Assembly: GCA_963718525.1 (NCBI GenBank)
Contig: OY970355.1
Coordinates: 2,208,001 to 2,272,000, forward strand
Direction of reading: 5' to 3'
Length of the DNA stretch: 64,000 nt
Source: Candidatus Dormiibacterota bacterium
GTDB taxonomy: Bacteria > Chloroflexota > Dormibacteria > Aeolococcales > Aeolococcaceae
This document shows, piece by piece, positions 1 through 64,000 of this stretch. The notes under the pieces are model-generated. The model had not been told where the DNA came from, searched no databases, and saw only the letters and a program-made list of their open reading frames with translations. Made by a program: the position numbers and the translations under genes. Numbering within the stretch: the stretch's first letter is position 1; each line of letters begins with the position of its first letter.

Positions 1-46
1 ACGGTGCGGCGGCCCGCGCAAGATCGACGGCCCTGAGAAACTCCCC

Positions 47-847
47 TCACCTCATGGTGTTGTTGCGTTGTGCCCTCCGGATAACTCCGTCCAACTGGGC
101 GGTGATAGCTCGGTAGCACTCACACGTGGCTGCCTCGAGCCCGACGCGATCAACGATGGTGACTCGACCGCGGGAGTACCCGATGAGGCCCGCGGCTCGA
201 AGGCGCTCTGCGGACAGGGTGACCGTGGCTCGACGCGAGCCGAGTATCTGGCCGAGGAGCTCGTGGGTGATGGCGAACTCGTCAGTGCCGACGCGGTCGT
301 GGCTCATCAGCAGCCAGCGGCTCAGGCGCTCTTCGTTCGAGTGGAGTCGATTGCACGCCGCCGCCTGGGCGATCTCGCCGAAGAAAGCCAGAACATAATC
401 GTTGACGAGTTCCTGCAGACGGGGGTCGGCTTCGACCTCGTTGAGGAAGGTCGATGCGTCCATGCGGTCAATCCATCCTCCCACCGAGGAGATGGCCCGA
501 AATGCGAGTGAGCCCCCCGGGCGGATGGGCAGGCCGACGATGCCTTCGTTGCCAATCGAGGCCACCTCCACGCTCGTGCCTTCTTGGAACGGCGTGACCA
601 AGGAAACCACGCAATTGCGGGGGAAGTCGACGAAGGCAATTGGCTCACCCGGCTCGAACAGTATCGTGCCGGAATCCAGGCACACCGGACTCAGCGATCG
701 TCGGAGCCGCCGACTGCCGTCCATTGGAAGCGCATCAAGAAGCCGGTTTGCCCCGGCGTTGACGCTCATGCCGCGGTCCACTTGGGTTGCCTCTTGCGTG
801 TTGCACACGCGCTGGTAGGGCGGCGGCTCTCTCAATTGGATCGTCAC
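47..847 (-). CDS. Crp/Fnr family transcriptional regulator
   Basis: cNMP-binding-like N-half (SIGNEGIVG) and C-terminal HTH_Crp (THELLGQILGSRRATVT); exact start uncertain. Confidence 0.85.
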   Translation of the reverse strand: MTIQLREPPPYQRVCNTQEATQVDRGMSVNAGANRLLDALPMDGSRRLRRSLSPVCLDSGTILFEPGEPIAFVDFPRNCVVSLVTPFQEGTSVEVASIGNEGIVGLPIRPGGSLAFRAISSVGGWIDRMDASTFLNEVEADPRLQELVNDYVLAFFGEIAQAAACNRLHSNEERLSRWLLMSHDRVGTDEFAITHELLGQILGSRRATVTLSAERLRAAGLIGYSRGRVTIVDRVGLEAATCECYRAITAQLDGVIRRAQRNNTMR

Positions 848-1087
848 CCGTCGGCCGCGGCGGCCTAGCCTTCAAACTGATCCTACGCGGCGCATTGCCC
901 TCTCGGGTTCATCATGGGGCACGTGGTCAGCCTGAGCGGACCATGAAAGCGCACGGTCGGTCACCTAGCGTGCAATTCACACACCAAATCCGATCGCAGG
1001 TGCTCGCGACCCTCGCAGCAAGGGACTGTCGCCGACTTCCCGCTGTCTCTCAGCGGCAACGCAGAACAGGCATGGAGGCCTCGGAGA

Positions 1088-2188
<1,101 letters not shown>

Positions 2189-2239
2189 CTGACAACGCGC
2201 TGCGCAGTGTTGCGGGGAAGCAGTAGGATCCTCGCTTCG

Positions 2240-2539
2240 CTACGGGGAAATCAGCGTCTTTGGTTTCAGCAGCGCATCGTCTGTCCCCAGCGCCGCGCGT
2301 TCATCCGTGATGCGCTGTCGCGTGTCCTCCTCGTCGATGGGGCGTGCCGCAGCCTTGCGGGGGCGACCGGGAGGACGGCGTCCGCGCACGAAACTTTCGA
2401 GGTCCTCTGGGTAAACGCCCCAGACCGGTCCCACCTTGATGCCAAAGAGTCGCTGGCTGGCAAGCAACCTGCGCACGTACGCTGGCGATGCGTGGAGTTG
2501 GGCTGCGGCCTGGACAACAGAAAGGGGATGGGATCCTAT
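2240..2539 (-). CDS. Excisionase-like HTH (HTH_17-type) DNA-binding protein with AT-hook-like motif
   Basis: Extending ORF 2240..2476 upstream in frame gives LSVVQAAAQLHASPAYVRRLLASQRLFGIKVGPVWGV then RRPPGRPRK; no canonical start upstream of the HTH (ATA at 2539). Confidence 0.55.
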   Translation of the reverse strand: MGSHPLSVVQAAAQLHASPAYVRRLLASQRLFGIKVGPVWGVYPEDLESFVRGRRPPGRPRKAAARPIDEEDTRQRITDERAALGTDDALLKPKTLISP

Positions 2540-2729
2540 GATGGCCTCATGATACTAGCACGGCGGCGCAACAATTTATCGTGCGACCTGCTATGTTGGG
2601 ATGGTCCCAGGACCGAGGCGAGAGCCGTCAAGGCGCCGGTCGGGGCGACCTTTCTCAGGGGTTGTCAGCCAGTTCCTCCACGTTTCTTCTTGGCCCTCCA
2701 AACGCGCACTCCGTTGGAGGAGCACCCAC

Positions 2730-4226
2730 ATGGCTGTTGCGACCCGCCCCACCGAGAAAACTCGGTTTTTCAATGCCTCGCCCCGCGACCTGCTCATCAA
2801 TGGCAAATTCGAGCAGGCCGAGAGCGGTAGGACCTTCGACACGCTCAACCCGGCCACCGACACAGTGCTCGCGAGCATCGCCGAGGGCGACGCACACGAC
2901 ATCGATCGCGCGGTGCGAGCGGCTCGCCGGGCATTCGAGAACGGCCCCTGGAGCCGCATGACCCCATCCGAACGCGGTCAGATCATGCACCGGATCGGCG
3001 ACCTGATCATGGAACACGCAGACGAACTCGCAGAGCTTGATTGCCTGGACAACGGCAAAGCCCTCAGCGTGGCCCGCGCGGCTGATGTTCCGCTCGCCGC
3101 CGACCTGTTCTGGTACATGGCAGGCTGGGCCACAAAGCTCAACGGTGGCACCATCAACCCGTCGGTGCCCTACCTCCCCGGCGCCGAATTTCACGCGTAC
3201 ACGCTGCGCGAGCCGGTCGGTGTGGTCGGCCAGATCATCCCCTGGAACTTTCCGCTGCTGATGGCCGCCTGGAAGCTGGGTCCGGCATTGGCCACGGGTT
3301 GCACGGTGGTCCTCAAGCCTGCCGAACAGACGCCGCTCTCGGCTCTGCGGTTGGGTGAACTGATGCTCGAGGCCGGTCTCCCCGACGGAGTGGTCAACGT
3401 CGTCACCGGATTTGGTGAGACAGCTGGCGCCGCACTCGCCGCGCATCCGGGCGTCGATAAGATCGCCTTCACCGGCTCCACCGACGTCGGCAAACTCATC
3501 GCAACGGCTGCAACCGGCAATCTGAAGAAGGTCTCGCTGGAACTCGGCGGCAAGTCGCCGAACATCGTCTTTTCCGACGCCGACATCGACGCGGCCATCG
3601 CCGGCGCGGCACAGGGGATCTTCTTCAACCAGGGCGAGGTGTGCTGCGCCGGGAGCCGTCTGTTCGTGCAGCAGGACCGCTTCGATGAAGTGGTCGAGGG
3701 TGTCGCCAAGGCGGCCAGGAAGATCAACGTCGGACCCGGCATGGATCCAGACACGCAGATGGGCCCGCTCGTCTCTCGCGAGCAGTTCGACCGGGTGACC
3801 GGATACCTCGCCAAGGGTGAGCAGGCGGGCAACCGCGCGCTGGCCGGCGGCCACGCACTCGACCGGCCGGGCTACTTCGTGGAGCCGACCGTGTTGGTGG
3901 ACGTCGAACCCAACGACGTCGTGCTGCGCGAAGAGATCTTTGGACCGGTGATCGTCGCGTTGCCGTTCAGTGACGTCAACGACCTTGCCAGTCAAGCAAA
4001 CGACACCGTCTACGGACTGGCCGCAGGCGTGTGGACTCAGGACATCTCAAAGGCTCATAAGCTGGCCAAGCGCATCAAGGCGGGCACGGTATGGGTCAAT
4101 ACCTACAACGTGTTCAGCGCGGAGCTGCCCTTTGGCGGCTTCAAGCAAAGCGGCTGGGGCCGCGAGATGGGCGAGGAAGTCCTCTCCAGCTACCTCGAGA
4201 CCAAGTCGGTGATCGTCCAACTCTAG
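2730..4226 (+). CDS. NAD-dependent aldehyde dehydrogenase (phenylacetaldehyde dehydrogenase-like)
   Basis: IIPWNFPL, FTGST, LELGGKSP, FNQGEVCCAG, EEIFGPV; GGAGGA RBS before ATG 2730. Confidence 0.93.
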   Translation: MAVATRPTEKTRFFNASPRDLLINGKFEQAESGRTFDTLNPATDTVLASIAEGDAHDIDRAVRAARRAFENGPWSRMTPSERGQIMHRIGDLIMEHADELAELDCLDNGKALSVARAADVPLAADLFWYMAGWATKLNGGTINPSVPYLPGAEFHAYTLREPVGVVGQIIPWNFPLLMAAWKLGPALATGCTVVLKPAEQTPLSALRLGELMLEAGLPDGVVNVVTGFGETAGAALAAHPGVDKIAFTGSTDVGKLIATAATGNLKKVSLELGGKSPNIVFSDADIDAAIAGAAQGIFFNQGEVCCAGSRLFVQQDRFDEVVEGVAKAARKINVGPGMDPDTQMGPLVSREQFDRVTGYLAKGEQAGNRALAGGHALDRPGYFVEPTVLVDVEPNDVVLREEIFGPVIVALPFSDVNDLASQANDTVYGLAAGVWTQDISKAHKLAKRIKAGTVWVNTYNVFSAELPFGGFKQSGWGREMGEEVLSSYLETKSVIVQL

Positions 4227-4243
4227 TCTGGTTTCTCTGCGGG

Positions 4244-4274
4244 AGTCGCCGCCGTCGACCCGGCGGCGGCGACT
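4244..4274 (+). terminator. GC-rich hairpin after ALDH, probable terminator
   Basis: AGTCGCCGCCG...CGGCGGCGACT inverted repeat 18 bp after the stop; no clear U-tract. Confidence 0.5.
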
Positions 4275-4738
4275 TACTCGCAAATCAGCCTTTCGACGCC
4301 AGGAAGTGCACCGGCTCAGCAAGGAATAGCCGGCAAGTCGACCAAGGACAAGAAGGATCAAGAAGATGCGCAAACAGACGCAGTTCGCGCGGCAACGATT
4401 CCTGCAGCAGCAGGCAGCTCAGTTTCTCAACGAGTCGGAGTTGCCCTTCACGGTACCGCTGTGCCTCCCGATCGTTGACTCGGACCCGTTTGTCGCGCGG
4501 ACGGCCGCCTGTGATCCCGTAACAACCCCTCCCAAAGTTTGATCGTCCTACAGCAGCAAACGGGTGGGTCCGCGCTGTGCGTGGTATCGGGGTTCGAGGA
4601 GGAGCACCGCGGCGCACGCGAGCGTCCTATCGCATGACAGCGCGCGTCAGCAGCAGACGCCGCCCATGGTCGCCAGGATCCCCATATCCGAGACAGCAGC
4701 GGGGAGAGCAGCACAGCGTTACGACGCTTCGGCCTGCA

Positions 4739-5018
4739 TGTCCACGCGATTTCAAAGGAATCCATCACGCCTGCTCTAGTCGTCATTCCAACCGTTTCCC
4801 GACGAAAGCACTCTAAATCGAACTCAGCACGCGGCGGAAATAAGTGCTGGTCTGGGGGACCAGGGGTCGCAGGTTCGAGTCCTGTCTCCCCGATTCGCAG
4901 CACATTGCAGAGCAGGGCAGCCGTTTCCAACGGATTCCAATGGATTCCAGCTTGCAGGATTCATTCAGCGGGGACTAGTGCTCACTCTCTGATTGATGTT
5001 CTTTCCTGCAAAACCACT
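4739..5018 (+). repeat. att-like junction J1: left arm + tRNA-Pro 3' core + type A right arm
   Basis: CTAGTCGTCATTCCAACC...GAACTCA...GGAAATAAG, core 4847-4893, right arm TTCGCAGC...TTCCTGCAAAACCACT. Confidence 0.9.
4847..4893 (+). tRNA. tRNA-Pro(GGG) 3' fragment (att core, not a full gene)
   Basis: Anticodon arm CTGGT-CTGGGGG-ACCAG, T arm GCAGG-TTCGAGT-CCTGT, acceptor 3' strand CTCCCCGA; no D arm or 5' acceptor strand. Confidence 0.88.
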
Positions 5019-5502
5019 GTGTTCGGCCCCTTAGATACGGTCCAAAGGAAATGTCGTAACCGCTGACAATGTCAAAAGCGATGGAGGTGATTGATGCCGG
5101 GCAGCACCATTACACCGCCGGCGCCGCCGCCGTCGCCGTTCAGCTCCCGGGCTATCCACTAACCGAAGACATCGGCACCGCCACCGGGCCGACCACTGGT
5201 CACGCCGTCGGGGGAGTCGGCAACCCCCACCTCGTCTGGCTGCTCGCCGGCCCACTCTGTCTCCTGGCCGGCCTGGGCAGCGCTCGGGCAAGCAGGCCTC
5301 CCAAATCTAGCCGCGGGTGCCGAGGACTTCCGTGACACCAAGCTGCTGGACGAACAGCAGGCTGTCGGCGTTGGCCCAGTACTCGGCCAGCATCCCGTCG
5401 ACCACGCGGAGCGTGTCGGTGCCGGTGAAGCCCAATTATCGGGATGCGGACCTCTTCACCAGAAACCACTAGTCCAGCTGCGCAAGTCCGTCATGGCGCG
5501 GT

Positions 5503-6390
5503 TCAGGCGGCGTCAACCGTGTTGAAAAAGTCGAGAAGAGCCTTGGCCAACTGCTCGGGCGCCTCCAGTGCTGCGTAGTGGCCGACGCCTTCGAGGCTGA
5601 TTGATCGAACCGGGTCGGCGGCGACCTGCATCATAGTCGCGAAGGTGAACTCGCCACCTCCGGCCCCGATCGCCAGTACGGGCATGCTCAGCTTGCCGGC
5701 GGCGACAACGGACACGATGTCTTCACCTTCTTGGAGCATGGACTGATAGAGGCCGATCGCGCCGCGCCAGCCCCCGGGACGGGAGTAGGTGCGGACAAAC
5801 TCGTCGATGTCGGCTTTGGTGATCGCATCGGGAGTGGCGCTCATGGCCGGGAACGCGAACTGCCCGAGGAACTCGCGCTCGCGTCCGATAAGCAGCATCT
5901 CGGGGATGTTCGGAGCCGCGAGGACGCCGATGTGCCAGCTTCCCCCGTGGGTAATGTCAGCCAGCATCTCGAGGCCGAAGCCCGGCAGCCCCATCTCGAT
6001 CGCGCTGAAACTGAGCACGTCGTCGGGGTGAGTGGCGGCGAGGCGAAGGACGGTCGCCCCACTGATGTCCTGGCCTGTGAGGTGAAGGGGACCAAGGTTG
6101 AGCGATTCGATGAGCAGATGCAGGTCTTCGGTGGAGGCCTTGCTGTCGTAGGTACCTGCCCTATGGTCGGAATCACCGAAGCCGCGGAGATCCACCGCGA
6201 ATACCCGGTGGCTGCTAGCGAGCAGGGGGATGAGCTTGCGGAAGGTCCACCACGTTTCGGGGAAACCATGCACCAGCAGGACCGGAGACCCCTCGCTTCC
6301 CGCTGCCGCGTAGTGCAGCATGGTTCCGTTGACTTTGGCGTAGTGGTGCGTGACCCCAGGCAGGGAAGCGTGCTGTGCTTGAGCGGTCAT
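5503..6390 (-). CDS. Alpha/beta hydrolase (epoxide hydrolase-like)
   Basis: LVHGFPE, DLRGFGDS, nucleophile GQDISG, C-terminal GHY. Confidence 0.88.
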   Translation of the reverse strand: MTAQAQHASLPGVTHHYAKVNGTMLHYAAAGSEGSPVLLVHGFPETWWTFRKLIPLLASSHRVFAVDLRGFGDSDHRAGTYDSKASTEDLHLLIESLNLGPLHLTGQDISGATVLRLAATHPDDVLSFSAIEMGLPGFGLEMLADITHGGSWHIGVLAAPNIPEMLLIGREREFLGQFAFPAMSATPDAITKADIDEFVRTYSRPGGWRGAIGLYQSMLQEGEDIVSVVAAGKLSMPVLAIGAGGGEFTFATMMQVAADPVRSISLEGVGHYAALEAPEQLAKALLDFFNTVDAA

Positions 6391-6420
6391 CTCAGACTCC
6401 TTGTGACAGCCGACCTAATG

Positions 6421-6457
6421 GTCAACCTGGTTGTCCATACTAGACAACCAGGTTGAC
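6421..6457. promoter_or_regulatory. Probable MarR operator
   Basis: Perfect 15-bp inverted repeat GTCAACCTGGTTGTC-N7-GACAACCAGGTTGAC between the divergent hydrolase and MarR genes. Confidence 0.75.
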
Positions 6458-6489
6458 GTTGTCAAGGCGCGTGCGGTAGTCTCCGCTGC

Positions 6490-6990
6490 ATGTCACGCTC
6501 GGGCGCCGATCTCGCACTGCTCCTGCTTGGAGGCTTCCGCGTCCTGGTGGGCGACGCGATGGTGGAGCTTGCCCACCGCGGCTATGAAGACGTCCGGCCC
6601 ACCCACGATTTCGCGATGCGGGCAATCGCCGCGGGTGCCGACAACGCATCGGAACTGGCCCGCCGTCTATCGGTCTCCAAGCAAGCAGCGGCAAAAACCG
6701 TCGCGGTGCTCCGAGAGCGCGGGTACGTGGCACGAGAGGCCGATCCGCTCGACGCACGCCGAAAACGTCTGCACGTCACGGCCCTCGGTTTCGAGGTTCT
6801 GCGAGAAGGCGAAGCCATCTTCGACGAGCTCCGCGACAAATGGAAGCTGCAGATCGGCTCCGACGAGCTCGAGCGTCTTGAATTCCGACTCGCTGCGCTG
6901 GTGGGTGCTTCGCGGATACGTGTCGAGACGCCAGGCTGGATTCCCGATGACCTCGACCAGCCGACATCCGCGTCGCCGCCAAGGATCTGA
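6490..6990 (+). CDS. MarR family regulator
   Basis: wHTH ASELARRLSVSKQAAAKTV, RGYV, DPLDARRKRLHVT. Confidence 0.88.
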   Translation: MSRSGADLALLLLGGFRVLVGDAMVELAHRGYEDVRPTHDFAMRAIAAGADNASELARRLSVSKQAAAKTVAVLRERGYVAREADPLDARRKRLHVTALGFEVLREGEAIFDELRDKWKLQIGSDELERLEFRLAALVGASRIRVETPGWIPDDLDQPTSASPPRI

Positions 6991-7161
6991 AGATGCCGAG
7001 TTTCAGGCGGAGTACGCGGACGCTCCGCATCCCTTCGGAGGTTGAACGGCCGGGGCTGATCGCGCAAGCCACGGCTGGCTCGCCGGGATGGAGCGGGGCG
7101 AGGATGGCATCTCGGCGGCGATGCTGCGGCTGGTCCCTCGAGTGGTATCCATGGACGCTGC

Positions 7162-8043
7162 TCAGACGAAGTAGTGGCCCCGTTCGATGTCCTCGATGAG
7201 GCCGGGGTGGGTGGGCTTCCAGCCCATGAGTTCCTGCGTGATGGTGCTCGAGGCGGGCATGTCGGCGCTGAGCAGGCGCACCAGCAAACCCCCGTACTCC
7301 GCTGCCGGCAGAGACCGGGCCGGCAGGTTCAAGTGCCGGCCGATTACCTCGGCAATCTCGCGGACGGGCACGCCTTCGTCACCGACGGCGTTGAGCACTG
7401 AGCCGGCAGGCGCCCTCTCGACAGCCAGCCGATACAGGTTGGCAGCGTCCTTCACGTGGACGGCGGGCCAACGGTTGCTCCCATCGCCGATGTAGCCGGA
7501 GACGCCCTTCGTCCGGGCCATGGCGATGAGCTGGGGGATGAATCCGTGACGCTCCCCCTCACCGTGCACCGAGCGGGGCAGCATGACGAGGCAGGAGCGA
7601 ACGCCTTTGCCTGCGGCAGCGAGGGCGGCCTGCATGTTGGTGACGCGGGCGGCGATTGGCCCGGCGGCGATGAGTTCGTCGCGTTCCGTTGCGGCTCGGC
7701 CGGGTGTCGCCAGCGTTGCGCCAGAGATCACCAGCGGCTTGCCGGAGCCGGCGAGGCCGCCGATAAACGTCTCGATGGCCGCAGCGTCGGCCCGCGTCGC
7801 AGCCTCGCTCACGCTAGGCACGACGAAGGCGAGGTGGATGACGCCGTCGCTCTCGAGGGTGCCGGCGCGAAGCACCTCGGTGTCGCTCAGGTCGCCGCGT
7901 AGCACCTCTGCACCCAACTCGGCGACGGCGGTGCCGGAGGCGTCCGAGCGCGCGAGTCCGAGGACTTGGTGGCCGGCACTGATGAGTTCGGGGACGACGG
8001 CTGAGCCGATCCAGCCGGAGGCCCCGGTGACGAAGATTCGCAT
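7162..8043 (-). CDS. Atypical SDR / NAD-dependent epimerase family oxidoreductase
   Basis: N-terminal Rossmann MRIFVTGASGWIG; RWPAVHVKDAA. Confidence 0.88.
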   Translation of the reverse strand: MRIFVTGASGWIGSAVVPELISAGHQVLGLARSDASGTAVAELGAEVLRGDLSDTEVLRAGTLESDGVIHLAFVVPSVSEAATRADAAAIETFIGGLAGSGKPLVISGATLATPGRAATERDELIAAGPIAARVTNMQAALAAAGKGVRSCLVMLPRSVHGEGERHGFIPQLIAMARTKGVSGYIGDGSNRWPAVHVKDAANLYRLAVERAPAGSVLNAVGDEGVPVREIAEVIGRHLNLPARSLPAAEYGGLLVRLLSADMPASSTITQELMGWKPTHPGLIEDIERGHYFV

Positions 8044-8105
8044 GAATACTCTCCTCGGTCGTACTTGGGCGGTGAGGATGCTCAGCGCAGACGCCGCGGC
8101 CACGA

Positions 8106-8159
8106 CTGATGCGATCCGGTCGCATCAGGCTACCACACTGATGCGACAACGTCGCGTCA
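8106..8159. promoter_or_regulatory. Two tandem TetR-type operators
   Basis: CTGATGCGA-N5-TCGCATCAG (8106-8128) and TGATGCGAC-N3-GTCGCGTCA (8139-8159) between divergent SDR and TetR. Confidence 0.7.
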
Positions 8160-8173
8160 CCTATGCTGTGCTG

Positions 8174-8788
8174 GTGAGTAGATGGGCGCCGGACGCGCGT
8201 GAGCATCTGGAGGCCGCCGCCCTGGACCTGTTCGTGGAGAACGGGTACGAGGAAACGACCGTCGCGCAGATCGCGGATCGCGCCGGCTTGAACCGCGCCA
8301 CGTTTTTCCGGCACTTCGCCGACAAGCGGGAGGTCCTGTTCGGCGGTGAAGACGTCCTGGCCGAGCTGTTCGCCGAGGGCATCAGGGCTGCCGCGACGGA
8401 TGCCACGCTCATCGAGTGCCTCCAGGCGGCGTTAGCGGCCGCCAGCGTCGCGATGACCCCGCAACAGCGCGCTCGGGCCGCCCAGCGCGTGCTGGTCGTT
8501 GCGGCGAACAGCGAGGTGCAGGAGCGGGGACTGCTCAAGCACGCCCGAATCGCCAAATCGATCAGCACCGCGCTGCGCGACCGGGGCGCAGACGAGCTGA
8601 CAGCCAGCCTGGCGGCGGAAGTGGGGATGCTCGCGTTCTCAATCGCGGTTGAGCGCTGGATGAAGGCGGACCATGACGTACCGTTCGCGGTTCACACGGC
8701 AGCGGCGTTGAGCGACCTACGGGTGCGTGCGGCTGAGATTGGCTCCCCGTCTCGCCGCGCGGCCCTACGCGGGCGTAGCCAAACATAG
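8174..8788 (+). CDS. TetR family regulator
   Basis: AALDLFVENGYEETTVAQIADRAGLNRATFFRHFADK; GTG start at 8174 inferred. Confidence 0.9.
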   Translation: MSRWAPDAREHLEAAALDLFVENGYEETTVAQIADRAGLNRATFFRHFADKREVLFGGEDVLAELFAEGIRAAATDATLIECLQAALAAASVAMTPQQRARAAQRVLVVAANSEVQERGLLKHARIAKSISTALRDRGADELTASLAAEVGMLAFSIAVERWMKADHDVPFAVHTAAALSDLRVRAAEIGSPSRRAALRGRSQT

Positions 8789-9015
8789 GAGACCAACTCA
8801 CTCTTGCTTCCGGTCAAGAGGGACCAGTTCGCTAACCGGAACAGGGGCAGCGGAACCCCGGGCGCCCAATTACTTCAGGCGTCTCCCGACGGGCTGTCTT
8901 AACGCCAGCCGTCCTTCACGGGCAATGTGCCCCTCACTGGAGACCGGCCTCGTTTTTGAAAACCGGCCACCGGAGCGAGACCTGAACGAGACTGGGGTGT
9001 CCTGACTTTGGTGGA

Positions 9016-9789
9016 GTGGGGCGCGTAACCCGTTCTGCCGCTCTGTCGGGTAAGACTTCGTGTTATCGTCCTGTTCATGCGCACGACCGGGACAGTGACA
9101 GCGTGGCACGACTGGCTGAGCGCGCAGCGCGACTTCGGGGTAGGGCGGAGGATGCGGTGACGACGTTACGCCGCGCTTCTCTGCTGCATGACCTTGGGCG
9201 GGCTGCCGTGCCCACCGGGATATGGGAGCGTCCCGGCCGCCTGAGCAGCGCCGAGTGGGAACGCGTACGGCTGCACGCCTACCAGACCGAGCGGATCCTT
9301 GCGCGGTCATCGGCGCTGACGGAAGCCGGGCGCATCGCCGGCATGCATCACGAGCGGATCGACGGCAGCGGGTACCATCGTGGCTCGCGCGCCGCGGAGC
9401 AGGACATCGACTGCCGGCTGCTGGCCGCGGCCGATGCTTACAGCGCGCTCACGGAGTCGCGTCCATACCGGCCCGCATTCAGCCCTGACGCCGCTGCTCA
9501 CACACTGCGCGAGATGGCGCTCGACCCCGAAAACGTCGAGTGCGTGCTGGAGGCGGCAGGCCAGACGCGACGGCGGATACGGTCACGACCCGCCGGGCTG
9601 ACCGAGCGTGAGGTCGCCGTGCTCCGACTCATCGTGCGTGGAATGTCGATGGGCGAGGTTGCCACGGCGCTGCACATCTCGACATCGACCGTGCACACAC
9701 ACCTGGCGCATGTGTACGAGAAGGCGGGAATCTCCACGCGAGCAGCGGCGGCGTTGTTCGCGATGGAAAACGACCTGCTCGATCCCTAG
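9016..9789 (+). pseudogene. HD-GYP-like domain + LuxR HTH regulator, apparently N-terminally truncated
   Basis: LLHDLGR, HHERIDGSGYH, C-terminal LTEREVAVLRL...STVHTHLAHVYEKAG; shorter than expected for this family and the N-terminus looks non-coding. Confidence 0.6.
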
Positions 9790-9853
9790 CAGTTTTCAGA
9801 AATCGACAGAACTGTCGATGGACGAAGGGGCCGGCCGCCGATACGGTCCGGCC

Positions 9854-11248
9854 ATGACAAGCAACAGCGCCCCATCGACCCTCGCGGAAATCCATCGTGA
9901 TAGCGATGACGACAGCCTCACACGACTGCCCGCTGCCGAGATGGCGCGGCTCGTACGGACCCGGACGCTCGACCCCGTCGAGCTCCTCGAGGCGAGCCTG
10001 CGGCGCATCGAAGCGCTGGAGCCGCGCCTCCATGCCTTCGTCGCAGTCCTCGAGCGTTCGGCCCTTGACGAGGCAGAACGCCTGCGCGACCGGTCCGACC
10101 TCGATCGCCTACCGCTGGCCGGCGTCCCGGTTGCCGTCAAAGACAACATCGAGATCGCCGGTGAACCCACGACTCAGGGCTCCCGAGCCACGTCCCAAGC
10201 GCCGGCCGCGGAGGACTCAACCATCGTGCGGCGGCTGCGCGAGGCCGGCGCGGTAATTGTGGGCAGGACGGTCATGCCTGAGCTCGCGATCTGGCCGTTC
10301 ACCGAGCCCGAAGCGTTCCCGGCCCCACGGAACCCGTGGAACCTGGACTGCACGCCCGGCGGGTCGAGCGGAGGTTCGGCGGTTGCCGTGGCTGCCCGCA
10401 TGGCTGCCCTTGCCGTGGGTTCGGACGGCGGTGGATCGCTTCGCGTCCCTGCGGCCTGCTGCGGCATCGTGGGCGTCAAACCGGCACCGGGTCTCGTGCC
10501 CCTGCCCGGGGAGCAAACCGAGCACTGGCATGGCCTCACAGCGTTCGGACCGCTAGCGCGCAACGTGACTGACGCAGCGCTGTTGCTCGACGTCCTCGCG
10601 GAGAGCCATGCCCATCAGGATCCCGCGGCGGCAACGAGCGGACTGCGCATCGCCATCTCGACTCGCCACCCCGTGTTCGGCGTTCGACCATCCCGCGAGA
10701 TTCGCGAGTTGCTCTCGAGCACGGCGGCTGCGCTGGCGGCAGCCGGCCACACCGTTGCATCCGCGGATCCTCGATACCCGATGTTGCCGACGCAGTTCAC
10801 TAGCCGGTGGCTTGCAGGCATCGCTCAGGACGCCACCCATGTCGACATGGCGCGGGTCGAATCACGGACGGCCGCGATGGTCCGGCGCGGGCAGCGAGCG
10901 CAACGCACGGTACGACCTGCGAGCGAGAGCAAGTTCGCCAAGTACATCCAACGTTGGTTGGAGGGATGCGACGTCCTCATCACGCCGGTGCTCGCGTCGC
11001 CTCCTGTGCCGATTGGCAAATGGGGAGGCCGGGGATGGACCTCAACGATGCTCGGCGTCGGTCGGTGGACCTACACGAGCATGTGGAATGTCGCCGGCGT
11101 CGCGGCGGTTGCCATACCGGCCGGCATGACCGGTGAAGGCCTGCCCCTGGGTGTGCAACTCATTGGGCCGGCAGGTTCCGAGTCACTGCTGCTCTCGGTC
11201 GCGACACAGTTGGAGCGGGCGAATCCTTGGCCGACGGCTCCGGTCTAG
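9854..11248 (+). CDS. Amidase signature family enzyme
   Basis: GVPVAVKDN, PGGSSGGSAVAVA, GSDGGGSLRVPA (Ser-cisSer-Lys triad). Confidence 0.92.
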   Translation: MTSNSAPSTLAEIHRDSDDDSLTRLPAAEMARLVRTRTLDPVELLEASLRRIEALEPRLHAFVAVLERSALDEAERLRDRSDLDRLPLAGVPVAVKDNIEIAGEPTTQGSRATSQAPAAEDSTIVRRLREAGAVIVGRTVMPELAIWPFTEPEAFPAPRNPWNLDCTPGGSSGGSAVAVAARMAALAVGSDGGGSLRVPAACCGIVGVKPAPGLVPLPGEQTEHWHGLTAFGPLARNVTDAALLLDVLAESHAHQDPAAATSGLRIAISTRHPVFGVRPSREIRELLSSTAAALAAAGHTVASADPRYPMLPTQFTSRWLAGIAQDATHVDMARVESRTAAMVRRGQRAQRTVRPASESKFAKYIQRWLEGCDVLITPVLASPPVPIGKWGGRGWTSTMLGVGRWTYTSMWNVAGVAAVAIPAGMTGEGLPLGVQLIGPAGSESLLLSVATQLERANPWPTAPV

Positions 11249-11357
11249 AGCCGATGCTCCGAGACCACCCCGGTCAACGCGTCACGATGCAACGACCCGC
11301 CAGAGCATCCGCGCCGGCGACTGGCACACATCAGGTGACCAAACGCACGTCTCGTGA

Positions 11358-11626
11358 TGTCGAAGCGATTCCAGTGGATTCCATCAAACAAGCTCTAGTC
11401 GTCATTCCAACCATTTCCCACAAAACCACTCTAAATCGAACTCAGCACTCATCGGGAAATGAGGGCTAGTCTGGGGGACCAGGGGTCGCAGGTTCGAGTC
11501 CTGTCTCCCCGACGGACGCGCGATTTGATTCGCGGCGAGCGATTAAGGCACGTTGGGCACCGGCGGTGGAACGGATGTAGCGCTGTAACCAGGAATGATG
11601 GCTGTTCCTGCAAAAGGCATCATTCC
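11358..11626 (+). repeat. att-like junction J2 (type B right arm)
   Basis: Same left arm as J1; core 11466-11512; right arm CGGACGCGCGATTTGATTCGCGGCGAGCG...TTCCTGCAAAAGGC. Confidence 0.9.
11466..11512 (+). tRNA. tRNA-Pro(GGG) 3' fragment (att core)
   Basis: CTAGTCTGGGGGACCAGGGGTCGCAGGTTCGAGTCCTGTCTCCCCGA. Confidence 0.88.
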
Positions 11627-11709
11627 CCTGTTAGAGCCGGTGTCGTCCAGAGACCGGCCCGGACGCCGCCACGACTGCAGAGGCAGTCGAACTTGAACCG
11701 CATTCAGCC

Positions 11710-12195
11710 TCAGACCCGCGCCTGGACGGCCGGCTGTCGTATCACGTGCGCCCCAAGTGGGACGACGACGACGGGCAGTTCAGTCTGCAGCGTCAGCCCA
11801 TGGCTGGTGCTCCCGTGGAGCAATTCGGCGAATGCATGCTGGCCTCGGGTGCCCACGACAATCAGCTGGGCTCCCACCTCCGTGGCCACATCTGCGAGCA
11901 CGATGGGTGCTGACCCCTCCTGCACGCGCGACTCCCACGCGACACCGGCCGCCCTGAGAGGCTCGCAGAACTCGGTGATCACCCGCTCCTGCAGGTCCGC
12001 GCTGGTCTGATCGACAACGTCCTGCGGGACATACATCACGTACCCGCCGGCTCCGACGATTGGCGGCGCCAGCGGAGGTGCTACGTGAACGAGGACTACT
12101 CGCGCGCCGAGTTGGCGTGCGAGCTCGGCGGTCCAGGCGACTGCGTTCTGCCCTTGGCTGGATCCATCCGTACCTACGACGATTGTCTTGATCAT
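11710..12195 (-). CDS. Universal stress protein (UspA family)
   Basis: IVVGTDGS, LIVVGTRG, HGSTS, PVVVVP. Confidence 0.9.
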   Translation of the reverse strand: MIKTIVVGTDGSSQGQNAVAWTAELARQLGARVVLVHVAPPLAPPIVGAGGYVMYVPQDVVDQTSADLQERVITEFCEPLRAAGVAWESRVQEGSAPIVLADVATEVGAQLIVVGTRGQHAFAELLHGSTSHGLTLQTELPVVVVPLGAHVIRQPAVQARV

Positions 12196-12357
12196 CAGAC
12201 GACCTCCATGACTCGGTATGCCCCTGTGATACAGCCGTTGGGCCGCACTCGCTAGAGCCGAACGACATCAGGTGTATACGGACCTTTGGCTCCATTAAGG
12301 TCCCAGGAGAGCGTCATGCAAGACTCCGTCGGTCAGGAGCCGTTCGTCACGTCGATC

Positions 12358-14316
12358 CTATCGGCGAATGAGGTCTGCAACCGCGTACTCGGATGGTGAG
12401 GAAAACTGGCTCGAGTACAGGTCGTAATAGAACCCGCGGCGCTCGAGCAGCTCGGTGTGGCTGCCGACCTCGACGATCCGGCCTGCATCCATCACCACGA
12501 TGAAGTCGGCGTTGCGGATCGTGGACAGACGATGGGCGATCACGAAGCTCGTCCGACCGGACCGGAGGCGCGCCATCGCCTCCTGGATGAGCACCTCGGT
12601 CCGCGTGTCGACGTTGCTCGTCGCTTCGTCGAGGATGAGAATGGCCGGCTTGGCGAGGAAAGCCCTGGCGATCGTGATCAACTGCTGCTGCCCTGACGAG
12701 ATGTTGGACGCATCCTCGTCAAGGACCGTGTCGTAGCCGTCTGGGAGCGTGCGCACGAACTGGTCGACATAGGCAGCTTTGCCCGCTTCGACAACATCCT
12801 CGGTGGTGGCTCCGTCTCTGGCGTACGCGATGTTCTCTCGGATGCTTCCAGCGAAGAGCCAGGTGTCCTGAAGCACCATGCCGAACATGCTGCGCAGGCG
12901 TTCGCGGGGGAGCAGGTTGATGTCCACGCCGTCGACGAGGATGTGTCCGGAATTGATCTGATAGAAACGCATCAACAGGTTGACGATGGTTGTCTTGCCG
13001 GCGCCGGTGGGGCCCACGATCGCGACTGTCTGGCCGGGGAGCACGTCCAAGCTGAAGTCGTGAATGAGCGGTTTGTCTGCGACGTAGCGGAACGCGACGT
13101 GCTCCAGCGTCACGTGCCCTTGAGTCCGCCCAGCGGGCGAGGATCCCACGGCATCGGGCTCCTCCTCGGCGGCGAGAAACTCGAAGACGCGTTCGGCCGA
13201 TGCCAGCCCCGACTGCAGGAGATTCATCTGGCTGGCGATCTGGGTGATCGGCATCGTGAACTGCCGCGAGTACTGAATGAACGCCTGGACATCGCCGAGG
13301 GTCATCGTGCCGGACACGACCCGGTAACCGCCGATGACGGCGATTGCGACGTAGTTCAGGTTGGCTAGGAGCTGCATCGCCGGTTGCATCGTGCCGGAGA
13401 GGAATTGCGCGCGAAAGCTCGCCTCATAGAGCTTCTGGTTCTTGCCATCGAAGTCGTCGATGGTGCTCGCCGTCCGGCCGTAGACCTGGACCAACGCGTG
13501 CCCCGTGTGGGTCTGCTCCACATGGGCATTGACGGTGCCGGTCCGCTCCCACTGCGCTGCGAACTGCTTCTGGGCGCGGCGAGCGATCACAAGGGTCACG
13601 CCGATCGACATGGGAACGGTGACGAGCGAGATGACCGCCAGCAACGGGCTGATCCACAGCATCATCCCGAGCACGCCGACGATCGTCAGCGCCGATGTGA
13701 GCAGCTGGCTGAGTCCCTGCTGCAAGGTCGTCGTGACGTTGTCGATGTCGTTGGTGACCCGGCTCAACAGGTCACCGTGCGGATGGCTGTCAAAGTACTG
13801 CAGGGGGAGACGCCGGAGCTTCGCCTCAACATCACGGCGCATACCGAACACGGTTCGTTGCGCCACGCCCGCCATGAGGTAACCCTGCATCCAGCTGAAC
13901 GCCGCGCCGAGGAGGTAGAGCAACGCCACCACACCGAGGATCACACCCAGCCCTGTGAAATCGATCCCCCGCCCGGGGGTCACATTCATGCCAGAGAGCA
14001 TCTGGGCCAGCTGCCCCTGACCGTGGAGCCGGAGCCCGGCGATCACCTGCGCCTTGGTCATCCCCGCCGGCAGCCCCTTGCCGACCACACCATTGAAGAT
14101 GAGGTTGGTGGCATTGCCGATGATCCGCGGTGCGATCACCGTAAAGGCGATCCCGGTGGACGCGAGCACTGCCGCCAGCGTGATTCGCGGGGCCTCCGGA
14201 CGGAGGCGGCCGACTAACTGGCGGAGCGTGCGGCCTGGATGTCGCGTGGTTTGTGGAGGCCCGGTCGGCCCTCGAAACGCTCCGGGGCGTCCGCCCATCG
14301 GGCCGCGCGCCATCAT
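12358..14316 (-). CDS. Heterodimeric ABC exporter subunit (TMD+NBD, consensus Walker B)
   Basis: GPTGAGKT, ISSGQQQ, ILDEATS, VIAHRLST; start overlaps the partner's stop. Confidence 0.92.
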   Translation of the reverse strand: MMARGPMGGRPGAFRGPTGPPQTTRHPGRTLRQLVGRLRPEAPRITLAAVLASTGIAFTVIAPRIIGNATNLIFNGVVGKGLPAGMTKAQVIAGLRLHGQGQLAQMLSGMNVTPGRGIDFTGLGVILGVVALLYLLGAAFSWMQGYLMAGVAQRTVFGMRRDVEAKLRRLPLQYFDSHPHGDLLSRVTNDIDNVTTTLQQGLSQLLTSALTIVGVLGMMLWISPLLAVISLVTVPMSIGVTLVIARRAQKQFAAQWERTGTVNAHVEQTHTGHALVQVYGRTASTIDDFDGKNQKLYEASFRAQFLSGTMQPAMQLLANLNYVAIAVIGGYRVVSGTMTLGDVQAFIQYSRQFTMPITQIASQMNLLQSGLASAERVFEFLAAEEEPDAVGSSPAGRTQGHVTLEHVAFRYVADKPLIHDFSLDVLPGQTVAIVGPTGAGKTTIVNLLMRFYQINSGHILVDGVDINLLPRERLRSMFGMVLQDTWLFAGSIRENIAYARDGATTEDVVEAGKAAYVDQFVRTLPDGYDTVLDEDASNISSGQQQLITIARAFLAKPAILILDEATSNVDTRTEVLIQEAMARLRSGRTSFVIAHRLSTIRNADFIVVMDAGRIVEVGSHTELLERRGFYYDLYSSQFSSPSEYAVADLIRR

Positions 14317-16046
14317 GCCGCCGCCTCCCCGAGCTGCGACGCGACGATCTCCTGGTACTGGGAGCAGGAAGCCAGAAGCTCTTCGTGCGTGCCGAGGCCG
14401 ACGATGCGCCCACCGTCGAGCACGATGATCCGGTCGGCCTGGAGGATCGTGCTCACCCGCTGGGCCACAATCACCACGGTGTTCCCGCGAGTCCTGTCGA
14501 CGAGTGCCGCCCGCAGCCGAGCGTCGGTGGTGGCATCCAGGGCTGAGAAGCAATCGTCGAACAGATAGATGAGCGGACGCTTCAGGAGCGCTCGCGCGAT
14601 CGCCAGACGCTGACGCTGACCGCCGGACACGTTGGTCCCGCCTTGGTCGATGGGAGCATCGAGGCCACCGGGCATCGACCCGACGAACTCGCGCGCCTGC
14701 GCTACCTCGAGCGCGTCCCAGAGGTCGTCATCGGTTGCATCCTGGTTGGCAAAACGGAGGTTGGTGGCCACCGTTCCGCTGAACAGATAAGCCTGCTGGG
14801 GCACCAGCCCGATGTCGGCCCAGAGGCTCTCCAGTGTGCGGTCGCGGACGTCGACGCCATCCATGAACAGCGCGCCCGCACTCGCGTCGAAGAATCGTGG
14901 GATGAGATGCAACAGCGTCGTCTTTCCCGCGCCGGTGCCGCCGATGATGGCGGCGGTCTCACCTGGCTGTAACGTGAAGGACAGCCCGCGGAGCACCGGT
15001 TGCTCACTGCTGGGGTAGCCGAAGGTAACATCACGAAACTCGACGACCCCCGTCGGATGCACCGGCACGACTGGATGAGCCGGATCCGCGATCGCCGGCT
15101 GGAGGCGGATGACTTCTTCGATGCGCTCGGCGCTGGCTTCGGCGCGGGGGACCAGGATCACCATCATGACGGCCATCAACACCGACATCAGGATCTGGAG
15201 GATGTACGCGAGGAATGCTGTGAGATTCCCGATCGGCATGCTCCCGCTGTCGACGAGGTGGCCGCCGAACCAGAGCACCGCAACGCTCGACAGGTTCATC
15301 ACTCCCATGAGCGCCGGCATGGCGAGCACGAAGATCCTGTTGACGCGCAGCGTCGTCGCCGTGAGATCGGCGTTGGCGGTTGCAAACCGGTGTTCCTCGT
15401 AGTCCGAGCGTACGAACGCCCGAATGACCCGAACGCCGGTGATCTGCTCGCGCAGCACCTGGTTGATGCGGTCGATCTTGACCTGCATCTTCTGGAACAG
15501 CGGGACCGCGACGTACAGCATTGCAAGGATCAACGCGGCCATGAGCGGGACGACCACGACCAGGAGCAACGACAGGCTCACATCCTCGCGAAGCGACATG
15601 ATGACGCCGCCGATCATCATGATCGGCGCCCCGACGATGACGGTCAGGGCCATCTGCAGGAAGAGTTGGATCTGCTGGACGTCGTTGGTGTTGCGCGTAA
15701 TCAACGACGGCGTTCCGAAGGTGTTCATCTCGCGCGATGACAGCTGTAGCACGCGAGCGAAGACCGAAGCACGAAGATCGCGGCCCACCCCCATCGACGT
15801 CCGCGACGCCCAGTACACAGCGATGATCGCGATGATGCCCTGGATCACGGTCACGCCGAGCATCAGGCCGCCGGTGCGCCAGATGTAGGGGATATCCCCC
15901 TTTGAGACACCGTTGTTGATGATGTCGGCCGTGAGATTGGGCAGGTAGAGCCCCAGGACGGTCTGGAATGTGATCAGCACGACCACGCCCGAAACCTGCC
16001 GCCAGTACCGCTGCAGGTGGGAGCGCAAAAGGCGCATGAGAGTCAT
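14313..16046 (-). CDS. Heterodimeric ABC exporter subunit (degenerate Walker B)
   Basis: GGTGAGKT, VSGGQRQR, LFDDCFSALD, VAQR; TM287/TM288-type pair. Confidence 0.92.
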   Translation of the reverse strand: MTLMRLLRSHLQRYWRQVSGVVVLITFQTVLGLYLPNLTADIINNGVSKGDIPYIWRTGGLMLGVTVIQGIIAIIAVYWASRTSMGVGRDLRASVFARVLQLSSREMNTFGTPSLITRNTNDVQQIQLFLQMALTVIVGAPIMMIGGVIMSLREDVSLSLLLVVVVPLMAALILAMLYVAVPLFQKMQVKIDRINQVLREQITGVRVIRAFVRSDYEEHRFATANADLTATTLRVNRIFVLAMPALMGVMNLSSVAVLWFGGHLVDSGSMPIGNLTAFLAYILQILMSVLMAVMMVILVPRAEASAERIEEVIRLQPAIADPAHPVVPVHPTGVVEFRDVTFGYPSSEQPVLRGLSFTLQPGETAAIIGGTGAGKTTLLHLIPRFFDASAGALFMDGVDVRDRTLESLWADIGLVPQQAYLFSGTVATNLRFANQDATDDDLWDALEVAQAREFVGSMPGGLDAPIDQGGTNVSGGQRQRLAIARALLKRPLIYLFDDCFSALDATTDARLRAALVDRTRGNTVVIVAQRVSTILQADRIIVLDGGRIVGLGTHEELLASCSQYQEIVASQLGEAAA

Positions 16047-16182
16047 CGTCGCGGCAAGTGGCGCTCGGACGCATTCGAGGTTAGTCTTCGCCGATCTTGA
16101 TCGATGTGCACTGCCTTCATCCCGTTGACAGACCCAGTGAGGGCATTCGGCTACAGTGTCGAGCCTGAGGCGCAAGGAGCCC

Positions 16183-16222
16183 AGGGGCAATCGGCCCCAA
16201 TCCCGCTGGGCCAAACGTCCTG
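16183..16222. promoter_or_regulatory. Candidate DosR/OsdR-like boxes
   Basis: AGGGGCAATCGGCCCC and TGGGCCAAACGTCCTG resemble the GGGCCNNTCGGCCC palindrome, upstream of a pyridoxamine-oxidase-like gene. Confidence 0.4.
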
Positions 16223-16269
16223 GTGCAAACGTCCGCGACACCAACGACTGGTCTTGAGAGGAGACCGAA

Positions 16270-16686
16270 ATGGAGAGACAACCCCAGACGAGAGTTCATG
16301 AGCTCAGCAGAGAAGAGTCGATGGAGCTCCTGCAACTCCATTCCTTCGTCGGGAGGATAGGCTTTGTCGTGGAGGGGCTGCCCTTGATCCTCCCGGTCAA
16401 CTACCTCGCCGACGACGAGTTCATCGTGTTCTGCACCGAGCCAGGCACGAAGCTGAGCACCATCGGCGGCGGCGCGCGCGTGGTGTTCGAGGTAGACGAC
16501 AGCCGACCTCTCTACCACGCCGGCTGGAGTGTCGTGGTCAAAGGGACAGCTCGTGAGATCACCGACGTGAGCGAGTTGGACGAGCTGCGTCGTGGGCCGC
16601 TGCATTCGTGGGCAACACGCTCCACCGAACATTGGGTCCGAATCTCGATGGATGAGGTGACAGGCCGTCGGATCCCAGAGGTCTAA
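16270..16686 (+). CDS. Pyridoxamine 5'-phosphate oxidase-like flavin-binding protein
   Basis: VGRIGF, ILPVNY, VFEVD, GWSVVVKG, VTGRR. Confidence 0.85.
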   Translation: MERQPQTRVHELSREESMELLQLHSFVGRIGFVVEGLPLILPVNYLADDEFIVFCTEPGTKLSTIGGGARVVFEVDDSRPLYHAGWSVVVKGTAREITDVSELDELRRGPLHSWATRSTEHWVRISMDEVTGRRIPEV

Positions 16687-16843
16687 CAGTCGGGGTCGCG
16701 CTCTCTGCCTCGTTCCGGTCGAACCAGCGCAAGCAGCATGACGTACGCCGCACAAGGCTCACGAGCCGGTCGCTTCGGCCCGGCTGATTCAGGTCAATTG
16801 GCCCTGTTGGGCTCGACATGAATCGTCCACCCTGGGTGCAGCC

Positions 16844-17281
16844 ATGGCCAACGTGCTCCGGCGGTTCCGAAGGTTGTCTCCTCCGGGCGCAGCCATGGGA
16901 GGAGTTGCGCCTCCGACTGACCCGGAAGTAGCGCGCATCTCTGAGCTCGCGCCCGTATTCGTCGCCTTGGATGCCGTGCAGAATGAGGTCGACGCAATCG
17001 TAGAAGCTGCACGCGTCGAGGCAGATCGGATCCGGTCGCAGGTTGCTGCCGACGCTGAAGCGGTCATTGCGCGCGCGACAGAGCGGGCCATCGCTGTTAA
17101 GACGCAGGAGTCGCAGCGCCGGCTCGAACGATCTGCGACCGAGCGTGAGACACGGATCGCCGCAGGGGAGGCGCAAGCAGCTACGGTGCGGACGAACGCC
17201 GACGCAAGAGCAGCTGCCGTTGCAGATGCGGTCGTCCTGCACCTTGCCTCCTTGGCTGTGGCGGGTGGGGTCGATCGATGA
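16844..17281 (+). CDS. V/A-ATPase peripheral stalk subunit G/H-like
   Basis: Ala/Glu/Arg-rich coiled coil, first gene of the ATPase operon. Confidence 0.5.
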   Translation: MANVLRRFRRLSPPGAAMGGVAPPTDPEVARISELAPVFVALDAVQNEVDAIVEAARVEADRIRSQVAADAEAVIARATERAIAVKTQESQRRLERSATERETRIAAGEAQAATVRTNADARAAAVADAVVLHLASLAVAGGVDR

Positions 17282-18129
17282 GCGCCGGGTGGATCGCCGG
17301 GGATGTGCGAGCGCGTGGTCTGGCGAGTGAGCCCTCGGATGTCGCGGCGAGTGTCGCGTCCGCGACGAATCTCAGCGGCGGCGTCGCGGTGCTCGGTCAT
17401 GCGAGGTGGATACGCGACATCGAAACAGCCACGACGGTCGCGGCCAGTCAGCGTGCGGTGTTCGAGACGCTCCTCTGGCGGCTTCGAGTCACCGCCGGGT
17501 GGCTGCCGTCAGAAGGTGTTGAGATGGTCCGGAGCTGCGTCGTCTGGTTTGAAATCAGGAATATCGAGGACCGGCTCGCCTACTTCGCGGGCGCGCTGGC
17601 TGAAGTGCCATACGAACTCGGCCGTCTCGGAATCATCTCGAGGGCACTCGGCCTGACCAGCAGCGGAGAGGACATCCGGCGGCTGATGGCCGCCTCAGCG
17701 TGGGGCGATCCGGGTGGTGCGGATGCGTACCGGATCAGGATCTGGCTCCGCCGCATGTGGCACAAGCGGGCCCGCGACGCGTCTCCCCAGCTCCGGGTCT
17801 GGTCGGATGCGGCCGCATGGCTGTTGGCCGTGCGCGAGAGAACGGCAGCGCGGTCGGGTGCCGATCTCCTGGCTCGCACGCCTCCGTCGCTCCCGTCGTC
17901 CTGGAAGTGGGCGTCAGTCGACTGGGCCGGGCCAGATCTTTGGCGCGCTGAGGAACGCTGGTGGATCCAGGTACGGAAGGACGGCCTGCGGCTGCTGCAC
18001 GCGCCGATCGGAACACCGGGTCCTGCGCTGGGGGCCATCACCACCCTCGCTTCGTCAGCGCGTCGAATAGCGACGGCGCTGGAGATCGCCGCGGGCGTGG
18101 GGGGCGGAGGCATCGATGCCGCCGACTAA
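17278..18129 (+). CDS. V/A-ATPase subunit C-like (divergent)
   Basis: Operon position, overlapping start/stop, WFEIRNIEDRL motif. Confidence 0.5.
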   Translation: MSAGWIAGDVRARGLASEPSDVAASVASATNLSGGVAVLGHARWIRDIETATTVAASQRAVFETLLWRLRVTAGWLPSEGVEMVRSCVVWFEIRNIEDRLAYFAGALAEVPYELGRLGIISRALGLTSSGEDIRRLMAASAWGDPGGADAYRIRIWLRRMWHKRARDASPQLRVWSDAAAWLLAVRERTAARSGADLLARTPPSLPSSWKWASVDWAGPDLWRAEERWWIQVRKDGLRLLHAPIGTPGPALGAITTLASSARRIATALEIAAGVGGGGIDAAD

Positions 18130-19495
18130 CGCCGCCGGGGCGGTTCGCATGTCTCGGGCCGCCGTTCTCATTGCCGAGAACCAAGTGCGAGCCGGGCTCG
18201 TCGAAGTGGCCGCTGCCGGATGCGTGGATTTCGACGAGGTAGGCACAACGCCGGAGGACGAGATCAGCGAGGCGCTCAGGAGATTGGCGCCCGGCGCGAC
18301 AACAGCGCCCTCGGTGGTGACGAGGATCGCCGTCGACCCTTCGAAACTGGAGCGTGAGGGCCGGCGTGATCTGCTCACCGGCGAGCAACAACTCCATCGC
18401 CTGGCTGCCGGTGGCCTCCATCGTGATGGGGTAGCCGCCTGGCTGGGGTGGCTGCCCGAGAACGAACGCGCTGGCCTGTCCCGTCGTCTTGAGCCGATTG
18501 GTGGCGCAGTGGTTGCACTCCCTCGGCCGCCCTGGCGTGAGCCACCGACGCAACTGGCGGACAACCTGGGGAGAGCTCGATTTCATGTACTCGTCGACAG
18601 CTTTGGCGTGGTGCCGTACGCGGACATCGATCCGACCCTGTTTGCTGCGGCAACGTACATCGTCATGTTCGGGATGATGTTCGCCGACGCCGGTCACGGC
18701 GCGATCGTCGCCATCCTTGGAATCATCGCGGGGCTGCAGCGGCGCTGGCCCGCCTTGCGATCGGCGTGGCCGCTCATCACCGCGTGTGGTGTGTCCGCGT
18801 GCGTGTTCGGTGTCCTCTTCGGGGAGTTCTTCGGCCCGACCGGGGTCGTGGCGCCACTGTGGATCCGTCCTCTCGACGATCCAGAGTTGTTGCTCCTCGC
18901 AGCGGTGCTGTTTGGCGCGGTGCTGATGAGTGGGAGTTACGCCATGGGGACCATCAACCGATACCGCGAAGGAGGCTGGGGTCGCGCGCTCGTCGCCGCG
19001 TCGGGCATCGCGGGGTTCTCTGTGTTCGCCGCCTTCGGTGTTCTCGCTGCGGGCATCGTCTCGCACCAGATCGTTCTCATCGTTGCGGCCGTCGTGGTCG
19101 GGGCGTTCGGCCTCGGCCTGCTGACGCTCGGCCTTCGGCGCGACGCTGCTTCGGGAGGAGGCGCTGCAGCGGAGATGGCGGTCGGCATCTTCGACACGGT
19201 GATTCGGGTCGGTACCAACCTCGTCTCATTCGCACGGCTCGCCGCGTTCGGGCTGGTGCACGCCGCGATCGAGGGACTTGTGTGGTCGGCGACGTCGTCG
19301 CTCGTCGGACGGGGATGGCTGACCCTCATCGGGATCATCGCGTTCGTCGTCGGCAACGCGATCGCCTTCGGACTCGAAGGCTTGGTTGTCGGCATCCAGG
19401 CACTTCGACTCGAGTATTACGAGCTGTTCTCTCGCTTGTTCGTTGGTGAGGGACGCAGGTTCCACCCCTGGCACCTCAATATCGTGGAGGCTTGA
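18116..19495 (+). CDS. ntpI: V/A-ATPase subunit I (a)
   Basis: IDPT, FGMMFADAGHG, SFARLAAFGLVH, IQALRLEYYELFSRLF. Confidence 0.88.
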   Translation: MPPTNAAGAVRMSRAAVLIAENQVRAGLVEVAAAGCVDFDEVGTTPEDEISEALRRLAPGATTAPSVVTRIAVDPSKLEREGRRDLLTGEQQLHRLAAGGLHRDGVAAWLGWLPENERAGLSRRLEPIGGAVVALPRPPWREPPTQLADNLGRARFHVLVDSFGVVPYADIDPTLFAAATYIVMFGMMFADAGHGAIVAILGIIAGLQRRWPALRSAWPLITACGVSACVFGVLFGEFFGPTGVVAPLWIRPLDDPELLLLAAVLFGAVLMSGSYAMGTINRYREGGWGRALVAASGIAGFSVFAAFGVLAAGIVSHQIVLIVAAVVVGAFGLGLLTLGLRRDAASGGGAAAEMAVGIFDTVIRVGTNLVSFARLAAFGLVHAAIEGLVWSATSSLVGRGWLTLIGIIAFVVGNAIAFGLEGLVVGIQALRLEYYELFSRLFVGEGRRFHPWHLNIVEA

Positions 19496-20138
<643 letters not shown>

Positions 20139-20142
<4 letters not shown>

Positions 20143-20672
20143 ATCAGCTCGAACCGCTGCGTCAGAGCCTGCTCAACGCGGCTTCGGCCCGCGCCGCCGC
20201 GACGATCGCGCAGGCGCGCGCAGACGCGACGGTGACACAGGCGGCTGCGAAGGCGAGAGCGGCAAAGATCATCGCCGCGGCGCGTGCGGAAGGCAGGCGC
20301 GCGACCGAGGCGAGAGCGCAGACGCAACGCGTCGAGGCCGAGCGCGCGGCGCGGGCGCTTATCCTCACTGCCGAACGAGGAGTCGAAGACAAAGCGCGGA
20401 CTCGGGCACTGGCTGCGGCGATGACCTTTCGCCACCAGCCCGAATACATCAAGCTCCTCGACACCCTGGAGGCGAGCGCACGCCGCCGCCTCGGACCCGC
20501 CGCGGAGATCGAGCGCGATCCGCCCGACGCCGGGGGAGTGCGCGCCCGGCTGGGGCGCCGAAGCATCGACCTCACCCTGGTGTCGCTGGTCGATCAAACG
20601 CTCAGGAGTGTTCGCGATGACGCCGCGGACCCGGCCGTGATCGGCTCCGGCACCTCGGAGCTCGCGAAATGA
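20139..20672 (+). CDS. ntpE: V/A-ATPase subunit E
   Basis: Coiled N-terminus, C-terminal AGGVRARLGRRSIDLTL; GTG 20139 overlaps the F stop. Confidence 0.7.
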
Positions 20673-22408
20673 GCAGTGCACCTGCGGATCTTCGGATGGG
20701 GAAGGTCCGACGCGTCAACGGCCCAGTGGTCGATGTCGTTGGGCTCCCCGGCGTGGCCATGTTCGACGTCGTCGCCATCGGCGATGCGGGACTCGCCGGA
20801 GAGATCGTCAGCATCGATGGAGACGTTGCGACCGCCCAGGTGTACGAGTATGACGGCGGCGTCTCACCGGGAGACCCCGTCAGGAGCCGCGGCGAAGCAC
20901 TCTCCGTCACCCTCGGACCCGGGTTGCTCGGGCGCGTCTTCGACGGAATCCTCCGGCCGCTCGACGAGAAGGACGTCTGGCTCACGTCCGGGCGGGCCGA
21001 CGACACGTCCGCCGGCATGGCCTGGCACTTCACCCCCGACGCCACCGTGGGCGAGGAGGTAGCACCGGGCGCGCTGCTCGGACGGGTCACGGAAGGTGAG
21101 TTTTTCGAGCACCGCATCCTCGTCCCGCCGGAGGTCGAGGGTGTCCTGTCCTGGCTATCGCCCGAAGGCGACACCAGCGCTGACCAACCCATCGCGCGCG
21201 TCGGTGCAGTCGATGTGTCGCTCTCGCACCGGTGGCCCGTCCGGCGCCCACGCCCCGCAGTCGCGCGCGACGGCGAGCCACGGTTACTCCGGACCGGTCA
21301 GCGCGTCCTCGACCTTCTCTACCCCATCCTCCGCGGCAGCAGCGCATCAGTGCCGGGCGGCTTCGGCACCGGCAAGACACTCTTGCAACAGCAGATCGCC
21401 AAGTGGTGCGATGCCGAAGTGATCGTCTATGTCGGCTGCGGCGAGCGCGGCAACGAGATGATCGACGTCCTCGAGGATCTTGCCCGCCTCAGGGATCCGC
21501 GCACCGGTGGAGCCCTGCGCGAGCGGACGGTCTGTATCGCCAATACGTCGAACATGCCGGTCATGGCGCGCGAAGCCAGTATCTACACGGGCGTCGCGGT
21601 TGCGGAGTACTTCCGCGACATGGGGTACGACGTCGTCGTTATCGCCAACTCGACGTCTCGCTGGGCGGAGGCGCTCCGCGAGTTCGCGTCGCGGACGAAT
21701 CAGCTTCCGGCGGAGGAGGGGTACCCCGCGACGCTCGGATCGGCACTTGCGGCGTTCTACGAGCGCGCGGGGAACTTCACGACTCTCGGCGGCACCCGCG
21801 GTTCGGTGACCATCATCGGGGCAGTCTCACCTCCGGGCGGGGATCTCACTGAGCCGGTGACCGCCCAGACGCGGCGATTTGTCCGGTGCGTCTGGTCGCT
21901 CGACCGTGACCTCGCATACGCGCGTCACTATCCTGCGGTCAGCTGGAACGAGAGCTTTTCACGCGATGCGGAACGCGTCGGTGTGATGCGATCCGAGAGT
22001 GGCGACACGGCGTGGGCGGAGCGCCGTGCTTTGGCCCTAGCGCTGCTCGCCGAATCGGAGCGACTCGAGTCACTTGTGGAACTTGTGGGAGCATCGGCGC
22101 TGCCGAATCGTCAGCGGATCACGCTTCGTTCCGCGAAGCTACTGCGCGAGGCCGTGCTTCAACAGGACGCGACGAGTACCGACGATGCGTACTGCGGCGA
22201 GGCAAAGCAGGAAGCGCTGCTCGAGATGGTTCTCGCCATTAACAGCGCGTTGATCGAACGTCTCGAGGCCGGCGTCGATGCCCAGCGCCTCGAACAAGTC
22301 GACCTTGCCCGGGTCTCGTCCGCACGGGAGAGCGGTGGGCCCGATGACGTGGCCGCGGTCACCGCGGTGCGGGCCTCTGTTCTTGCACTGCTGAAGACGG
22401 TCACATGA
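20669..22408 (+). CDS. ntpA: V/A-ATPase catalytic subunit A (Walker B Asp appears as Asn)
   Basis: PGGFGTGKT, YVGCGERGNE, NTSNMPVMAREAS, PAEEGYP; IANSTSRWAEA in place of ADSTSRWAEA. Confidence 0.95.
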   Translation: MSSAPADLRMGKVRRVNGPVVDVVGLPGVAMFDVVAIGDAGLAGEIVSIDGDVATAQVYEYDGGVSPGDPVRSRGEALSVTLGPGLLGRVFDGILRPLDEKDVWLTSGRADDTSAGMAWHFTPDATVGEEVAPGALLGRVTEGEFFEHRILVPPEVEGVLSWLSPEGDTSADQPIARVGAVDVSLSHRWPVRRPRPAVARDGEPRLLRTGQRVLDLLYPILRGSSASVPGGFGTGKTLLQQQIAKWCDAEVIVYVGCGERGNEMIDVLEDLARLRDPRTGGALRERTVCIANTSNMPVMAREASIYTGVAVAEYFRDMGYDVVVIANSTSRWAEALREFASRTNQLPAEEGYPATLGSALAAFYERAGNFTTLGGTRGSVTIIGAVSPPGGDLTEPVTAQTRRFVRCVWSLDRDLAYARHYPAVSWNESFSRDAERVGVMRSESGDTAWAERRALALALLAESERLESLVELVGASALPNRQRITLRSAKLLREAVLQQDATSTDDAYCGEAKQEALLEMVLAINSALIERLEAGVDAQRLEQVDLARVSSARESGGPDDVAAVTAVRASVLALLKTVT

Positions 22409-23811
22409 TCGACGCGATTCCGATCGAATACACGGGAGCCCGCAGCGCTGACGGCCCACTGCTGGTGATCGAGCACGTCACCGGAGTGGGCTGGGACGAG
22501 GATGCGGTCATCACCCTTGCGTCGGGCGAACGGCGACATGGAGTCGTGCTGGACGTCAACGACGATCTGGCGGTTGTGCAGGTGTTCGAGGGAACGTCGG
22601 GGATCAGCCTTTCGGGGACTCGAGTGGCCTTCAGCGGCAGCCCGATACGAGTGCCCGTAGGCGCCCAGTGGCTTGGGCGGGTCTGCAACGGTCGAGGGGA
22701 CCCCATCGACGGAGGTCCGCCCGTGCGCGGAGACCGCCTCGTCGCCGTCAACGGCGTGCCGATCAACCCGGCGGCTCGGGAGTTGCCGCGGGATCCCATC
22801 GTCACCGGTATCTCGGCCATCGATGGACTGACCACCCTCGTGCGCGGCCAGAAGTTGCCCATCTTCTCGGTGGGTGGCCTGCCCCACCTCGAGCTTGCCG
22901 CGCAGATTGCCGCGCAAGCGCGGGTGGCGGACGGAGCGTTCCAGATCGTCTTTGCGGCCATGGGCGTCACGCACGCCGATGCTGATGCGACGCGTGACGC
23001 GCTCGAGGAGCGATCCGAGTCGGGCGACCTGGTCCTGTTCCTCAACACGGCATCGGATCCGGTCATCGAACGCGTGCTGACGCCTCGCATCGCGCTCACG
23101 GTTGCCGAGCACCTCGCCTTCGAACGCGGCGGCCACGTCCTCGTCCTCATGTGCGACATGACGAGCTATGCAGAAGCGGTGCGTGAGGTGGCGGCAGCTC
23201 GTGGTGAAGTCCCGGGGCGCCAGGGCTACCCGGGATACCTCTTCAGCGATCTGGCATCCATCTACGAACGCTGCGGCAGGCTGCGCATCAGCTCGGGCTC
23301 CCTGACCCAGATTCCTGTTCTCACCATGCCGGCGGGCGACATCACCCACCCTGTCCCGGATCTAACGGGCTACATCACCGAAGGTCAGATCGTGCTGTCC
23401 CAGGAGATGCAGAGTCGCAACGTCTACCCGCCATTCGACGCGCTCTCCTCACTGTCGCGTCTGATGCGGCATGGGGTGGGGCCAGGACAGACCCGCAAGG
23501 ATCACATGGCGGTCGCGGGGCAGGTGTACGCCGCGCTGGGTCACGCCCGGCAGGTTCGTGAGCTGACGGACCTCGTGGGCGAGACGGGCCTGTCGGAGGG
23601 TGACCGCGCCTATCTCCGTTTTGCGGACGCGCTCGAGGCGGGGTTCATCAATCAAGGGCGCACTGAGCATCGCGCCATAGACGACACCCTCGAGCATGCC
23701 TGGACCGCGCTGACGATGCTGCCGGCGGGTGACCTGTCGCGGCTCGACCCCGTCGAGCGCGCGCGTCACATGGCGTTGAGCGACCGCGGTCGCTCCCGGG
23801 AGTCCACATGA
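22405..23811 (+). CDS. ntpB: V/A-ATPase subunit B
   Basis: RGQKLPIFS, PGRQGYPGYLFSDLASIYER, DITHPVPDLTGYITEGQI. Confidence 0.95.
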   Translation: MIDAIPIEYTGARSADGPLLVIEHVTGVGWDEDAVITLASGERRHGVVLDVNDDLAVVQVFEGTSGISLSGTRVAFSGSPIRVPVGAQWLGRVCNGRGDPIDGGPPVRGDRLVAVNGVPINPAARELPRDPIVTGISAIDGLTTLVRGQKLPIFSVGGLPHLELAAQIAAQARVADGAFQIVFAAMGVTHADADATRDALEERSESGDLVLFLNTASDPVIERVLTPRIALTVAEHLAFERGGHVLVLMCDMTSYAEAVREVAAARGEVPGRQGYPGYLFSDLASIYERCGRLRISSGSLTQIPVLTMPAGDITHPVPDLTGYITEGQIVLSQEMQSRNVYPPFDALSSLSRLMRHGVGPGQTRKDHMAVAGQVYAALGHARQVRELTDLVGETGLSEGDRAYLRFADALEAGFINQGRTEHRAIDDTLEHAWTALTMLPAGDLSRLDPVERARHMALSDRGRSREST

Positions 23812-24305
23812 TCCGCGTCCCGCCCGGGCGATCAGGGCAGGTGTGGCTGCGGCGTCGCCTCGAAACCGCCAAGCGGGGGATCGACATCCTCGGTCGCAAA
23901 CAGAGCCTTCTCGCCGTCGAGCGCGAGGGCCGCGATCTCCACGCAACGTCGGCACGAACCGCGTGGATCGATGCCTGCGCCGAGGCCCAACGGTGGTGTT
24001 CGCGGGCGTTGCGGCTCGGACATGAACACCAGATCGCCGTGGTGGCCGCTCATCTGGATGCGTCCGCGACTATTACTGTCGAGTGGCACAACGTGATGGC
24101 GGTATCCATCCCCGAGAACGCTCATTGTGCGTTTTCGGATCTCACGCTTGCGAGTGCGAGTGGCGGTTCCAGCGCCACCGACCGAGCCGTGGAGGCGCTT
24201 GCGTGTGCCCTTGAGAAAGCTGCTGCTCATGCCGCCATCCAGCGTGCGCTGGCCAATATCGACGCTGAGCTGCTGCAAACGCGCCGGCGTCTCCGGCTCC
24301 GGTGA
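23808..24305 (+). pseudogene. ntpD: V/A-ATPase subunit D, C-terminally truncated
   Basis: LRRRLETAKRGIDILGRKQ; ends at TRRRLRLR* where subunit D normally continues. Confidence 0.75.
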
Positions 24306-26491
24306 CTCTGAGCGTCGGCAACATCGTTCCCGCGGACATACGCCTCCTCGAGGTCGACTCCCTGGAGTGCGACGAAGCCGTGCTCACCGGCGAGTCGCTA
24401 CCCGTGCCCAAGACCGCGGAGCCGCAGCCGGATGCGGCCGGCGTCAACCTCGCTTCCTGCGTGTTCATGGGCACCATCGTCCACGAGGGGGCGGCTCGCG
24501 GCGTGGTGGTCGCAACGGGCCCCGCGACGGCGTTCGGTGGCATCGCATCCGGTCTTGCGGAGCCTGCGACGGCCTCCGCATTCCAGCAGGGTTTGAGCAG
24601 CTTCTCGACACTTCTGGTCCGCGTCGCCGGGGTGCTCACACTGACCATCTTCGTCTTCAACATCGCCTTCCACAAACCGATCCTCGATGCATTGCTTTTC
24701 TCGCTGGCCATCGCGGTGGGCATCACCCCGGAGCTGATGCCCGCAATCGTCACCGTGGGGCTGTCGAGTGGATCACGCGCACTGGCTCGGCGCAAGGTGC
24801 TGGTCAAACGACTGGTCGCGATCGAAGATCTCGGCAATATCCAGATCCTCTTCACCGACAAGACCGGGACGCTTACCGAAGGGGCGATCACGTTCGATCG
24901 TAGCCTCGGGGCAGATGGCCAGCCTTCAGACTCGCCGCTGCGCTTCGGCCTCGTGTGCAACGAGTCCACCCCAGGAACCGGTGGACCGGTTGGGGGCAAT
25001 CCGCTCGATCAGGCACTGTGGCAGAGCCCACGGTGTGCGGCCCTCACCCAGCTTCCCGACGGCCCCTCGGCGTTCGCTCGAATGGGACGCGTCCCATTCG
25101 ACCACGAGCGGCAGATGGCGTCGGTGCTGGTCGACGGACCCACGGGGCGCTTGCTGGTCGCCAAAGGCGCGCCTGAATCGGTGCTCGCACGGTGCGTCGG
25201 GCTACCCGAGGCGGCAGGACCGACCCTGGATCGACTCTTCGCTGAGGGCGCTCGCGTGGTCGCGGTGGCAACCCGAACTGGAACGACCACAAGACCCTGC
25301 GCGGACGACGAGCGGGATCTGACCCTGGTCGGGTATCTCACCTTCGTTGACCGACCTAAGGTGGATGCGGGCGACGCGATCGCCCGGCTGCATGGGCTCG
25401 GCATCGAGGTCAAGATCATCACTGGCGACAACGGCACCGTCGCGGCGACGGTGTGCCGGCACATCGGTGTCGATCCCGGGACGGTCGTGACGGGCACGGA
25501 GATCGATGCCCTGGACGACGATGCGCTTGCCCTGGTAATCACCCGGACACGGGTCTTCGCGCGGGTCAGTCCAGATCAGAAGTCTCGGATCATCAAGGTC
25601 ACGAGGCGAACAGGCGTCGACGTCGCGTTCCTTGGCGATGGTGTTAACGACGCCGTTGCTCTGCACCACGCGGACGTCGGCATCTCAGTGGACTCTGCAA
25701 CTGACGTCGCGAAAGATGCGGCGGACATCGTGCTCCTCGACAAGGATCTTGGCGTGCTGGCCGATGGCGTTGTCGAGGGTCGGCGCGTCTTCGCCAACAC
25801 CATCAAGTACGTCCTGATGGCGACATCTTCGAACTTCGGTAACATGTTCAGTGCCGCGGTCGCCTCGGTATTTCTCTCGTTCCTGCCGATGCTGCCGTCG
25901 CAGATTCTGCTCAACAACCTGCTTTACAATGCGGGCCAGCTCGCAATCCCCACGGACGCGGTGGACTCCGAAACCCTGGCTCGACCCGCCGCGTGGGACA
26001 TCGCCTTTGTTCGGCGGTTCATGATCGTCTTCGGCCCAGTGAGCTCCGTGTTCGACTTTCTCACCTTCTTCGTCATGCTCGACCTGCTCAGCGCGGGCCA
26101 CAGTGAGTTCCGGACGGGTTGGTTCGTGGAGTCGCTCGCAACGCAGACACTGGTGATCTATGTCATTCGCACTCGGCGGGTCCCTTTCCTACGTAGCCGG
26201 CCGAGCCCGGCGATGCTGGTGCTTCCGCCTTTATGCGCATTGGTCGGTGCGATCGTTCCCTTCACACCGGTCGCGCGCATCCTGGGATTCTCACCATTAC
26301 CACCGCTCTTCTTCCTGATCCTGGTCGCGATGATCGCGACATATCTCGGCCTGGTGGAATGCGCCAAAATCGTCTTCTACGCTGCGCACCCCCGGGCGTT
26401 CGCGAAACCTCCGTCCACGCATCCCGATCGACTTACCCGAAGAATCGTCCGCCGGCTCAGCCATTTCACGCGCCATCAGTCAGCGGGATGA
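24302..26491 (+). pseudogene. mgtA: Mg2+-transporting P-type ATPase (MgtA-like) lacking the N-terminus
   Basis: Starts within the A-domain (GNIVPAD, LTGES); TPELMP, DKTGTLT, GDGVND, SSNFGNMFS, GWFVES; first TM helices absent. Confidence 0.82.
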
Positions 26492-26611
26492 CGTGGCGCG
26501 ATGCCGGGTCCGGCGCAAGAGAAGATCAGTGCGTTTTCAAGGCCGGAGGCGTGGTCACAAGTCGGGACCAACGCCTCTTGACAGGCCTCCGATCTGGCTA
26601 TTAGATGAGCC

Positions 26612-27205
26612 TTGACTGACCAATCACAGATGCCTAAGGCGGAAGTTGTGAGCACGCAGAAGATCGTTGTGGGAGTGAATGGGTCGGCGGCATCGGACGC
26701 CGCACTCGAATGGGCAATCCAGGAGGCAGCATCCCGCGGCGCCGAGATCATCGCGGTGCATGTGCTGAAGCCTATCGCCGCCTCTGGCGGTACGACAGTG
26801 AGAGACGTTCGCCTGCGGGAGTTCGACTACCTGGGCGACGAGGTGCGATCGCATGTCAAGAAGGAGTTGTTTGGGCCCCTGACCAAGCATCGGATCATCG
26901 TTGCCGAAGGGCATCCAGCAACAGGGATATTGCACGTCGCCGACACCGAGGACGCAGATCTCATCGTAGTGGGCAATGGGCAACACAGCACGATGGAGGA
27001 TCTCTTCCTCGGGAGTGTTGCCCACGAGTTGACCCACAAAACACGGCGTCCTTTTGCGTTGATTCCTTCGGCGAGGCGCGTCGGAGCGATCGACGCCATG
27101 GGACGCGATCAACGAACCGCGCCTACACCGAGGCAGACTTGGTCGCATCGGACCGGCGATCAGATCGATGAGGTCGCAGCGGGCGCACTCGAACTGGTTC
27201 GGTAG
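26612..27205 (+). CDS. Universal stress protein
   Basis: IVVGVNGS, AALEWA, DLIVVG, LFLGSVAHEL. Confidence 0.85.
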   Translation: MTDQSQMPKAEVVSTQKIVVGVNGSAASDAALEWAIQEAASRGAEIIAVHVLKPIAASGGTTVRDVRLREFDYLGDEVRSHVKKELFGPLTKHRIIVAEGHPATGILHVADTEDADLIVVGNGQHSTMEDLFLGSVAHELTHKTRRPFALIPSARRVGAIDAMGRDQRTAPTPRQTWSHRTGDQIDEVAAGALELVR

Positions 27206-27676
27206 CTCCTTCGACGGGCTCCTCGGTGCGAACGCTGCTAGCAAGACCACCGTGACCCGCTTATAGTTGAGTTCGTGCGCCCGTCGCAGGTGGTAGTGCT
27301 GGCGAGCACCCACGACTGCATCGGGCTGCGGCGGCCCTTGTGCTTGAAGCGCGCCGCATCCGAGCCGCCTTGAGACCCGGTCAGGCAGTCCCCTCCCAAA
27401 ATCCAGGGACACGCAACAGCGGCAAGGCGGTGCCCACGGTTCGGGCACATCCGCAAACGATCTGTGTGACCAAGGACCCTGGCATCGCTCCGAGTCCAGC
27501 GTCAAGCTGCGCTTTGGGTCTAGCGCGCGTGCGAGGAGACAACCCACATGGTAGTAACTGCAGGAGCCGGTACAACTGTCGCGCCGGCTGGGGATCTTCA
27601 TGCTCTCCTCTGGCGACGGAAGTGCTCACGTCCCTCCGGCTAGCCGTGGATGACTAAAGAGTTGGATGGCTAAAGA

Positions 27677-28585
27677 ATGAGAGCAGCACGGATGCCCGCT
27701 GTCGTTGCCCTGGCCGCATTGGCCCTGATCTGTCTCTATTCGGCCTTTACCGTCGGCAGAGTCCTCTTTTCGAATGCGCCACAAGAGGTCGCGTTTACCC
27801 TGGGCACTGTCGATCGGGATGTGACCTACTGCGGATCACAAACACTGGATCTCTATCTCCCTCGTGAGGCTGCGACGCATCCCCTTCCCATCGCGATGTA
27901 CGTCCACGGCGGAGGTTTGACCTCGGGTGATAAGTCGGACATCAACCCGGTCTTCCTCGACGCCCTTGCCTCGGCCGGCTACGCGGCGGCAAGCATCAAC
28001 TATCGACTTGCGCCGATGTCCAAGTTTCCGGCGCAGATCGAGGATGTCAAGTGCGCAATCCGATTTCTGCGCAGCAATGCACCGAAATATGATCTGAACG
28101 CGAAGGAGATGTTCGCATTCGGCACCAGTGCTGGAGGACAGCTTGTCGCGCTTGCCGCACTCGCTGGCCCACACTCGGCCTTCGATGTCGGCGCTTACCT
28201 AGCGGAGCCGAGCAGTGTTACGGCAGTTGCCGATATGTTCGGGCCCGCGAACCTGGCACAAGGAGGAGGCTATTCAACCGCAGGCGTTCAACAAGCCTTC
28301 AGCCAACAGGGCGACACAGTGCTGGCCAGCCCGACCCACTTCGTTGCAGCACACGCGCCGCCAATCCTGATCGTTCAGGGTGTGGACGACGCGAAGGTCA
28401 TTGAGTTGCAGTCGACTGAACTGTACGACGACCTGAGAGCCGTGGGCGACCAGACGCAGATTGTCCTGGTCCAGAACATGGGGCACATGTTCGTGCAGGT
28501 TGGCTCAAGACCGATTGATCCAAGCCTCGCGCAGATTGCGCAGGACATGGTGAACTTCTTCGGTCGCGACGCCGGGGGTGGGTGA
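27677..28585 (+). CDS. Exported alpha/beta hydrolase (esterase/lipase, BD-FAE-like)
   Basis: HGGG oxyanion motif, GTSAG nucleophile, QGVDD, GH; N-terminal hydrophobic segment. Confidence 0.88.
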   Translation: MRAARMPAVVALAALALICLYSAFTVGRVLFSNAPQEVAFTLGTVDRDVTYCGSQTLDLYLPREAATHPLPIAMYVHGGGLTSGDKSDINPVFLDALASAGYAAASINYRLAPMSKFPAQIEDVKCAIRFLRSNAPKYDLNAKEMFAFGTSAGGQLVALAALAGPHSAFDVGAYLAEPSSVTAVADMFGPANLAQGGGYSTAGVQQAFSQQGDTVLASPTHFVAAHAPPILIVQGVDDAKVIELQSTELYDDLRAVGDQTQIVLVQNMGHMFVQVGSRPIDPSLAQIAQDMVNFFGRDAGGG

Positions 28586-29359
28586 ATGAACACACTGTCG
28601 TCAACGGGGTCCGACGCCAACGCCCAGGCCAGGGCCGGGCGTCTGATAGTCGCTGGGTATGCGGCTGCGGCCTTGGGTCTGGTTGCGTTTCTCACGATCA
28701 ACGGAATGTCAGGAGTCTCCGCATTTGTTGAGATCGGCACGACGGCTTTGGTTGTGGTCGGACTCCTGCTTCCGGCTGTAGGAATGCTGCAATTGAGAAG
28801 GACCATAGATGGAAGTCGAAAGGCGGCAAGAGATGGCCTGGCCTTGCAGGCGCTCGGGCTGGTTGGTCTGCTGCTTGGGTTGGTTCCCCTCCAGATCTCG
28901 TCGTCTCTCTCTGCCTTGTACGGAATCAGTGCCGTCGTGATCGTCGCGGCGGCCGCATCGGCGGTGGGTGGCGCATCCCTGACACGCAGCCATCTTCGGG
29001 GCATCAATGCTGCGCTTGGCCGAGGTGCTGACTACCTGATACTCGGCATGGTGCTCATCTTCGCCGGCGTGGCATTGATTCTCGGGTCGAACGTGGCCTC
29101 CTACTTTGTCCTCTCAGGCGTTGGGAACACGGTCTATTGCGATGTGGGTGCGACGATCTCAGCCTGCGGCTCTGTAACCGCAGCGTACGCATGCTTCGTG
29201 ATGCACGCTCGCACGCGGCTCGGCTTGGCATCCCTTGAGTATGTGGACGAACCGCATGACAGCGCTGAAGGCGATACTCGGCGTCAAGGGAAGTGGCGCA
29301 AGGGAACGCGAACTATCGGTGGCGACGTCTTGCCTAGTCCAATGGGCCACCAGAGCTAG
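28586..29359 (+). CDS. Hypothetical multi-pass membrane protein
   Basis: About six hydrophobic segments; abuts the upstream stop. Confidence 0.6.
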   Translation: MNTLSSTGSDANAQARAGRLIVAGYAAAALGLVAFLTINGMSGVSAFVEIGTTALVVVGLLLPAVGMLQLRRTIDGSRKAARDGLALQALGLVGLLLGLVPLQISSSLSALYGISAVVIVAAAASAVGGASLTRSHLRGINAALGRGADYLILGMVLIFAGVALILGSNVASYFVLSGVGNTVYCDVGATISACGSVTAAYACFVMHARTRLGLASLEYVDEPHDSAEGDTRRQGKWRKGTRTIGGDVLPSPMGHQS

Positions 29360-29385
29360 GACTTTCGCCTCTTGCAGCTGGTTCG

Positions 29386-30072
29386 ATGCGGTCCGACACT
29401 GATGTCAGATTCCGATTTCAACCCAAAGGAGGTGCGCTGATAGCACTCATGGGAATGCGTTCAGGGACCGCGGTCAGATCGACTCCCGCCCCCGCCTACG
29501 AATGGACCGCCGTCGCGCTCGCGGGCATCTGGCTGAGTGTGGTCTTGGCAAGCATCTTTGCGCCGCCGATGGTCACCGGTACCCAGCACGACCAAGCTCC
29601 CGTCGCCGCGTTTGCGGACTGGATCTGGGGAGCAATCGCTACGGGGGCGGTGCTTCGAACGTCGATGAAAGGGATCCGCGTGGGAGCGACGTCACGAGCA
29701 GCCTGGGTAACGCTGGGAGTCTCGGTTGCGGTCGTGTGGGTTGGGGTTCTCCTAGTCAGCGTCTTCACCCCGGACTTCGTGACCGGCACCGATCCCACTC
29801 GCCTGCCGTTCGGAGCGATGCTGAGTCCCATCGCCGGGTCGGTGCTCACCGGGATCGTTTGCAGCTTCATCAGGGCGGGCTTTCGACGGCCCAAGGCGGC
29901 TGTGGAAGAGGCGAGAGCGACGGCCCCACCGACCGCCCCAACCGTCTCGCAGAAGGCACTTGCTGCGGACGCGACCGCCATGCTTCGTCAGCTCCTGGAG
30001 CTACGCGACGCTGGCGCGATCACTCAAGAGGAATTCGACACGAAGAAACGCGAGCTTCTGAGCCGGATCTGA
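29386..30072 (+). CDS. Membrane protein with C-terminal SHOCT domain
   Basis: Four TM segments; LRQLLELRDAGAITQEEFDTKKRELL; start uncertain. Confidence 0.75.
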   Translation: MRSDTDVRFRFQPKGGALIALMGMRSGTAVRSTPAPAYEWTAVALAGIWLSVVLASIFAPPMVTGTQHDQAPVAAFADWIWGAIATGAVLRTSMKGIRVGATSRAAWVTLGVSVAVVWVGVLLVSVFTPDFVTGTDPTRLPFGAMLSPIAGSVLTGIVCSFIRAGFRRPKAAVEEARATAPPTAPTVSQKALAADATAMLRQLLELRDAGAITQEEFDTKKRELLSRI

Positions 30073-30073
30073 C

Positions 30074-31279
30074 GTGAAACGCACAACCATCATCGGCACT
30101 GCGATCGCCGCTCTCGGCCTCGCAGCGTGTGGCTCGACAGCCGCTCCTAGGGCTACCCCGACCCCAGCGCCGACAGTCGCTTCAACCCCTGCGCCGACGG
30201 CAACGCCCGTGCCGACTCCATCCCCCACTCCCGTGCCGCCTCCGGCGCTGGTGGTGACCGCAGGGCGGATGTCCGCGACTTCTGTGCAACTCAGCCTAGT
30301 CGGTGAGAACGGCAGTGTCGTCGCCACGGTCGACGACCCCGGAGGCGTCGACGGCCACGCGTACTACGTCGGGTCCGACGATGTCTACTTCCTCGACGGC
30401 ACCACCGTGAAGGCGTTCGGCAGAACCGGCACGGTCTCGGTCGTGGGCGAGGTGCCGCAGGTGAAGACATCCGTCACCGCGACGGATCTCCAGGGGTACA
30501 CCACGTTTGCTGTGTCCCCGGACCAGACAACGCTGGTGTTCGGTATCCCCTTGGCAATGACCTTCGACAACAGCGCGACCACCGATCATTCACAGCTCTG
30601 GACCGAGCCCACGGGGGGCACTGCCGCGGACGCGACCATGGTCTACGACGACGCCAACAACAGCGACAACGGCGGCGAGGTCCTGATGCCCTTCGCTTGG
30701 AGCAACGCCGGAATCTCGGTGTCGGAGATGTGCAAAGGACTCGGCGGAGTGGGACCGTTCCTCCAGTTCACTGGCTGCGCCCAAGCCACGTTTAACCCAA
30801 CCACGCGGACGCTCACGCAGGTCCAAGTCAACAACACTTGGGGAGGGTATCTCTGTCCCGCGACAATCGCACCCGGATCGGTGTGCGTCGAGGACGGGAA
30901 TTCGAGCCTGACGGTGGTGCGCAGCTCGGGCAACGAGACGATTGCCCTGCACCCTGTGAACGCAGCGGCGTACGGTCCCGTGAGCGTGTCGGGCGACGGA
31001 CGCTACCTGGCGTATGGCGCGTATGTGGGGGTCTTCGATTCCGGTTATTACGTAACCACGGTCGTGGATCTGAACACCAAACAGACCGTTTCCACCATAC
31101 GGAATTTCGCGCCGGAGGTATGGCTCCCCGACGATCGTCTGGTCGGGTGGGATAACGACTTCCCGGAACGAGGAGCGACCTGGTTGCTCTCACCTGCCTT
31201 CACAAGCCGCACGAATATCTCACCCGCCCCGGCGGTAGGCGCTCTCGGGGTGCTCCCTGCCCACATCCCGCTGGCGTAG
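30074..31279 (+). CDS. Lipoprotein with Pro/Thr linker and beta-propeller-like domain
   Basis: Lipobox LAAC, PT-rich linker, SPDQ/SGDG repeats. Confidence 0.7.
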   Translation: MKRTTIIGTAIAALGLAACGSTAAPRATPTPAPTVASTPAPTATPVPTPSPTPVPPPALVVTAGRMSATSVQLSLVGENGSVVATVDDPGGVDGHAYYVGSDDVYFLDGTTVKAFGRTGTVSVVGEVPQVKTSVTATDLQGYTTFAVSPDQTTLVFGIPLAMTFDNSATTDHSQLWTEPTGGTAADATMVYDDANNSDNGGEVLMPFAWSNAGISVSEMCKGLGGVGPFLQFTGCAQATFNPTTRTLTQVQVNNTWGGYLCPATIAPGSVCVEDGNSSLTVVRSSGNETIALHPVNAAAYGPVSVSGDGRYLAYGAYVGVFDSGYYVTTVVDLNTKQTVSTIRNFAPEVWLPDDRLVGWDNDFPERGATWLLSPAFTSRTNISPAPAVGALGVLPAHIPLA

Positions 31280-31638
31280 GTCTTTAGCTCCGGGTGGGCC
31301 GAATGGGAGCTCCTCGAAACGGCCTCAGAGCGCCTGTGGGGAGGGCGGTGAGGTCAAGCCACCTGAAGCCGGACGTGGTCTGAGATCGCCGTGGGTGCGG
31401 CTAATCGCGATCGGGGCGTGTAAGGCGAGCTGGCGCTTCCACTCCATCTAGGCCTACCAAGGGTCAAATCCTTCTTGCTACACCCCCTCTAGGCGCTGCG
31501 GAGGGTCGATTCGAATTCACCGAGCGGCAACGGTCATCCCATGCGCCCGTGGTGGCATCAGGACCGTGCGGGCGTGTTCGAGGTAAGAGCACAATGGGGA
31601 AGAAGCGATCTGGGGTACGCCCAATAGCCCTGCGTGGA

Positions 31639-31828
31639 TGTCGACGCGATTCCAGCGGATTCCATTACCCGACCTATTGTCGTCATTCCAACCATTTACC
31701 AACGAAAGCCCTTATAAGTCGCACTCACTCCGATCGCGAAATAGGTACTGGTCTGGGGGCCAGTGGTCGCAGGTTCGAGTCCTGTCTCCCCGATTCGCAG
31801 CCCATTGCACTGCAGTGAAGATGTTTTC
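31639..31828 (+). repeat. att-like junction J3 (degenerate core, short type A right arm)
   Basis: Left arm GTCGTCATTCCAACC; core 31748-31793 with a 1-nt deletion and one substitution; TTCGCAGCCCATTGCA. Confidence 0.87.
31748..31793 (+). tRNA. tRNA-Pro(GGG) 3' fragment, degenerate
   Basis: CTGGTCTGGGGGCCAGTGGTCGCAGGTTCGAGTCCTGTCTCCCCGA. Confidence 0.82.
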
Positions 31829-31834
31829 GCTCAG

Positions 31835-32701
31835 CTAGCTACGCCGGCCGGTCACGCGGTCAAGCGTGAGGAGGGTAAGGTCAGCGACGTTGCAGGCCTC
31901 ACGTACGACCATGAGCGCCATCTCGGTAGTGACGCCGGTCGGCAAGGTGCGGCCATGGCCGGCTCCTTCAAGACCGCGCAACTTGTTGACTTGGTCGGCG
32001 ATGGTCCAGGAACTCTGGAGGATTGCCTTGATATTGGTCGCTCCTACGCGGGTGGTGTCCACTTGGGAAGGAAGCAACCCGAGCCGGTCGCGAGCGAGAT
32101 GCCAAAGTGGGTTGAAGTCGGCATTTGCGGGCGCAGGGAAATCCATCTCCTGAAGAACGAATTTAGCGACCGCCTCGAGCAAGTCCTTCGCCGACCCGAG
32201 TAACTGACCCGGATCATCCGCGGCCCGGCGCAAGCGGTCGAGCTGCTCGTCGAGCGCGTCCCTGCGGCCCGGCGCAAGCGGTCGAGCTGCTCGTCGAGCG
32301 CGTCCCTGCCTCCGGTCGCGAGGTCGATGGGCCGATCCGCGTCAAAACGCCGTCGTCGGACAGGATCAGCCAGCGCGACGGAACGCCTGCTGAGCGATCC
32401 GGACGGCAGCCGGGTCATGGGTTTCGCTCGCCTTGTCGAAGCAACCGCATACCCGAAGTTCGACCAGGATTGCCTCAACTAAGCTTCGCGCGCGACGTGG
32501 CCGTCGGATAGCTGCAGTCAGGACCGTGTGGACACGTGTTTGTTTGTTCGGTGTTTGCGTTGCCCGTGAGTAGGGATCGGCGTCGCCATATCCCGCCCCG
32601 GCCACAAAACGGCTGATGGTGGGGTGTGAAGGGCCCGCGCCGCCATAGAAGAAGCGCGCCAATGCAACCGCAACTCCGTCACTCACAGGAGCTTCGCCCA
32701 T
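31835..32701 (-). pseudogene. Abortive infection family protein (Abi_C-like), frameshifted
   Basis: N-part MGEAPVSDG...FRRAG and C-part LGSAKDLLEAVAK...LRGLEGAGHGR are separated by indels near 32330 and 32367 and a 44-bp duplication. Confidence 0.7.
32220..32307. repeat. Perfect 44-bp tandem duplication
   Basis: GCGGCCCGGCGCAAGCGGTCGAGCTGCTCGTCGAGCGCGTCCCT x2. Confidence 0.95.
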
Positions 32702-33136
32702 GGCTTCATTCTCCCTCGTGGTTGGCCGCTGGCATCGAGCCGAGCGATCGTCCCAAAAGTAGTTGCGGCGAATCACGACCGGTCGAGCCGACTTGCGGGG
32801 AAGGCGGGTTTCGATGGTGGAGCAGGGCGCCATGTCAACTCCCTTGAGAAGCGAGCTTGGTCTCGCTACGGCCAGGGTCGGAATACGAACCAGCATTGAC
32901 CTGGGGACCAGGTTTCGGGGCTCTGCACGAGGCGCGATACGACGTTTGTTCGTTGAAAGTCGGCTGGCGTCCAGGCGGGATTCGGACTTAGACGCTACCG
33001 AACGGCGGCCCATGGGTCCTGTCACCGGACCCGCAGCGGCCAAGAGTTTGACGGCGCCGACGGTCACTTCGGCGCGCGGGATGCCCGCGGACGAACGATC
33101 AGCCCGGAAGAGGCGATCAGTTCGGGGGGCGCTGGC

Positions 33137-33343
33137 TGTCGAAGCGAATCCACCGGATTCCAACAAGCACGATCTAGCCGTCATTCCAACCATTTCCCGA
33201 CGAAAGCCCTCCAACTCGAACTCAATCCGCATCGGGAAATAAGGACTAGTCTGGGGGACCAGGAGTAGCAGGTTCGAGTCCTGTCTCCCCGATTCGCAGC
33301 CCTTTGCAGGGCAGTGCAGCCTTGTCCAGCCAATTCCACCCCC
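33137..33343 (+). repeat. att-like junction J4; type A right arm interrupted by IS256
   Basis: Left arm + core 33246-33292 + TTCGCAGCCCTTTGCAGG; remainder of arm resumes after the IS. Confidence 0.9.
33246..33292 (+). tRNA. tRNA-Pro(GGG) 3' fragment
   Basis: CTAGTCTGGGGGACCAGGAGTAGCAGGTTCGAGTCCTGTCTCCCCGA. Confidence 0.82.
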
Positions 33344-34539
33344 AGTGATGTCCCGTAGTGTGGTGTAAATCCGGGGTGACCCCAGCGCTGCCGACGAGGT
33401 AGACAAAGAAGGCCACCGCGGAGTTCTCTTGGAAGCTCTTACCCAAACCAGGAGACCCACGATGGCCCAGAACAGGATGATGCCCCCGGCACTGCTCGAG
33501 CAACTCCAGGGCGCAGACACGGACGTGTTGCGGCGCGTCCTCGAACACGCTATGCAGCGCTTGATCGAAGCCGAGGCGTCCACCCAGATCGGCGCCGGCC
33601 CGCACGAGCGAGCTTCAACGCGCACCACGTACCGCAACGGCTATCGGGAGCGGATCCTCGACACCGGCTCGGGACGCCTCGAGCTGCAGATCCCCAAGCT
33701 GCGCACGGGGAGCTTCTTCCCGACCTTGCTCGAGCCGCGACGGCGTATTGATCGGGCCCTGCTGGCGGCGGTCCAGGAGGCCTACGTGCTCGGCATCAGC
33801 ACTCGCAAGGTCGACGATCTCATGGCTGCGCTGGGCGGCTGCAGCATCAGTCGCAGCGAGGTGAGCAGGATCTGCGCCCTGCTCGACGAGGAGCTCGCCG
33901 AGTTCCGGGAGCGCCCCCTCGATGAGCCGTACCCGTACGTGTGGTTCGACGCCACGTACGAGAAGGTGCGTCAGGGCGCCCGCATCGTCAGCCAGGCGGC
34001 GGTGGTGGCGGTGGGCGTGCGCGACACCGGCGAGAAGAGCGTGCTCGGCCTCGCCATTGGTGCCAGCGAGACCGAGGCCTTCTGGCTGGAGTTCTGCCGC
34101 AGCCTGGCCCGGCGCGGGCTGAGCGGCGTACAGCTGGTCATCTCCGACGCCCACGAAGGGCTGCGCAGTGCCTTGTCCCAGGTGTTCGCCGGCGCGACCT
34201 GGCAGCGCTGCAAGGTGCACTTCCTCCGCAACGTGGCCAGCGCGGTCCCCAAGCTGCACGCGCCGGCGGTGCTCGCGGTGGTGAAGTCGATCTTCCTGCA
34301 GCCCACTCGCGAGACTTCCCGTGACGCCGTGAACCACGCGCTCAGCGTCTTGGAGCCACGCTTCCCAACTGTGGCTGCCAAGCTCCGCGCCGCTGAGGCC
34401 GATGTGCTCGCCTATCTGGACTTCCCGGTCGACCACTGGCGCTCGATCTCTTCGACCAATGCCATCGAGCGCGTCAACGCCGAGCTCGATCGTCGCGCCA
34501 AGGTGGTGGGCATCTTCCTGCGTCTGTACGCTCTCCCGT

Positions 34540-34720
34540 GGCAGTGGCGGAAGCACCGCTGTTGCTGCGAGGCTCCCGTGGGGCCGAGGGTGACCCGGCA
34601 TTTTTCTGTCGAGCCCTCGGGCTCTGACCTGGTTAGGGCCAGTCCCCTCGGTCTTCGCGGGTGGCCGAGTGACCTCATAGCGGCGTGAATACTGAACGGC
34701 AGGAATGTCCGAGGCCATCC
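34540..34720 (+). ncRNA. Predicted IS110 bridge RNA
   Basis: 5' hairpin, target-binding loop and donor-binding loop with guide segments matching the target and the element ends (see findings); ends approximate. Confidence 0.72.
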
Positions 34721-34746
34721 ACCCATCAACACCACGGAGGGTCGGC

Positions 34747-35802
34747 ATGGTCATCATCGGCATCGATTGCCACACAAGGGTTCATGTGGCTGCAGCCATT
34801 GACGGATCGGGGCAGGTCTGTGCGCGCTTCACAGCGGGTGCCAAGGCTGAGGAGCTCGAAGCGCTCACAAGGTGGGCGTGCCAACAAGCAGCCGGCCTGA
34901 TCGCCGTCGAGGGCGCACGAGGCTTTGGCCTCGCGCTCACTCGATGCCTCCTCGCCGCTGGCTTGGAGGTCGTCGATGTCCCAACGCACATGACCGCTGA
35001 CGGGCGCCGTCAGAGCCGCCGTCCGGGAAAGGACGATGAGAGCGATGCGGTGGTCATCGCGCGAGTTGCACTACGTGAACACGACCTGCCGCGGTTGCGT
35101 CCGGCGCATCTTGACTCGGATCTCAAACTGCTGGTGGACGCACGCGATCAGGTTGTTGCAGAAGGCACTCGTGTACGCAACCGGCTGCATGCGCTGCTGC
35201 TCACCGTGTCGCCCGGCTACCGCGATCACACCGGCGCTCTGTCGAGCAAGCGCGCACTCATCGTCGCTCGTCGCTTGGTGCTCCGAGCACGAGCGGCAGA
35301 TCCGGTTCGCTGCCGCCTGGCCCTTGCAGCCATTCGCCAACTCCACGCCATCGATGCTGAAGCAGCCGGGCTGGAGGGCGAGATCAAACAAGCCGTGAGC
35401 GCAAGGCACCCGAAGCAGCTGCTCGCCATTTGCGGTGTGAGCACGCTGGTGGCCGGCAAGCTCCTCGGTGAGGCCCACGACATCACACGCTTCCCGACGG
35501 CGGCGTCGTTCGCAGCCCACGCTGGCGCCGCCCCGCTTCCGGCATCGAGCGGCGTCACGCGGCGACACCGTCTCAACCGAGGCGGCAACCGTCAACTCAA
35601 CCGAGCCCTCTTCACGATCGCCATGGTGCAGGCACGCTGGCACCCTGGAGCGGTCGCCTATCTGGAGCGAAAACGTGGCGAAGGCAAGCGACCCGCCGAA
35701 GCGCGACGCTGCCTCATGCGCCACCTTGCGGGTGTCGTCCACCGCGCCATGTTCCTCGACGCGACCGCGGTCAGCGCGAGTTCGGCCATGCCTGCCGCTT
35801 GA
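34747..35802 (+). CDS. IS110 family transposase / bridge recombinase
   Basis: DEDD RuvC (IGIDCH, AVEG, KDDESDA), C-terminal APLPASSG and RGGNRQLNRAL; GGAGG RBS before ATG 34747. Confidence 0.93.
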   Translation: MVIIGIDCHTRVHVAAAIDGSGQVCARFTAGAKAEELEALTRWACQQAAGLIAVEGARGFGLALTRCLLAAGLEVVDVPTHMTADGRRQSRRPGKDDESDAVVIARVALREHDLPRLRPAHLDSDLKLLVDARDQVVAEGTRVRNRLHALLLTVSPGYRDHTGALSSKRALIVARRLVLRARAADPVRCRLALAAIRQLHAIDAEAAGLEGEIKQAVSARHPKQLLAICGVSTLVAGKLLGEAHDITRFPTAASFAAHAGAAPLPASSGVTRRHRLNRGGNRQLNRALFTIAMVQARWHPGAVAYLERKRGEGKRPAEARRCLMRHLAGVVHRAMFLDATAVSASSAMPAA

Positions 35803-36044
35803 CATAGCGGCGCCCCAACAGCGCCTCACTGCTGCGGCTGTTCACCGCGGTGCTCCAGGACCAGCACGACGAGTGGCAGGACGGCCGCCGTCACTTCAGT
35901 CAGCAGTCGATGGCTCGCGTTTTGCACCCCGACGGTCCGCCCTTGCTCACCAACCCACTCACGGAGGGACTGGTCGCGTAGTTCACCGACGTTGTGAGAA
36001 CTCCACCGAATTCACACCACTACCGGGGACTTGACCCCACCCCC

Positions 36045-36122
36045 TTCCAACTTTCGGGGATCAGTCACTGTGCAGGGACTAGTCCTTATTCGCTAATTGA
36101 TGGCCTTTCCTGCAAAACCACT
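36045..36122 (+). repeat. Distal part of the J4 type A right arm
   Basis: GGGACTAGTCCTTATT...ATTGATG...TTTCCTGCAAAACCACT aligns with J1 4971-5018. Confidence 0.85.
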
Positions 36123-36342
36123 CTAATGTCGTGCGGCCAAACGGCGATGTCCCGAGCGGGGCGCGACGCTCGCTTCGGGCCATTGCTTGGCGCGCCGCGG
36201 TCGGAAATGCGGCTGCGACTGAACATCCGTTCACCCGGATTGAACGCCTTGATGAGTGACGCCAAGGCGACCGGAGTGATGCTCTAGCAACCGGCCCTAC
36301 CGTACTCGGCCTTAATCGGCGGCGAGAGCAAAGGAGGTAATC

Positions 36343-38037
36343 ATGGAACCTCACGATTGCCACCGGATCTGGAGGGGCAGGTCGCGTAAGTTCGCGGCTC
36401 TGGCCGCGGTAATGTTGGGGTCGGCGGTGGTGGGCGCAAGACCTGCCTCGGCGACGACATTCACTGTGTGCGGCAGTGGATGTGCTTACAGTCAGATTGG
36501 TGCTGCGGTCGCAGCTGCGAGCAGGGGCGACACAGTGAGCATCGGCCCTGGCAAATACGTCGGCGGTTTCACGATCGACCAAAGCGTGAGCCTCGTCGGC
36601 GCTGGCGCCCATGAGACGACGATCAGCGGCGGGGGGCCGGTGATCACGGTCGGGAAGTTCGGGGCCAAGACTGAGCCCACAGTCGCGCTCCGCGACCTAA
36701 CGATCACCGGTGGCGTGACGGCGTCGAGCCCGGTGTCGATTGCGTATGTCGCCAAAGCAGGAGTGCTTGCCCTAGGAGGGGGTATCTTCGTCCCGCCCGC
36801 CGCAAAGTTCGCCGCGGGCGCGACTTTCACGGTCAGCGACAGCGTCATCACGGGCAATATCGCCGCAGCGACCGCGTCCGTCGACGCCGGCTTCTCATGT
36901 GGGACGCACGACTGCCGATTCGCCATAGCCGGCGGTGGCGGGATCGACAACTGGGGCCTTCTGACGGTCGAGAACACGATCGTCAGCAACAACGAGTTGG
37001 CAGGAGCGGTCACGAGTGACGCCGACGGAGCCGGTATTTACACGCAGCAAGGCGCAATCACCCTGAAGAACAGCGTCGTGACCGGCAACCGTGCGATGGC
37101 GATCGCTCCGGACGGCCGCTTTGCCGAGGGCGCGGGCATCATGGTCGACACGACCTTCTCGGCCGGAGCTTGCACGCCCTGCACCCTGTCTGTTCAAAAC
37201 AGCATCGTGCGCGACAACAACTCAAGTCTCGTCAACAACACTCTGCCTTCCTCCGTGGGAGCGCAGTCTGGGATGAATGCCAACGCCGGCGGCATACATG
37301 TGGGTGACGGCATTCCCACGACGGTCAAGAACACGGCGATCGATGACAACTCAGCGACTGCAATCGATCGACGAGGCGAGGCGCTCGGCATCGACGCCGG
37401 CATGATCGTCGGGTACAGTCCGCTCATCATGCAGAACACTCAGATCGACGACAACCGGTCGACGACGACAGTGCTGACTTCGACCGATGTGGGGCCAGCA
37501 GGCAGCGCTCTCGAACTCGATGGGGGCGGCACGATCAGCGGCACGAGCATCGATGACAACCTCGCGATCTCAACAAGTTCGGGTGGCTTAGCCGACACGA
37601 ACGGTGGCTTGGCCATTTTCTACTTTGGCAATCTCGGCGGGGCGCAGCTAGTGACCGTGCGAGACAGTGATATCAGCGGCAATGTCACCGAGTCGTTCAG
37701 CAAGACAGGCTCAGCCCAGATCGAGGGCGGTGCGGTCTTCAACAACAGCTTGCTCGTGATGCGCAACGATCGCGTGAGCGACAACGTCGGGCGAGCGGAG
37801 GCGCCGACCGGTGTGGCCCAAGGGGGAGGCACCTGGAACGGGGTCGACGCGAGCACGGGCGCCAGCCCTCCGGCTCAGCTGACCCTCGAGAACACGAGCG
37901 TCACCCACAACGCCCTCGAAGGAGGCGCAGGCGTGACTCTTCAAGGCGGTGGCATCTTCACGGAGTCTCCGGCAACGCTCACGCTCACCAACACGCAAAT
38001 CGCGTTCAACCGCCCGGACCAGTGCTTCGGGTGCTGA
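36343..38037 (+). CDS. Secreted right-handed beta-helix (pectin-lyase-like) protein
   Basis: Signal peptide ending PASA; repeated GGGI and S-x-I-x-x-N motifs; GGAGGT RBS. Confidence 0.75.
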   Translation: MEPHDCHRIWRGRSRKFAALAAVMLGSAVVGARPASATTFTVCGSGCAYSQIGAAVAAASRGDTVSIGPGKYVGGFTIDQSVSLVGAGAHETTISGGGPVITVGKFGAKTEPTVALRDLTITGGVTASSPVSIAYVAKAGVLALGGGIFVPPAAKFAAGATFTVSDSVITGNIAAATASVDAGFSCGTHDCRFAIAGGGGIDNWGLLTVENTIVSNNELAGAVTSDADGAGIYTQQGAITLKNSVVTGNRAMAIAPDGRFAEGAGIMVDTTFSAGACTPCTLSVQNSIVRDNNSSLVNNTLPSSVGAQSGMNANAGGIHVGDGIPTTVKNTAIDDNSATAIDRRGEALGIDAGMIVGYSPLIMQNTQIDDNRSTTTVLTSTDVGPAGSALELDGGGTISGTSIDDNLAISTSSGGLADTNGGLAIFYFGNLGGAQLVTVRDSDISGNVTESFSKTGSAQIEGGAVFNNSLLVMRNDRVSDNVGRAEAPTGVAQGGGTWNGVDASTGASPPAQLTLENTSVTHNALEGGAGVTLQGGGIFTESPATLTLTNTQIAFNRPDQCFGC

Positions 38038-38212
38038 CGGGCGGCCGGCCAACCGCGTGAGCCAGTCCGACTCGCGCGCACCGCGGCGATGGGCAGCGCT
38101 CGCCGGAATTTGCCGCGACATGTTCATGCGGAGCTGGGCCTCGGTGCGACCACAGGAGGACCGTAGTTGTCGGCGCAAATCCGGAAGTGACGGTTCAAGA
38201 GGGGAACTTGCT

Positions 38213-39058
38213 TTGAAAGCGGCTGGGGCTACCGCGGTCGCGGTGCTGCTCGCGCTAGTGACGTCTGCGTGCGGTGGCACAGCCTCAAGCGAGTCATCGT
38301 CGAGCCACGCTCAGCCGGACACGTTGCAGAGGGTGACGTCCACCCTGGACGGCGAGACGACCATTCCTCTCCGGACCCGGTGGATCGCGACACCCCAGCC
38401 GGCTGGCGCCCCAGTGACCGGGGTGGACTTCCTGATCGATGGGAAGCTGATCTGGACCGAACAGTCTGCTCCATATGTCTTTGGGGGCGACGACAATGGC
38501 ACCAATCTCGGCTTCCTGATCACCACTTGGCTTTCGCCCGGCGTGCACACTTTCACCGCTCGTGCCACGGGTGTTGCCGGTAAGACCGTCTCCGATGATG
38601 TGACTGCTAGCGTTGCCGCAGCGCCCGCGCCACCCGCCGCGCTCAAAGGAACCTGGACGCGAACCGTGACCCAGCCAGACATCGAACATGCGGGTGTCAC
38701 CGAAGGGCCGCCGCCGACCGGCCAGTGGCACCTCGTCTTCGATCAGATCGGCGCTTGGGAACTCGACCCCCTCGGTTCCGGCGTCGGGAGCCAGTATGAG
38801 GCTCAGGGCGACACGCTCAACGTCTACGCACCCATTCAGGAAGCGCCGTTCAGTAACGGAATCGGGGGGATCAGCATGTACGGTCACCGCGATCTTGGTG
38901 GGACGGACTGCAACGCGTCGGGGCCGTTCGGTTCCTATCGCTGGTCGGTCGCGGGCAACAAGCTGACCTTGTCTGTGATCAATGAAGGGTGCCCCAACCG
39001 GCAAGCAATCTGGGAAGGTGTCTGGAGCCTTGAGAGCCCGACGACACCTCCGACCTGA
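38213..39058 (+). CDS. Putative lipoprotein with Ig-like domain
   Basis: Lipobox TSAC; VDFLIDGK...APY...SPGVHTFTARA; TTG start inferred. Confidence 0.65.
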   Translation: MKAAGATAVAVLLALVTSACGGTASSESSSSHAQPDTLQRVTSTLDGETTIPLRTRWIATPQPAGAPVTGVDFLIDGKLIWTEQSAPYVFGGDDNGTNLGFLITTWLSPGVHTFTARATGVAGKTVSDDVTASVAAAPAPPAALKGTWTRTVTQPDIEHAGVTEGPPPTGQWHLVFDQIGAWELDPLGSGVGSQYEAQGDTLNVYAPIQEAPFSNGIGGISMYGHRDLGGTDCNASGPFGSYRWSVAGNKLTLSVINEGCPNRQAIWEGVWSLESPTTPPT

Positions 39059-39212
39059 ACCACGTAGACCGGCGGAGGAGGGCGCGGTTGGCGAGAGAAC
39101 TCGAGCAGCCCGTGAGCAGCCCATTGGCGGCGATGGTAGCCACCCGGCGAGTCTCTGCACACTGGACAACGCGCCTCGGCAATTGCGGTTACCGCGTGTC
39201 GCTTCCTCAACC

Positions 39213-39288
39213 GAGTGCAAGTTCGGAGCCGTCAGCGCCTGACGCGAACGGAGTGCAAGTTCGGAGCCGTCAGCGCCTGACGCGAACG
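39213..39288. repeat. Perfect 38-bp tandem duplication
   Basis: GAGTGCAAGTTCGGAGCCGTCAGCGCCTGACGCGAACG x2. Confidence 0.95.
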
Positions 39289-39559
39289 GGCGTCTCCGTG
39301 AGTTCTGTGGCGCTTCGTTTACCGACTGCTAGCCACGGACGGGATCATGGCCGAGGGTGGCTTGACCGATCCCCCGGCTCACGTCTGCCGTCACGAAGAC
39401 CGGCGAGAGCAGCAATCCCCACAGGAGCTTCCTGTCACCAGCCTCATGGCGAACTGAGGGCTGACGCCGGCGGTTGACTCGCCGAGCACGATGCTCATGC
39501 TCAAGAGTGTGGAGCGGGAGAGGAGCGCTATCGGCTTCGGCCTTAAGCGTGCCTGTTGA

Positions 39560-39835
39560 TTTCTTCGCGAATCAAATGGATTCCAATAGCCACGGTCTAG
39601 TCGTCATTCCAACCAATTCGCTACGAAAGCCCTCTAAGTCGAACTCACCCTGAATCAGGAAATAAGGACTGGTCTGGGGGACCAGGGGTCGCAGGTTCGA
39701 GTCCTGTCTCCCCGACGGACGCGCAAGTTGAATTCACAGCGAGCGGTTGCGCGGCGCGTCAGGCGCCCGTTCGGTTAGCGGGGTATACTGGTCTAGTCAG
39801 GAACAATGCCTTTCCCTGCAAAAGGCCTTATTACC
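39560..39835 (+). repeat. att-like junction J5 (type B right arm)
   Basis: Left arm CTAGTCGTCATTCCAACC; core 39669-39715; CGGACGCGCAAGTTGAATTCACAGCGAGCG...CCTGCAAAAGGC. Confidence 0.9.
39669..39715 (+). tRNA. tRNA-Pro(GGG) 3' fragment
   Basis: Identical to the J1 core. Confidence 0.88.
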
Positions 39836-40030
39836 GACGACCGGGTCCGGATTCCGCTGCTGATAGAGCGGGATTGTGGCACCCCAGCGCATACACATCG
39901 CTTACAGTTTCTGGCGATTGCCGTTTGGCTTGGAGGAGTTAGGTCCGAAAGGGTGAATTCGCCGGCTTCGTCGACGAAGCCGTGCATGCGGCCCTTGCTT
40001 TCGCTGTAATAGCCGACCAAGACTCAGGCG

Positions 40031-40441
40031 TTAGGCCTGTGTTCGCCGAATCCGTTCCCGCAGGCTCACGCGTGGGTCGCGCCTGAGAGCCCCAGCCCCT
40101 GCAGCGGCCAGGTGGTGCAGAGTCGACCCGGCCCACAACAGCACAAGCAGTGCCATGAACACGGCGAGCACCACGTCGCTGTTGGTGATCACGGTGACGA
40201 TGCCGGCTCCCACGAGAAGGGCCACCAGAAGACCCGCGATGGCCCGCCACACCCCTGGCTTCGACACAGTGACCGACTCACCTGCAGTGGCGCACGCGAC
40301 CAAGCCGAGCACCAGCCCCGTCGACGCCACGCCACGCGCGTCAGCGATGAATCCCACACCGGAGCCGCCGACCACATCGATGTACAAGACGGCAATCGCC
40401 GCAACGATTAGCGTTGCGATGACATCTCTCACGATTCTCAT
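40031..40441 (-). CDS. Hypothetical 4-TM membrane protein
   Basis: Hydrophobic segments; GGAGGT RBS. Confidence 0.65.
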   Translation of the reverse strand: MRIVRDVIATLIVAAIAVLYIDVVGGSGVGFIADARGVASTGLVLGLVACATAGESVTVSKPGVWRAIAGLLVALLVGAGIVTVITNSDVVLAVFMALLVLLWAGSTLHHLAAAGAGALRRDPRVSLRERIRRTQA

Positions 40442-40527
40442 CGTCACACCTCCGTAAGGACCGAGCCCGAGTTCGATCATCAGTCTCATCGTTGCTCAGG
40501 GTGTCCCAGTCTGACCAGGGCCGAACG

Positions 40528-41304
40528 TCACATTCGGCGGGGTCGAGGGTCGGTTGAGTCGGGCGACCGCAACGATCCAGCCAACAGGGCGGCCGAGGTA
40601 TCCGAAAGCCAATGAGCCGCAGCCAACGGCGCGAGTCGACGCCCGCGAGTCGTGTATACGGCGATGAACGCCGCCGAAACGGGCAGCATCGTCATCGCTC
40701 GCATTACGGCGTAGCGACGCCCTGGGAGAGCGGGTATTACCGTGTGCTGAAGTGCCCAGGCGATCGCTGTGAGCGTTGCTGCCGGGAGCCGCCCGATCCG
40801 GTCCTCGAGTCGCGGGAGTGCATAGCCGAGGTATGTTGCTTGTTCGCTGATACCCCACACAACCGGCCATATCGTGATGCTGTATGCCTTGGTCCATCCG
40901 TGCAGGTGCGCAACGCGGATCTGGGGTGGATACGGATCACCGTCGCTGAGGGGCCGCGACAGAAGTTGACTCGCAAATGTCGCCGGTACGACAAGCGCGA
41001 CGTCAGCCAGCGCCGAACGAAGCGGACGAGGCGGGCGCTCCTCAAAGCCCATCGCCGTCCGCAGCGGGGTGCTCTCCCGGCGAGCCTGTTGGGCCAGGAT
41101 GGCGATACACCCCAGATCCACCAGGGACGTATACGCCATCCAGTACTGCGCCGCGGCTCTCCACGATTGCCGGGACACCTTCCTCTGCAGGATCAAAGCC
41201 GTGATGCCTTGGGCAGCCAAGGACAGCACCGGTCGGCAGACCAGCATCACTAGCGGAACCGCAACAGCGGGGTCGGTGCGATGCGGTGCTTGCGCCGATC
41301 TCAC
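40528..41304 (-). CDS. CPBP (CAAX/Abi) intramembrane protease-like protein
   Basis: ISEQATYLGYALPRL, WALQH, AAHWLSD. Confidence 0.65.
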   Translation of the reverse strand: MRSAQAPHRTDPAVAVPLVMLVCRPVLSLAAQGITALILQRKVSRQSWRAAAQYWMAYTSLVDLGCIAILAQQARRESTPLRTAMGFEERPPRPLRSALADVALVVPATFASQLLSRPLSDGDPYPPQIRVAHLHGWTKAYSITIWPVVWGISEQATYLGYALPRLEDRIGRLPAATLTAIAWALQHTVIPALPGRRYAVMRAMTMLPVSAAFIAVYTTRGRRLAPLAAAHWLSDTSAALLAGSLRSPDSTDPRPRRM

Positions 41305-41365
41305 TGGCGCGATCTGAGGTCATGAATGCTCACGGCTACGAGGAGTCTCGCTTTCATGCGGCTCT

Positions 41366-42901
41366 TCATATGCCCCGTGGCCGCGGCTGGCCGAGGGGAC
41401 TGGGCGGCGCCGGCGCCACAACGCTCGCGGAGCCGGTTGTTTCATCACCACCCACATCGAGCCGGAATGGCGGGTACTCGTCCCGAAGCAGAAGCACGTA
41501 TGCAAGGACGCGGAAGACCCACCGGTTCAGCCCCATGACGAGATCGAAGATGCCGCGCGGGTAGTGCCCGGTGAACAGCATGGCCACCGCGGCGACGAGC
41601 ACGAGGATGGTGATCAGCCCCGTGTACGGTGCGGCGTACGACGACGCCCCGTGCACCGCGAGCGCGGTACCACCGACCAGCACCGCCACAACGAGATAGT
41701 GCGGGATAGCGAGGAGCCACCACTTGACGAGCACGAGCCCTCGAGACAGGCGTGCAGGGTAGGAAATCTCCAGGGTCGCCGGATACTCCGCTGCTGAATT
41801 GAGGGTGAACGGCGGATAGTGATCCGTGCCGAGTGCGCTGTAGCCGTAGAAGCTGACCCGCCACCACCAGCGGAGAACCCCAACATTGAAATCGAAGATC
41901 GAACGCGGATACCGCCCTGTGAAAAGGATCGCGAAGAATGCGATCACGGTGAGCACGAACGCCGCGATGAACAGAACCGCCAGGACGATGTAATGTGGAA
42001 TCAGGAGGATCCACTTCACCAACCAGAGCCACCGACTGGGCATCGCATCAGGGTGTCCCTCGATGCGGAGTGGGTAGCTCGCGCCAGTCGGAGCGACTGG
42101 TGGCGGTGGCCCCGCGCCGAAGACGGGCGACGGGAGGATTGGCGGAGATGGGGGTGGAGCCACCCAGGTTTGCGACCTGCCGGGTTCCCGAGACCGCGAC
42201 ATGGCGATGCCTCCGAAGAGGAGAGCGCCCGCCACCAGCAGAGCCACGCCGCCGCCTATCAACAACCCGAGCGCCAGGGCGAAGAGGAATGGCGCCGTTG
42301 CTCCAACCGACACATCGGCGGCGACGGTCTGCGAGCCGTCCGCATTCATGAGCACGATCGCCCAATGGCCGTTTGCGGGGCTCCACGTCAGTGACTGCGT
42401 GCCGCTACCAGAGACATGCGCCTTCCAGAATGTCTGCGAAGCCGGCGACGCAGGGGCGCCGCCACTGTGCGGTAGGTAGTCGGGCCCTCCCGACGTCCCA
42501 AGGAATCCCTGCAGCTGGTCATATGCGACCCCGGCGAGGTATTGCTGCACATCAGCGCTTGGCGCAATACCGATGAACAGTGGGCTCGCTGTGCCCGCGT
42601 TTGCCACGACGCGCACCGAGCCGAGCGCACCGGTGGGGACATGCCATCCAGGCGCATCAGTGGCGACGTTGAGATCGGTTGCCGCAATCGCGTATGAGGC
42701 GGTCGTCAGACGGGTGCTCGGAGACGACAAGTAGCCGGCCGTATCCCGCTGCGTTCGGTCTGCCCACATCAGCACTCCGCCGCCGGCGAGCAGGCCGAGT
42801 GCAACCAGCGCGACGATGCTGCCGAGGATGACGAGCGCGATACCGCCAGCGCGCGAGCCGCCCGCGGGCGTGGCCGTTGCTCCATCTGGTTGGGCACTCA
42901 T
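41366..42901 (-). CDS. DUF4389 membrane protein
   Basis: Two repeats KWxLxIPHY...FTGxYPRxIFD...YPPF. Confidence 0.85.
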   Translation of the reverse strand: MSAQPDGATATPAGGSRAGGIALVILGSIVALVALGLLAGGGVLMWADRTQRDTAGYLSSPSTRLTTASYAIAATDLNVATDAPGWHVPTGALGSVRVVANAGTASPLFIGIAPSADVQQYLAGVAYDQLQGFLGTSGGPDYLPHSGGAPASPASQTFWKAHVSGSGTQSLTWSPANGHWAIVLMNADGSQTVAADVSVGATAPFLFALALGLLIGGGVALLVAGALLFGGIAMSRSREPGRSQTWVAPPPSPPILPSPVFGAGPPPPVAPTGASYPLRIEGHPDAMPSRWLWLVKWILLIPHYIVLAVLFIAAFVLTVIAFFAILFTGRYPRSIFDFNVGVLRWWWRVSFYGYSALGTDHYPPFTLNSAAEYPATLEISYPARLSRGLVLVKWWLLAIPHYLVVAVLVGGTALAVHGASSYAAPYTGLITILVLVAAVAMLFTGHYPRGIFDLVMGLNRWVFRVLAYVLLLRDEYPPFRLDVGGDETTGSASVVAPAPPSPLGQPRPRGI

Positions 42902-43001
42902 GGCTGCTCTCCCTGGTTCTCGAAGTTCTACCCCAGAGAGTGGATCTTCAGCGCGGCCGGCGGCCAGGGTCGAAAGTCATGAGCGCGTCAGGCCACTTGG
43001 A

Positions 43002-43493
43002 CTACGTCAGTTGCATTGCGGATGCGCCGAGGGAGGCGGCTATGGAGCCGGCCCATTCGTCGATGCGATCCCACTTGCGGTAGTCGTCATGCGGGGCTCG
43101 CACCGCTTTGACCATCAGCCGCTCCGAAAGCGAGAGCTTCTGTGCGTCGATGGCGCCATCAAACGTGACATCGTCCCTGACGTTGAGCAGTGTGCGAAAG
43201 TCCGCGAGGTCGGCGGCCTCGGGTAAGGACTTTGGCCCCACAGGCCCGCTGCTGAAGAGCCACAGCGGTATGCGCACCAGCTGCGCTTGACGTTGGCGAA
43301 CAAACGACGTTGCCTCCTTCATCCAGCGTCCCATATAGACCGCGCTACCGATGATGGCTGCGTCATAGTGCTGAAGGTCTGAAATGGACATGACGCATGC
43401 CTCCAGACCGCGCAGACGCTGGACTGCGCCGATGCGCTCGGCGATCCCAGCTGTGGCGCCATGCTTACTCGCGTATGCAATGAGGATGCTCAT
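43002..43493 (-). CDS. Flavodoxin-domain protein (HemG-like)
   Basis: ILIAYASKHGATAGIAERI, IGSAVYMGRW, WLFSSGP, DYRKWDRIDEWA. Confidence 0.85.
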   Translation of the reverse strand: MSILIAYASKHGATAGIAERIGAVQRLRGLEACVMSISDLQHYDAAIIGSAVYMGRWMKEATSFVRQRQAQLVRIPLWLFSSGPVGPKSLPEAADLADFRTLLNVRDDVTFDGAIDAQKLSLSERLMVKAVRAPHDDYRKWDRIDEWAGSIAASLGASAMQLT

Positions 43494-44060
43494 GCCGACG
43501 CGCCCGCGCCGTCCAGAGGCGAGCTCTGTGGAAGGAGTGCGACGAGTCCGGCGCCCTCGACGGATGTGAGAGCAGCGAGCGCCGCCCACGCGGCGCGCTT
43601 CACACGGGTGGCAGGGCGGACGGAGCGTCTGATGGCGTAGAGGCTGGTCGCGAACGCTGCAGCCGCGCACGTCAAGCGGAGCGTCGGATGTGTGACCAAG
43701 TACCCAATGGGGCCGCGCAGATCGCGGCCAGTCACGGTCGCATTGGAGCCGAAGAGCTTACAGACATGGCACTACTCCTCACGGTTATAGGCTTCATGTC
43801 AGCATGTTGAAAGCTCCGCTGCGGCGGCGACAGAGGCGTTGGTCACAAGTGCACCTATCGACAAAGAATCGGTTGACCATATGCGTCACTCCATCGCGCT
43901 GGTTGAGCGTGCGCAGGTCCGAAGGAGCGCCTCTTGTCTGCCGTCTCGCGCAGCGCGAGGATGAGAGCAAGCATCGCCAGCGGCAGCTTGAGCCGCCATC
44001 CGCGGCACCGACCGTTACCTGTACGCTGCCACCCGTATCCCGGATGCCATCGCAGCCGAC

Positions 44061-44645
44061 TTGATATTTGATGAATCCGACAGCGGCGGCGCGAGCCTGG
44101 CGGAGACCAACCGTCTCACCCAGGCGGTAGAGGCCGCGCAGCGTGGCGAGGCACACGGGTGGAACGCTCTGTTCGAGCGCTTTTACCCCGATGTGCATGC
44201 ATATGCGCTCGCGCGCCTCGGCGACCTCGCGGCGGCTGAAGATGTGACACAGGAAGTGTTTGTGGCGGCAGTGACTTCGATCAAGACGCTCCGGGACAGG
44301 CGGGAGCCGGCTGTGCAGGCATGGTTCCTGCACATCTGCCGCTATAAGGTTGTCGATCACATCCGTCGGGGCGGTCGCCAGCGTGGGCTCGCACTCGACA
44401 CCGGCCCCCCGAGCGACGATCCGAGCGCTGTCACTGAGACGAACATTGAGGCGGACCGAGTGCGCACTGCCATGGTCCACCTCACCGAGGACCAGCGCGA
44501 CGTCCTGATCCGCCGGTTTGTTCTCGATCAATCGCTTGAGGATGTTGCCTCGACGACGAAACGGACCGTCGGCGCGGTGAAGTCGCTGCAACACCGGGCG
44601 CTCGAGTCGCTGCGCCGGGCGCTCAGTCCGAAGAGGGCGGCATGA
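44061..44645 (+). CDS. ECF RNA polymerase sigma factor
   Basis: AEDVTQEVF, AWFLHICRYKVVDHIR, LTEDQRDVL...GAVKSLQHRAL. Confidence 0.88.
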   Translation: MIFDESDSGGASLAETNRLTQAVEAAQRGEAHGWNALFERFYPDVHAYALARLGDLAAAEDVTQEVFVAAVTSIKTLRDRREPAVQAWFLHICRYKVVDHIRRGGRQRGLALDTGPPSDDPSAVTETNIEADRVRTAMVHLTEDQRDVLIRRFVLDQSLEDVASTTKRTVGAVKSLQHRALESLRRALSPKRAA

Positions 44646-45379
44646 CCGACTGGATCGATCCGCAGCTCTCCGCCTCGCTCGACGCCTGGCGCCTGAGCAG
44701 CCGCCGCGCGCCCCGCCGCCACGCTCGCGAACGCGCGCACGACGCAATGCTCGACGCGATGATCGTCGCGTCCCGGAGACCTCGGGCGCGAAGCTTCTTC
44801 GGCCTGCGCCCTCGTTTCGGCCGCGCGGGCTTGATCGCCTCGACGGTAACGATCGTGGCCGCTACGAGCGTTGCCGCGGCCGGGTGGAACGCACCACCAG
44901 GATCTGCGCTCTTCATGGTGCGCGAGGCACGCCAGGGCGTGATGCTCAAGCTTCCTGGCGCGGATGACGTGACGCTCCACCTCCAGTTCGCAGAGTCAAG
45001 CCTTGCGGATGCGAGACAAGGAATCAATCCAGCCCAGAGCCTCGCGGACGCCGGCACGGAACTCAAGGCGGCGTTCACGGCACTTTCCAGCGAGCCGTCG
45101 TCGCCTTTCTGGTCCCGGTACCAACTCGACGAGGCAACCCTGCTCAGCGAGGAATCCGGGACCGAGTCGGAGGGCCCTTTGCCACTGCCCGCCGGCACCG
45201 CGCGCCCGACTGAGGATGACACTCCCCGTTTGGGGGCGAATCCTGCGGAGGCGGACGGGAGCGAGAGTCCGTCCTCGTCGGGTGGTCACGGTGGCCCCGC
45301 ATCGACCGGAGTCAGTGGGAGTGATGGAGGTGGCCGTGACCCCTCACCGAGCCCAGGGCAGACCCCGCCGGACGACTGA
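44642..45379 (+). CDS. Putative anti-sigma membrane protein (DUF5667-like)
   Basis: Coupled to the ECF gene; single TM followed by APPGSALFMVR. Confidence 0.55.
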   Translation: MTDWIDPQLSASLDAWRLSSRRAPRRHARERAHDAMLDAMIVASRRPRARSFFGLRPRFGRAGLIASTVTIVAATSVAAAGWNAPPGSALFMVREARQGVMLKLPGADDVTLHLQFAESSLADARQGINPAQSLADAGTELKAAFTALSSEPSSPFWSRYQLDEATLLSEESGTESEGPLPLPAGTARPTEDDTPRLGANPAEADGSESPSSSGGHGGPASTGVSGSDGGGRDPSPSPGQTPPDD

Positions 45380-45381
45380 GG

Positions 45382-45609
45382 TCAACGCTCGCGGGCGCGG
45401 AGCCGCGCGAGCTGGAGCGCGACCCGCGGGCACTCGTTGACCGCGCGCTCCGCCAGGCGTAGCAGGCGCGTGTCCTCGATCGGAATCGAGGACACGATCG
45501 GGTAGCCCCATTCATCGAGCTCCACGAGTTCCGGCACGATCTCGGCGCAATACCGGGCTCCGTCACATCGAATTGGGTTGACCCGGAGACGCGGTCCAGA
45601 GCCGCTCAT
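45382..45609 (-). CDS. Ferredoxin (3Fe-4S/4Fe-4S single cluster)
   Basis: CDGARYCAEIVPE, LDEWGYP, AVNECP. Confidence 0.85.
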   Translation of the reverse strand: MSGSGPRLRVNPIRCDGARYCAEIVPELVELDEWGYPIVSSIPIEDTRLLRLAERAVNECPRVALQLARLRARER

Positions 45610-46922
45610 CGCCATCCGAACGGAGAGCGAGGAGGCACAGGCAACGGCGTTGCACCCAACCCCGGGCAGGCATGCCCGCTGATATGGCGCTCGACATCGG
45701 CTGCGAAAGTATCGAGAGCAGTGCGGAGGTTGTTGACCGCGCCGTCGGGATGGTTGCAGGCTCCGCGACCCACGATCTGATCCGACCAGCGATGGATTCG
45801 GGTCAGATCGCCGCGATCGGCGTCGCCCGCGGCCAGCCGCGCCATCGCCTCTGCGACGGCGCGAAGCCCGAAGATACACGGCCCGCATTGGCCGGCGCTC
45901 TCGCGGGCGAGGTAGCTCACGATCCTCGCCAACTCGCCGACGCCACACCCGTCATTTCCGAGCATCCCGATGATGCCGCATCCAAGGGAGACGTGCTCCG
46001 GGCAGAGCGTTGCTGCAGCCCCGCGCTCCGACCCGAGCCACGTACCGAAGTACCCACCGATCAGCAGTCCCGCCGGCGCCGAGAGCACACCTCCGGCGGC
46101 GGCGACCACGCTCAGCAGCGACGATCCGAGGTCAACCTCGTACACACCCGGCCGCGCTATGTTGCCGGTCAGCGTCACCAACCCCGTACCAGGGGCAGCC
46201 GCGGTACCTCGCTCGCGAAACCAGGCATCGCCGTACCGCGCGATCAGCGCGACGTGGGCGATCGTCTCGGCGTTCTGTACGAGAGTGGGGCGTCCAAGCA
46301 CACCGTGCTCCGACGGATGCGGTGGACTGAACGACGGCTTCGCCGGTCCTCCGTTCACACGACGCACCACGGCCGAAGACTCACCGGCGACGTATCGATG
46401 CTGCGTGTGGACGATCCGGATATGCGGCTCCTTGACCCCGTCGCGCCTGCGCTCGCCAATGGCTTGCCGCAGCGCCCGCGTCGCGCGCCGAGCCGGACGC
46501 GAGACATAGATGACAACATCATCGGCGCCCACCGCCTCGGCGGCGATCAGCGCGCCGTCGATGAGGAGGTGAGGCCGCTTCTCCGCCAGGAGTTTGTCCT
46601 TCGCCGAGAGCGGTTCTCCTTCGGATGCATTCACGACGACCACCGACGGCTCCCCCCGCTCGAGCGCGAGCCGGCTCACACCGCGCCACTTGCGGTGTGT
46701 CGGGAACCATGCGCCACCATGACCGCGCAGACCGCTGCGCTCGATGACATCCAGGAGCCAATCTGCGCCGATCGGGCGCCGGCCAAGTCGCCGCCGGTGC
46801 TCGACCAGCGTCTCGGCGCCGGAGTTGAGTCGTGGTCCGGCGAGCAGCCGTGGAGTGCCACCGGCACCTTCGGTATAGAGCGGCGGTGCATCCAGCGGAG
46901 TGCGAACCGCGGTCACGGTCAT
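45606..46922 (-). CDS. Stand-alone NuoF-like FMN/4Fe-4S NADH oxidoreductase
   Basis: SGLRGHGGAWFP, NASEGEP, YVAGESSA, ESAGQCGPCIFG, GACNHPDG. Confidence 0.88.
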   Translation of the reverse strand: MTVTAVRTPLDAPPLYTEGAGGTPRLLAGPRLNSGAETLVEHRRRLGRRPIGADWLLDVIERSGLRGHGGAWFPTHRKWRGVSRLALERGEPSVVVVNASEGEPLSAKDKLLAEKRPHLLIDGALIAAEAVGADDVVIYVSRPARRATRALRQAIGERRRDGVKEPHIRIVHTQHRYVAGESSAVVRRVNGGPAKPSFSPPHPSEHGVLGRPTLVQNAETIAHVALIARYGDAWFRERGTAAAPGTGLVTLTGNIARPGVYEVDLGSSLLSVVAAAGGVLSAPAGLLIGGYFGTWLGSERGAAATLCPEHVSLGCGIIGMLGNDGCGVGELARIVSYLARESAGQCGPCIFGLRAVAEAMARLAAGDADRGDLTRIHRWSDQIVGRGACNHPDGAVNNLRTALDTFAADVERHISGHACPGLGATPLPVPPRSPFGWR

Positions 46923-47929
46923 CGCAGGGGTCCCGAGGTGACCAGACGTCCCGTGATCGACGGTCCAGTCCCGAACATAGTGATGACCAGGCGCGTGCCC
47001 TTGCAGACGGCATAGACCGAAACTCCCACTCGGGCCGGCACATTTGCGCAGACGGTCACGCCATTTCGAGCAACGGTCAGCTGTGGCAACGTTTCGGTGG
47101 GTCCGGCGGGCGTGATCACCACCGTCAACGCCGTGTCCACGATGTCGCGCAAACCGATGTCGACGCCGACCGGTGTCTTCGTCACTGTGCCGATCAGGGC
47201 GTCGGAGAACCCGTGCGTGGCGGAACGGATCGGTGGCGAGCTGGGCTTCGAGGTGAGGATTGACGCCGGCGTACCGGCAGTGACGGCCCAGCCCGGGCGG
47301 AGCGGGCCGGCCACGCTCCAGGCGCAGATCGCGTACGTCGCCATCACCACGACCACGCCGCTTGAGAGGCGCACTGGCAGGGTGCGCAGGCGACCGACCA
47401 GCAGGCGCTGCGCCAGGCTGACGAGCACTGCTGCCATGCACGCAGCGGTGAGGCCGAGCATCCACGGTTCCTGGGAGTCCGAGCCGGTTCCGAGCCCATG
47501 CACCACCGCCAGAGGCCACGACGCATACGCGGCCCAGTGGATGATCCGCCAGACGCGGGGACCTATCCGGCCGCGCAGGAGGCTGGTCACCGTGACCGCC
47601 AGCAGCACCTCGGCGGCGAGGACGCCGAGCCCGAGCCAGAACGTCCGGTACGCGCCCGCGAACGGAACGACCGCATCGACAGGTCGAATCCCCGCGAACG
47701 GGTCGAGAACCGAAGTCGCGATGTGCACCGCCAGGAGCAGGATCGTGAAGAGCGCGAAGTTGCGATGCAGCGCCGCAATGACGAAGCGCGGGGAGCGCTG
47801 ACCCGTCACCCGGAGCGACGTTGAGATCCCCAGGATCACGACCCCGGTCAGACAGACGAGCGTCATGACGCCGGCACCGCGCGTGGCAAACCACAGCGGA
47901 CTAGGCCCGGCCGAGAACGCCGCGAGCAT
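46919..47929 (-). CDS. Ferric-reductase-like (MsrQ-like) heme membrane protein
   Basis: LWFATRGAG, LHR, VH, WRIIHWAAY, VHGLGTGSD. Confidence 0.82.
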   Translation of the reverse strand: MLAAFSAGPSPLWFATRGAGVMTLVCLTGVVILGISTSLRVTGQRSPRFVIAALHRNFALFTILLLAVHIATSVLDPFAGIRPVDAVVPFAGAYRTFWLGLGVLAAEVLLAVTVTSLLRGRIGPRVWRIIHWAAYASWPLAVVHGLGTGSDSQEPWMLGLTAACMAAVLVSLAQRLLVGRLRTLPVRLSSGVVVVMATYAICAWSVAGPLRPGWAVTAGTPASILTSKPSSPPIRSATHGFSDALIGTVTKTPVGVDIGLRDIVDTALTVVITPAGPTETLPQLTVARNGVTVCANVPARVGVSVYAVCKGTRLVITMFGTGPSITGRLVTSGPLR

Positions 47930-47946
47930 CAAACCGGGCTTCGGTG

Positions 47947-48873
47947 TCAAGCCGGCCACCGCCCTGCCCTCACGATGGAGCCGTCAAGCCTGACAAGGCG
48001 TGCCGGCACGCCAAGGCTGTCGAGCCACGAGGGCGCGCCTTCTCCCAGCACGATCGAGGCGGTCGCGGCAGCGTTGGCCTGAGCACACGACGCGGCAGCG
48101 ACGCTGGCCATCACCCACGGAGAGTCCGACGGGAGCCCCGTTGCGGGATCGAGGATGTGGTGAAGGACCTCTCCGCCACGGCGCCAAGTCCTGCTGCCGG
48201 TGCCAGAGGTGGCGACACCGCCGTCGAACACGTGGATGTCCTGCCAGTCCGCCGAGTCGATCGCTTCGGCGACCCTGACGCACCACCCGTCCTTGGGACC
48301 CGGTCCGGACACCGCCACATCGCCGCCACACGACACCAGCACCCCGGTGCCGGCTCGCCGCGACGCGGCGAGGGCAGCGCGGTCGGCGGCCCACGCCTTG
48401 CCGATCGCGCCGAGGTCGATCGACGCGCCCTCCGGGAGGGTCACGGTACGGTGGACCCGATCGTGCTCGATGCTCGCCCATCCCGGCGCTGAGCGGATCT
48501 GGAGATCGATCGCGGGACCGTCCGCGGGCAGGTCGACAAAGGTCACCGTGTAGCCGATCCGCTCCATGAGCCCACCGATGGTGGGATCGACCAGCCCTTC
48601 CGTGGCCGCGGCGGCCCAAAGAGCGTTGCCGATGACGTCGTCGAGCAGTTCTGAGACTCGAACCGGCCCGTACCCGGCCGACCTGTTGAGCATCGAGATC
48701 TCCGAATCCGGTCGAAATCGAGAGCACGCCTCGTCGACCGCGTGGATCACCTCGCGTGCGGCTGCGGTCGCAGGCGCCAGTGCGTCGGGGTCGTCAACCG
48801 CCACGACGTTCAGCGTGCCCATGGCACGGAATGTGCGAGAGGTCAACACGGATGCGTTGGCGTCGAGTGACAT
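47947..48873 (-). CDS. apbE: FAD:protein FMN transferase
   Basis: FRAMGT, SRFRPDSEIS, IDLGAIGKAWAAD, VATSG, HHILDPATG. Confidence 0.9.
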   Translation of the reverse strand: MSLDANASVLTSRTFRAMGTLNVVAVDDPDALAPATAAAREVIHAVDEACSRFRPDSEISMLNRSAGYGPVRVSELLDDVIGNALWAAAATEGLVDPTIGGLMERIGYTVTFVDLPADGPAIDLQIRSAPGWASIEHDRVHRTVTLPEGASIDLGAIGKAWAADRAALAASRRAGTGVLVSCGGDVAVSGPGPKDGWCVRVAEAIDSADWQDIHVFDGGVATSGTGSRTWRRGGEVLHHILDPATGLPSDSPWVMASVAAASCAQANAAATASIVLGEGAPSWLDSLGVPARLVRLDGSIVRAGRWPA

Positions 48874-49229
48874 GCCGGTGGCGGCGGGGGCGGAGGAGGT
48901 GGTGGCGAGGAACCCTTCGCAGAGCCGCCGGGCGCTGATCGAGGCGGGGAGATCCCACCCGACGCCCGGTATGAGGCTCCTGCCGAAGCCGGAACGTGGA
49001 CAACTCTGATGATCACGGCCGGCGACGCTGGTGCCGATTGGACCGGTGCTGTCTCGGGAGGGATCGGCGGCACGCGCTCGACCGGCGCGCTCGTCGCGGC
49101 CGCAAAACCGGCTGCGCTGACCGCCGACAACGCTCCGGTGACCGCGACGACGCCGGAAACCCCGCCGATCGTCCATGACCCGACTCGCCTGAAAGCTTTG
49201 TCGCGGTCCTCGGGTCGATAGTGCGCCAC
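48843..49229 (-). CDS. Small membrane-anchored Pro-rich protein
   Basis: RDKAFRR + TM + low-complexity tail; lies upstream of and overlaps apbE. Confidence 0.5.
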   Translation of the reverse strand: MAHYRPEDRDKAFRRVGSWTIGGVSGVVAVTGALSAVSAAGFAAATSAPVERVPPIPPETAPVQSAPASPAVIIRVVHVPASAGASYRASGGISPPRSAPGGSAKGSSPPPPPPPPPPACHSTPTHPC

Positions 49230-49230
49230 C

Positions 49231-49608
49231 TCAGTTGTCTCCGCCGCCGCCACCACCACCGCAGCTGTCATCGCACCACGGTGTCGGGGAAGGTGTGGCG
49301 GTCGGCGAGGGTGTCGCCGTCGCCGTCTCGCTCGGGCGTCCCGAGTAACCAGACGTGGGCCGCGCCGTTGGCGCGGGGTCGGTGATCACGATGGTTTCAT
49401 GAACGGTCGGAGGCTTCGTTGGAGCCGGATAGAGGCTGTCGGCCCGAAGCGGCGCACGTGGGAGTTGGACGGCGACGGTGTGCTGAACAGCGGCGCCGAG
49501 CGCCGCGAAGGGGCCGACGTGGCCTGCGGCGCCAACGCCGGTGATGACGCCGGTCAGCCCGACGAGTACGGCCGTCGAGACGAAGTGAGAGCGAGCATGA
49601 GGGCGCAA
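49231..49608 (-). CDS. Small exported Pro/Thr-rich protein
   Basis: N-terminal hydrophobic segment, TPSPT repeats; same strand as the apbE operon. Confidence 0.45.
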   Translation of the reverse strand: MRPHARSHFVSTAVLVGLTGVITGVGAAGHVGPFAALGAAVQHTVAVQLPRAPLRADSLYPAPTKPPTVHETIVITDPAPTARPTSGYSGRPSETATATPSPTATPSPTPWCDDSCGGGGGGGDN

Positions 49609-49864
49609 GGAAATCCTCCAGGTTGCGAGCGCCGCTACAGCGCCTGATCCATGCCACTAAGTCGCGCGAGATCCCAGGTTGGATACGGCCTGTGGGTCCC
49701 TTCTTAGGTTTCTCCACAGTGGAGCCGTGTGACGGCACGCGCTCCCTGCCGGCCGTCGCGGCGCTCGACTGATATCTCAGCGAACTCCGAGCATTCATCA
49801 AGTTTGTCGCCAGCGATCGATGGGACGCTGATGTCACTCATAACGCAACTTCCGGAGAACCGAT

Positions 49865-50191
49865 ATGTCACCCCTCCCACCACATCAGGAACGAGTCGAA
49901 CGACGAGATCGCGCCCTGGCTCTGCGCCGCAAGATCAAGGCATTGGCCGGCGCCGGAGGTGTCGCAGGGGTCGGCCTTGTCGGCTATCTTGTGGCTGTCG
50001 GCTCTCCGACAAAGACGGCGATCCCAGCAGTGTCGGCCGTGCGAACGGTGACCACCGTCATCACGGTCGGTGACGATGGTGTCATCTCGAAGACGACGAC
50101 CACCACGCTTTCGCCGGGAACAGCGACCGCCGGCGCCGCAGCCAGCGCTGTCACAGTTACGGGTGGCTCGACAGTTGTCAAGAAGCCTTAA
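49865..50191 (+). CDS. Small membrane-anchored Thr-rich protein
   Basis: RDRALALRR + TM, C-terminal VTVTGGS. Confidence 0.55.
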   Translation: MSPLPPHQERVERRDRALALRRKIKALAGAGGVAGVGLVGYLVAVGSPTKTAIPAVSAVRTVTTVITVGDDGVISKTTTTTLSPGTATAGAAASAVTVTGGSTVVKKP

Positions 50192-50289
50192 CGAGCGTGC
50201 TGAGGGCACACCGTGCGGCCTTCCCTGAATGACTCCCCCCGGCTCGAACCTTCGCGAGGGACGAGCTCCAACGCGAACGATGTCGTTGC

Positions 50290-50838
50290 CTAGTGCAGAC
50301 GCCGGATGAGCAGGGCCAAGCCGAGAACAACAAGAGCAACCGGCCAAACGTATCGTGCGCTCGCCCAGTCGAGCACTCCGAGATTGGCGAGAAGAAGCCA
50401 CAGTCCCAGGACGATCAAAGCGAGCCCAAGCAGCGGGACACTGCGCTCGTGCCGATATCCAGCTCGTTGCGCGGCCCGCGAGGTTGACGCTTGGTCAACG
50501 CCGCCCGACGGGTTGGTCGGGGGTGGCGGTGGAGGCGGCCATGCGCCCGCGATCGAGCTGCCGAACTCGCGGCCGACGTCCTTCAATTCGGTCGCCAGGT
50601 TGCGGACTCCCTCACCGATGCCTGCACCGCCGGTCGCGACGGTGGATCCAGCTGCCGGCATCAGGATCCAAAGCATCAGATACGCAAGCACTCCTGCGCC
50701 ACCGGCTGCGGTAAGGATCACGAACAGGATTCGCACCACGACGGGATCGATGTCGAAGTAATTGCCGAGGCCGTGACACACGCCCGCGATGACTCGGTCT
50801 TCGGGCCGTTCCAGGCGGCGTTGCGTTTGAGCGGACAT
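50290..50838 (-). CDS. PspC domain membrane protein
   Basis: DRVIAGVCHGLGNYFDIDPVVVRILF...YLMLWILMP; C-terminal LiaF-like TMs. Confidence 0.85.
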   Translation of the reverse strand: MSAQTQRRLERPEDRVIAGVCHGLGNYFDIDPVVVRILFVILTAAGGAGVLAYLMLWILMPAAGSTVATGGAGIGEGVRNLATELKDVGREFGSSIAGAWPPPPPPPTNPSGGVDQASTSRAAQRAGYRHERSVPLLGLALIVLGLWLLLANLGVLDWASARYVWPVALVVLGLALLIRRLH

Positions 50839-51237
50839 GATCTTCCTCGATGGCGACAACGAGATCACTGGATTCAGTATCTCCGCACAGACGCTCTGTT
50901 CTCCAGTGCTCAAGGGCATCCAAGTCCGGGGTCGAAGTCATCGGCTCGACCTGCGACGTGAGCAAGACGCACCCAAGTGGCGAGGCTGATGGTGAGAACA
51001 CCAATCGGTTCAGGTCGAGGAGCGCGGGTGCCGCTCGACACGTGGCCGCGGTTAATGGCCTGGACCTGCCGGACCAGTGCGGGCGTGATGAGCTACTGGC
51101 GCAAGCCAGTAAGTCATGTGCCCTAGGACCTTTACGGCGTGGGACCTCTTCCTCTTGTCGCCATCGCTACAAGCGGCGAAGGTGGTGTGAGCAGGCTGGA
51201 CTGCCAGCTCGGCCACACTGGATCGTGAGAAGTTGGA

Positions 51238-52332
51238 ATGACAAGGGTCGCCACGGCCGCACTGGCGGGGCGCCCGATGTTCAGACCTCGGACGCTGAAA
51301 CTCGTTGCGGGCTTGGGCGCGATGCTCATCGCCATCGTGTTCACCGGGTGCAGCAGCCAGCCGGCAAACGCGCCGCCCAGCTCGCCGACACCAACGACGT
51401 CCGCCGGGACTGACCCCGGCTCCGCGGCCAACGACCTGCAGAACGCATTTGTCGCGGTCGTCGAGCGTGTGCGTCCTTCGATCGTGCAGATTCAGACCGA
51501 CCTCGGTCTCGGCTCTGGGGTCGTTTACAACGACAACGGCGATGTCGTGACCAATAACCATGTCGTCTCCGGGGCGTCGACCATCGAGGTCACCACGGCG
51601 GAGGGCAAGACGCAGGCCGCGTCGCTCGTGGGTACGTTCGCCGCCGGCGACCTCGCAGTCATCCATGTCGCGGGTCACCTCGATCCGGCCGCGTTCGCGG
51701 ACTCCGCCACTCTGAAGGTCGGCATGATCGTGCTCGCCATCGGTAACCCGCTCGGGCTTCAGAGCAGCGTGACCGAGGGAATCGTCAGCGCAGTCGACCG
51801 GACGGTCTCCGAACCCGGTGGTATCACGCTTCCCGACACCATCCAGACGAGTGCGGCCATCAACCCGGGCAACAGCGGAGGTGCGTTGGTCAACCTCGCG
51901 GGCCAGGTGGTCGGGATCCCAACACTTACCGCCGGCGATCCGACCCTGGGCGCCGCTGCAAACGGCATCGGATTCGCCATACCGGCGAACACCGTCAAGG
52001 ACATCACGAGCCAGATCATTACCAATGGCCGTGTCGTGAATTCGCATCGCGCAGATCTCGGACTCCGCACGAGCACGGTCGTCGACAATACGAACACTCC
52101 TGTCGGTGTGTTGATAGTCGCGGTGACGGCCGGCGGCTCTGCCGCAACCGCTGGGCTGACCACCGGCGAGGTCATCGTCCAGTTTGCGAGCGTGCGGATT
52201 CGGACAACGACAGACCTTTCGCTTGCACTCGCTGACAGCCAACCGGGTCAAATGATCTCGCTCACCGTGATCACGTCCACCGGAACCCAGCGAGTTGTAT
52301 CCGCGACCGTGGGTGAGCTCCCGGCTGGCTAG
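51238..52332 (+). CDS. HtrA-like S1C serine protease with PDZ domain (lipoprotein)
   Basis: TNNHV, DLAVI, INPGNSGGAL triad; FTGC lipobox. Confidence 0.92.
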   Translation: MTRVATAALAGRPMFRPRTLKLVAGLGAMLIAIVFTGCSSQPANAPPSSPTPTTSAGTDPGSAANDLQNAFVAVVERVRPSIVQIQTDLGLGSGVVYNDNGDVVTNNHVVSGASTIEVTTAEGKTQAASLVGTFAAGDLAVIHVAGHLDPAAFADSATLKVGMIVLAIGNPLGLQSSVTEGIVSAVDRTVSEPGGITLPDTIQTSAAINPGNSGGALVNLAGQVVGIPTLTAGDPTLGAAANGIGFAIPANTVKDITSQIITNGRVVNSHRADLGLRTSTVVDNTNTPVGVLIVAVTAGGSAATAGLTTGEVIVQFASVRIRTTTDLSLALADSQPGQMISLTVITSTGTQRVVSATVGELPAG

Positions 52333-54755
52333 GGACGGGCACCCTTCACGGTCGCAGGCCTCGAACCGCGTGCGCGCCGTTGCAGCACAACTGAGAGGCG
52401 GGCGCTGATCCGCAAGACAAGCGCTAACAGGACGATGGCCAGGGCCGTGATCGCGGCGGCCTCGAGCCACTCAGCGGGGTCGAGCAGCGCCAGTCCATAG
52501 ACGAAGCGACCGACCTCGAGCGTGAACGCGAGCACCGCTCCTGCTGTCATCGCCGCCAGGAGACCGAGCCGCCACCAGCCGATGGGTTGGGCCACGCGTC
52601 CGACAATCCAGAGGCCGATCCCGAGCAGCACGACCGTGGCGACGGTTCTCGAGTCATCGATGCTGTTCCCAGCCGCCATCGCGATCTCGAATGCCGCGTA
52701 GGACGCAACGCCGGCGACGACACCGGCCGGAATCGCGAAGAACAGCGTTCGCGAGACGAACCCTGCTCGAGCTCGCTCCGCACTCGGGGCGAACGACAGA
52801 GCGAAGGCTGGGACGCCGATGGCCAAAAGGCCGACAAGCGAGAGTTGTCGCGGGAGGAGTGGGAACGGCATCGCGCGCAGTGCGACGGCGGCCGCAAGCA
52901 CCATCGCGTAGACCGACTTGGTGAGGAAGAAGGTCGCAACTCGCTCAAGGTTCGCAATCACGCGTCGGCCTTCGCCGATGGCGAACGGAACGCTGACAAA
53001 TGAATCATGGACGAGGGTAAGACGTGCAACAGCTCGCGCGGCCGCGCTCCCGGACCCCATCGCGACGCTGACGTCCGCCGCTTTGAGTGCCAGAACATCA
53101 TTCACCCCGTCGCCGGCCATGGCGACGACATGCCCGCGCGCCTGGAGGGCTCGCACAAGATCGCGTTTCTGCTGGGGACTCAGACGGCCGAAAATGGCTG
53201 TCCCCTCGGCGATCCGCTGCAACTCAGCAGCATCACTTGGAAGGTCGGGGCCGGAAAGCGGGTGATCCGCTCCCTGCATGCCAGCCGCCGCAGCCAGCGC
53301 GGCGACGGTGGCGGGATGATCGCCGGAGAGCACCTTGACCGCGACGCCCTGATCCCGATAGTAGGCAAGGATCCGGGAGGCATCCGGACGGAGCCGCTCG
53401 CGGAGGACGACCAAAGCGAGCGGCTCCACGGCCGTCATGGCTTCATCGATCGCGGGCAGCGAACTGAGCTGCCCGATCAGCATGACCCGGTGTCCTGCCT
53501 GCGCGAGTTCCTCCGCTCTCGCACGTGCACCCGCTGCGCCGGGCGAGAGCGTGAGCACCTCCGGCGCTCCGAGGATCCACGAGCCTCGACCTTCGAAGCT
53601 CGCACCACTCCACTTACGCCCGGAAGAGAAAGGCACGACGCTCGTCGGCTTCCAATCCCCCGGGTTCGGAAATGCCAGCGCCAGCGCAGCCAGCGTCGAG
53701 TTGGGATGAGGATCCACCGCTGCGAGCGCGCCGAGCGCAGCGACGACGCTGCTGTCGTCGCCTCCGAGTGGCACTACGGTTTCAATGCTGAGTTGACCGT
53801 CGGTGAGTGTGCCGGTCTTGTCAAGACACATCACATCAGCCCGGGCGAGCATCTCGACGCTGCCCAATTCCTGCGCGATCAGGCCACGTTGTGCGAACCG
53901 GACCGCGGCGATGGCGAAGACAACGCTGGTGAGCAGCACGAGTCCCTCGGGGATCATGGTCACGAGCCCGGCAACGGAAGAACGGACTGCCTCGACAAGA
54001 GTGTCATTGGCCTCGACCTGGCTCACGATCAATGCCGCGCCGAAGGGGACGATGAGGATCGCGATGATGAGGAGCATCCGGTCGATGCCGCGACGCACCT
54101 CGGATCGCACGGGAGCGAAACGGCGCGCTTCAGCGGCGAGAGCGTTCCCATACGCCGCCAGTCCCACCTTGGTACTCCGAACCAAGCCGCTGCCCCCGAC
54201 GACAAAACTTCCAGACAGCACGTCGTCACCGTCGCGCTTCTCAGCCGGAGCCGATTCCCCTGTGACGAGCAACTCGTCGATCTCGAGCCCGGTGCCATGG
54301 ATAACGCTGCCGTCCACCGGCACCTGATCACCGGCATGCAGATCGAGGACATCCCCAACCACAACAGCCGATGCGGGGATGTCCTGCTCGGCACTATCAC
54401 GAATGACGCGCACCGTTGGGGATGTGAGCACCGCCAGCCGGTCGAGTGTCCGCTTGGCGCGGAGCTCCTGAGCGATGCCAATCGGGGTGTTCACGAGTAA
54501 CACGAGACCGAAGAGGGCGTCCTGCAGCGGTCCGATGACAAGAATCGCCACCAGCAGAACGCCGAGCAACACGTTGAACCGGGTGAAGAGGTTGCTAGCG
54601 AGAATCGAGATCACCGTACGGCTCGTTCCAGTTGGAACCGAGTTGACCTCACCCCGAACCCGCCGCTGAACCACCTCGTCTGAGCTGAGGCCCTGCTCCC
54701 GCGCCACGTCGGCAGCGCTGTCGGCGGCGACGGGCGTCAAGGCCTGCGGGGTCAT
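52329..54755 (-). CDS. CtpE-like cation-transporting P-type ATPase
   Basis: TGES, IPEGL, CLDKTGTLT, FSSGRKWS, GDGVND, FLTKSVY. Confidence 0.88.
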   Translation of the reverse strand: MTPQALTPVAADSAADVAREQGLSSDEVVQRRVRGEVNSVPTGTSRTVISILASNLFTRFNVLLGVLLVAILVIGPLQDALFGLVLLVNTPIGIAQELRAKRTLDRLAVLTSPTVRVIRDSAEQDIPASAVVVGDVLDLHAGDQVPVDGSVIHGTGLEIDELLVTGESAPAEKRDGDDVLSGSFVVGGSGLVRSTKVGLAAYGNALAAEARRFAPVRSEVRRGIDRMLLIIAILIVPFGAALIVSQVEANDTLVEAVRSSVAGLVTMIPEGLVLLTSVVFAIAAVRFAQRGLIAQELGSVEMLARADVMCLDKTGTLTDGQLSIETVVPLGGDDSSVVAALGALAAVDPHPNSTLAALALAFPNPGDWKPTSVVPFSSGRKWSGASFEGRGSWILGAPEVLTLSPGAAGARARAEELAQAGHRVMLIGQLSSLPAIDEAMTAVEPLALVVLRERLRPDASRILAYYRDQGVAVKVLSGDHPATVAALAAAAGMQGADHPLSGPDLPSDAAELQRIAEGTAIFGRLSPQQKRDLVRALQARGHVVAMAGDGVNDVLALKAADVSVAMGSGSAAARAVARLTLVHDSFVSVPFAIGEGRRVIANLERVATFFLTKSVYAMVLAAAVALRAMPFPLLPRQLSLVGLLAIGVPAFALSFAPSAERARAGFVSRTLFFAIPAGVVAGVASYAAFEIAMAAGNSIDDSRTVATVVLLGIGLWIVGRVAQPIGWWRLGLLAAMTAGAVLAFTLEVGRFVYGLALLDPAEWLEAAAITALAIVLLALVLRISARLSVVLQRRARGSRPATVKGARP

Positions 54756-57088
54756 CCGGTTCGTCGAATCGGCGCTTCGTCGTGCTCACCCAGCACGGCG
54801 ATGAGGCGCGCCTCCTCCCCAGATCGGTGCAGGCTCAGGACCGCCGACAAGCTGTAGAGAACGCGGCGCAGCCCTATCAACTCCTCGTCGTCAGGTCCGG
54901 TCGGATCCAGTGCGTCGATCATGCCGCTGAGCACGCGAGACAGATGTGCGACCTCGGCGTGCTCGCGACGTGCCACCGCCACGCTCTCCGGGCCCCCGAT
55001 GTAACTGGAGACCACAGGGTATAGATGCTGCTCTTCCTCCTGTTCGTGCGGCAGGAGTTCGTCGTGCAAGAAGCGCATCACCTCCTCGAGGCGCGTGCGG
55101 GCAACAGCGCTCGGAAGACGCCCGAGCGCATCGGCGAGGTTTCTGAGCTCCGCTGTTTCGTGTTCCATCGCCGCGTGCTCGAGGAGCACCTGACGTCCGG
55201 CACCCAGCACGACTTCGGAAGGTCGGGGCTCCTCACGGCCACCGCGGGCGCGCAGGGCATTCAGGATCACTGCAACATCGATCGCTTCCTGCACGACGGC
55301 GCCGACAACGGGCACGAGCCCGCCGAATGACGCGATGGCCATCGCGACAAGCGAGAGCCCCATCCCGACGGCGATGCTCTGCAACGCGATGTGGTGGGAA
55401 CGACGGGCAATCTGGACGGCTTCGGCGAGTCGATCGATGCGATCAACCATGAGCACCACGTCCGCCGCCTCGGATGACGCTGTTGCCCCGCGAACTCCCA
55501 TAGCGACGCCGACATCAGCAAAGGCCAACGCCGGTGCGTCATTGATGCCGTCGCCAACCATGACAACGATGCCTCGCTCGCGCTCCTCGCGTACGACCTC
55601 GACCTTCTCGGCCGGTGTGCGCTCGGCATAGACGGCGTCGACGCCGATCGCCGAGGCGACCGCTTGAGCCACGTCCGGATGGTCCCCTGTGACCATCACC
55701 ACGCGGCGCATGCCGGCCTTCCGAAGACGTGCGACGGCATGCGCGCTGTCAGGGCGCAGCGGGTCCTCCAGCACCATCGCACCGACCAGAACGCCGTCGA
55801 CGCCAACGAACACGTTGGCGAGGCCCTCGTAGGCAGTGCGTCTGCGCACGCGCGCGGCCCAAGCCGGCACTGCGCCCCCGTCCGCCACATACGTGGCGCG
55901 GCCGACCATCACGCGGCGTCCGGCCACGCCTCCACGTACGCCGCTGCCCGGGTCCTCGTGAACGTCGTCGGGAAGCGTGAGGTGGAGGCCCTGGGCGCGA
56001 GCTGCCTGGACGATCGGCCGGGCGAGAGCATGTGTCGAAACCTGATCCAGCGAAGCGCCGAGTCGCAGCACCTCATCCGCACAGAGACTCCCGTCGGTTT
56101 CGATGTTGGCAACTCGTGCACGACCTTCTGTCAGCGTGCCGGTCTTGTCGAAGAGGAGGACATCCGCACGTCCGAGCGTTTCGAGTGCCGCGCCGCCTTT
56201 GACGACGATGCCCCGACGCGCAGCTCGCGACATGCCCCCAACGAGCGCAATCGGCGCCGCGAGGATGAGGGGGCAAGGCGTGGCCACCACCAGAACAGCG
56301 ACAGCCCTGATGGGGTCGCGGGCGAGGATTCCCGACAGTCCGGCCATCGCGATGGTCAGGGGTACGAACCACAGAGCAAATCGGTCGGCTACGCGCACCA
56401 GGGGTGCGCGCGACTCCTGCGCCTGGCGAACCAGCCGCACGATACCGGCATAGGTGCTTTCCTCGGCGGTTGCGGTGCTACGGAGGCGAAAGGCGCCACC
56501 CGCATTGACACCCCCGCTCCGGACCGGATCACCTCTTACCCGCTCGACAAGCGCGGTTTCGCCGGTGAGTGCGGATTCATCGAATACGGCAGTGCCAGTC
56601 TCCAATTGGCCGTCGACAGGAACCACCTCACCGGGAGCAACGATGAGCATGTCACCAGGACGGACGGTGTCGATCGCCTGGGGGATCAGCGTGTCACCTT
56701 CAACGCGGTGCACCACGGTCGGCGCCCGCGACAGTAGCGCGGACAGCTCTCGGCGAGCCCGAGCCGATGCCCTCGCCTCGAGCTCGCGACCTGTAGCGAG
56801 CATGAAGGCGATGACGGCACCGGCAAGGTATTCGCCGACAGCGAGGGTGCCACCCAGAGCCAGCACCGCGACGATGTCGACGCCGGCGCGATGACGCAGC
56901 AGGTCACGCGCGACGCCGAAGGTCGTCGGAAGCAGGGCGACCGAGGCTGTGGTACCCCAGAGAACGTTCGCTGCCGCGATCGGCCCGAGGATGCGCAGAA
57001 CCCCGCCTGAGGTCAGGCCTGTCAGGGCAACGACCAGCTGCAGTGTTTGCGCGCTCGGAAGCCGGGGGCCTCGGATGCTCACGCTCAA
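54752..57088 (-). CDS. P1B-5-type heavy-metal P-type ATPase with C-terminal hemerythrin-like domain
   Basis: ATPCPL, DKTGTLT, QEAID; C-terminal EH...HEQEEE..LYP...EH...HRSGEE. Confidence 0.88.
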   Translation of the reverse strand: MSVSIRGPRLPSAQTLQLVVALTGLTSGGVLRILGPIAAANVLWGTTASVALLPTTFGVARDLLRHRAGVDIVAVLALGGTLAVGEYLAGAVIAFMLATGRELEARASARARRELSALLSRAPTVVHRVEGDTLIPQAIDTVRPGDMLIVAPGEVVPVDGQLETGTAVFDESALTGETALVERVRGDPVRSGGVNAGGAFRLRSTATAEESTYAGIVRLVRQAQESRAPLVRVADRFALWFVPLTIAMAGLSGILARDPIRAVAVLVVATPCPLILAAPIALVGGMSRAARRGIVVKGGAALETLGRADVLLFDKTGTLTEGRARVANIETDGSLCADEVLRLGASLDQVSTHALARPIVQAARAQGLHLTLPDDVHEDPGSGVRGGVAGRRVMVGRATYVADGGAVPAWAARVRRRTAYEGLANVFVGVDGVLVGAMVLEDPLRPDSAHAVARLRKAGMRRVVMVTGDHPDVAQAVASAIGVDAVYAERTPAEKVEVVREERERGIVVMVGDGINDAPALAFADVGVAMGVRGATASSEAADVVLMVDRIDRLAEAVQIARRSHHIALQSIAVGMGLSLVAMAIASFGGLVPVVGAVVQEAIDVAVILNALRARGGREEPRPSEVVLGAGRQVLLEHAAMEHETAELRNLADALGRLPSAVARTRLEEVMRFLHDELLPHEQEEEQHLYPVVSSYIGGPESVAVARREHAEVAHLSRVLSGMIDALDPTGPDDEELIGLRRVLYSLSAVLSLHRSGEEARLIAVLGEHDEAPIRRTG

Positions 57089-57864
57089 GCCGCGCTGCGG
57101 GTCTGCCCGGCGACTGCCGCGCGGACGCTTGCAATGGTTCCGTCCGGGTCCGCCACGTCAATCTCCAGGCGCGAGTAGTCCTCCTGTTGGAGTTGCACCA
57201 CGAGGGCGTTCGCGGGATCACTCACGTTCCAGAACACGCGCGCGCCGCCGTGATGGAATCTCGGCGCACCAAAGACACCGGGGACCCAGCTTCCGAGTCC
57301 GAGGAAGCCGCGCAACTGCTCGTCCGGTCCATGCGTCGTTCGATCCACCCGACAGATATGTGCAAGAGGAATCTCGAGCGGCCGTCTAAACGCCAGGAGA
57401 GCCGAAGCGCCGGGAAACCGTACCATCACCCGATCGGCCAGCACTTCCACCTGAGCCGCTTGCATGGGGCCGGCCAGTCGTAACGACATTGCGATGAGGA
57501 CGAGGCCGGCAAGGACGATCAGCGATTGCTGGGGGCTGAAGCCGATGAGGGCTTGCTCAACGCCTTCGAATAACACCAGCATCGCACCGCTGGCCAGCAC
57601 CATTTCCGCGGCATTGCGCGTGCGCAGGCCAACGGCAACGGCTGCGATGAGGGTCCCGCCGCCGACCATAACCACGAGCAGGATGCCCGGCACGAGGTAG
57701 TCACTGAATCCTGCTTGGGAGAGGGTGCCCTTGGTCATCCCAAGCAGAGAGCCATCAGTTCGCGCGATGAAAAGGAGCCCAGCGACCAATGCGGCGATTC
57801 CGACAAGGCCTTCGATGACCATGATGGTCACGCGGGTCCCTTTCTGTGAATTTCCTCTGCTCAT
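57085..57864 (-). CDS. Hypothetical membrane protein with PH-like C-terminal domain
   Basis: Four TMs (FSDYLVPGILL) then a soluble domain (PLAHI...GSWVPG...FW). Confidence 0.6.
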   Translation of the reverse strand: MSRGNSQKGTRVTIMVIEGLVGIAALVAGLLFIARTDGSLLGMTKGTLSQAGFSDYLVPGILLVVMVGGGTLIAAVAVGLRTRNAAEMVLASGAMLVLFEGVEQALIGFSPQQSLIVLAGLVLIAMSLRLAGPMQAAQVEVLADRVMVRFPGASALLAFRRPLEIPLAHICRVDRTTHGPDEQLRGFLGLGSWVPGVFGAPRFHHGGARVFWNVSDPANALVVQLQQEDYSRLEIDVADPDGTIASVRAAVAGQTRSAA

Positions 57865-59038
57865 GGACGTGCCTCCTTGGCGAACCGACGAGTCGTCCGA
57901 TTCAACAGGTTCAACTAGACGCTCTTGGCGGCTCGTTGACGAGGGGAGGACGTAACAAGTCTCTCGGGCCTTTCGGCACGGTGGACCCGGACGGCGGGTG
58001 ACGCGTCGCCAGCGTGGTGCTGGGTCCACCGATGAACGCCAACCCGCCGCATTCCACCAAGCCGGTTACGCGCAGGCGGCAGTACCGCGCACCCGACCTT
58101 CCCTCAGGCTCGGCGTCGTGAGTTCGCGACGCTGCTGATCACCACGCTGGTGGCGAAGAGCGCCACGATCAGCCAAAAAACACTAGCCGTAGCGAGGTAC
58201 ACGACAGCACCGACAATCGCGGCGACGATCACTCGTAGGGCGACGGCCCATACGAACTGGATGGGGGTCAATCCGAGCCATCGATGGTTCGCACTCTCGG
58301 CGATCCTGCCCACGTTGCGCCTCCTTCCCGGCTGCCCCTGAACTCGACGAGGGCTGCTGGAAGTTACGATCGTAGGCGAAGCTTCGGACGCGGATAAGTG
58401 CCGCTTGTCACAAGTAAAGCGGCCGCACGACCCCAGCTTCGTGGCCCGGCGCCGCCGGTTCTGCGTCCGGACAACCATCCGGTTCGGCGTCACGCCTGCG
58501 CAACTCGATGCCGGACGCAAGAGCCCGGCAACGGCTGTGACTTGCATCCCGCTTGCCTGCTCGACTGCGGCAAGCGGGAACCATTCCGTCAGGGCCGACG
58601 GCAAGAAGAAGCGCATCCACCGCCATGGAGCCACTTCGAACTCCTGATGCCTCTCTCGTGGATCTTTAGGGCGTCCCGCCCGGCGTGTCCAGATCCGCGT
58701 TACGCTGTGTGAGAAGAGAGAGTCGCCGCCTCCAAAGGTTGGGGGACCGACTGGCGGCGACTCTCGAAGAGGGGGGATCTCTAGCCTGCGCTCCAATCCT
58801 TTCGTAACGCTGGCGTTTGGCGCTGTGAAGCAACACCCACAAAACGGGTGCTGCGTATCGCCGCAATCACCGTGACGGCTCCGCGCTCGTTGCCATACTC
58901 TGACTCGTCGTGACGCCCTCTGTACCAGGGCGATTCGAGTTGGCGATCGACTGGGCGGCCCCGGGGGGTGGCTTGGGGCCCACGACTGCTCGACGCGGTG
59001 CAATCAGACTTTGTCTGCGTCATCCGCAGACGGACTGA

Positions 59039-59434
59039 CTAGCTTTCGAGGAGTGTCGCCGCTCCTGCGCCCTCGCCGGCGGCCGCGACTTGGAGCGCCA
59101 CGCGATCGGCGACGCCATAGATCAGTTCGGCCAGCTCCGCAGCGTCCTCGGTGGCGTGTGGCATGCGGAACACGTTTCGCGCGCCGCCTTTGCCAGGAAG
59201 CCAGAAGCTCACTACCACGCGGGGGGGACCCTGCCGACCCTCCACCTCGATGTAGGGGAGCGGCTTGTCTGCTCGTTCGGAGAGATCTCCGATTCCTGCA
59301 TCGGCTCCCTCATCCCGCAGAGCGCGGGCGGTATTCACGATGGTCTCGGCCAGCTCTCTGGCATCCAGGGTTGTGTAGGCGACCCTCATGGCGTCACGCA
59401 GCTCGCCCTTCGCATCAGGAATGCGGGCGATCAA
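59039..59434 (-). CDS. Hypothetical protein
   Basis: Protein-like composition; no family recognised. Confidence 0.4.
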   Translation of the reverse strand: MIARIPDAKGELRDAMRVAYTTLDARELAETIVNTARALRDEGADAGIGDLSERADKPLPYIEVEGRQGPPRVVVSFWLPGKGGARNVFRMPHATEDAAELAELIYGVADRVALQVAAAGEGAGAATLLES

Positions 59435-59630
59435 GCGCCACCCCTGCGCACGGCTCGATCTGGCCCTCCACGTCTATCCATCCCAGGGGGTTACCTGAGC
59501 GATCGGTCGCTTCGGCGAATCGGCACGTCATCGAGCAGAAGACGGCATCACCCCGATTGGGGTAGAACGGGCGACGGCAGTTCGGATTCGCACATGGGAT
59601 CGGACGTGATCCCGCCCCGGGCGACATCAT
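59415..59630 (-). CDS. Small Cys4 zinc-finger-like protein
   Basis: CANPNC...FCSMTCR. Confidence 0.45.
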   Translation of the reverse strand: MMSPGAGSRPIPCANPNCRRPFYPNRGDAVFCSMTCRFAEATDRSGNPLGWIDVEGQIEPCAGVALDRPHS

Positions 59631-59783
59631 GTCTGCACCCTAACGCGTGTGCTGTCACAGTTGGTGCCGGGCAGATCGAACCTGCTGTTGCAGGCGCTGT
59701 GGCCGCGGAATCAGACGTGAGCCCGGTTGCGTCGACTTAACTCAACACGTGTTCACACCAAGGTGACCGATGCGGGTTGACGT

Positions 59784-60569
59784 TCAGACCGACGCCGCTT
59801 CGCCTCGTACCAGCAGAGCCTCCAGACCAGGCGTCCACACGGTGCGCCGCTGGCTTGTGATCGCCAGGGCGCCGTACCCGTCGATGCCGGCCACCCAGGC
59901 TGCGCCACGCTCCCCCATAACGAACGCCGCCGTGGAGTACGCATCGGCAAATGTGAGGCTGGGCCCCACGACCGTCATGCTCAGGAGCCCGAAAGGGGGC
60001 GACCCAGTGCCTGGGTCGACGATGTGCGCGCCACGTTCGTAGGTGCCGCTGGTGGCGACGGCGATATCGCGAATGGCGAGCACAGCGGCGACGCGATCCG
60101 CCTGCTCGGGATGACGGATTCCCACACGCCACGTTCGGCCTGGTTCCGGCCGCCCTCGCACGACAACATCACCACCCGCATCGATGAAGAAGTTGCGGGC
60201 CCCGGCTGTGGCAAGCATGGTCGCCGCCCGCTCCACCGACCAGCCCTTGACCAGTCCGAGGGGGTCGATAGCGCCACCCCGTTTGATGTCGAAGCTGCCA
60301 TTGCTGCGGAGTTGGACCTCCTCGCAGAGGGCGAGGACCTCCCGTATGTCGGGTGAGCACTCATCCTCATGAAGTTCACCTCGCGACAGGCGACTGATCT
60401 CGCTGTCGGAGCGGAAGGTGCTGAAGAGTGCGTCGACGTCATGGAACCATGCGAAGACCGCATCCATCGCCCACCCGGGCAGGTCGGCATCGCGCACGTC
60501 GACTGTGATCACGGTGCCCATGACGGGCTCGGCGCGTACGGTGTTCGGCGGAGATGCGAGGGAGGGCAT
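59784..60569 (-). CDS. apbE: FAD:protein FMN transferase (short form)
   Basis: VMGT, FSTFRSDSEIS, DPLGLVKGW, AGGD, VATSGTYERGAHI, ADAYSTA. Confidence 0.9.
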   Translation of the reverse strand: MPSLASPPNTVRAEPVMGTVITVDVRDADLPGWAMDAVFAWFHDVDALFSTFRSDSEISRLSRGELHEDECSPDIREVLALCEEVQLRSNGSFDIKRGGAIDPLGLVKGWSVERAATMLATAGARNFFIDAGGDVVVRGRPEPGRTWRVGIRHPEQADRVAAVLAIRDIAVATSGTYERGAHIVDPGTGSPPFGLLSMTVVGPSLTFADAYSTAAFVMGERGAAWVAGIDGYGALAITSQRRTVWTPGLEALLVRGEAASV

Positions 60570-60577
60570 CGTGGAAC

Positions 60578-61075
60578 TCAGGCCAGGGCCAGCGCTGACT
60601 GAACGGACTGCGCGTAGCTGTCGCTGGTGAACGTGGCGCCGCTGATGATGTCGATTTGAGCGCTCTGAGCCTTGAGCACCTCGTCGTGGAGGTAGGGGAT
60701 CGCCACGGAGCTGATGTACGCGGATTGCGGTCGGTCGGTTGGATACTGCAGCGCCTTGACGTCAGTGATCTTGCCTCCAGCAACGATGACCTGCACCTGG
60801 ACATCGCCGTAAAAGTTGGGGAAGTCCTTGCCAGTGAAGGAACCGTCCTTCAGACCGGTGGCGCTGGGAGACGCGGTCGCTGCGGGCGTCCGGCCGCCGG
60901 ACGGCGGAGCCCCTGACGGCGTCACGGACGGCGGCGTACTCGATGCCGAGGGCTGCGACCGTGCAGGGAGCAGCGCCACGCCAGGGCCGGTGTTGGGCGG
61001 CGGCGTGCGGAAGCTCACCAATAGGAACACCCCGACGACGGTGGCGGCGAGGATGACGAGGGCGCGAGTAGGCAT
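60578..61075 (-). CDS. FMN-binding domain protein (ApbE substrate)
   Basis: YGDVQVQV, IDIISGATFTS flavinylation motif; N-terminal TM. Confidence 0.9.
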   Translation of the reverse strand: MPTRALVILAATVVGVFLLVSFRTPPPNTGPGVALLPARSQPSASSTPPSVTPSGAPPSGGRTPAATASPSATGLKDGSFTGKDFPNFYGDVQVQVIVAGGKITDVKALQYPTDRPQSAYISSVAIPYLHDEVLKAQSAQIDIISGATFTSDSYAQSVQSALALA

Positions 61076-61089
61076 ATTGGGACCTCAGT

Positions 61090-62520
61090 TCAAAGAAATG
61101 CGAACCGTTCGCGATGGATCTGCGCGGCAGGAACACCAAGGTCCGCCAGGCTCTCTTCAACACCCTCGATCATCTCCCGAGGACCGCAGACGAACACGTC
61201 CCGTTCGCGTAGGTCTGGTGCCACGGTGCGCAGGTACTTGGGCGCGAGCGGATAGAGATGGATCTCAGATCCCCGACGGCCGATGATGTAGTGGACCTCC
61301 CCGCCGCGCGCCCGGATCAGGCCGTCGAGCTCGGCCTTGAAGACGACGTCGCGCCAGGACCTGGCGCGATAGAGCAGGATGATGCCGTTCTTGCGCTGCG
61401 GCATTTCTTCGAGCAGAGCCCGCAGCGGGGTGATGCCGATGCCCCCCGCGATGAGCAACGCCCGCGGACGCCGGCGACGCAGCGTGGTGAAGATCCCGTA
61501 TGGCCCCTCGACGATCACCGGGGTGCCCGGTTGCAGGCCGCGCACCGCCTTGGTGAAGTCGCCGAGCTGCTTCACGGTGATGCGCAGATACTCGCCATTG
61601 GGTGCGGCAGACAGCGAGAACGGGTGGACCCGCCACCAGATTCCCCGGGCCAGGAAGCGGAACTTGAAGAACTGACCGGCGCGCATTGGCAGCTCCGCGA
61701 GGTTGCGCCCGGTGATGTAGATCGAGATGACCCCTGGCGCCTCCTCAACCACGGCGTGAACCCGAAGCCGGTGGCGCACAGTCATGCGGACGGGGATCAG
61801 CACCCTGAAGGTGAGGACAAGCAGTGCGGCGACCACGTACAGAGCCACCCAGTACGTGATCGCAGCGGGGTCACGCTCGAAGTCGGTGCCGACGGCGAGC
61901 TGGTGACCAAAGCTGAGCGCAATCGCAAGGTAGACGAAGAGATGGATGAAGTGCCAGCTGTCGTACGAGAGCCGACGCCGGGCTGCCCGGACCGAAGCCA
62001 CCGCGATGACGATGAACAGTGCGGTGGCGACATACGCCATGAGCATGTAGGGGTAGGTGGTGAGGAAGGTCCACGTCTCGGACAGAAAGGAGTGGCCATT
62101 GCTGACGGCGTAGCCGGCCGTCGTGAAGAGAACGTGTCCACAGATCAGGAAGACGGTCGCGAATCCCAGCCAGCGATGCCATCCGGCGATGCGGTCGATG
62201 CCGAAGAGCTGGTCCAGCCAGGGGCTCCGAGACATCAGCACCACTTGGACGATCGCCGAATACGTGCCAAGCAGGGCAGTGAGTTGACCAGCAGCAGACA
62301 GCAGCGCGCCAGCGTTGCCCAGGTTGGGCAGCTGCCCATGACGCACCCACATGGCGACGATCAGCGCGGCGTTGGCGAACACAATCAACGTGACGTCGGT
62401 GGGTCGGAGTCCCCAGGAACGAGGGACGCGGAGCGAGCGCCGGACGGCGGAGGTCGCTTGCCCTCCCAGACGAATGGGAGGGATCGCCACGACTATGCCG
62501 GCACCGTCGGCTGCCGCCAT
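61090..62520 (-). CDS. Ferric-reductase TM + FAD/NAD(P)H-binding ferredoxin-reductase family protein
   Basis: Heme His motifs, HPFSLS, EGPYG, AGGIGITP, VCGP, ERF; start uncertain. Confidence 0.9.
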   Translation of the reverse strand: MAAADGAGIVVAIPPIRLGGQATSAVRRSLRVPRSWGLRPTDVTLIVFANAALIVAMWVRHGQLPNLGNAGALLSAAGQLTALLGTYSAIVQVVLMSRSPWLDQLFGIDRIAGWHRWLGFATVFLICGHVLFTTAGYAVSNGHSFLSETWTFLTTYPYMLMAYVATALFIVIAVASVRAARRRLSYDSWHFIHLFVYLAIALSFGHQLAVGTDFERDPAAITYWVALYVVAALLVLTFRVLIPVRMTVRHRLRVHAVVEEAPGVISIYITGRNLAELPMRAGQFFKFRFLARGIWWRVHPFSLSAAPNGEYLRITVKQLGDFTKAVRGLQPGTPVIVEGPYGIFTTLRRRRPRALLIAGGIGITPLRALLEEMPQRKNGIILLYRARSWRDVVFKAELDGLIRARGGEVHYIIGRRGSEIHLYPLAPKYLRTVAPDLRERDVFVCGPREMIEGVEESLADLGVPAAQIHRERFAFL

Positions 62521-63241
62521 AACGGGTGCGATGTTGTGGCTGGTCGGCGGCTCGGTAGGTGCACCGCGCGGACTGGTCGTTTCGTCGCGCGAGCCAGGCG
62601 CCGCACGGGTGGAGGAGCTTCTGCGCCGAGATCGCGACCGTTTGCCGGCGCCGCGGCCCTGCCCTAGTCCCATTGCACGGATGGTATGCGGCGATTCTGA
62701 CGGCGGAGTGACGATGGCCCGAGCTGAGGGTCGCCGAGCGTGCTGCTGGCCGGCCCGGGACGTTGTCCCACAGGCGCCATATCAGGCGGCTGCGCTACGG
62801 ACATGCCGAGATGCTCTGTCTATTAATCCAGCGTCGTAGCGCTGGGGCGAGATCTTCTGCAGGACCTCGAAAGTCCAGCCACCCAACTCCGGCCTTGTCG
62901 CGGTCGTGGTACAGATGTCCGACGGTGAGGTGCGCGCGTTGTTTCGTTGCCTCGAGATTGGCCAGATGTTGCGGCCGTGAGCACCGCGTCGGCAAGGATG
63001 GCGATCGTCCCGTCCCAGAGCGTGCCCGCCGCATAGAGAATTGTCGGGCCGTACCACCCGAGATCCGCGTACGAGTACGTATGCCGCAGATCACCGATGG
63101 CTGCCACTGCGATACCCCGCTTCTTAAGAGCTGACATTAGTCCAACCGCACCCGGGGCGAAGCACCCCTCGACGAGTGTATGTGGGCCAGGCGGCACCAC
63201 GACATCGATGCCGTCGGGCCATGGTTCAGGCGGTCCGGGAT

Positions 63242-63275
63242 GCTTCACGGTTTGGACCGCTTCACGGTTTGGACC
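63242..63275. repeat. Perfect 17-bp tandem duplication
   Basis: GCTTCACGGTTTGGACC x2. Confidence 0.9.
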
Positions 63276-63963
63276 GCATCGCACCTGCGCTTAACGAAGT
63301 GTTCAAGCACCGAGCCCACGAACACGACTCTGCCGGGGGATGGAGGGATCCAGACGCAAGGTCAGAGGCGCGATGCGCTGCAGTCGAGCGTTCGGACACT
63401 GAGCGCGTCGAGCGACTTGGAAAGGGGGATCGGGCGCCGCCGGCAACGCCAACGATAAGCCCAATCGCGAGTGCCATGCCGACCAGGGCAATGCGGATGC
63501 GCGAGCCGTTGTGCCGCAGCGCTGCGACTCCGTCTCGGGCGACTGTTTGCAGTGAGATCGGTGTGCGAAGCAGCAGGTGGAGACCAACACAGGCGCCCAT
63601 TGCCAGCACAGAAAGCACGTGCAGCTTCGCCCAGGGCTGCGCCTCACTGTGCTGCGACCACATCCATATGCCTGTTGCCATAGCGATGATCGTGCTCACA
63701 ATCAAGGCGGGAGCCAGGAGCCGTCCGACCCATTCCGGCGGACCCGCTGCGCGATACACGGCACGCCGCGCGTAGTAAGAAAGAGCGCGGTAGGTTGTGG
63801 AGCCAAGCTTCACAAGCAGGAGCGGTATGAGTGACAGCCCGGCGATGTAGTGGAGCTGCCAGTAGTTGCCGAAGACAAGGCCGCTGAGGGCAACCACCGC
63901 CAACCCCGGGAGAAGCAGCAGCCCAGCCCACGACGTCAGAGCGCGGTTTCCGAAGACTTGCAT
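63262..63963 (-). CDS. Hypothetical membrane protein (cytochrome b-like His pattern)
   Basis: LHYIAG, VKLGSTTYR, GPP, KLH, GLH; start may lie elsewhere near the window edge. Confidence 0.6.
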   Translation of the reverse strand: MQVFGNRALTSWAGLLLLPGLAVVALSGLVFGNYWQLHYIAGLSLIPLLLVKLGSTTYRALSYYARRAVYRAAGPPEWVGRLLAPALIVSTIIAMATGIWMWSQHSEAQPWAKLHVLSVLAMGACVGLHLLLRTPISLQTVARDGVAALRHNGSRIRIALVGMALAIGLIVGVAGGARSPFPSRSTRSVSERSTAAHRASDLASGSLHPPAESCSWARCLNTSLSAGAMRSKP

Positions 63964-64000
63964 GGCGGCAGCGCCATTGCGCCGCCCCGTCTCCCACCAG

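Follow-up and report, generated by a model that had tools for sequence, protein, structure and literature searches.

A tRNA-Pro(GGG)-anchored island of att-bounded, mostly integrase-less units in an uncultured soil Dormibacterota

The 64,000-nt stretch analyzed here (the window; genome positions 2208001–2272000) is the middle part of an additive island, 153 kb long, whose anchor is tRNA-Pro(GGG), in an uncultured soil bacterium of the phylum Dormibacterota (Candidatus Dormibacterota), whose genome is a single-contig MAG. The island is divided by junctions, each of which shows the anatomy of an attP site: a P arm of ∼104 nt, the 3′ portion of the tRNA beginning with the anticodon stem, and a P′ arm. 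In our judgment, this layout probably arose as att-flanked cassettes, most of them non-autonomous, were added one after another at the anticodon loop by site-specific accretion, with an integrase acting in trans. The array is best read as a variant of CIME or tycheposon-type accretion that resembles an integron in function only. This is a known route of genomic-island building, here unusually regular, large, and integrase-poor.

Five junctions lie in the window, all on one strand, and in each a conserved left arm of ∼104 nt leads into 51 nt of the tRNA-Pro(GGG) 3′ part and then into a right arm. A 29-nt motif from the tRNA 3′ part has five + strand matches with at most three mismatches (0 expected, from 100 shuffles), ending at window positions 4893, 11512, 31793, 33292, and 39715. 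An 18-nt left-arm motif likewise matches five times on the + strand, with none expected. A profile derived from the junctions sets their starts at 4739, 11358, 31639, 33137, and 39562; an earlier note on this DNA had described five same-strand composite copies and placed the last start at 39560, so its count is borne out. The tRNA part is found at every full junction and aligns over 51 nt, at 98% identity, with positions 24–74 of tRNA-Pro(GGG), from the anticodon stem to the 3′ end, which is the order of left arm and tRNA part that the note had proposed. The junctions are as follows.

4739..4893, + strand: junction J1; left (P) arm at 4739–4842, with 4843–4893 exactly matching the 3′ part of tRNA-Pro(GGG), starting at its anticodon stem
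11358..11512, + strand: junction J2, by motif matches, alignment, and profile
31639..31793, + strand: junction J3, with two changes in its tRNA part (alignment)
33137..33292, + strand: junction J4, with two changes in its tRNA part (alignment)
39562..39715, + strand: junction J5, by motif match, alignment, and profile

Neither ARAGORN nor Rfam identifies a complete tRNA in the window, as the earlier note had stated, and the intact tRNA-Pro(GGG) that it predicted upstream is found on the + strand at genome positions 2177129–2177203, 30.9 kb upstream of the window and beginning CGGGGAG. The genome carries 12 junctions in total, each on the + strand; they lie between 2180864 and 2330563, in the 153 kb directly downstream of this gene. 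Among the genome's 47 tRNA genes, tRNA-Pro(GGG) has 11 extra 3′-half copies and every other tRNA at most one of its own; 5′-half copies are found for none. Because the junctions are confined to one 153-kb stretch in a single orientation, with none elsewhere in the genome, they are not MITE-like, and a MITE or SINE-like dispersed repeat, for which the note had suggested looking for scatter in both orientations, is ruled out. More broadly, an explanation by either a tRNA-derived dispersed repeat or an assembly artefact strikes us as vanishingly improbable: the repeat does include a tRNA fragment, but 12 of 12 copies share one orientation and region, and 33 further genomes of the genus, assembled independently, and 113 metagenome stretches show the same architecture.

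The left (P) arms form a single family, in which blocks at least 95% conserved are separated by variable spacers (63 unique copies). The right (P′) arms, which the earlier note had described as one conserved arm, instead comprise at least three families across arrays (A, B, and C), two of which occur in the window: class A after J2 and J5, and class B after J1, after J3 (truncated after 42 nt), and after J4 (split by an IS256-family element). Class A is conserved over ∼200 nt and class B over ∼145 nt, always directly after the junction and always in the same orientation. Class C, the integrase-type arm, occurs without an integrase in the relative G057. The longer right arms in the window are listed here.

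4894..5033, + strand: class B right (P′) arm of unit J1–J2, with three direct (G)ATTCCA-type repeats
11513..11720, + strand: class A right arm of unit J2–J3, ∼200 nt, with a 12–15 bp palindrome around CCTGC
33293..36128, + strand: class B right arm of unit J4–J5, IS-split, with halves at 33293–33338 and 36045–36128
39716..39922, + strand: class A right arm after J5, opening the next unit

The P arm and the class B P′ arms each carry the ATTCCA motif three times, which is only suggestive of repeated sites by which the arms are read. The 5′ strand of the anticodon stem varies across 54 unique readable junctions (CTAGT-type, 28; CTGGT-type, 18; CTAA, six; TTAG, one; TTGG, one), and the anticodon loop and all sequence 3′ of it are essentially invariant. 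When three left arms were folded as single-stranded DNA on both strands, no attC-like fold appeared (Z-scores −0.23 to +1.04 against 200 shuffles). In eight cases a PIN module sits at a fixed 42–49 nt from the left arm.

The cargo blocks between the window's junctions measure 6.5, 20.1, 1.3, and 6.3 kb. Units range from 1.3 to 20 kb, and most are multi-gene, with genes on both strands and their own regulators; units of 1.0–1.3 kb with both arms also exist. The contents, assigned by Pfam except where stated, are these.

1..4738, + strand: distal part of the integrase-bearing unit Je–J1 (7.45 kb), by Pfam and unit borders
47–847, − strand: Crp-type HTH regulator (unit Je–J1)
1088–2188, + strand: sigma-70 (unit Je–J1)
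2243..2554, − strand: 104-aa open frame, weakly excisionase or HTH_17-like, from below-cut-off profile matches
2601–4226, + strand: aldehyde dehydrogenase (unit Je–J1)
5034..11357: cargo of unit J1–J2
5503–6390, − strand: alpha/beta hydrolase (unit J1–J2)
6490–6990, + strand: MarR (unit J1–J2)
7162–8103, − strand: NAD epimerase (unit J1–J2)
within frame 7583–8788: TetR-type HTH (unit J1–J2)
9016–9789, + strand: HD-GerE regulator (unit J1–J2)
9608–11248, + strand: amidase (unit J1–J2)
11710..31638: cargo of unit J2–J3 (20.1 kb)
17278–23811: V-type ATPase genes (unit J2–J3)
24302–26491: P-type ATPase (unit J2–J3)
31794..33136: unit J3–J4 (1.34 kb), with its truncated class B right arm at 31794–31835
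31835–32233, − strand: Abi_C-domain gene (unit J3–J4)
33344–36043: IS256-family element, by transposase and IS copies
∼34517–35813: IS110-family element inside the IS256-family element, by transposase
36129..39561: cargo of unit J4–J5, two ORFs
36343–38037: ORF of 564 aa, no family (unit J4–J5)
37949–39058: ORF of 369 aa, no family (unit J4–J5)

The 104-aa frame at 2243..2554 is a candidate directionality factor; it matches PF12728 at 20.2 bits (E 0.0027) and TIGR01764 ‘excise’ at 19.5 bits (E 9e-4), both below cut-off, and has no Pfam match at E ≤ 0.001. Sub-blocks of unit J1–J2 turn up separately in other genomes. Unit J2–J3 also holds a Usp, two ABC exporters, a PNPOx-like protein, a second Usp, an esterase, and a SHOCT protein (all by Pfam), together with a 401-aa protein whose family is not recognized; it is probably composite, since metagenome contig L173 has a junction ∼0.8 kb after the P-type ATPase. 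The IS256-family element interrupts the class B arm of unit J4–J5 at about arm position 46/52, and its IS110-free joint is present in contigs. The last 3.4 kb of this unit (unit 10 of the source genome, G000), junction included, are 93% identical to unit 1 of the relative G050. Segments of the unit opened by J5, which runs 76 kb to junction Jy in the source genome, are found in at least three different G050 units, so that this unit is a fusion. Among the 32 contig pieces listed (838 more lie beyond these), none bridges a junction, and the order of units in the window is therefore without independent confirmation.

The earlier note had called the array integrase-free, which holds for the window, where a PF00589 profile search of 2208001–2272000 finds no integrase, but not for the array as a whole. 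The tyrosine recombinase that the note had suggested seeking upstream is present: the single PF00589 gene of the source array (genome 2205410–2206408) begins 122 nt after a junction, Je, that lies 2.9 kb upstream of the window, and is itself 1.6 kb upstream of window base 1. Five units stand between the intact tRNA-Pro(GGG) and this gene, and an N-terminal remnant of an integrase follows the distal junction Jy. Since unit Je–J1 ends in an ordinary left arm, that of J1, the integrase unit is tied to the cassette family; Pfam recognizes no replication gene in it. The integrase is a two-domain, Xer-like protein whose best NCBIfam model is the XerA-like NF040815 (100.8 bits against a cut-off of 220). 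Identity with IntI was ruled out (integron integrase TIGR02249, 36.8 bits against a cut-off of 265). Its AlphaFold model (pLDDT 85.9) has a disordered segment at residues 1–27, a helical core-binding region at 29–113, and a catalytic region at 144–327; an N-terminal arm-binding domain is seen neither in this AF2 model nor by Pfam, which reports PF00589 only.

Apart from unit Je–J1 and the Jy remnant, no integration or transfer genes were found in the units of the source array by six-frame searches with PF00589 and PF00239, tblastn at E ≤ 1, or Pfam analysis of ORFs, and the integrase remnants that the earlier note had proposed looking for inside the window's blocks are absent. The other units hold ordinary cargo (regulators, transporters, a V-ATPase operon, a PIN toxin, Abi_C, and IS elements); ∼70 array ORFs examined by Pfam encode only cargo, besides IS transposases. 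Each unit might instead have come as an autonomous integrase-bearing island or ICE/IME that later lost its integrase and transfer genes (a CIME by decay), with no movement in trans, a history that we regard as unlikely. Three-step decay is the textbook origin of CIMEs (PMC5704250), and the Jy remnant, the class C arm in G057, the unit fusions, and the truncated or IS-split arms all fit it. However, tblastn searches of 386 kb of arrays from five relatives (38 full junctions, E ≤ 1) and of 494 kb of 80 metagenome loci (89 full junctions, E ≤ 1e-3) turn up no integrase-like sequence, units can be as small as 1.0–1.3 kb, and the class A and B arms, conserved over 145–200 nt, directly abut unrelated cargo. 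Independent deletions would each have had to stop at the same base, unless one integrase-less derivative spread, which amounts to mobilization in trans.

Of 42 genomes of the genus, 34 contain full junctions; a sample of 150 other genomes from the phylum contains none. The junctions are co-oriented within every contig, as judged from at least 27 contigs with two or more of the matches listed, and one relative's contig carries 16. An orthologous integrase is found in 7 of the 41 other genus genomes, so most arrays are now without a recognizable recombinase, although these genomes are incomplete MAGs (61–92% complete). In seven of eight loci of relatives, 123 nt separate the intact tRNA-Pro(GGG) from the start of the orthologue (71–89% identity). 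The element that carries it encodes a TraA-type relaxase helicase domain (TraA or RecD-like helicase) and is 94–97% identical across species, against 79–85% for the flank of those species. A core-genome tyrosine recombinase of the host might move the cassettes, by analogy with XerCD-exploiting elements, but we consider this very unlikely. Arrays do persist where the integrase orthologue was not found (34/41), and the island integrase is itself Xer-like; against this, the missing orthologues can be put down to incomplete MAGs, no host recombinase emerged as a candidate, the cassettes target a tRNA anticodon stem-loop rather than dif, and the island integrase sits at the site with constant spacing.

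Cassette order, which the earlier note had proposed comparing between strains, differs between relatives: shared segments occupy different array positions between species and are 88–99% identical, against 78–88% for the 7-kb core flank. For example, units 3 and 4 of G002 match units 7 and 9 of G057 at 99% and 96%, with one more unit intervening in G057. Many of the breakpoints in homology between genomes fall within units or at a distance from the core; other recombination is therefore also at work. In metagenome contig L158, one 4-kb unit combines the hydrolase of unit J1–J2 with the last gene of the 76-kb unit. These breakpoints, mosaic units such as that of L158, and the lack of an integrase in most genomes would suit a homologous-recombination hotspot, in which the junctions are relics and RecA-type exchange between ∼155-nt repeats and shared cargo follows DNA uptake, without site-specific recombination. 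We find this improbable, as it leaves unexplained the origin of one arm-core-arm layout at every border and accounts neither for the conserved arm blocks beside variable spacers nor for the fixed PIN-to-left-arm spacing. As a secondary process, homologous recombination is compatible with site-specific accretion. Given the unit fusions and the class C arm without an integrase in G057, both decay and homologous recombination contribute.

Under site-specific accretion, most units are probably non-autonomous cassettes of 1–20 kb (both att arms and cargo, no recombinase), captured, and exchangeable across species, via an integrase in trans. The Xer-like tyrosine integrase would cross over in the anticodon loop, with the core CTGGT-CTGGGGG-ACCAG; the incoming circle would bring its own tRNA 3′ part, leaving the tRNA gene intact, and each new unit at the tRNA would shift earlier units distally. 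The supplier in trans may be the integrase unit of the source array or the relaxase-helicase-bearing integrative element that adjoins the tRNA in some relatives. As the integrase lacks an arm-binding domain, we conjecture that accessory proteins read the conserved arms. After capture, the array is reworked by IS insertion, junction deletion (unit fusion), and homologous recombination. Contigs of four runs, which break at junctions, contain no solid excision, circle, or cassette-deletion form; the single backward joint (39645 → 33235) has a depth of 2.2 and 12 foreign letters. Mobilization in trans is what we infer. The earlier note's interpretation is partly supported.

According to PMC5704250, a CIME is an att-flanked element without integration or transfer genes, in tandem with a same-site integrase element and with the 3′ end of the target gene duplicated at its borders. 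The array shares with the ICE/IME and CIME tandems of Streptococcus and Streptomyces att-bounded units that repeat the target-gene 3′ part and lack integration and transfer genes. The tandem with a cognate integrase element is matched in the source genome by unit Je–J1 but was not found in the arrays of five relatives. Described tandems comprise two or three elements, whereas the source genome alone has 12 junctions and a single contig of a relative has 16, arm families are conserved, most arrays lack any integrase, and units go down to 1 kb. Prochlorococcus tycheposons, as described in 10.1101/2020.12.28.424599, integrate serially at an island-proximal tRNA and move older elements distally, leaving partial tRNAs and degenerate remnants along the island; they carry adaptive cargo genes, and the elements are few in comparison with the islands. 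Their definition there rests on elements that carry an integrase and replication modules, and neighboring elements were seen ‘in a few cases’. Serial tRNA-site integration, distal shift of older units, partial tRNAs, remnants, adaptive cargo, and the scarcity of elements relative to islands are common to both, but here, in another phylum, both arms are kept in nearly all units although an integrase is absent from them, and no replication module is seen in the source integrase unit.

As in a lambda-type attP, the core lies between arms of ∼100–200 bp with repeated short motifs (ATTCCA), although the integrase here, as modeled, appears to lack the N-terminal arm-binding domain of that system. 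An Xer-exploiting element (IMEX) does not fit, the site being the tRNA-Pro(GGG) anticodon stem-loop and not the chromosomal dif. Sedentary chromosomal integrons (superintegrons) carry long, co-oriented, recombinase-free cassette arrays with one site family, one integrase for many cassettes, and toxin-antitoxin cassettes, and the present array shares all of these features. The marks of integrons are the IntI integrase, attC sites that fold as single strands, an integrase fixed beside attI, and cassettes that are mostly single promoterless ORFs. In contrast, the sites here are double-stranded attP-type arm-core-arm sequences on a tRNA gene without an attC-like fold, the integrase is not IntI, and the units are mostly multi-gene with their own regulators. 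The place of the integrase relative to the primary site differs between arrays, five units from the tRNA in the source genome and 123 nt from it in seven of eight loci of relatives. The integron-like platform proposed in the earlier note thus stands as a functional analogy and not in its machinery or cassette structure.

We advance only tentatively the broader possibility of a genus-wide gene-capture platform on a tRNA att site, functionally like an integron, in which integrase-less cassettes of 1–40 kb, each with a full bipartite attP (P arms of one 104-nt family, P′ arms of three or more families), are excised and inserted at tRNA-Pro(GGG) as independent units by a simple Xer-like recombinase without an arm-binding domain. 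If this is true, the recombinase would be only a transient visitor, on a conjugative or mobilizable element, and arrays of a dozen or more cassettes, amounting to at most ∼6% of the genome, would persist and be traded between species even without an integrase in the cell.

The 12 junctions of this genome form a single series anchored on one tRNA gene. Each consists of a left arm, a 51-nt 3′ part of tRNA-Pro(GGG) and a right arm, and marks the border between neighbouring units. The five copies reported in the earlier note were recovered as five tRNA 3′ motifs and five left-arm motifs, all on the plus strand of the window, where chance would give none. A whole-genome search with the first of these, J1, places them as numbers 6–10 of the series (Ja–Je, J1–J5, Jy and Jz), which is not dispersed over the genome but runs in a single orientation, on the plus strand, from 2180864 to 2330563 of the 3.34-Mb, single-contig genome (66% GC, tmRNA and tRNA-SeC present). 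The intact tRNA-Pro(GGG), predicted to lie upstream of the window on the plus strand, is at genome bases 2177129–2177203 and begins with CGGGGAG. The window itself was said to lack both a complete tRNA and an integrase. In agreement, ARAGORN and Rfam (gathering threshold) find no complete tRNA or RNA family there, and a six-frame PF00589 scan of the genome has zero matches inside the window.

As a control, the two halves (3′ and 5′) of each of the 47 tRNA genes served as queries against the whole genome. There are 11 additional 3′ halves of tRNA-Pro(GGG) and a single one each of tRNA-Gln, Lys, Arg, Gly and Thr, and no extra 5′ half was found for any of the 47 genes. The single extra halves are ordinary one-element islands of about 7–61 kb. 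They are at genome positions 1027124 (tRNA-Lys), 1511613 (tRNA-Arg), 2746485 (tRNA-Gly(GCC)), 3255038 (tRNA-Thr) and 682928 (tRNA-Gln); PF00589 integrases adjoin the genes for tRNA-Lys and tRNA-Arg, and beside tRNA-Gly(GCC) there is a PF00589 remnant. G051, a relative's single-contig genome, was tried as an empty-site reference. There, tRNA-Pro is followed by a right arm of class A (defined below), an IS256 and a tRNA-half relic, and nothing further downstream matches this genome; G051 therefore does not fix where the array ends distally.

Comparison of 63 unique copies of the junction, taken from this genome and its relatives, shows that the left arm is built of blocks at least 95% conserved with variable spacers between them. 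The main conserved block is TCTAGTCGTCATTCCAACCA..AC.AAA..CTCTAAATCGAACTCA, and the arm contains three direct copies of an ATTCCA-type motif. Identity with the tRNA begins at the anticodon stem. Among the 54 unique copies readable there, the 5′ strand of the stem is of the CTAGT type in 28, of the CTGGT type (as in the tRNA) in 18, CTAA in six, and TTAG and TTGG in one each, while the loop CTGGGGG and all sequence 3′ of it are practically invariant across junction copies. Tyrosine integrases commonly exploit tRNA anticodon loops for crossover, and strand exchange within the loop would leave a variable stem beside an invariant loop. The stem halves would serve as core sites for strand exchange; DNA left of the crossover would belong to the left unit, and the right side, including the tRNA 3′ part, to the right unit. 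An attC-like site was rejected: the left arms show no single-strand folding signal.

Two further observations concern the left arm. Its last ∼25 nt (window 4820–4846 and the equivalent in all junctions; ..TCGGGAAATAAGG) loosely resemble the tRNA 5′ acceptor strand plus positions 8–10, and an upstream piece, GAACTCAGC, resembles the D-arm; these pieces could be leftovers of a full tRNA copy that attP once contained, or the likeness could be coincidental. There may also be a second left-arm family. At window 39668, two contigs in each of three sequencing runs (X1–X3) have loose ends at which the tRNA 3′ part is joined to other upstream sequence; the consensus in X1 and X3 starts CCAACACGAAACAC and differs from the known left arm. 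Several genomes of the genus (G009, G049, G051 and G020) have 3–6 tRNA-level matches each, without this known left arm.

The right arms fall into several families. Class A, after J2 and J5, is about 200 nt long and contains the palindrome ATGATG.CTTTT-CCTGC-AAAAG.CATCAT. Class B, after J1, J3 and J4, is about 145 nt long with three further ATTCCA-type repeats, and class C lies ahead of the integrase, at Je. The intact tRNA in this genome and an internal junction in the relative G004 are followed by a fourth type. A distal ∼50-nt block around TTTTCCTGCAAAA is common to all classes. The J3 right arm ends after 42 nt, and that of J4 is interrupted by an IS256-family element, itself bearing an IS110-family insertion. 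Because every border has the arm–core–arm form that tandem integration predicts, and because all junctions face one way, the intact gene is proximal and a matching integrase is at the site, the array was almost certainly built by successive rounds of site-specific recombination at the anticodon loop of tRNA-Pro(GGG).

The upstream tyrosine recombinase that was sought lies 1.6 kb before the window, and no serine recombinase was found in the array. A candidate excisionase frame lies within the window.

Genome 2205410–2206408: tyrosine integrase, the sole one in the array; 332 aa, PF00589 E 1e-27, start 122 nt after Je
Window 2243–2554, minus strand: candidate excisionase frame; 104 aa, two sub-threshold matches to related excisionase-type models, no Pfam match

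The integrase is nearest to XerA-/XerC-like recombinases (PDB, NCBIfam), under every family cut-off, and its relatives number just 12 cluster representatives (E≤1e-30) among 1.84 billion. In an AlphaFold model (pLDDT 85.9), a disordered N-terminus is followed by a helical core-binding domain and the catalytic domain, with no arm-binding domain predicted. At Jy, the left arm is fused to an integrase remnant, 136 nt with 87.5% identity to the integrase gene's 5′ end. In other Dormibacterota assemblies, an orthologue (71–89% identity) starts 123 nt past an intact tRNA-Pro(GGG) in seven of eight loci, which are syntenic with this genome upstream of the tRNA (69–84% identity) and unrelated to this array downstream of the integrase. 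That downstream DNA is 94–97% identical among relatives, against 79–85% for their core flank, and encodes a Cro/CI-type HTH protein and a TraA-type relaxase helicase domain. Since this downstream DNA encodes the helicase domain and exceeds the core flank in identity, the integrase of those relatives is part of an integrative element, conjugative or mobilizable, that has been spreading recently. Five units separate the tRNA from the integrase unit in this genome; later tRNA-proximal integrations would have pushed that unit distally.

Junctions are widespread in the genus. A sequence-only covariance model, with a best E <1e-20 defining a full junction, matches 41 of the 42 genomes; full junctions occur in 34, and the rest have tRNA-level matches or none. 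Strands agree in all 27 contigs with at least two matches, among the matches listed. One contig of G050 has the intact tRNA and then 16 junctions over 200 kb, while G002 has the tRNA and then five junctions in 17 kb, with a class A arm directly after the tRNA in both. The 24 junctions of G050 should not be taken as one genome's count, because the bin may mix two strains. Its core flank upstream of tRNA-Pro is present twice (contigs C13 and C14, 84% and 92% identical to the query), each with its own array. Outside the genus, no full junction was found in 16 sister-family genomes or in a sample of 150 genomes spanning 98 genera of the phylum (E≤1e-15). The exact gapped junction pattern occurs in 113 metagenome stretches and in no IMG/VR viral contig.

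The evidence for mobility is indirect. Array segments common to several species sit at other positions with other neighbours. For example, the final 3.4 kb of unit J4–J5 corresponds to G050 unit 1 (93%), and about 17 kb past J5 to G050 unit 12 (87–90%). Similarly, G002 units 3 and 4 match G057 units 7 and 9 (98.8% and 96.4%), between which G057 has a 4.7-kb unit, and a 5.8-kb unit is common to G003 and G057 (92%). The 7-kb core flank of the same genome pairs is only 78–88% identical; since the shared array DNA is more alike than this flank, it is younger than the species splits. Many between-genome matches start or stop within units, and in some cases right arms have been swapped. Parts of at least three G050 units are brought together in the 76-kb stretch past J5, one mosaic metagenome contig (L158) has another combination, and a second (L173) has a junction inside what is one unit here. 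Match ends inside units, swapped arms and these mosaic contigs speak for homologous-recombination shuffling of relic sites and against a purely unit-wise process. Such shuffling clearly operates, as does decay; that it explains the array we consider quite improbable.

Ten sequencing runs contain window DNA, none on record as RNA, and four of one study (X1–X4), available as contigs, contain 70–94% of its sequence words. On window 21501–41500, the listed contig pieces of these four stop at junctions. Their contigs also contain a joint from 34516 to 35813/4, which is an IS110-free IS256, and joints from 33301 and from 31817/31820 to 36045, which are IS256-free forms; IS-free forms occur in contigs of X1 and X4. 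A joint from 31793 to 39677 is weak or ambiguous (side 23), and one that goes back, from 39645 to 33235, is also weak (depth 2.2, 12 foreign letters); neither counts here as evidence for or against excision. Circular metagenome contigs were left out of the evidence because an exact repeat of at least 51 nt can falsely close assembly graphs.

An orthologous integrase (87–89% identity) is present in just seven of the 41 other genomes of the genus. It is absent from the arrays of five relatives (386 kb, 38 full junctions, E≤1) and from 80 metagenome loci (494 kb, 89 full junctions, E≤1e-3). Pure decay of autonomous islands, each once with an integrase of its own, is an unlikely account of the units: no integrase remnant lies beside 127 junctions outside this genome, the arm families are conserved, very small units exist, and segments have been exchanged between species. 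For the same reasons, and because both arms are conserved family-wise directly against unrelated cargo, we favour, with moderate confidence, the reading that non-autonomous cassettes, captured and exchanged in trans, account for most units.

Among about 70 array ORFs, Pfam identifies regulators (Crp, sigma-70, ECF sigma, MarR, TetR, GntR, HD-GerE), histidine kinases, ABC and ABC-2 transporters, a CLC channel, a V-type ATPase gene set, a P-type ATPase, Usp proteins, dehydrogenases, hydrolases, an amidase, an Abi_C protein, a PIN toxin and three IS families, and no integration, replication or transfer genes outside the Je–J1 unit. PADLOC gave zero matches for 10 unassigned cargo proteins. The recurring cargo gene and the IS elements are as follows.

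Genome 2182334–2182732: PIN-domain toxin gene (1054–1449 of sequence L011), and at seven other places
Window 33344–36043: IS256-family element (Mutator transposase 33429–34688), interrupted by an IS110-family element at about 34517–35813
Genome 2183123–2184526, inverted: second IS256 copy, uninterrupted, directly past the class A arm of Jb
Genome 2188855, 2282276 (minus strand) and 2314419: three IS481-family copies in the array, 99.7–99.8% identical, 315-aa transposase

The PIN gene ends 42–49 nt before the left arm in eight of the 142 left-arm junctions examined and is a recurring toxin–antitoxin cassette, reminiscent of the stabilising toxin–antitoxin cassettes of chromosomal integrons. A recurrent ∼108-nt element occurs at window 8992–9099, at genome 2181992–2182095 and in many relatives (up to 100% identical in G050). 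In other genomes it is about 0.7–0.8 kb away from a junction and corresponds to the beginning of the PIN toxin–antitoxin module; the window keeps just this piece of the module, immediately ahead of the HD-GerE gene. Window 17278–26491 carries, as cassette cargo, the V/A-type ATPase set (I, c, A and B subunits recognised) and then the P-type cation ATPase. L173 has this block at 93–95% identity, with a junction soon after the P-type ATPase.

The closest systems described in the portions of the sources drawn on here are CIME-ICE/IME accretions (PMC5704250) and additive tRNA-anchored islands built by tycheposons (10.1101/2020.12.28.424599). Relative to both, as those portions present them, this array differs in unit number, regularity and the retention of complete arm families, and its integrase is scarce, simple and Xer-like, in another host phylum. 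Tandem tycheposon cases were compared by the preprint's text, and its supplementary list may hold closer arrays. We found no papers on such arrays in Dormibacterota and no published work on the mobile elements of this phylum, only incidental papers. The array resembles a chromosomal integron in its one recombinase for many cassettes, its co-orientation and its toxin cassette, whereas tests for an IntI-type integrase, for attC-like folding and for cassettes that are mostly single promoterless ORFs all fail; of the integron-like platform proposed in the earlier note, only the functional logic is shared. The note's interpretation as a whole is partly supported: judged from sequence comparison, capture in trans is a plausible and testable mechanism, somewhat favoured here.

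Dormibacterota are abundant, uncultured bacteria of soil and permafrost. This locus shows one genus storing and exchanging accessory genes at a single tRNA gene, among them stress proteins, transporters, regulators, an extra V-type ATPase and toxin or abortive-infection genes. Genomic islands have an integrase of their own per element, and integrons a single integrase for many cassettes. If cassettes do move in trans, the system would fall between the two, and the logic of one recombinase and many cassettes would have evolved on ordinary double-stranded attP sites. With its well-defined arms and core, the locus gives an uncultured phylum a recombination system that is open to direct testing.

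Follow-up and report, generated by a model that had tools for sequence, protein, structure and literature searches.

The element examined here, an insertion sequence of the IS110 group, lies within the transposase gene of another mobile element, and the question raised by this locus is whether its long left end encodes the RNA that brought it there. The window, i.e. the whole stretch of DNA that was analysed, comprises 64,000 nucleotides, and all sequence strings given for the region in a preliminary description were confirmed at their positions against the window sequence. We are highly confident that the left end specifies an IS621-type bridge RNA, extending roughly from 34520/34537 to 34720, which would steer the recombinase to a short run of codons in IS256-family transposase genes.

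An IS110-group element within an IS256 transposase gene

The predicted recombinase was matched by PF01548 (DEDD_Tnp_IS110) with 88.3 bits against a cut-off of 29, by PF02371 (Transposase_20, the C-terminal Tnp domain) with 69.7 bits against a cut-off of 21.3, and by the NCBIfam model NF033542, 'IS110 family RNA-guided transposase', with 164.5 bits against a cut-off of 140. Five relatives of 59-62% identity show no change at residues D7, E55, D97, D100 and S268, and a phmmer search of the PDB aligned S268 opposite the catalytic-site serine of the Y-E-S-G motif in the solved IS621 and ISCro4 transposases. The preliminary description had taken the recombinase to be apparently intact, and the presence of both IS110 domains together with the invariance of the catalytic residues among relatives points the same way. 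The organization of the element (Table 1) is also that of the group: the left end is long (228 nt) and the right end short (10 nt), there are no terminal inverted repeats, a short core stands at both junctions, and the empty site is scarless. In the IS1111 group the end pattern is the reverse, with a short left end and a long right end. A long left end combined with a short right end is the IS110-group pattern (PMC11208160), and the element is an IS110-group insertion sequence with a DEDD/Ser recombinase.

Table 1. Window coordinates of the IS110-group element, its predicted RNA and its IS256 host
Feature	Position	Strand	Remarks
IS256-family element hosting the IS110 insertion	33344..36043	+	limits drawn from homology between IS256 copies of this genome
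5' part of the interrupted IS256 transposase gene	33429..34517	+	ends ...V-V-G-I-F
Left target (LT), GGCATCTT	34509..34516	+	
Left CC core copy	34517..34518	+	empty sites have four Cs, the occupied site 2+4
IS110-group element, 1296 bp including one core copy	34519..35814	+	
Left end (LE), 228 nt	34519..34746	+	starts with TGCGT, the right donor (RD); predicted to encode the bridge RNA
5' stem-loop	34537..34570	+	MFE fold; hairpin kept in relatives despite differing sequence
Helix 1, 5' strand, closing the target-binding loop	34580..34594	+	pairs with 34642-34655
Left target guide (LTG), GGCAUUUU-UC (DNA GGCATTTTTC)	34597..34606	+	same sense as LT + core
Helix 2, hairpin inside the target-binding loop	34608..34628	+	34608-15 pairs with 34620-28
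Right target guide (RTG), GUUAGGG	34632..34638	+	antisense to core + RT (CC-CCAAC)
Candidate handshake guide, target loop (CC)	34639..34640	+	first C complementary to last LD base (G)
Helix 1, 3' strand	34642..34655	+	
Helix 3, 5' strand, closing the donor-binding loop	34659..34673	+	pairs with 34707-34720
Left donor guide (LDG), CAUAGCGGCG	34676..34685	+	same sequence as the final 10 bases of the element
Right donor guide (RDG), ACGGCAGG	34696..34703	+	antisense to CC-TGC-GT with one bulged G
Candidate handshake guide, donor loop (AA)	34704..34705	+	complementary to last two LT bases (TT)
Helix 3, 3' strand	34707..34720	+	
IS110 recombinase gene, 351 aa	34747..35802	+	DEDD RuvC-like domain + Tnp domain with conserved Ser
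TTGACA, -35-like hexamer in the right end	35799..35804	+	in the circle it would lie 18 nt upstream of TACGCT (34527-32, LE)
Right end = left donor (LD), CATAGCGGCG	35803..35812	+	10 nt, after stop codon 35800-02
Right CC core copy	35813..35814	+	CC in 44/44 right-junction rows
3' part of the interrupted IS256 transposase gene	35814..35981	+	P-N-S-A-S-L-L-R-L..., 55 aa + stop
Right target (RT), CCAAC	35815..35819	+	

Without its IS110 passenger the host IS256 element would measure approximately 1402 bp, and the 5' part of its transposase is matched by Pfam Transposase_mut (Mutator-type) with 385.6 bits. The insertion point falls between the Phe and Pro codons of the IS256 transposase motif V-G-I-F|P-N, the Phe codon (34515-17) including the core's initial base. 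The left junction reads GGCATCTT-CC-TGCGTC and the right junction CATAGCGGCG-CC-CCAAC (GGCG-CC-CCAAC). Since the unoccupied IS256 copies of the same genome read GGCATCTTCCCCAAC at two places and GGCATCTTTCCCAAC at one, both the CC core, which the preliminary description had proposed, and the element boundaries hold, and it follows that the insertion duplicated the CC dinucleotide and nothing else. Four soil-metagenome runs (probably DNA) were compared with the element in the form of contigs; they contain an approximately 97%-identical relative as well as empty-site joints, in which 34516 is joined to 35813 with exactly 1296 bases skipped and two letters fitting either side.

Two further observations concern the host and its surroundings. 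The IS256 reading frame continues for 57 codons into the IS110 left end (33429-34688), giving an open frame of 419 aa compared with about 418 aa for the intact protein, a near match in length that is probably coincidental. Just left of the IS256 copy, at 33131-33340, lies a 150-200-nt sequence that recurs, with 79-92% identity, in at least 11 places, every copy being on the + strand within positions 2177152-2330560 of the genome (G000); further copies in the window are found at approximately 4739-4939, 11358-11512, 31635-31820 and 39567-39715.

The genome holds only two IS110-family copies, both of them in IS256. The second (G000 2470512-2471808) is 100% identical over 1297 bases and is carried by an IS256 variant 94% identical to the first host, and the flanks outside IS256 are unrelated between the two. 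In the second host the Phe codon is TTT, the left junction reads GGCATCTT-TC and the right junction has CC. Identical IS110 copies in hosts that differ by about 6%, each left junction bearing the Phe codon of its own host (TTC vs. TTT), fit two separate insertions, and the pattern is compatible with two recent guided insertions in this genome. One may argue instead that both RNA and element are real but inactive here, the two copies being due to duplication or gene conversion, given that there are just two of them, that three suitable empty IS256 sites, at G000 739010, 742012 and 2183347, remain unfilled in the genome and that no circle junction was seen in the soil-metagenome contigs compared. 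We consider this unlikely, as gene conversion or duplication is at odds with identical passengers in hosts some 6% apart, each with its own Phe codon at the left junction, and inactivity with the intact reading frame and catalytic residues. Two separate guided insertions are thus the reading that we prefer.

Structure and guides of the predicted left-end RNA

Helices were predicted by RNAalifold on 24 distinct homologous left ends, and the layout that emerges, a 5' stem-loop followed by a target-binding and a donor-binding loop, is that expected of a bridge RNA. The 5' hairpin noted earlier at 34541-34565 is present and extends to 34537-34570 in the MFE fold; a hairpin of divergent sequence occurs here in nearly all of 22 distinct left ends. 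Downstream of it, and in agreement with the preliminary description, the target-loop stem GGCCGAGGG/CCCTCGGTC encloses GGCATTTTTC (34597-34606), a GAGCC/GGCTC hairpin (34611-15/34620-24) and GTTAGGG (34632-38), and the donor-loop stem GGTGGCC/GGCCATC (34660-66/34713-19) encloses CATAGCGGCG (34676-85), identical to 35803-12, and GCAGG (34699-34703). A loop motif, GUGAC...GUCC, frames the target-binding and the donor-binding loops alike.

Folding and covariance analysis of homologous left ends had been proposed as a check, and the outcome was clear: the three helices are kept in the 24 sequences with 97.7% of cells paired, and 15 of the 34 pairs are changed on both sides (seven of 14 in helix 1, three of eight in helix 2 and five of 12 in helix 3 carrying compensatory changes). 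Of 500 shuffles, none attained the paired share of the helices, the numbers of pairs changed on both sides or the covariation score, and two attained the number of further pair types. When the 3' partners were slid by 1-3 columns as a control, pairing was 37-52% and compensatory pairs numbered at most five. The left ends are 78-80% identical by column among relatives with about 60% protein identity. For the element's left end taken whole, the MFE fold was no better than shuffles (z = -1.2), hence single-sequence folding does not carry the case. A scan of window positions 33000-37000 with Rfam 15 gave no family above threshold and a sub-threshold match to CcsR1 inside the recombinase gene only; for the left-end region this blank shows only that no curated family reached threshold.

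The four guides had been correctly placed in the preliminary description, but at two points the pairing departs from what complete complementarity would require: the invariant UG that follows the LDG (34686-87), i.e. its core positions, does not match the CC core, and position 4 of the RTG, an A in most members, is mismatched to every target base observed (C, G or A). In the window's element the latter appears as a single A:C mismatch, opposite the third base of the Pro codon. The LTG differs from its own left junction, GGCATCTT-CC, at two positions, each a U opposite a bottom-strand G, so that the earlier statement that both differences are U:G-compatible proved correct; against the left junction of the second copy (GGCATCTT-TC) it matches at nine of 10 positions, and in most members the A at LTG position 3 is a mismatch. 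With respect to the core, the GG of both RTG and RDG matches CC, and the UC of the LTG corresponds exactly to TC and to CC via one U:G wobble, the first core position being U in LTG and LDG alike. In all 19 rows with data the last LD base is complemented by the C that follows the RTG, and in 23 of 24 rows the last LT base is complemented by the A that follows the RDG; the second handshake positions are mostly unpaired.

To gauge the matches against chance, 5000 dinucleotide shuffles of the left end were run on the window alone. An exact 10-mer donor match was seen in none of them, nor were all four guide matches together. The left-target match with wobble (tested as an 11-mer) was, on the other hand, reached in 245 of 5000 shuffles, the right-donor match (6 of 7 on CCTGCGT) in 1714 and the 6/7 right-target match in 2707. 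Individually, therefore, three of the four matches are not beyond chance and only the 10-nt donor match is. Judged by the window on its own, the LTG match ranks as marginal, and those of RTG and RDG do not exceed chance. The case rests on homologues, not on the single sequence.

Two observations on related motifs may be added. The TTGAC adjoining the LD is present in 20/20 distinct junction rows and a TANNNT at 18 nt in 4/20 (the window's clade only), which makes a junction promoter plausible for the window's element but not in general. The exact 10-nt LTG sequence also occurs, unoccupied, at G000:C1:1528393-1528407 (GGCATTTTTCCCAGC), where the right half is one base off CCAAC.

Covariation of guides with ends and insertion sites among relatives

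Relatives were collected as nine loci from a protein-guided scan of species genomes and 51 loci from a metagenome scan. When the left end was compared by BLASTN with 400 further genomes from the phylum, two matches were returned, a complete element within an IS256 gene (G293) and a match of 32 nt (G139); the element is sparse in the 400 phylum genomes searched.

The donor guides follow the element ends closely. In 18 of the 19 rows having both, the LDG is identical to the final 9-10 bases of the element, the remaining locus (L017) having one base different, and in one clade a change from AUAG to AGAG in the RNA goes together with ATAG to AGAG in the right end. The RDG is ACGGCAGG where the left end begins TGCGT and ACGACAGG where it begins TGTGT, without exception, so that a G-to-A change in the RDG accompanies a C-to-T change in the left end. 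Elements with the switched pair form two separate, well-supported clades on the recombinase tree, and the switch arose twice independently. This covariation of the donor guides with the element ends, along with helices that carry compensatory changes, supports the earlier proposal of an IS110 bridge RNA with a target and a donor loop.

Comparison of other insertion sites with the guides, also proposed at the outset, gave the same IS256 site in nearly all cases. The second genomic copy and the relatives lie at GG[GC]AT[CT]TT-(C/T)C-CC[AG]AC inside IS256-family transposase genes, always in one orientation. VGIF closes the left flank in 26 of 31 rows, and the right flank opens with P-N or P-D in 42 of 45, most of these continuing in the IS256-type ...R-L-V-G-A-V-L; the GIFPN codons of IS256 transposases, tentatively named as the target in the preliminary description, are thus confirmed as the common insertion site. 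Where comparable, the host proteins are only 39-54% identical to the window's copy, which indicates many separate insertions into different members of the IS256 family. Guide positions that vary among the elements, or are U, face third codon positions (LTG 3, 6 and 9; RTG 4).

Several loci depart from this site. L023 is retargeted, L038 has a left target that matches its LTG poorly, and L041 reads V-S-I-F. There is a one-base gain at the left junction of L022 (ggcatcttt-CC) and a one-base loss at that of L057 (ggcattt-CC), which may be imprecise events or assembly errors. The right flanks of L017 and L025 diverge after P-N, and L059 and L060 are right-end-only fragments with other flanks in which the guides are not readable.

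Could the left end be mainly a 5' leader that controls translation or stability of the recombinase, its matches being by-products of common descent? The ribosome-binding site and start codon of the recombinase do lie directly after helix 3, and most relatives share one target, for which reason the agreement of guide and target among those relatives is not independent evidence. Such a leader would not account for loops that differ in step where the target differs (L023 and the clade of L043, L044 and L049), for an RD/RDG switch that arose twice, or for the many separate insertions implied by hosts of 39-54% identity, and we regard it as exceedingly improbable. A guide RNA is the reading that we favor.

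L023 is the decisive case and a natural retargeting event. With 66% protein identity, it is the only full-length relative at an unrelated, non-IS256 site: its left flank ends ggggtgtt-CC and its right junction reads CC-taaac. Its guides have changed to its own flanks, the LTG being GGGGUGUUUC and the RTG GUUUAGG, which matches its right junction at seven of seven positions, and five guide positions have changed together with five positions of the target, every one of them with the proper sense. In L017 the LTG matches its own left junction at 10/10 positions. The distant clade of L043, L044 and L049 (48-53% protein identity) scores 46-54 bits on the covariance model built from the 24 sequences, and its loop sequences differ from those of the other relatives and match the clade's own flanks and right end. 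The proposal withstood the refutation named in the preliminary description, which would have been insertion of other copies at unrelated sites or a lack of guide-target covariation among homologues.

Some features of these loci deserve mention in their own right. To the right of L023 there is a tRNA-like T-arm/acceptor remnant and to the left there are four GTGGACG repeats (L023:150-256, L023:1555-1600), and its surroundings resemble the edge of an integrated element. A tRNA gene as the L023 target was considered and rejected, since ARAGORN called no such gene either in the locus or in an empty site built by script, and only a T-arm-like remnant is present; an Rfam 15 scan of L023 gave a weak tRNA-Sec-like match only. 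In the distant clade the RNA scaffold lies at L043:288-447, L044:1321-1479 and L049:92-251, the junctions have TG on the right and GG on the left, and the core assignment is ambiguous; in L043 the left junction bears one additional G and the right end is divergent beyond TTGACAAGAT.

It is also conceivable that the matching strings act as DNA, the copy of the right end within the left end and the target-like strings being subterminal binding sites of the recombinase with no guide RNA involved. The LD/LDG direct repeat covaries, as a pair of protein-binding sites also would. The strings are found, however, in internal loops closed by helices with compensatory changes, and the compensatory pairing of the enclosing helices is explained only by RNA or a single-strand structure. 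Moreover, RTG and RDG are antisense and LTG and LDG sense, as in the solved IS621 complex, the retargeting of L023 alters both loop halves in the right senses, and the protein belongs to a family with demonstrated RNA guidance. Keeping these points in mind, we hold DNA-level recognition alone to be very improbable and retain the bridge RNA as our interpretation. The anatomy of the element, its helices, the covariation of guides with target and donor, the site specificity and the recent copying in the genome are established in the present analysis.

A separate observation concerns the core. Where the IS256 Phe codon is TTT (the second genomic copy, L002, and L016, L017 and L021/L050), the left junction keeps the TC core of the target; the right junction has the CC of the donor in every row, and no TC product was seen there. 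Both junctions look top-strand derived, and this pattern may bear on how core mismatches are resolved.

Proposed mechanism, host specificity and comparison with known systems

By analogy with work on IS621 and ISCro4, from which transcription, RNA-protein binding and catalysis are extrapolated, the element would excise as a circle, after which the recombinase would bind the bridge RNA. The first internal loop would then read the target, which would be the codon string G-I-F-P-N of IS256-family (Mutator-type) transposase genes, and the second would read the circle junction, with strand exchange taking place at the CC core. Because G-I-F-P-N is conserved in IS256-family genes, the element lands within other insertion sequences, whose transposase gene it interrupts 55 codons short of the end.

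We tentatively suggest, as a possibility to which we give somewhat less than even weight, that this IS110 clade is a dedicated hyperparasite of IS256-family insertion sequences, which follows a strategy like that of homing endonucleases and has its guides fixed on the protein-constrained G-I-F-P-N. If so, an IS256 host could change the target string only synonymously, and the guide bases that face third codon positions would be wobble-tolerant or indifferent (LTG position 9 being an invariant U, position 6 a U in the window's element and RTG position 4 A/G). Tolerance at third codon positions would allow one RNA to recognize IS256 genes that are only 39-54% identical. IS256 would then serve as a harmless landing pad and a vehicle, with its transposase gene split. 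In the literature searched we found no report of an IS110 element aimed at IS256 genes, and the accessible part of PMC2516522 has nothing on such targeting; the target tables of PMC11208160 or ISfinder may already list it. The preference of one insertion sequence for the coding sequence of a different IS family is relevant to the ways in which mobile elements restrain or make use of one another.

The bridge RNA and recombinase of IS621 from E. coli are described by Durrant et al. 2024 (PMC11208160) and Hiraizumi et al. 2024 (PMC11208158), the latter of which names the layout of 5' stem-loop, target-binding loop and donor-binding loop. The window's element resembles IS621 in the position of the RNA, which the long left end encodes upstream of the DEDD/Ser recombinase, in the order of stem-loop, target-binding loop and donor-binding loop, in the sense orientation of LTG and LDG and the antisense orientation of RTG and RDG, and in a 2-nt core common to target and donor. 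RDG pairing is discontiguous in both, by a bulged base here and by the flipped-out U159/U160 in IS621. Positions complementary to the partner DNA correspond to the handshake-guide rule given for IS621, according to which the bases next to RTG and RDG are complementary to position 7 of the partner DNA (PMC11208158), and a -35-like hexamer in the right end adjoins the donor, where IS621 has a -35 box.

The two systems nevertheless differ in a number of respects. The proteins are distant, phmmer aligning the Tnp domain only (E = 3.8e-6); the best match among solved structures is the ISCro4 transposase (PDB 9t56), with E = 1.3e-7 for the same Tnp domain, residues 205-334 only. The core is CC here and CT in IS621, and its second base is C, whereas a T at this position is reported to be almost invariant in IS621 relatives (PMC11208158). 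The RTG has 7 nt rather than 4, and the UG at the core positions of the LDG does not match the core, whereas in IS621 pairing to both core strands is strongly preferred (PMC11208160). The target is an IS256 transposase coding motif instead of a REP element, and the window's element, in contrast to IS621, is known from sequence alone.

Site-specific insertion into another mobile element also occurs in other IS110-family elements, and in this respect the present one resembles them. In those elements, however, the guide RNA resides in the right end, the subterminal inverted repeats are long and the targets are terminal repeats, whereas here the RNA lies in the left end, the right end is only 10 nt long and the target is a transposase coding motif. 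The mechanism has been known since 2024, and the window's element is a clear further example of it, not a new mechanism; targeting of IS256 is a point of natural history that leaves the known mechanism unchanged. The CC core, the 8+2-nt LTG, the 7-nt RTG, the natural retargeting in L023 and the donor-guide switches, which arose twice independently, set this system apart from IS621 and make it worth comparing where design rules for bridge recombinases are concerned, for example with regard to the core bases that are permitted, the guide positions at which mismatches are tolerated and the reason for a U at the first core position in both left guides.
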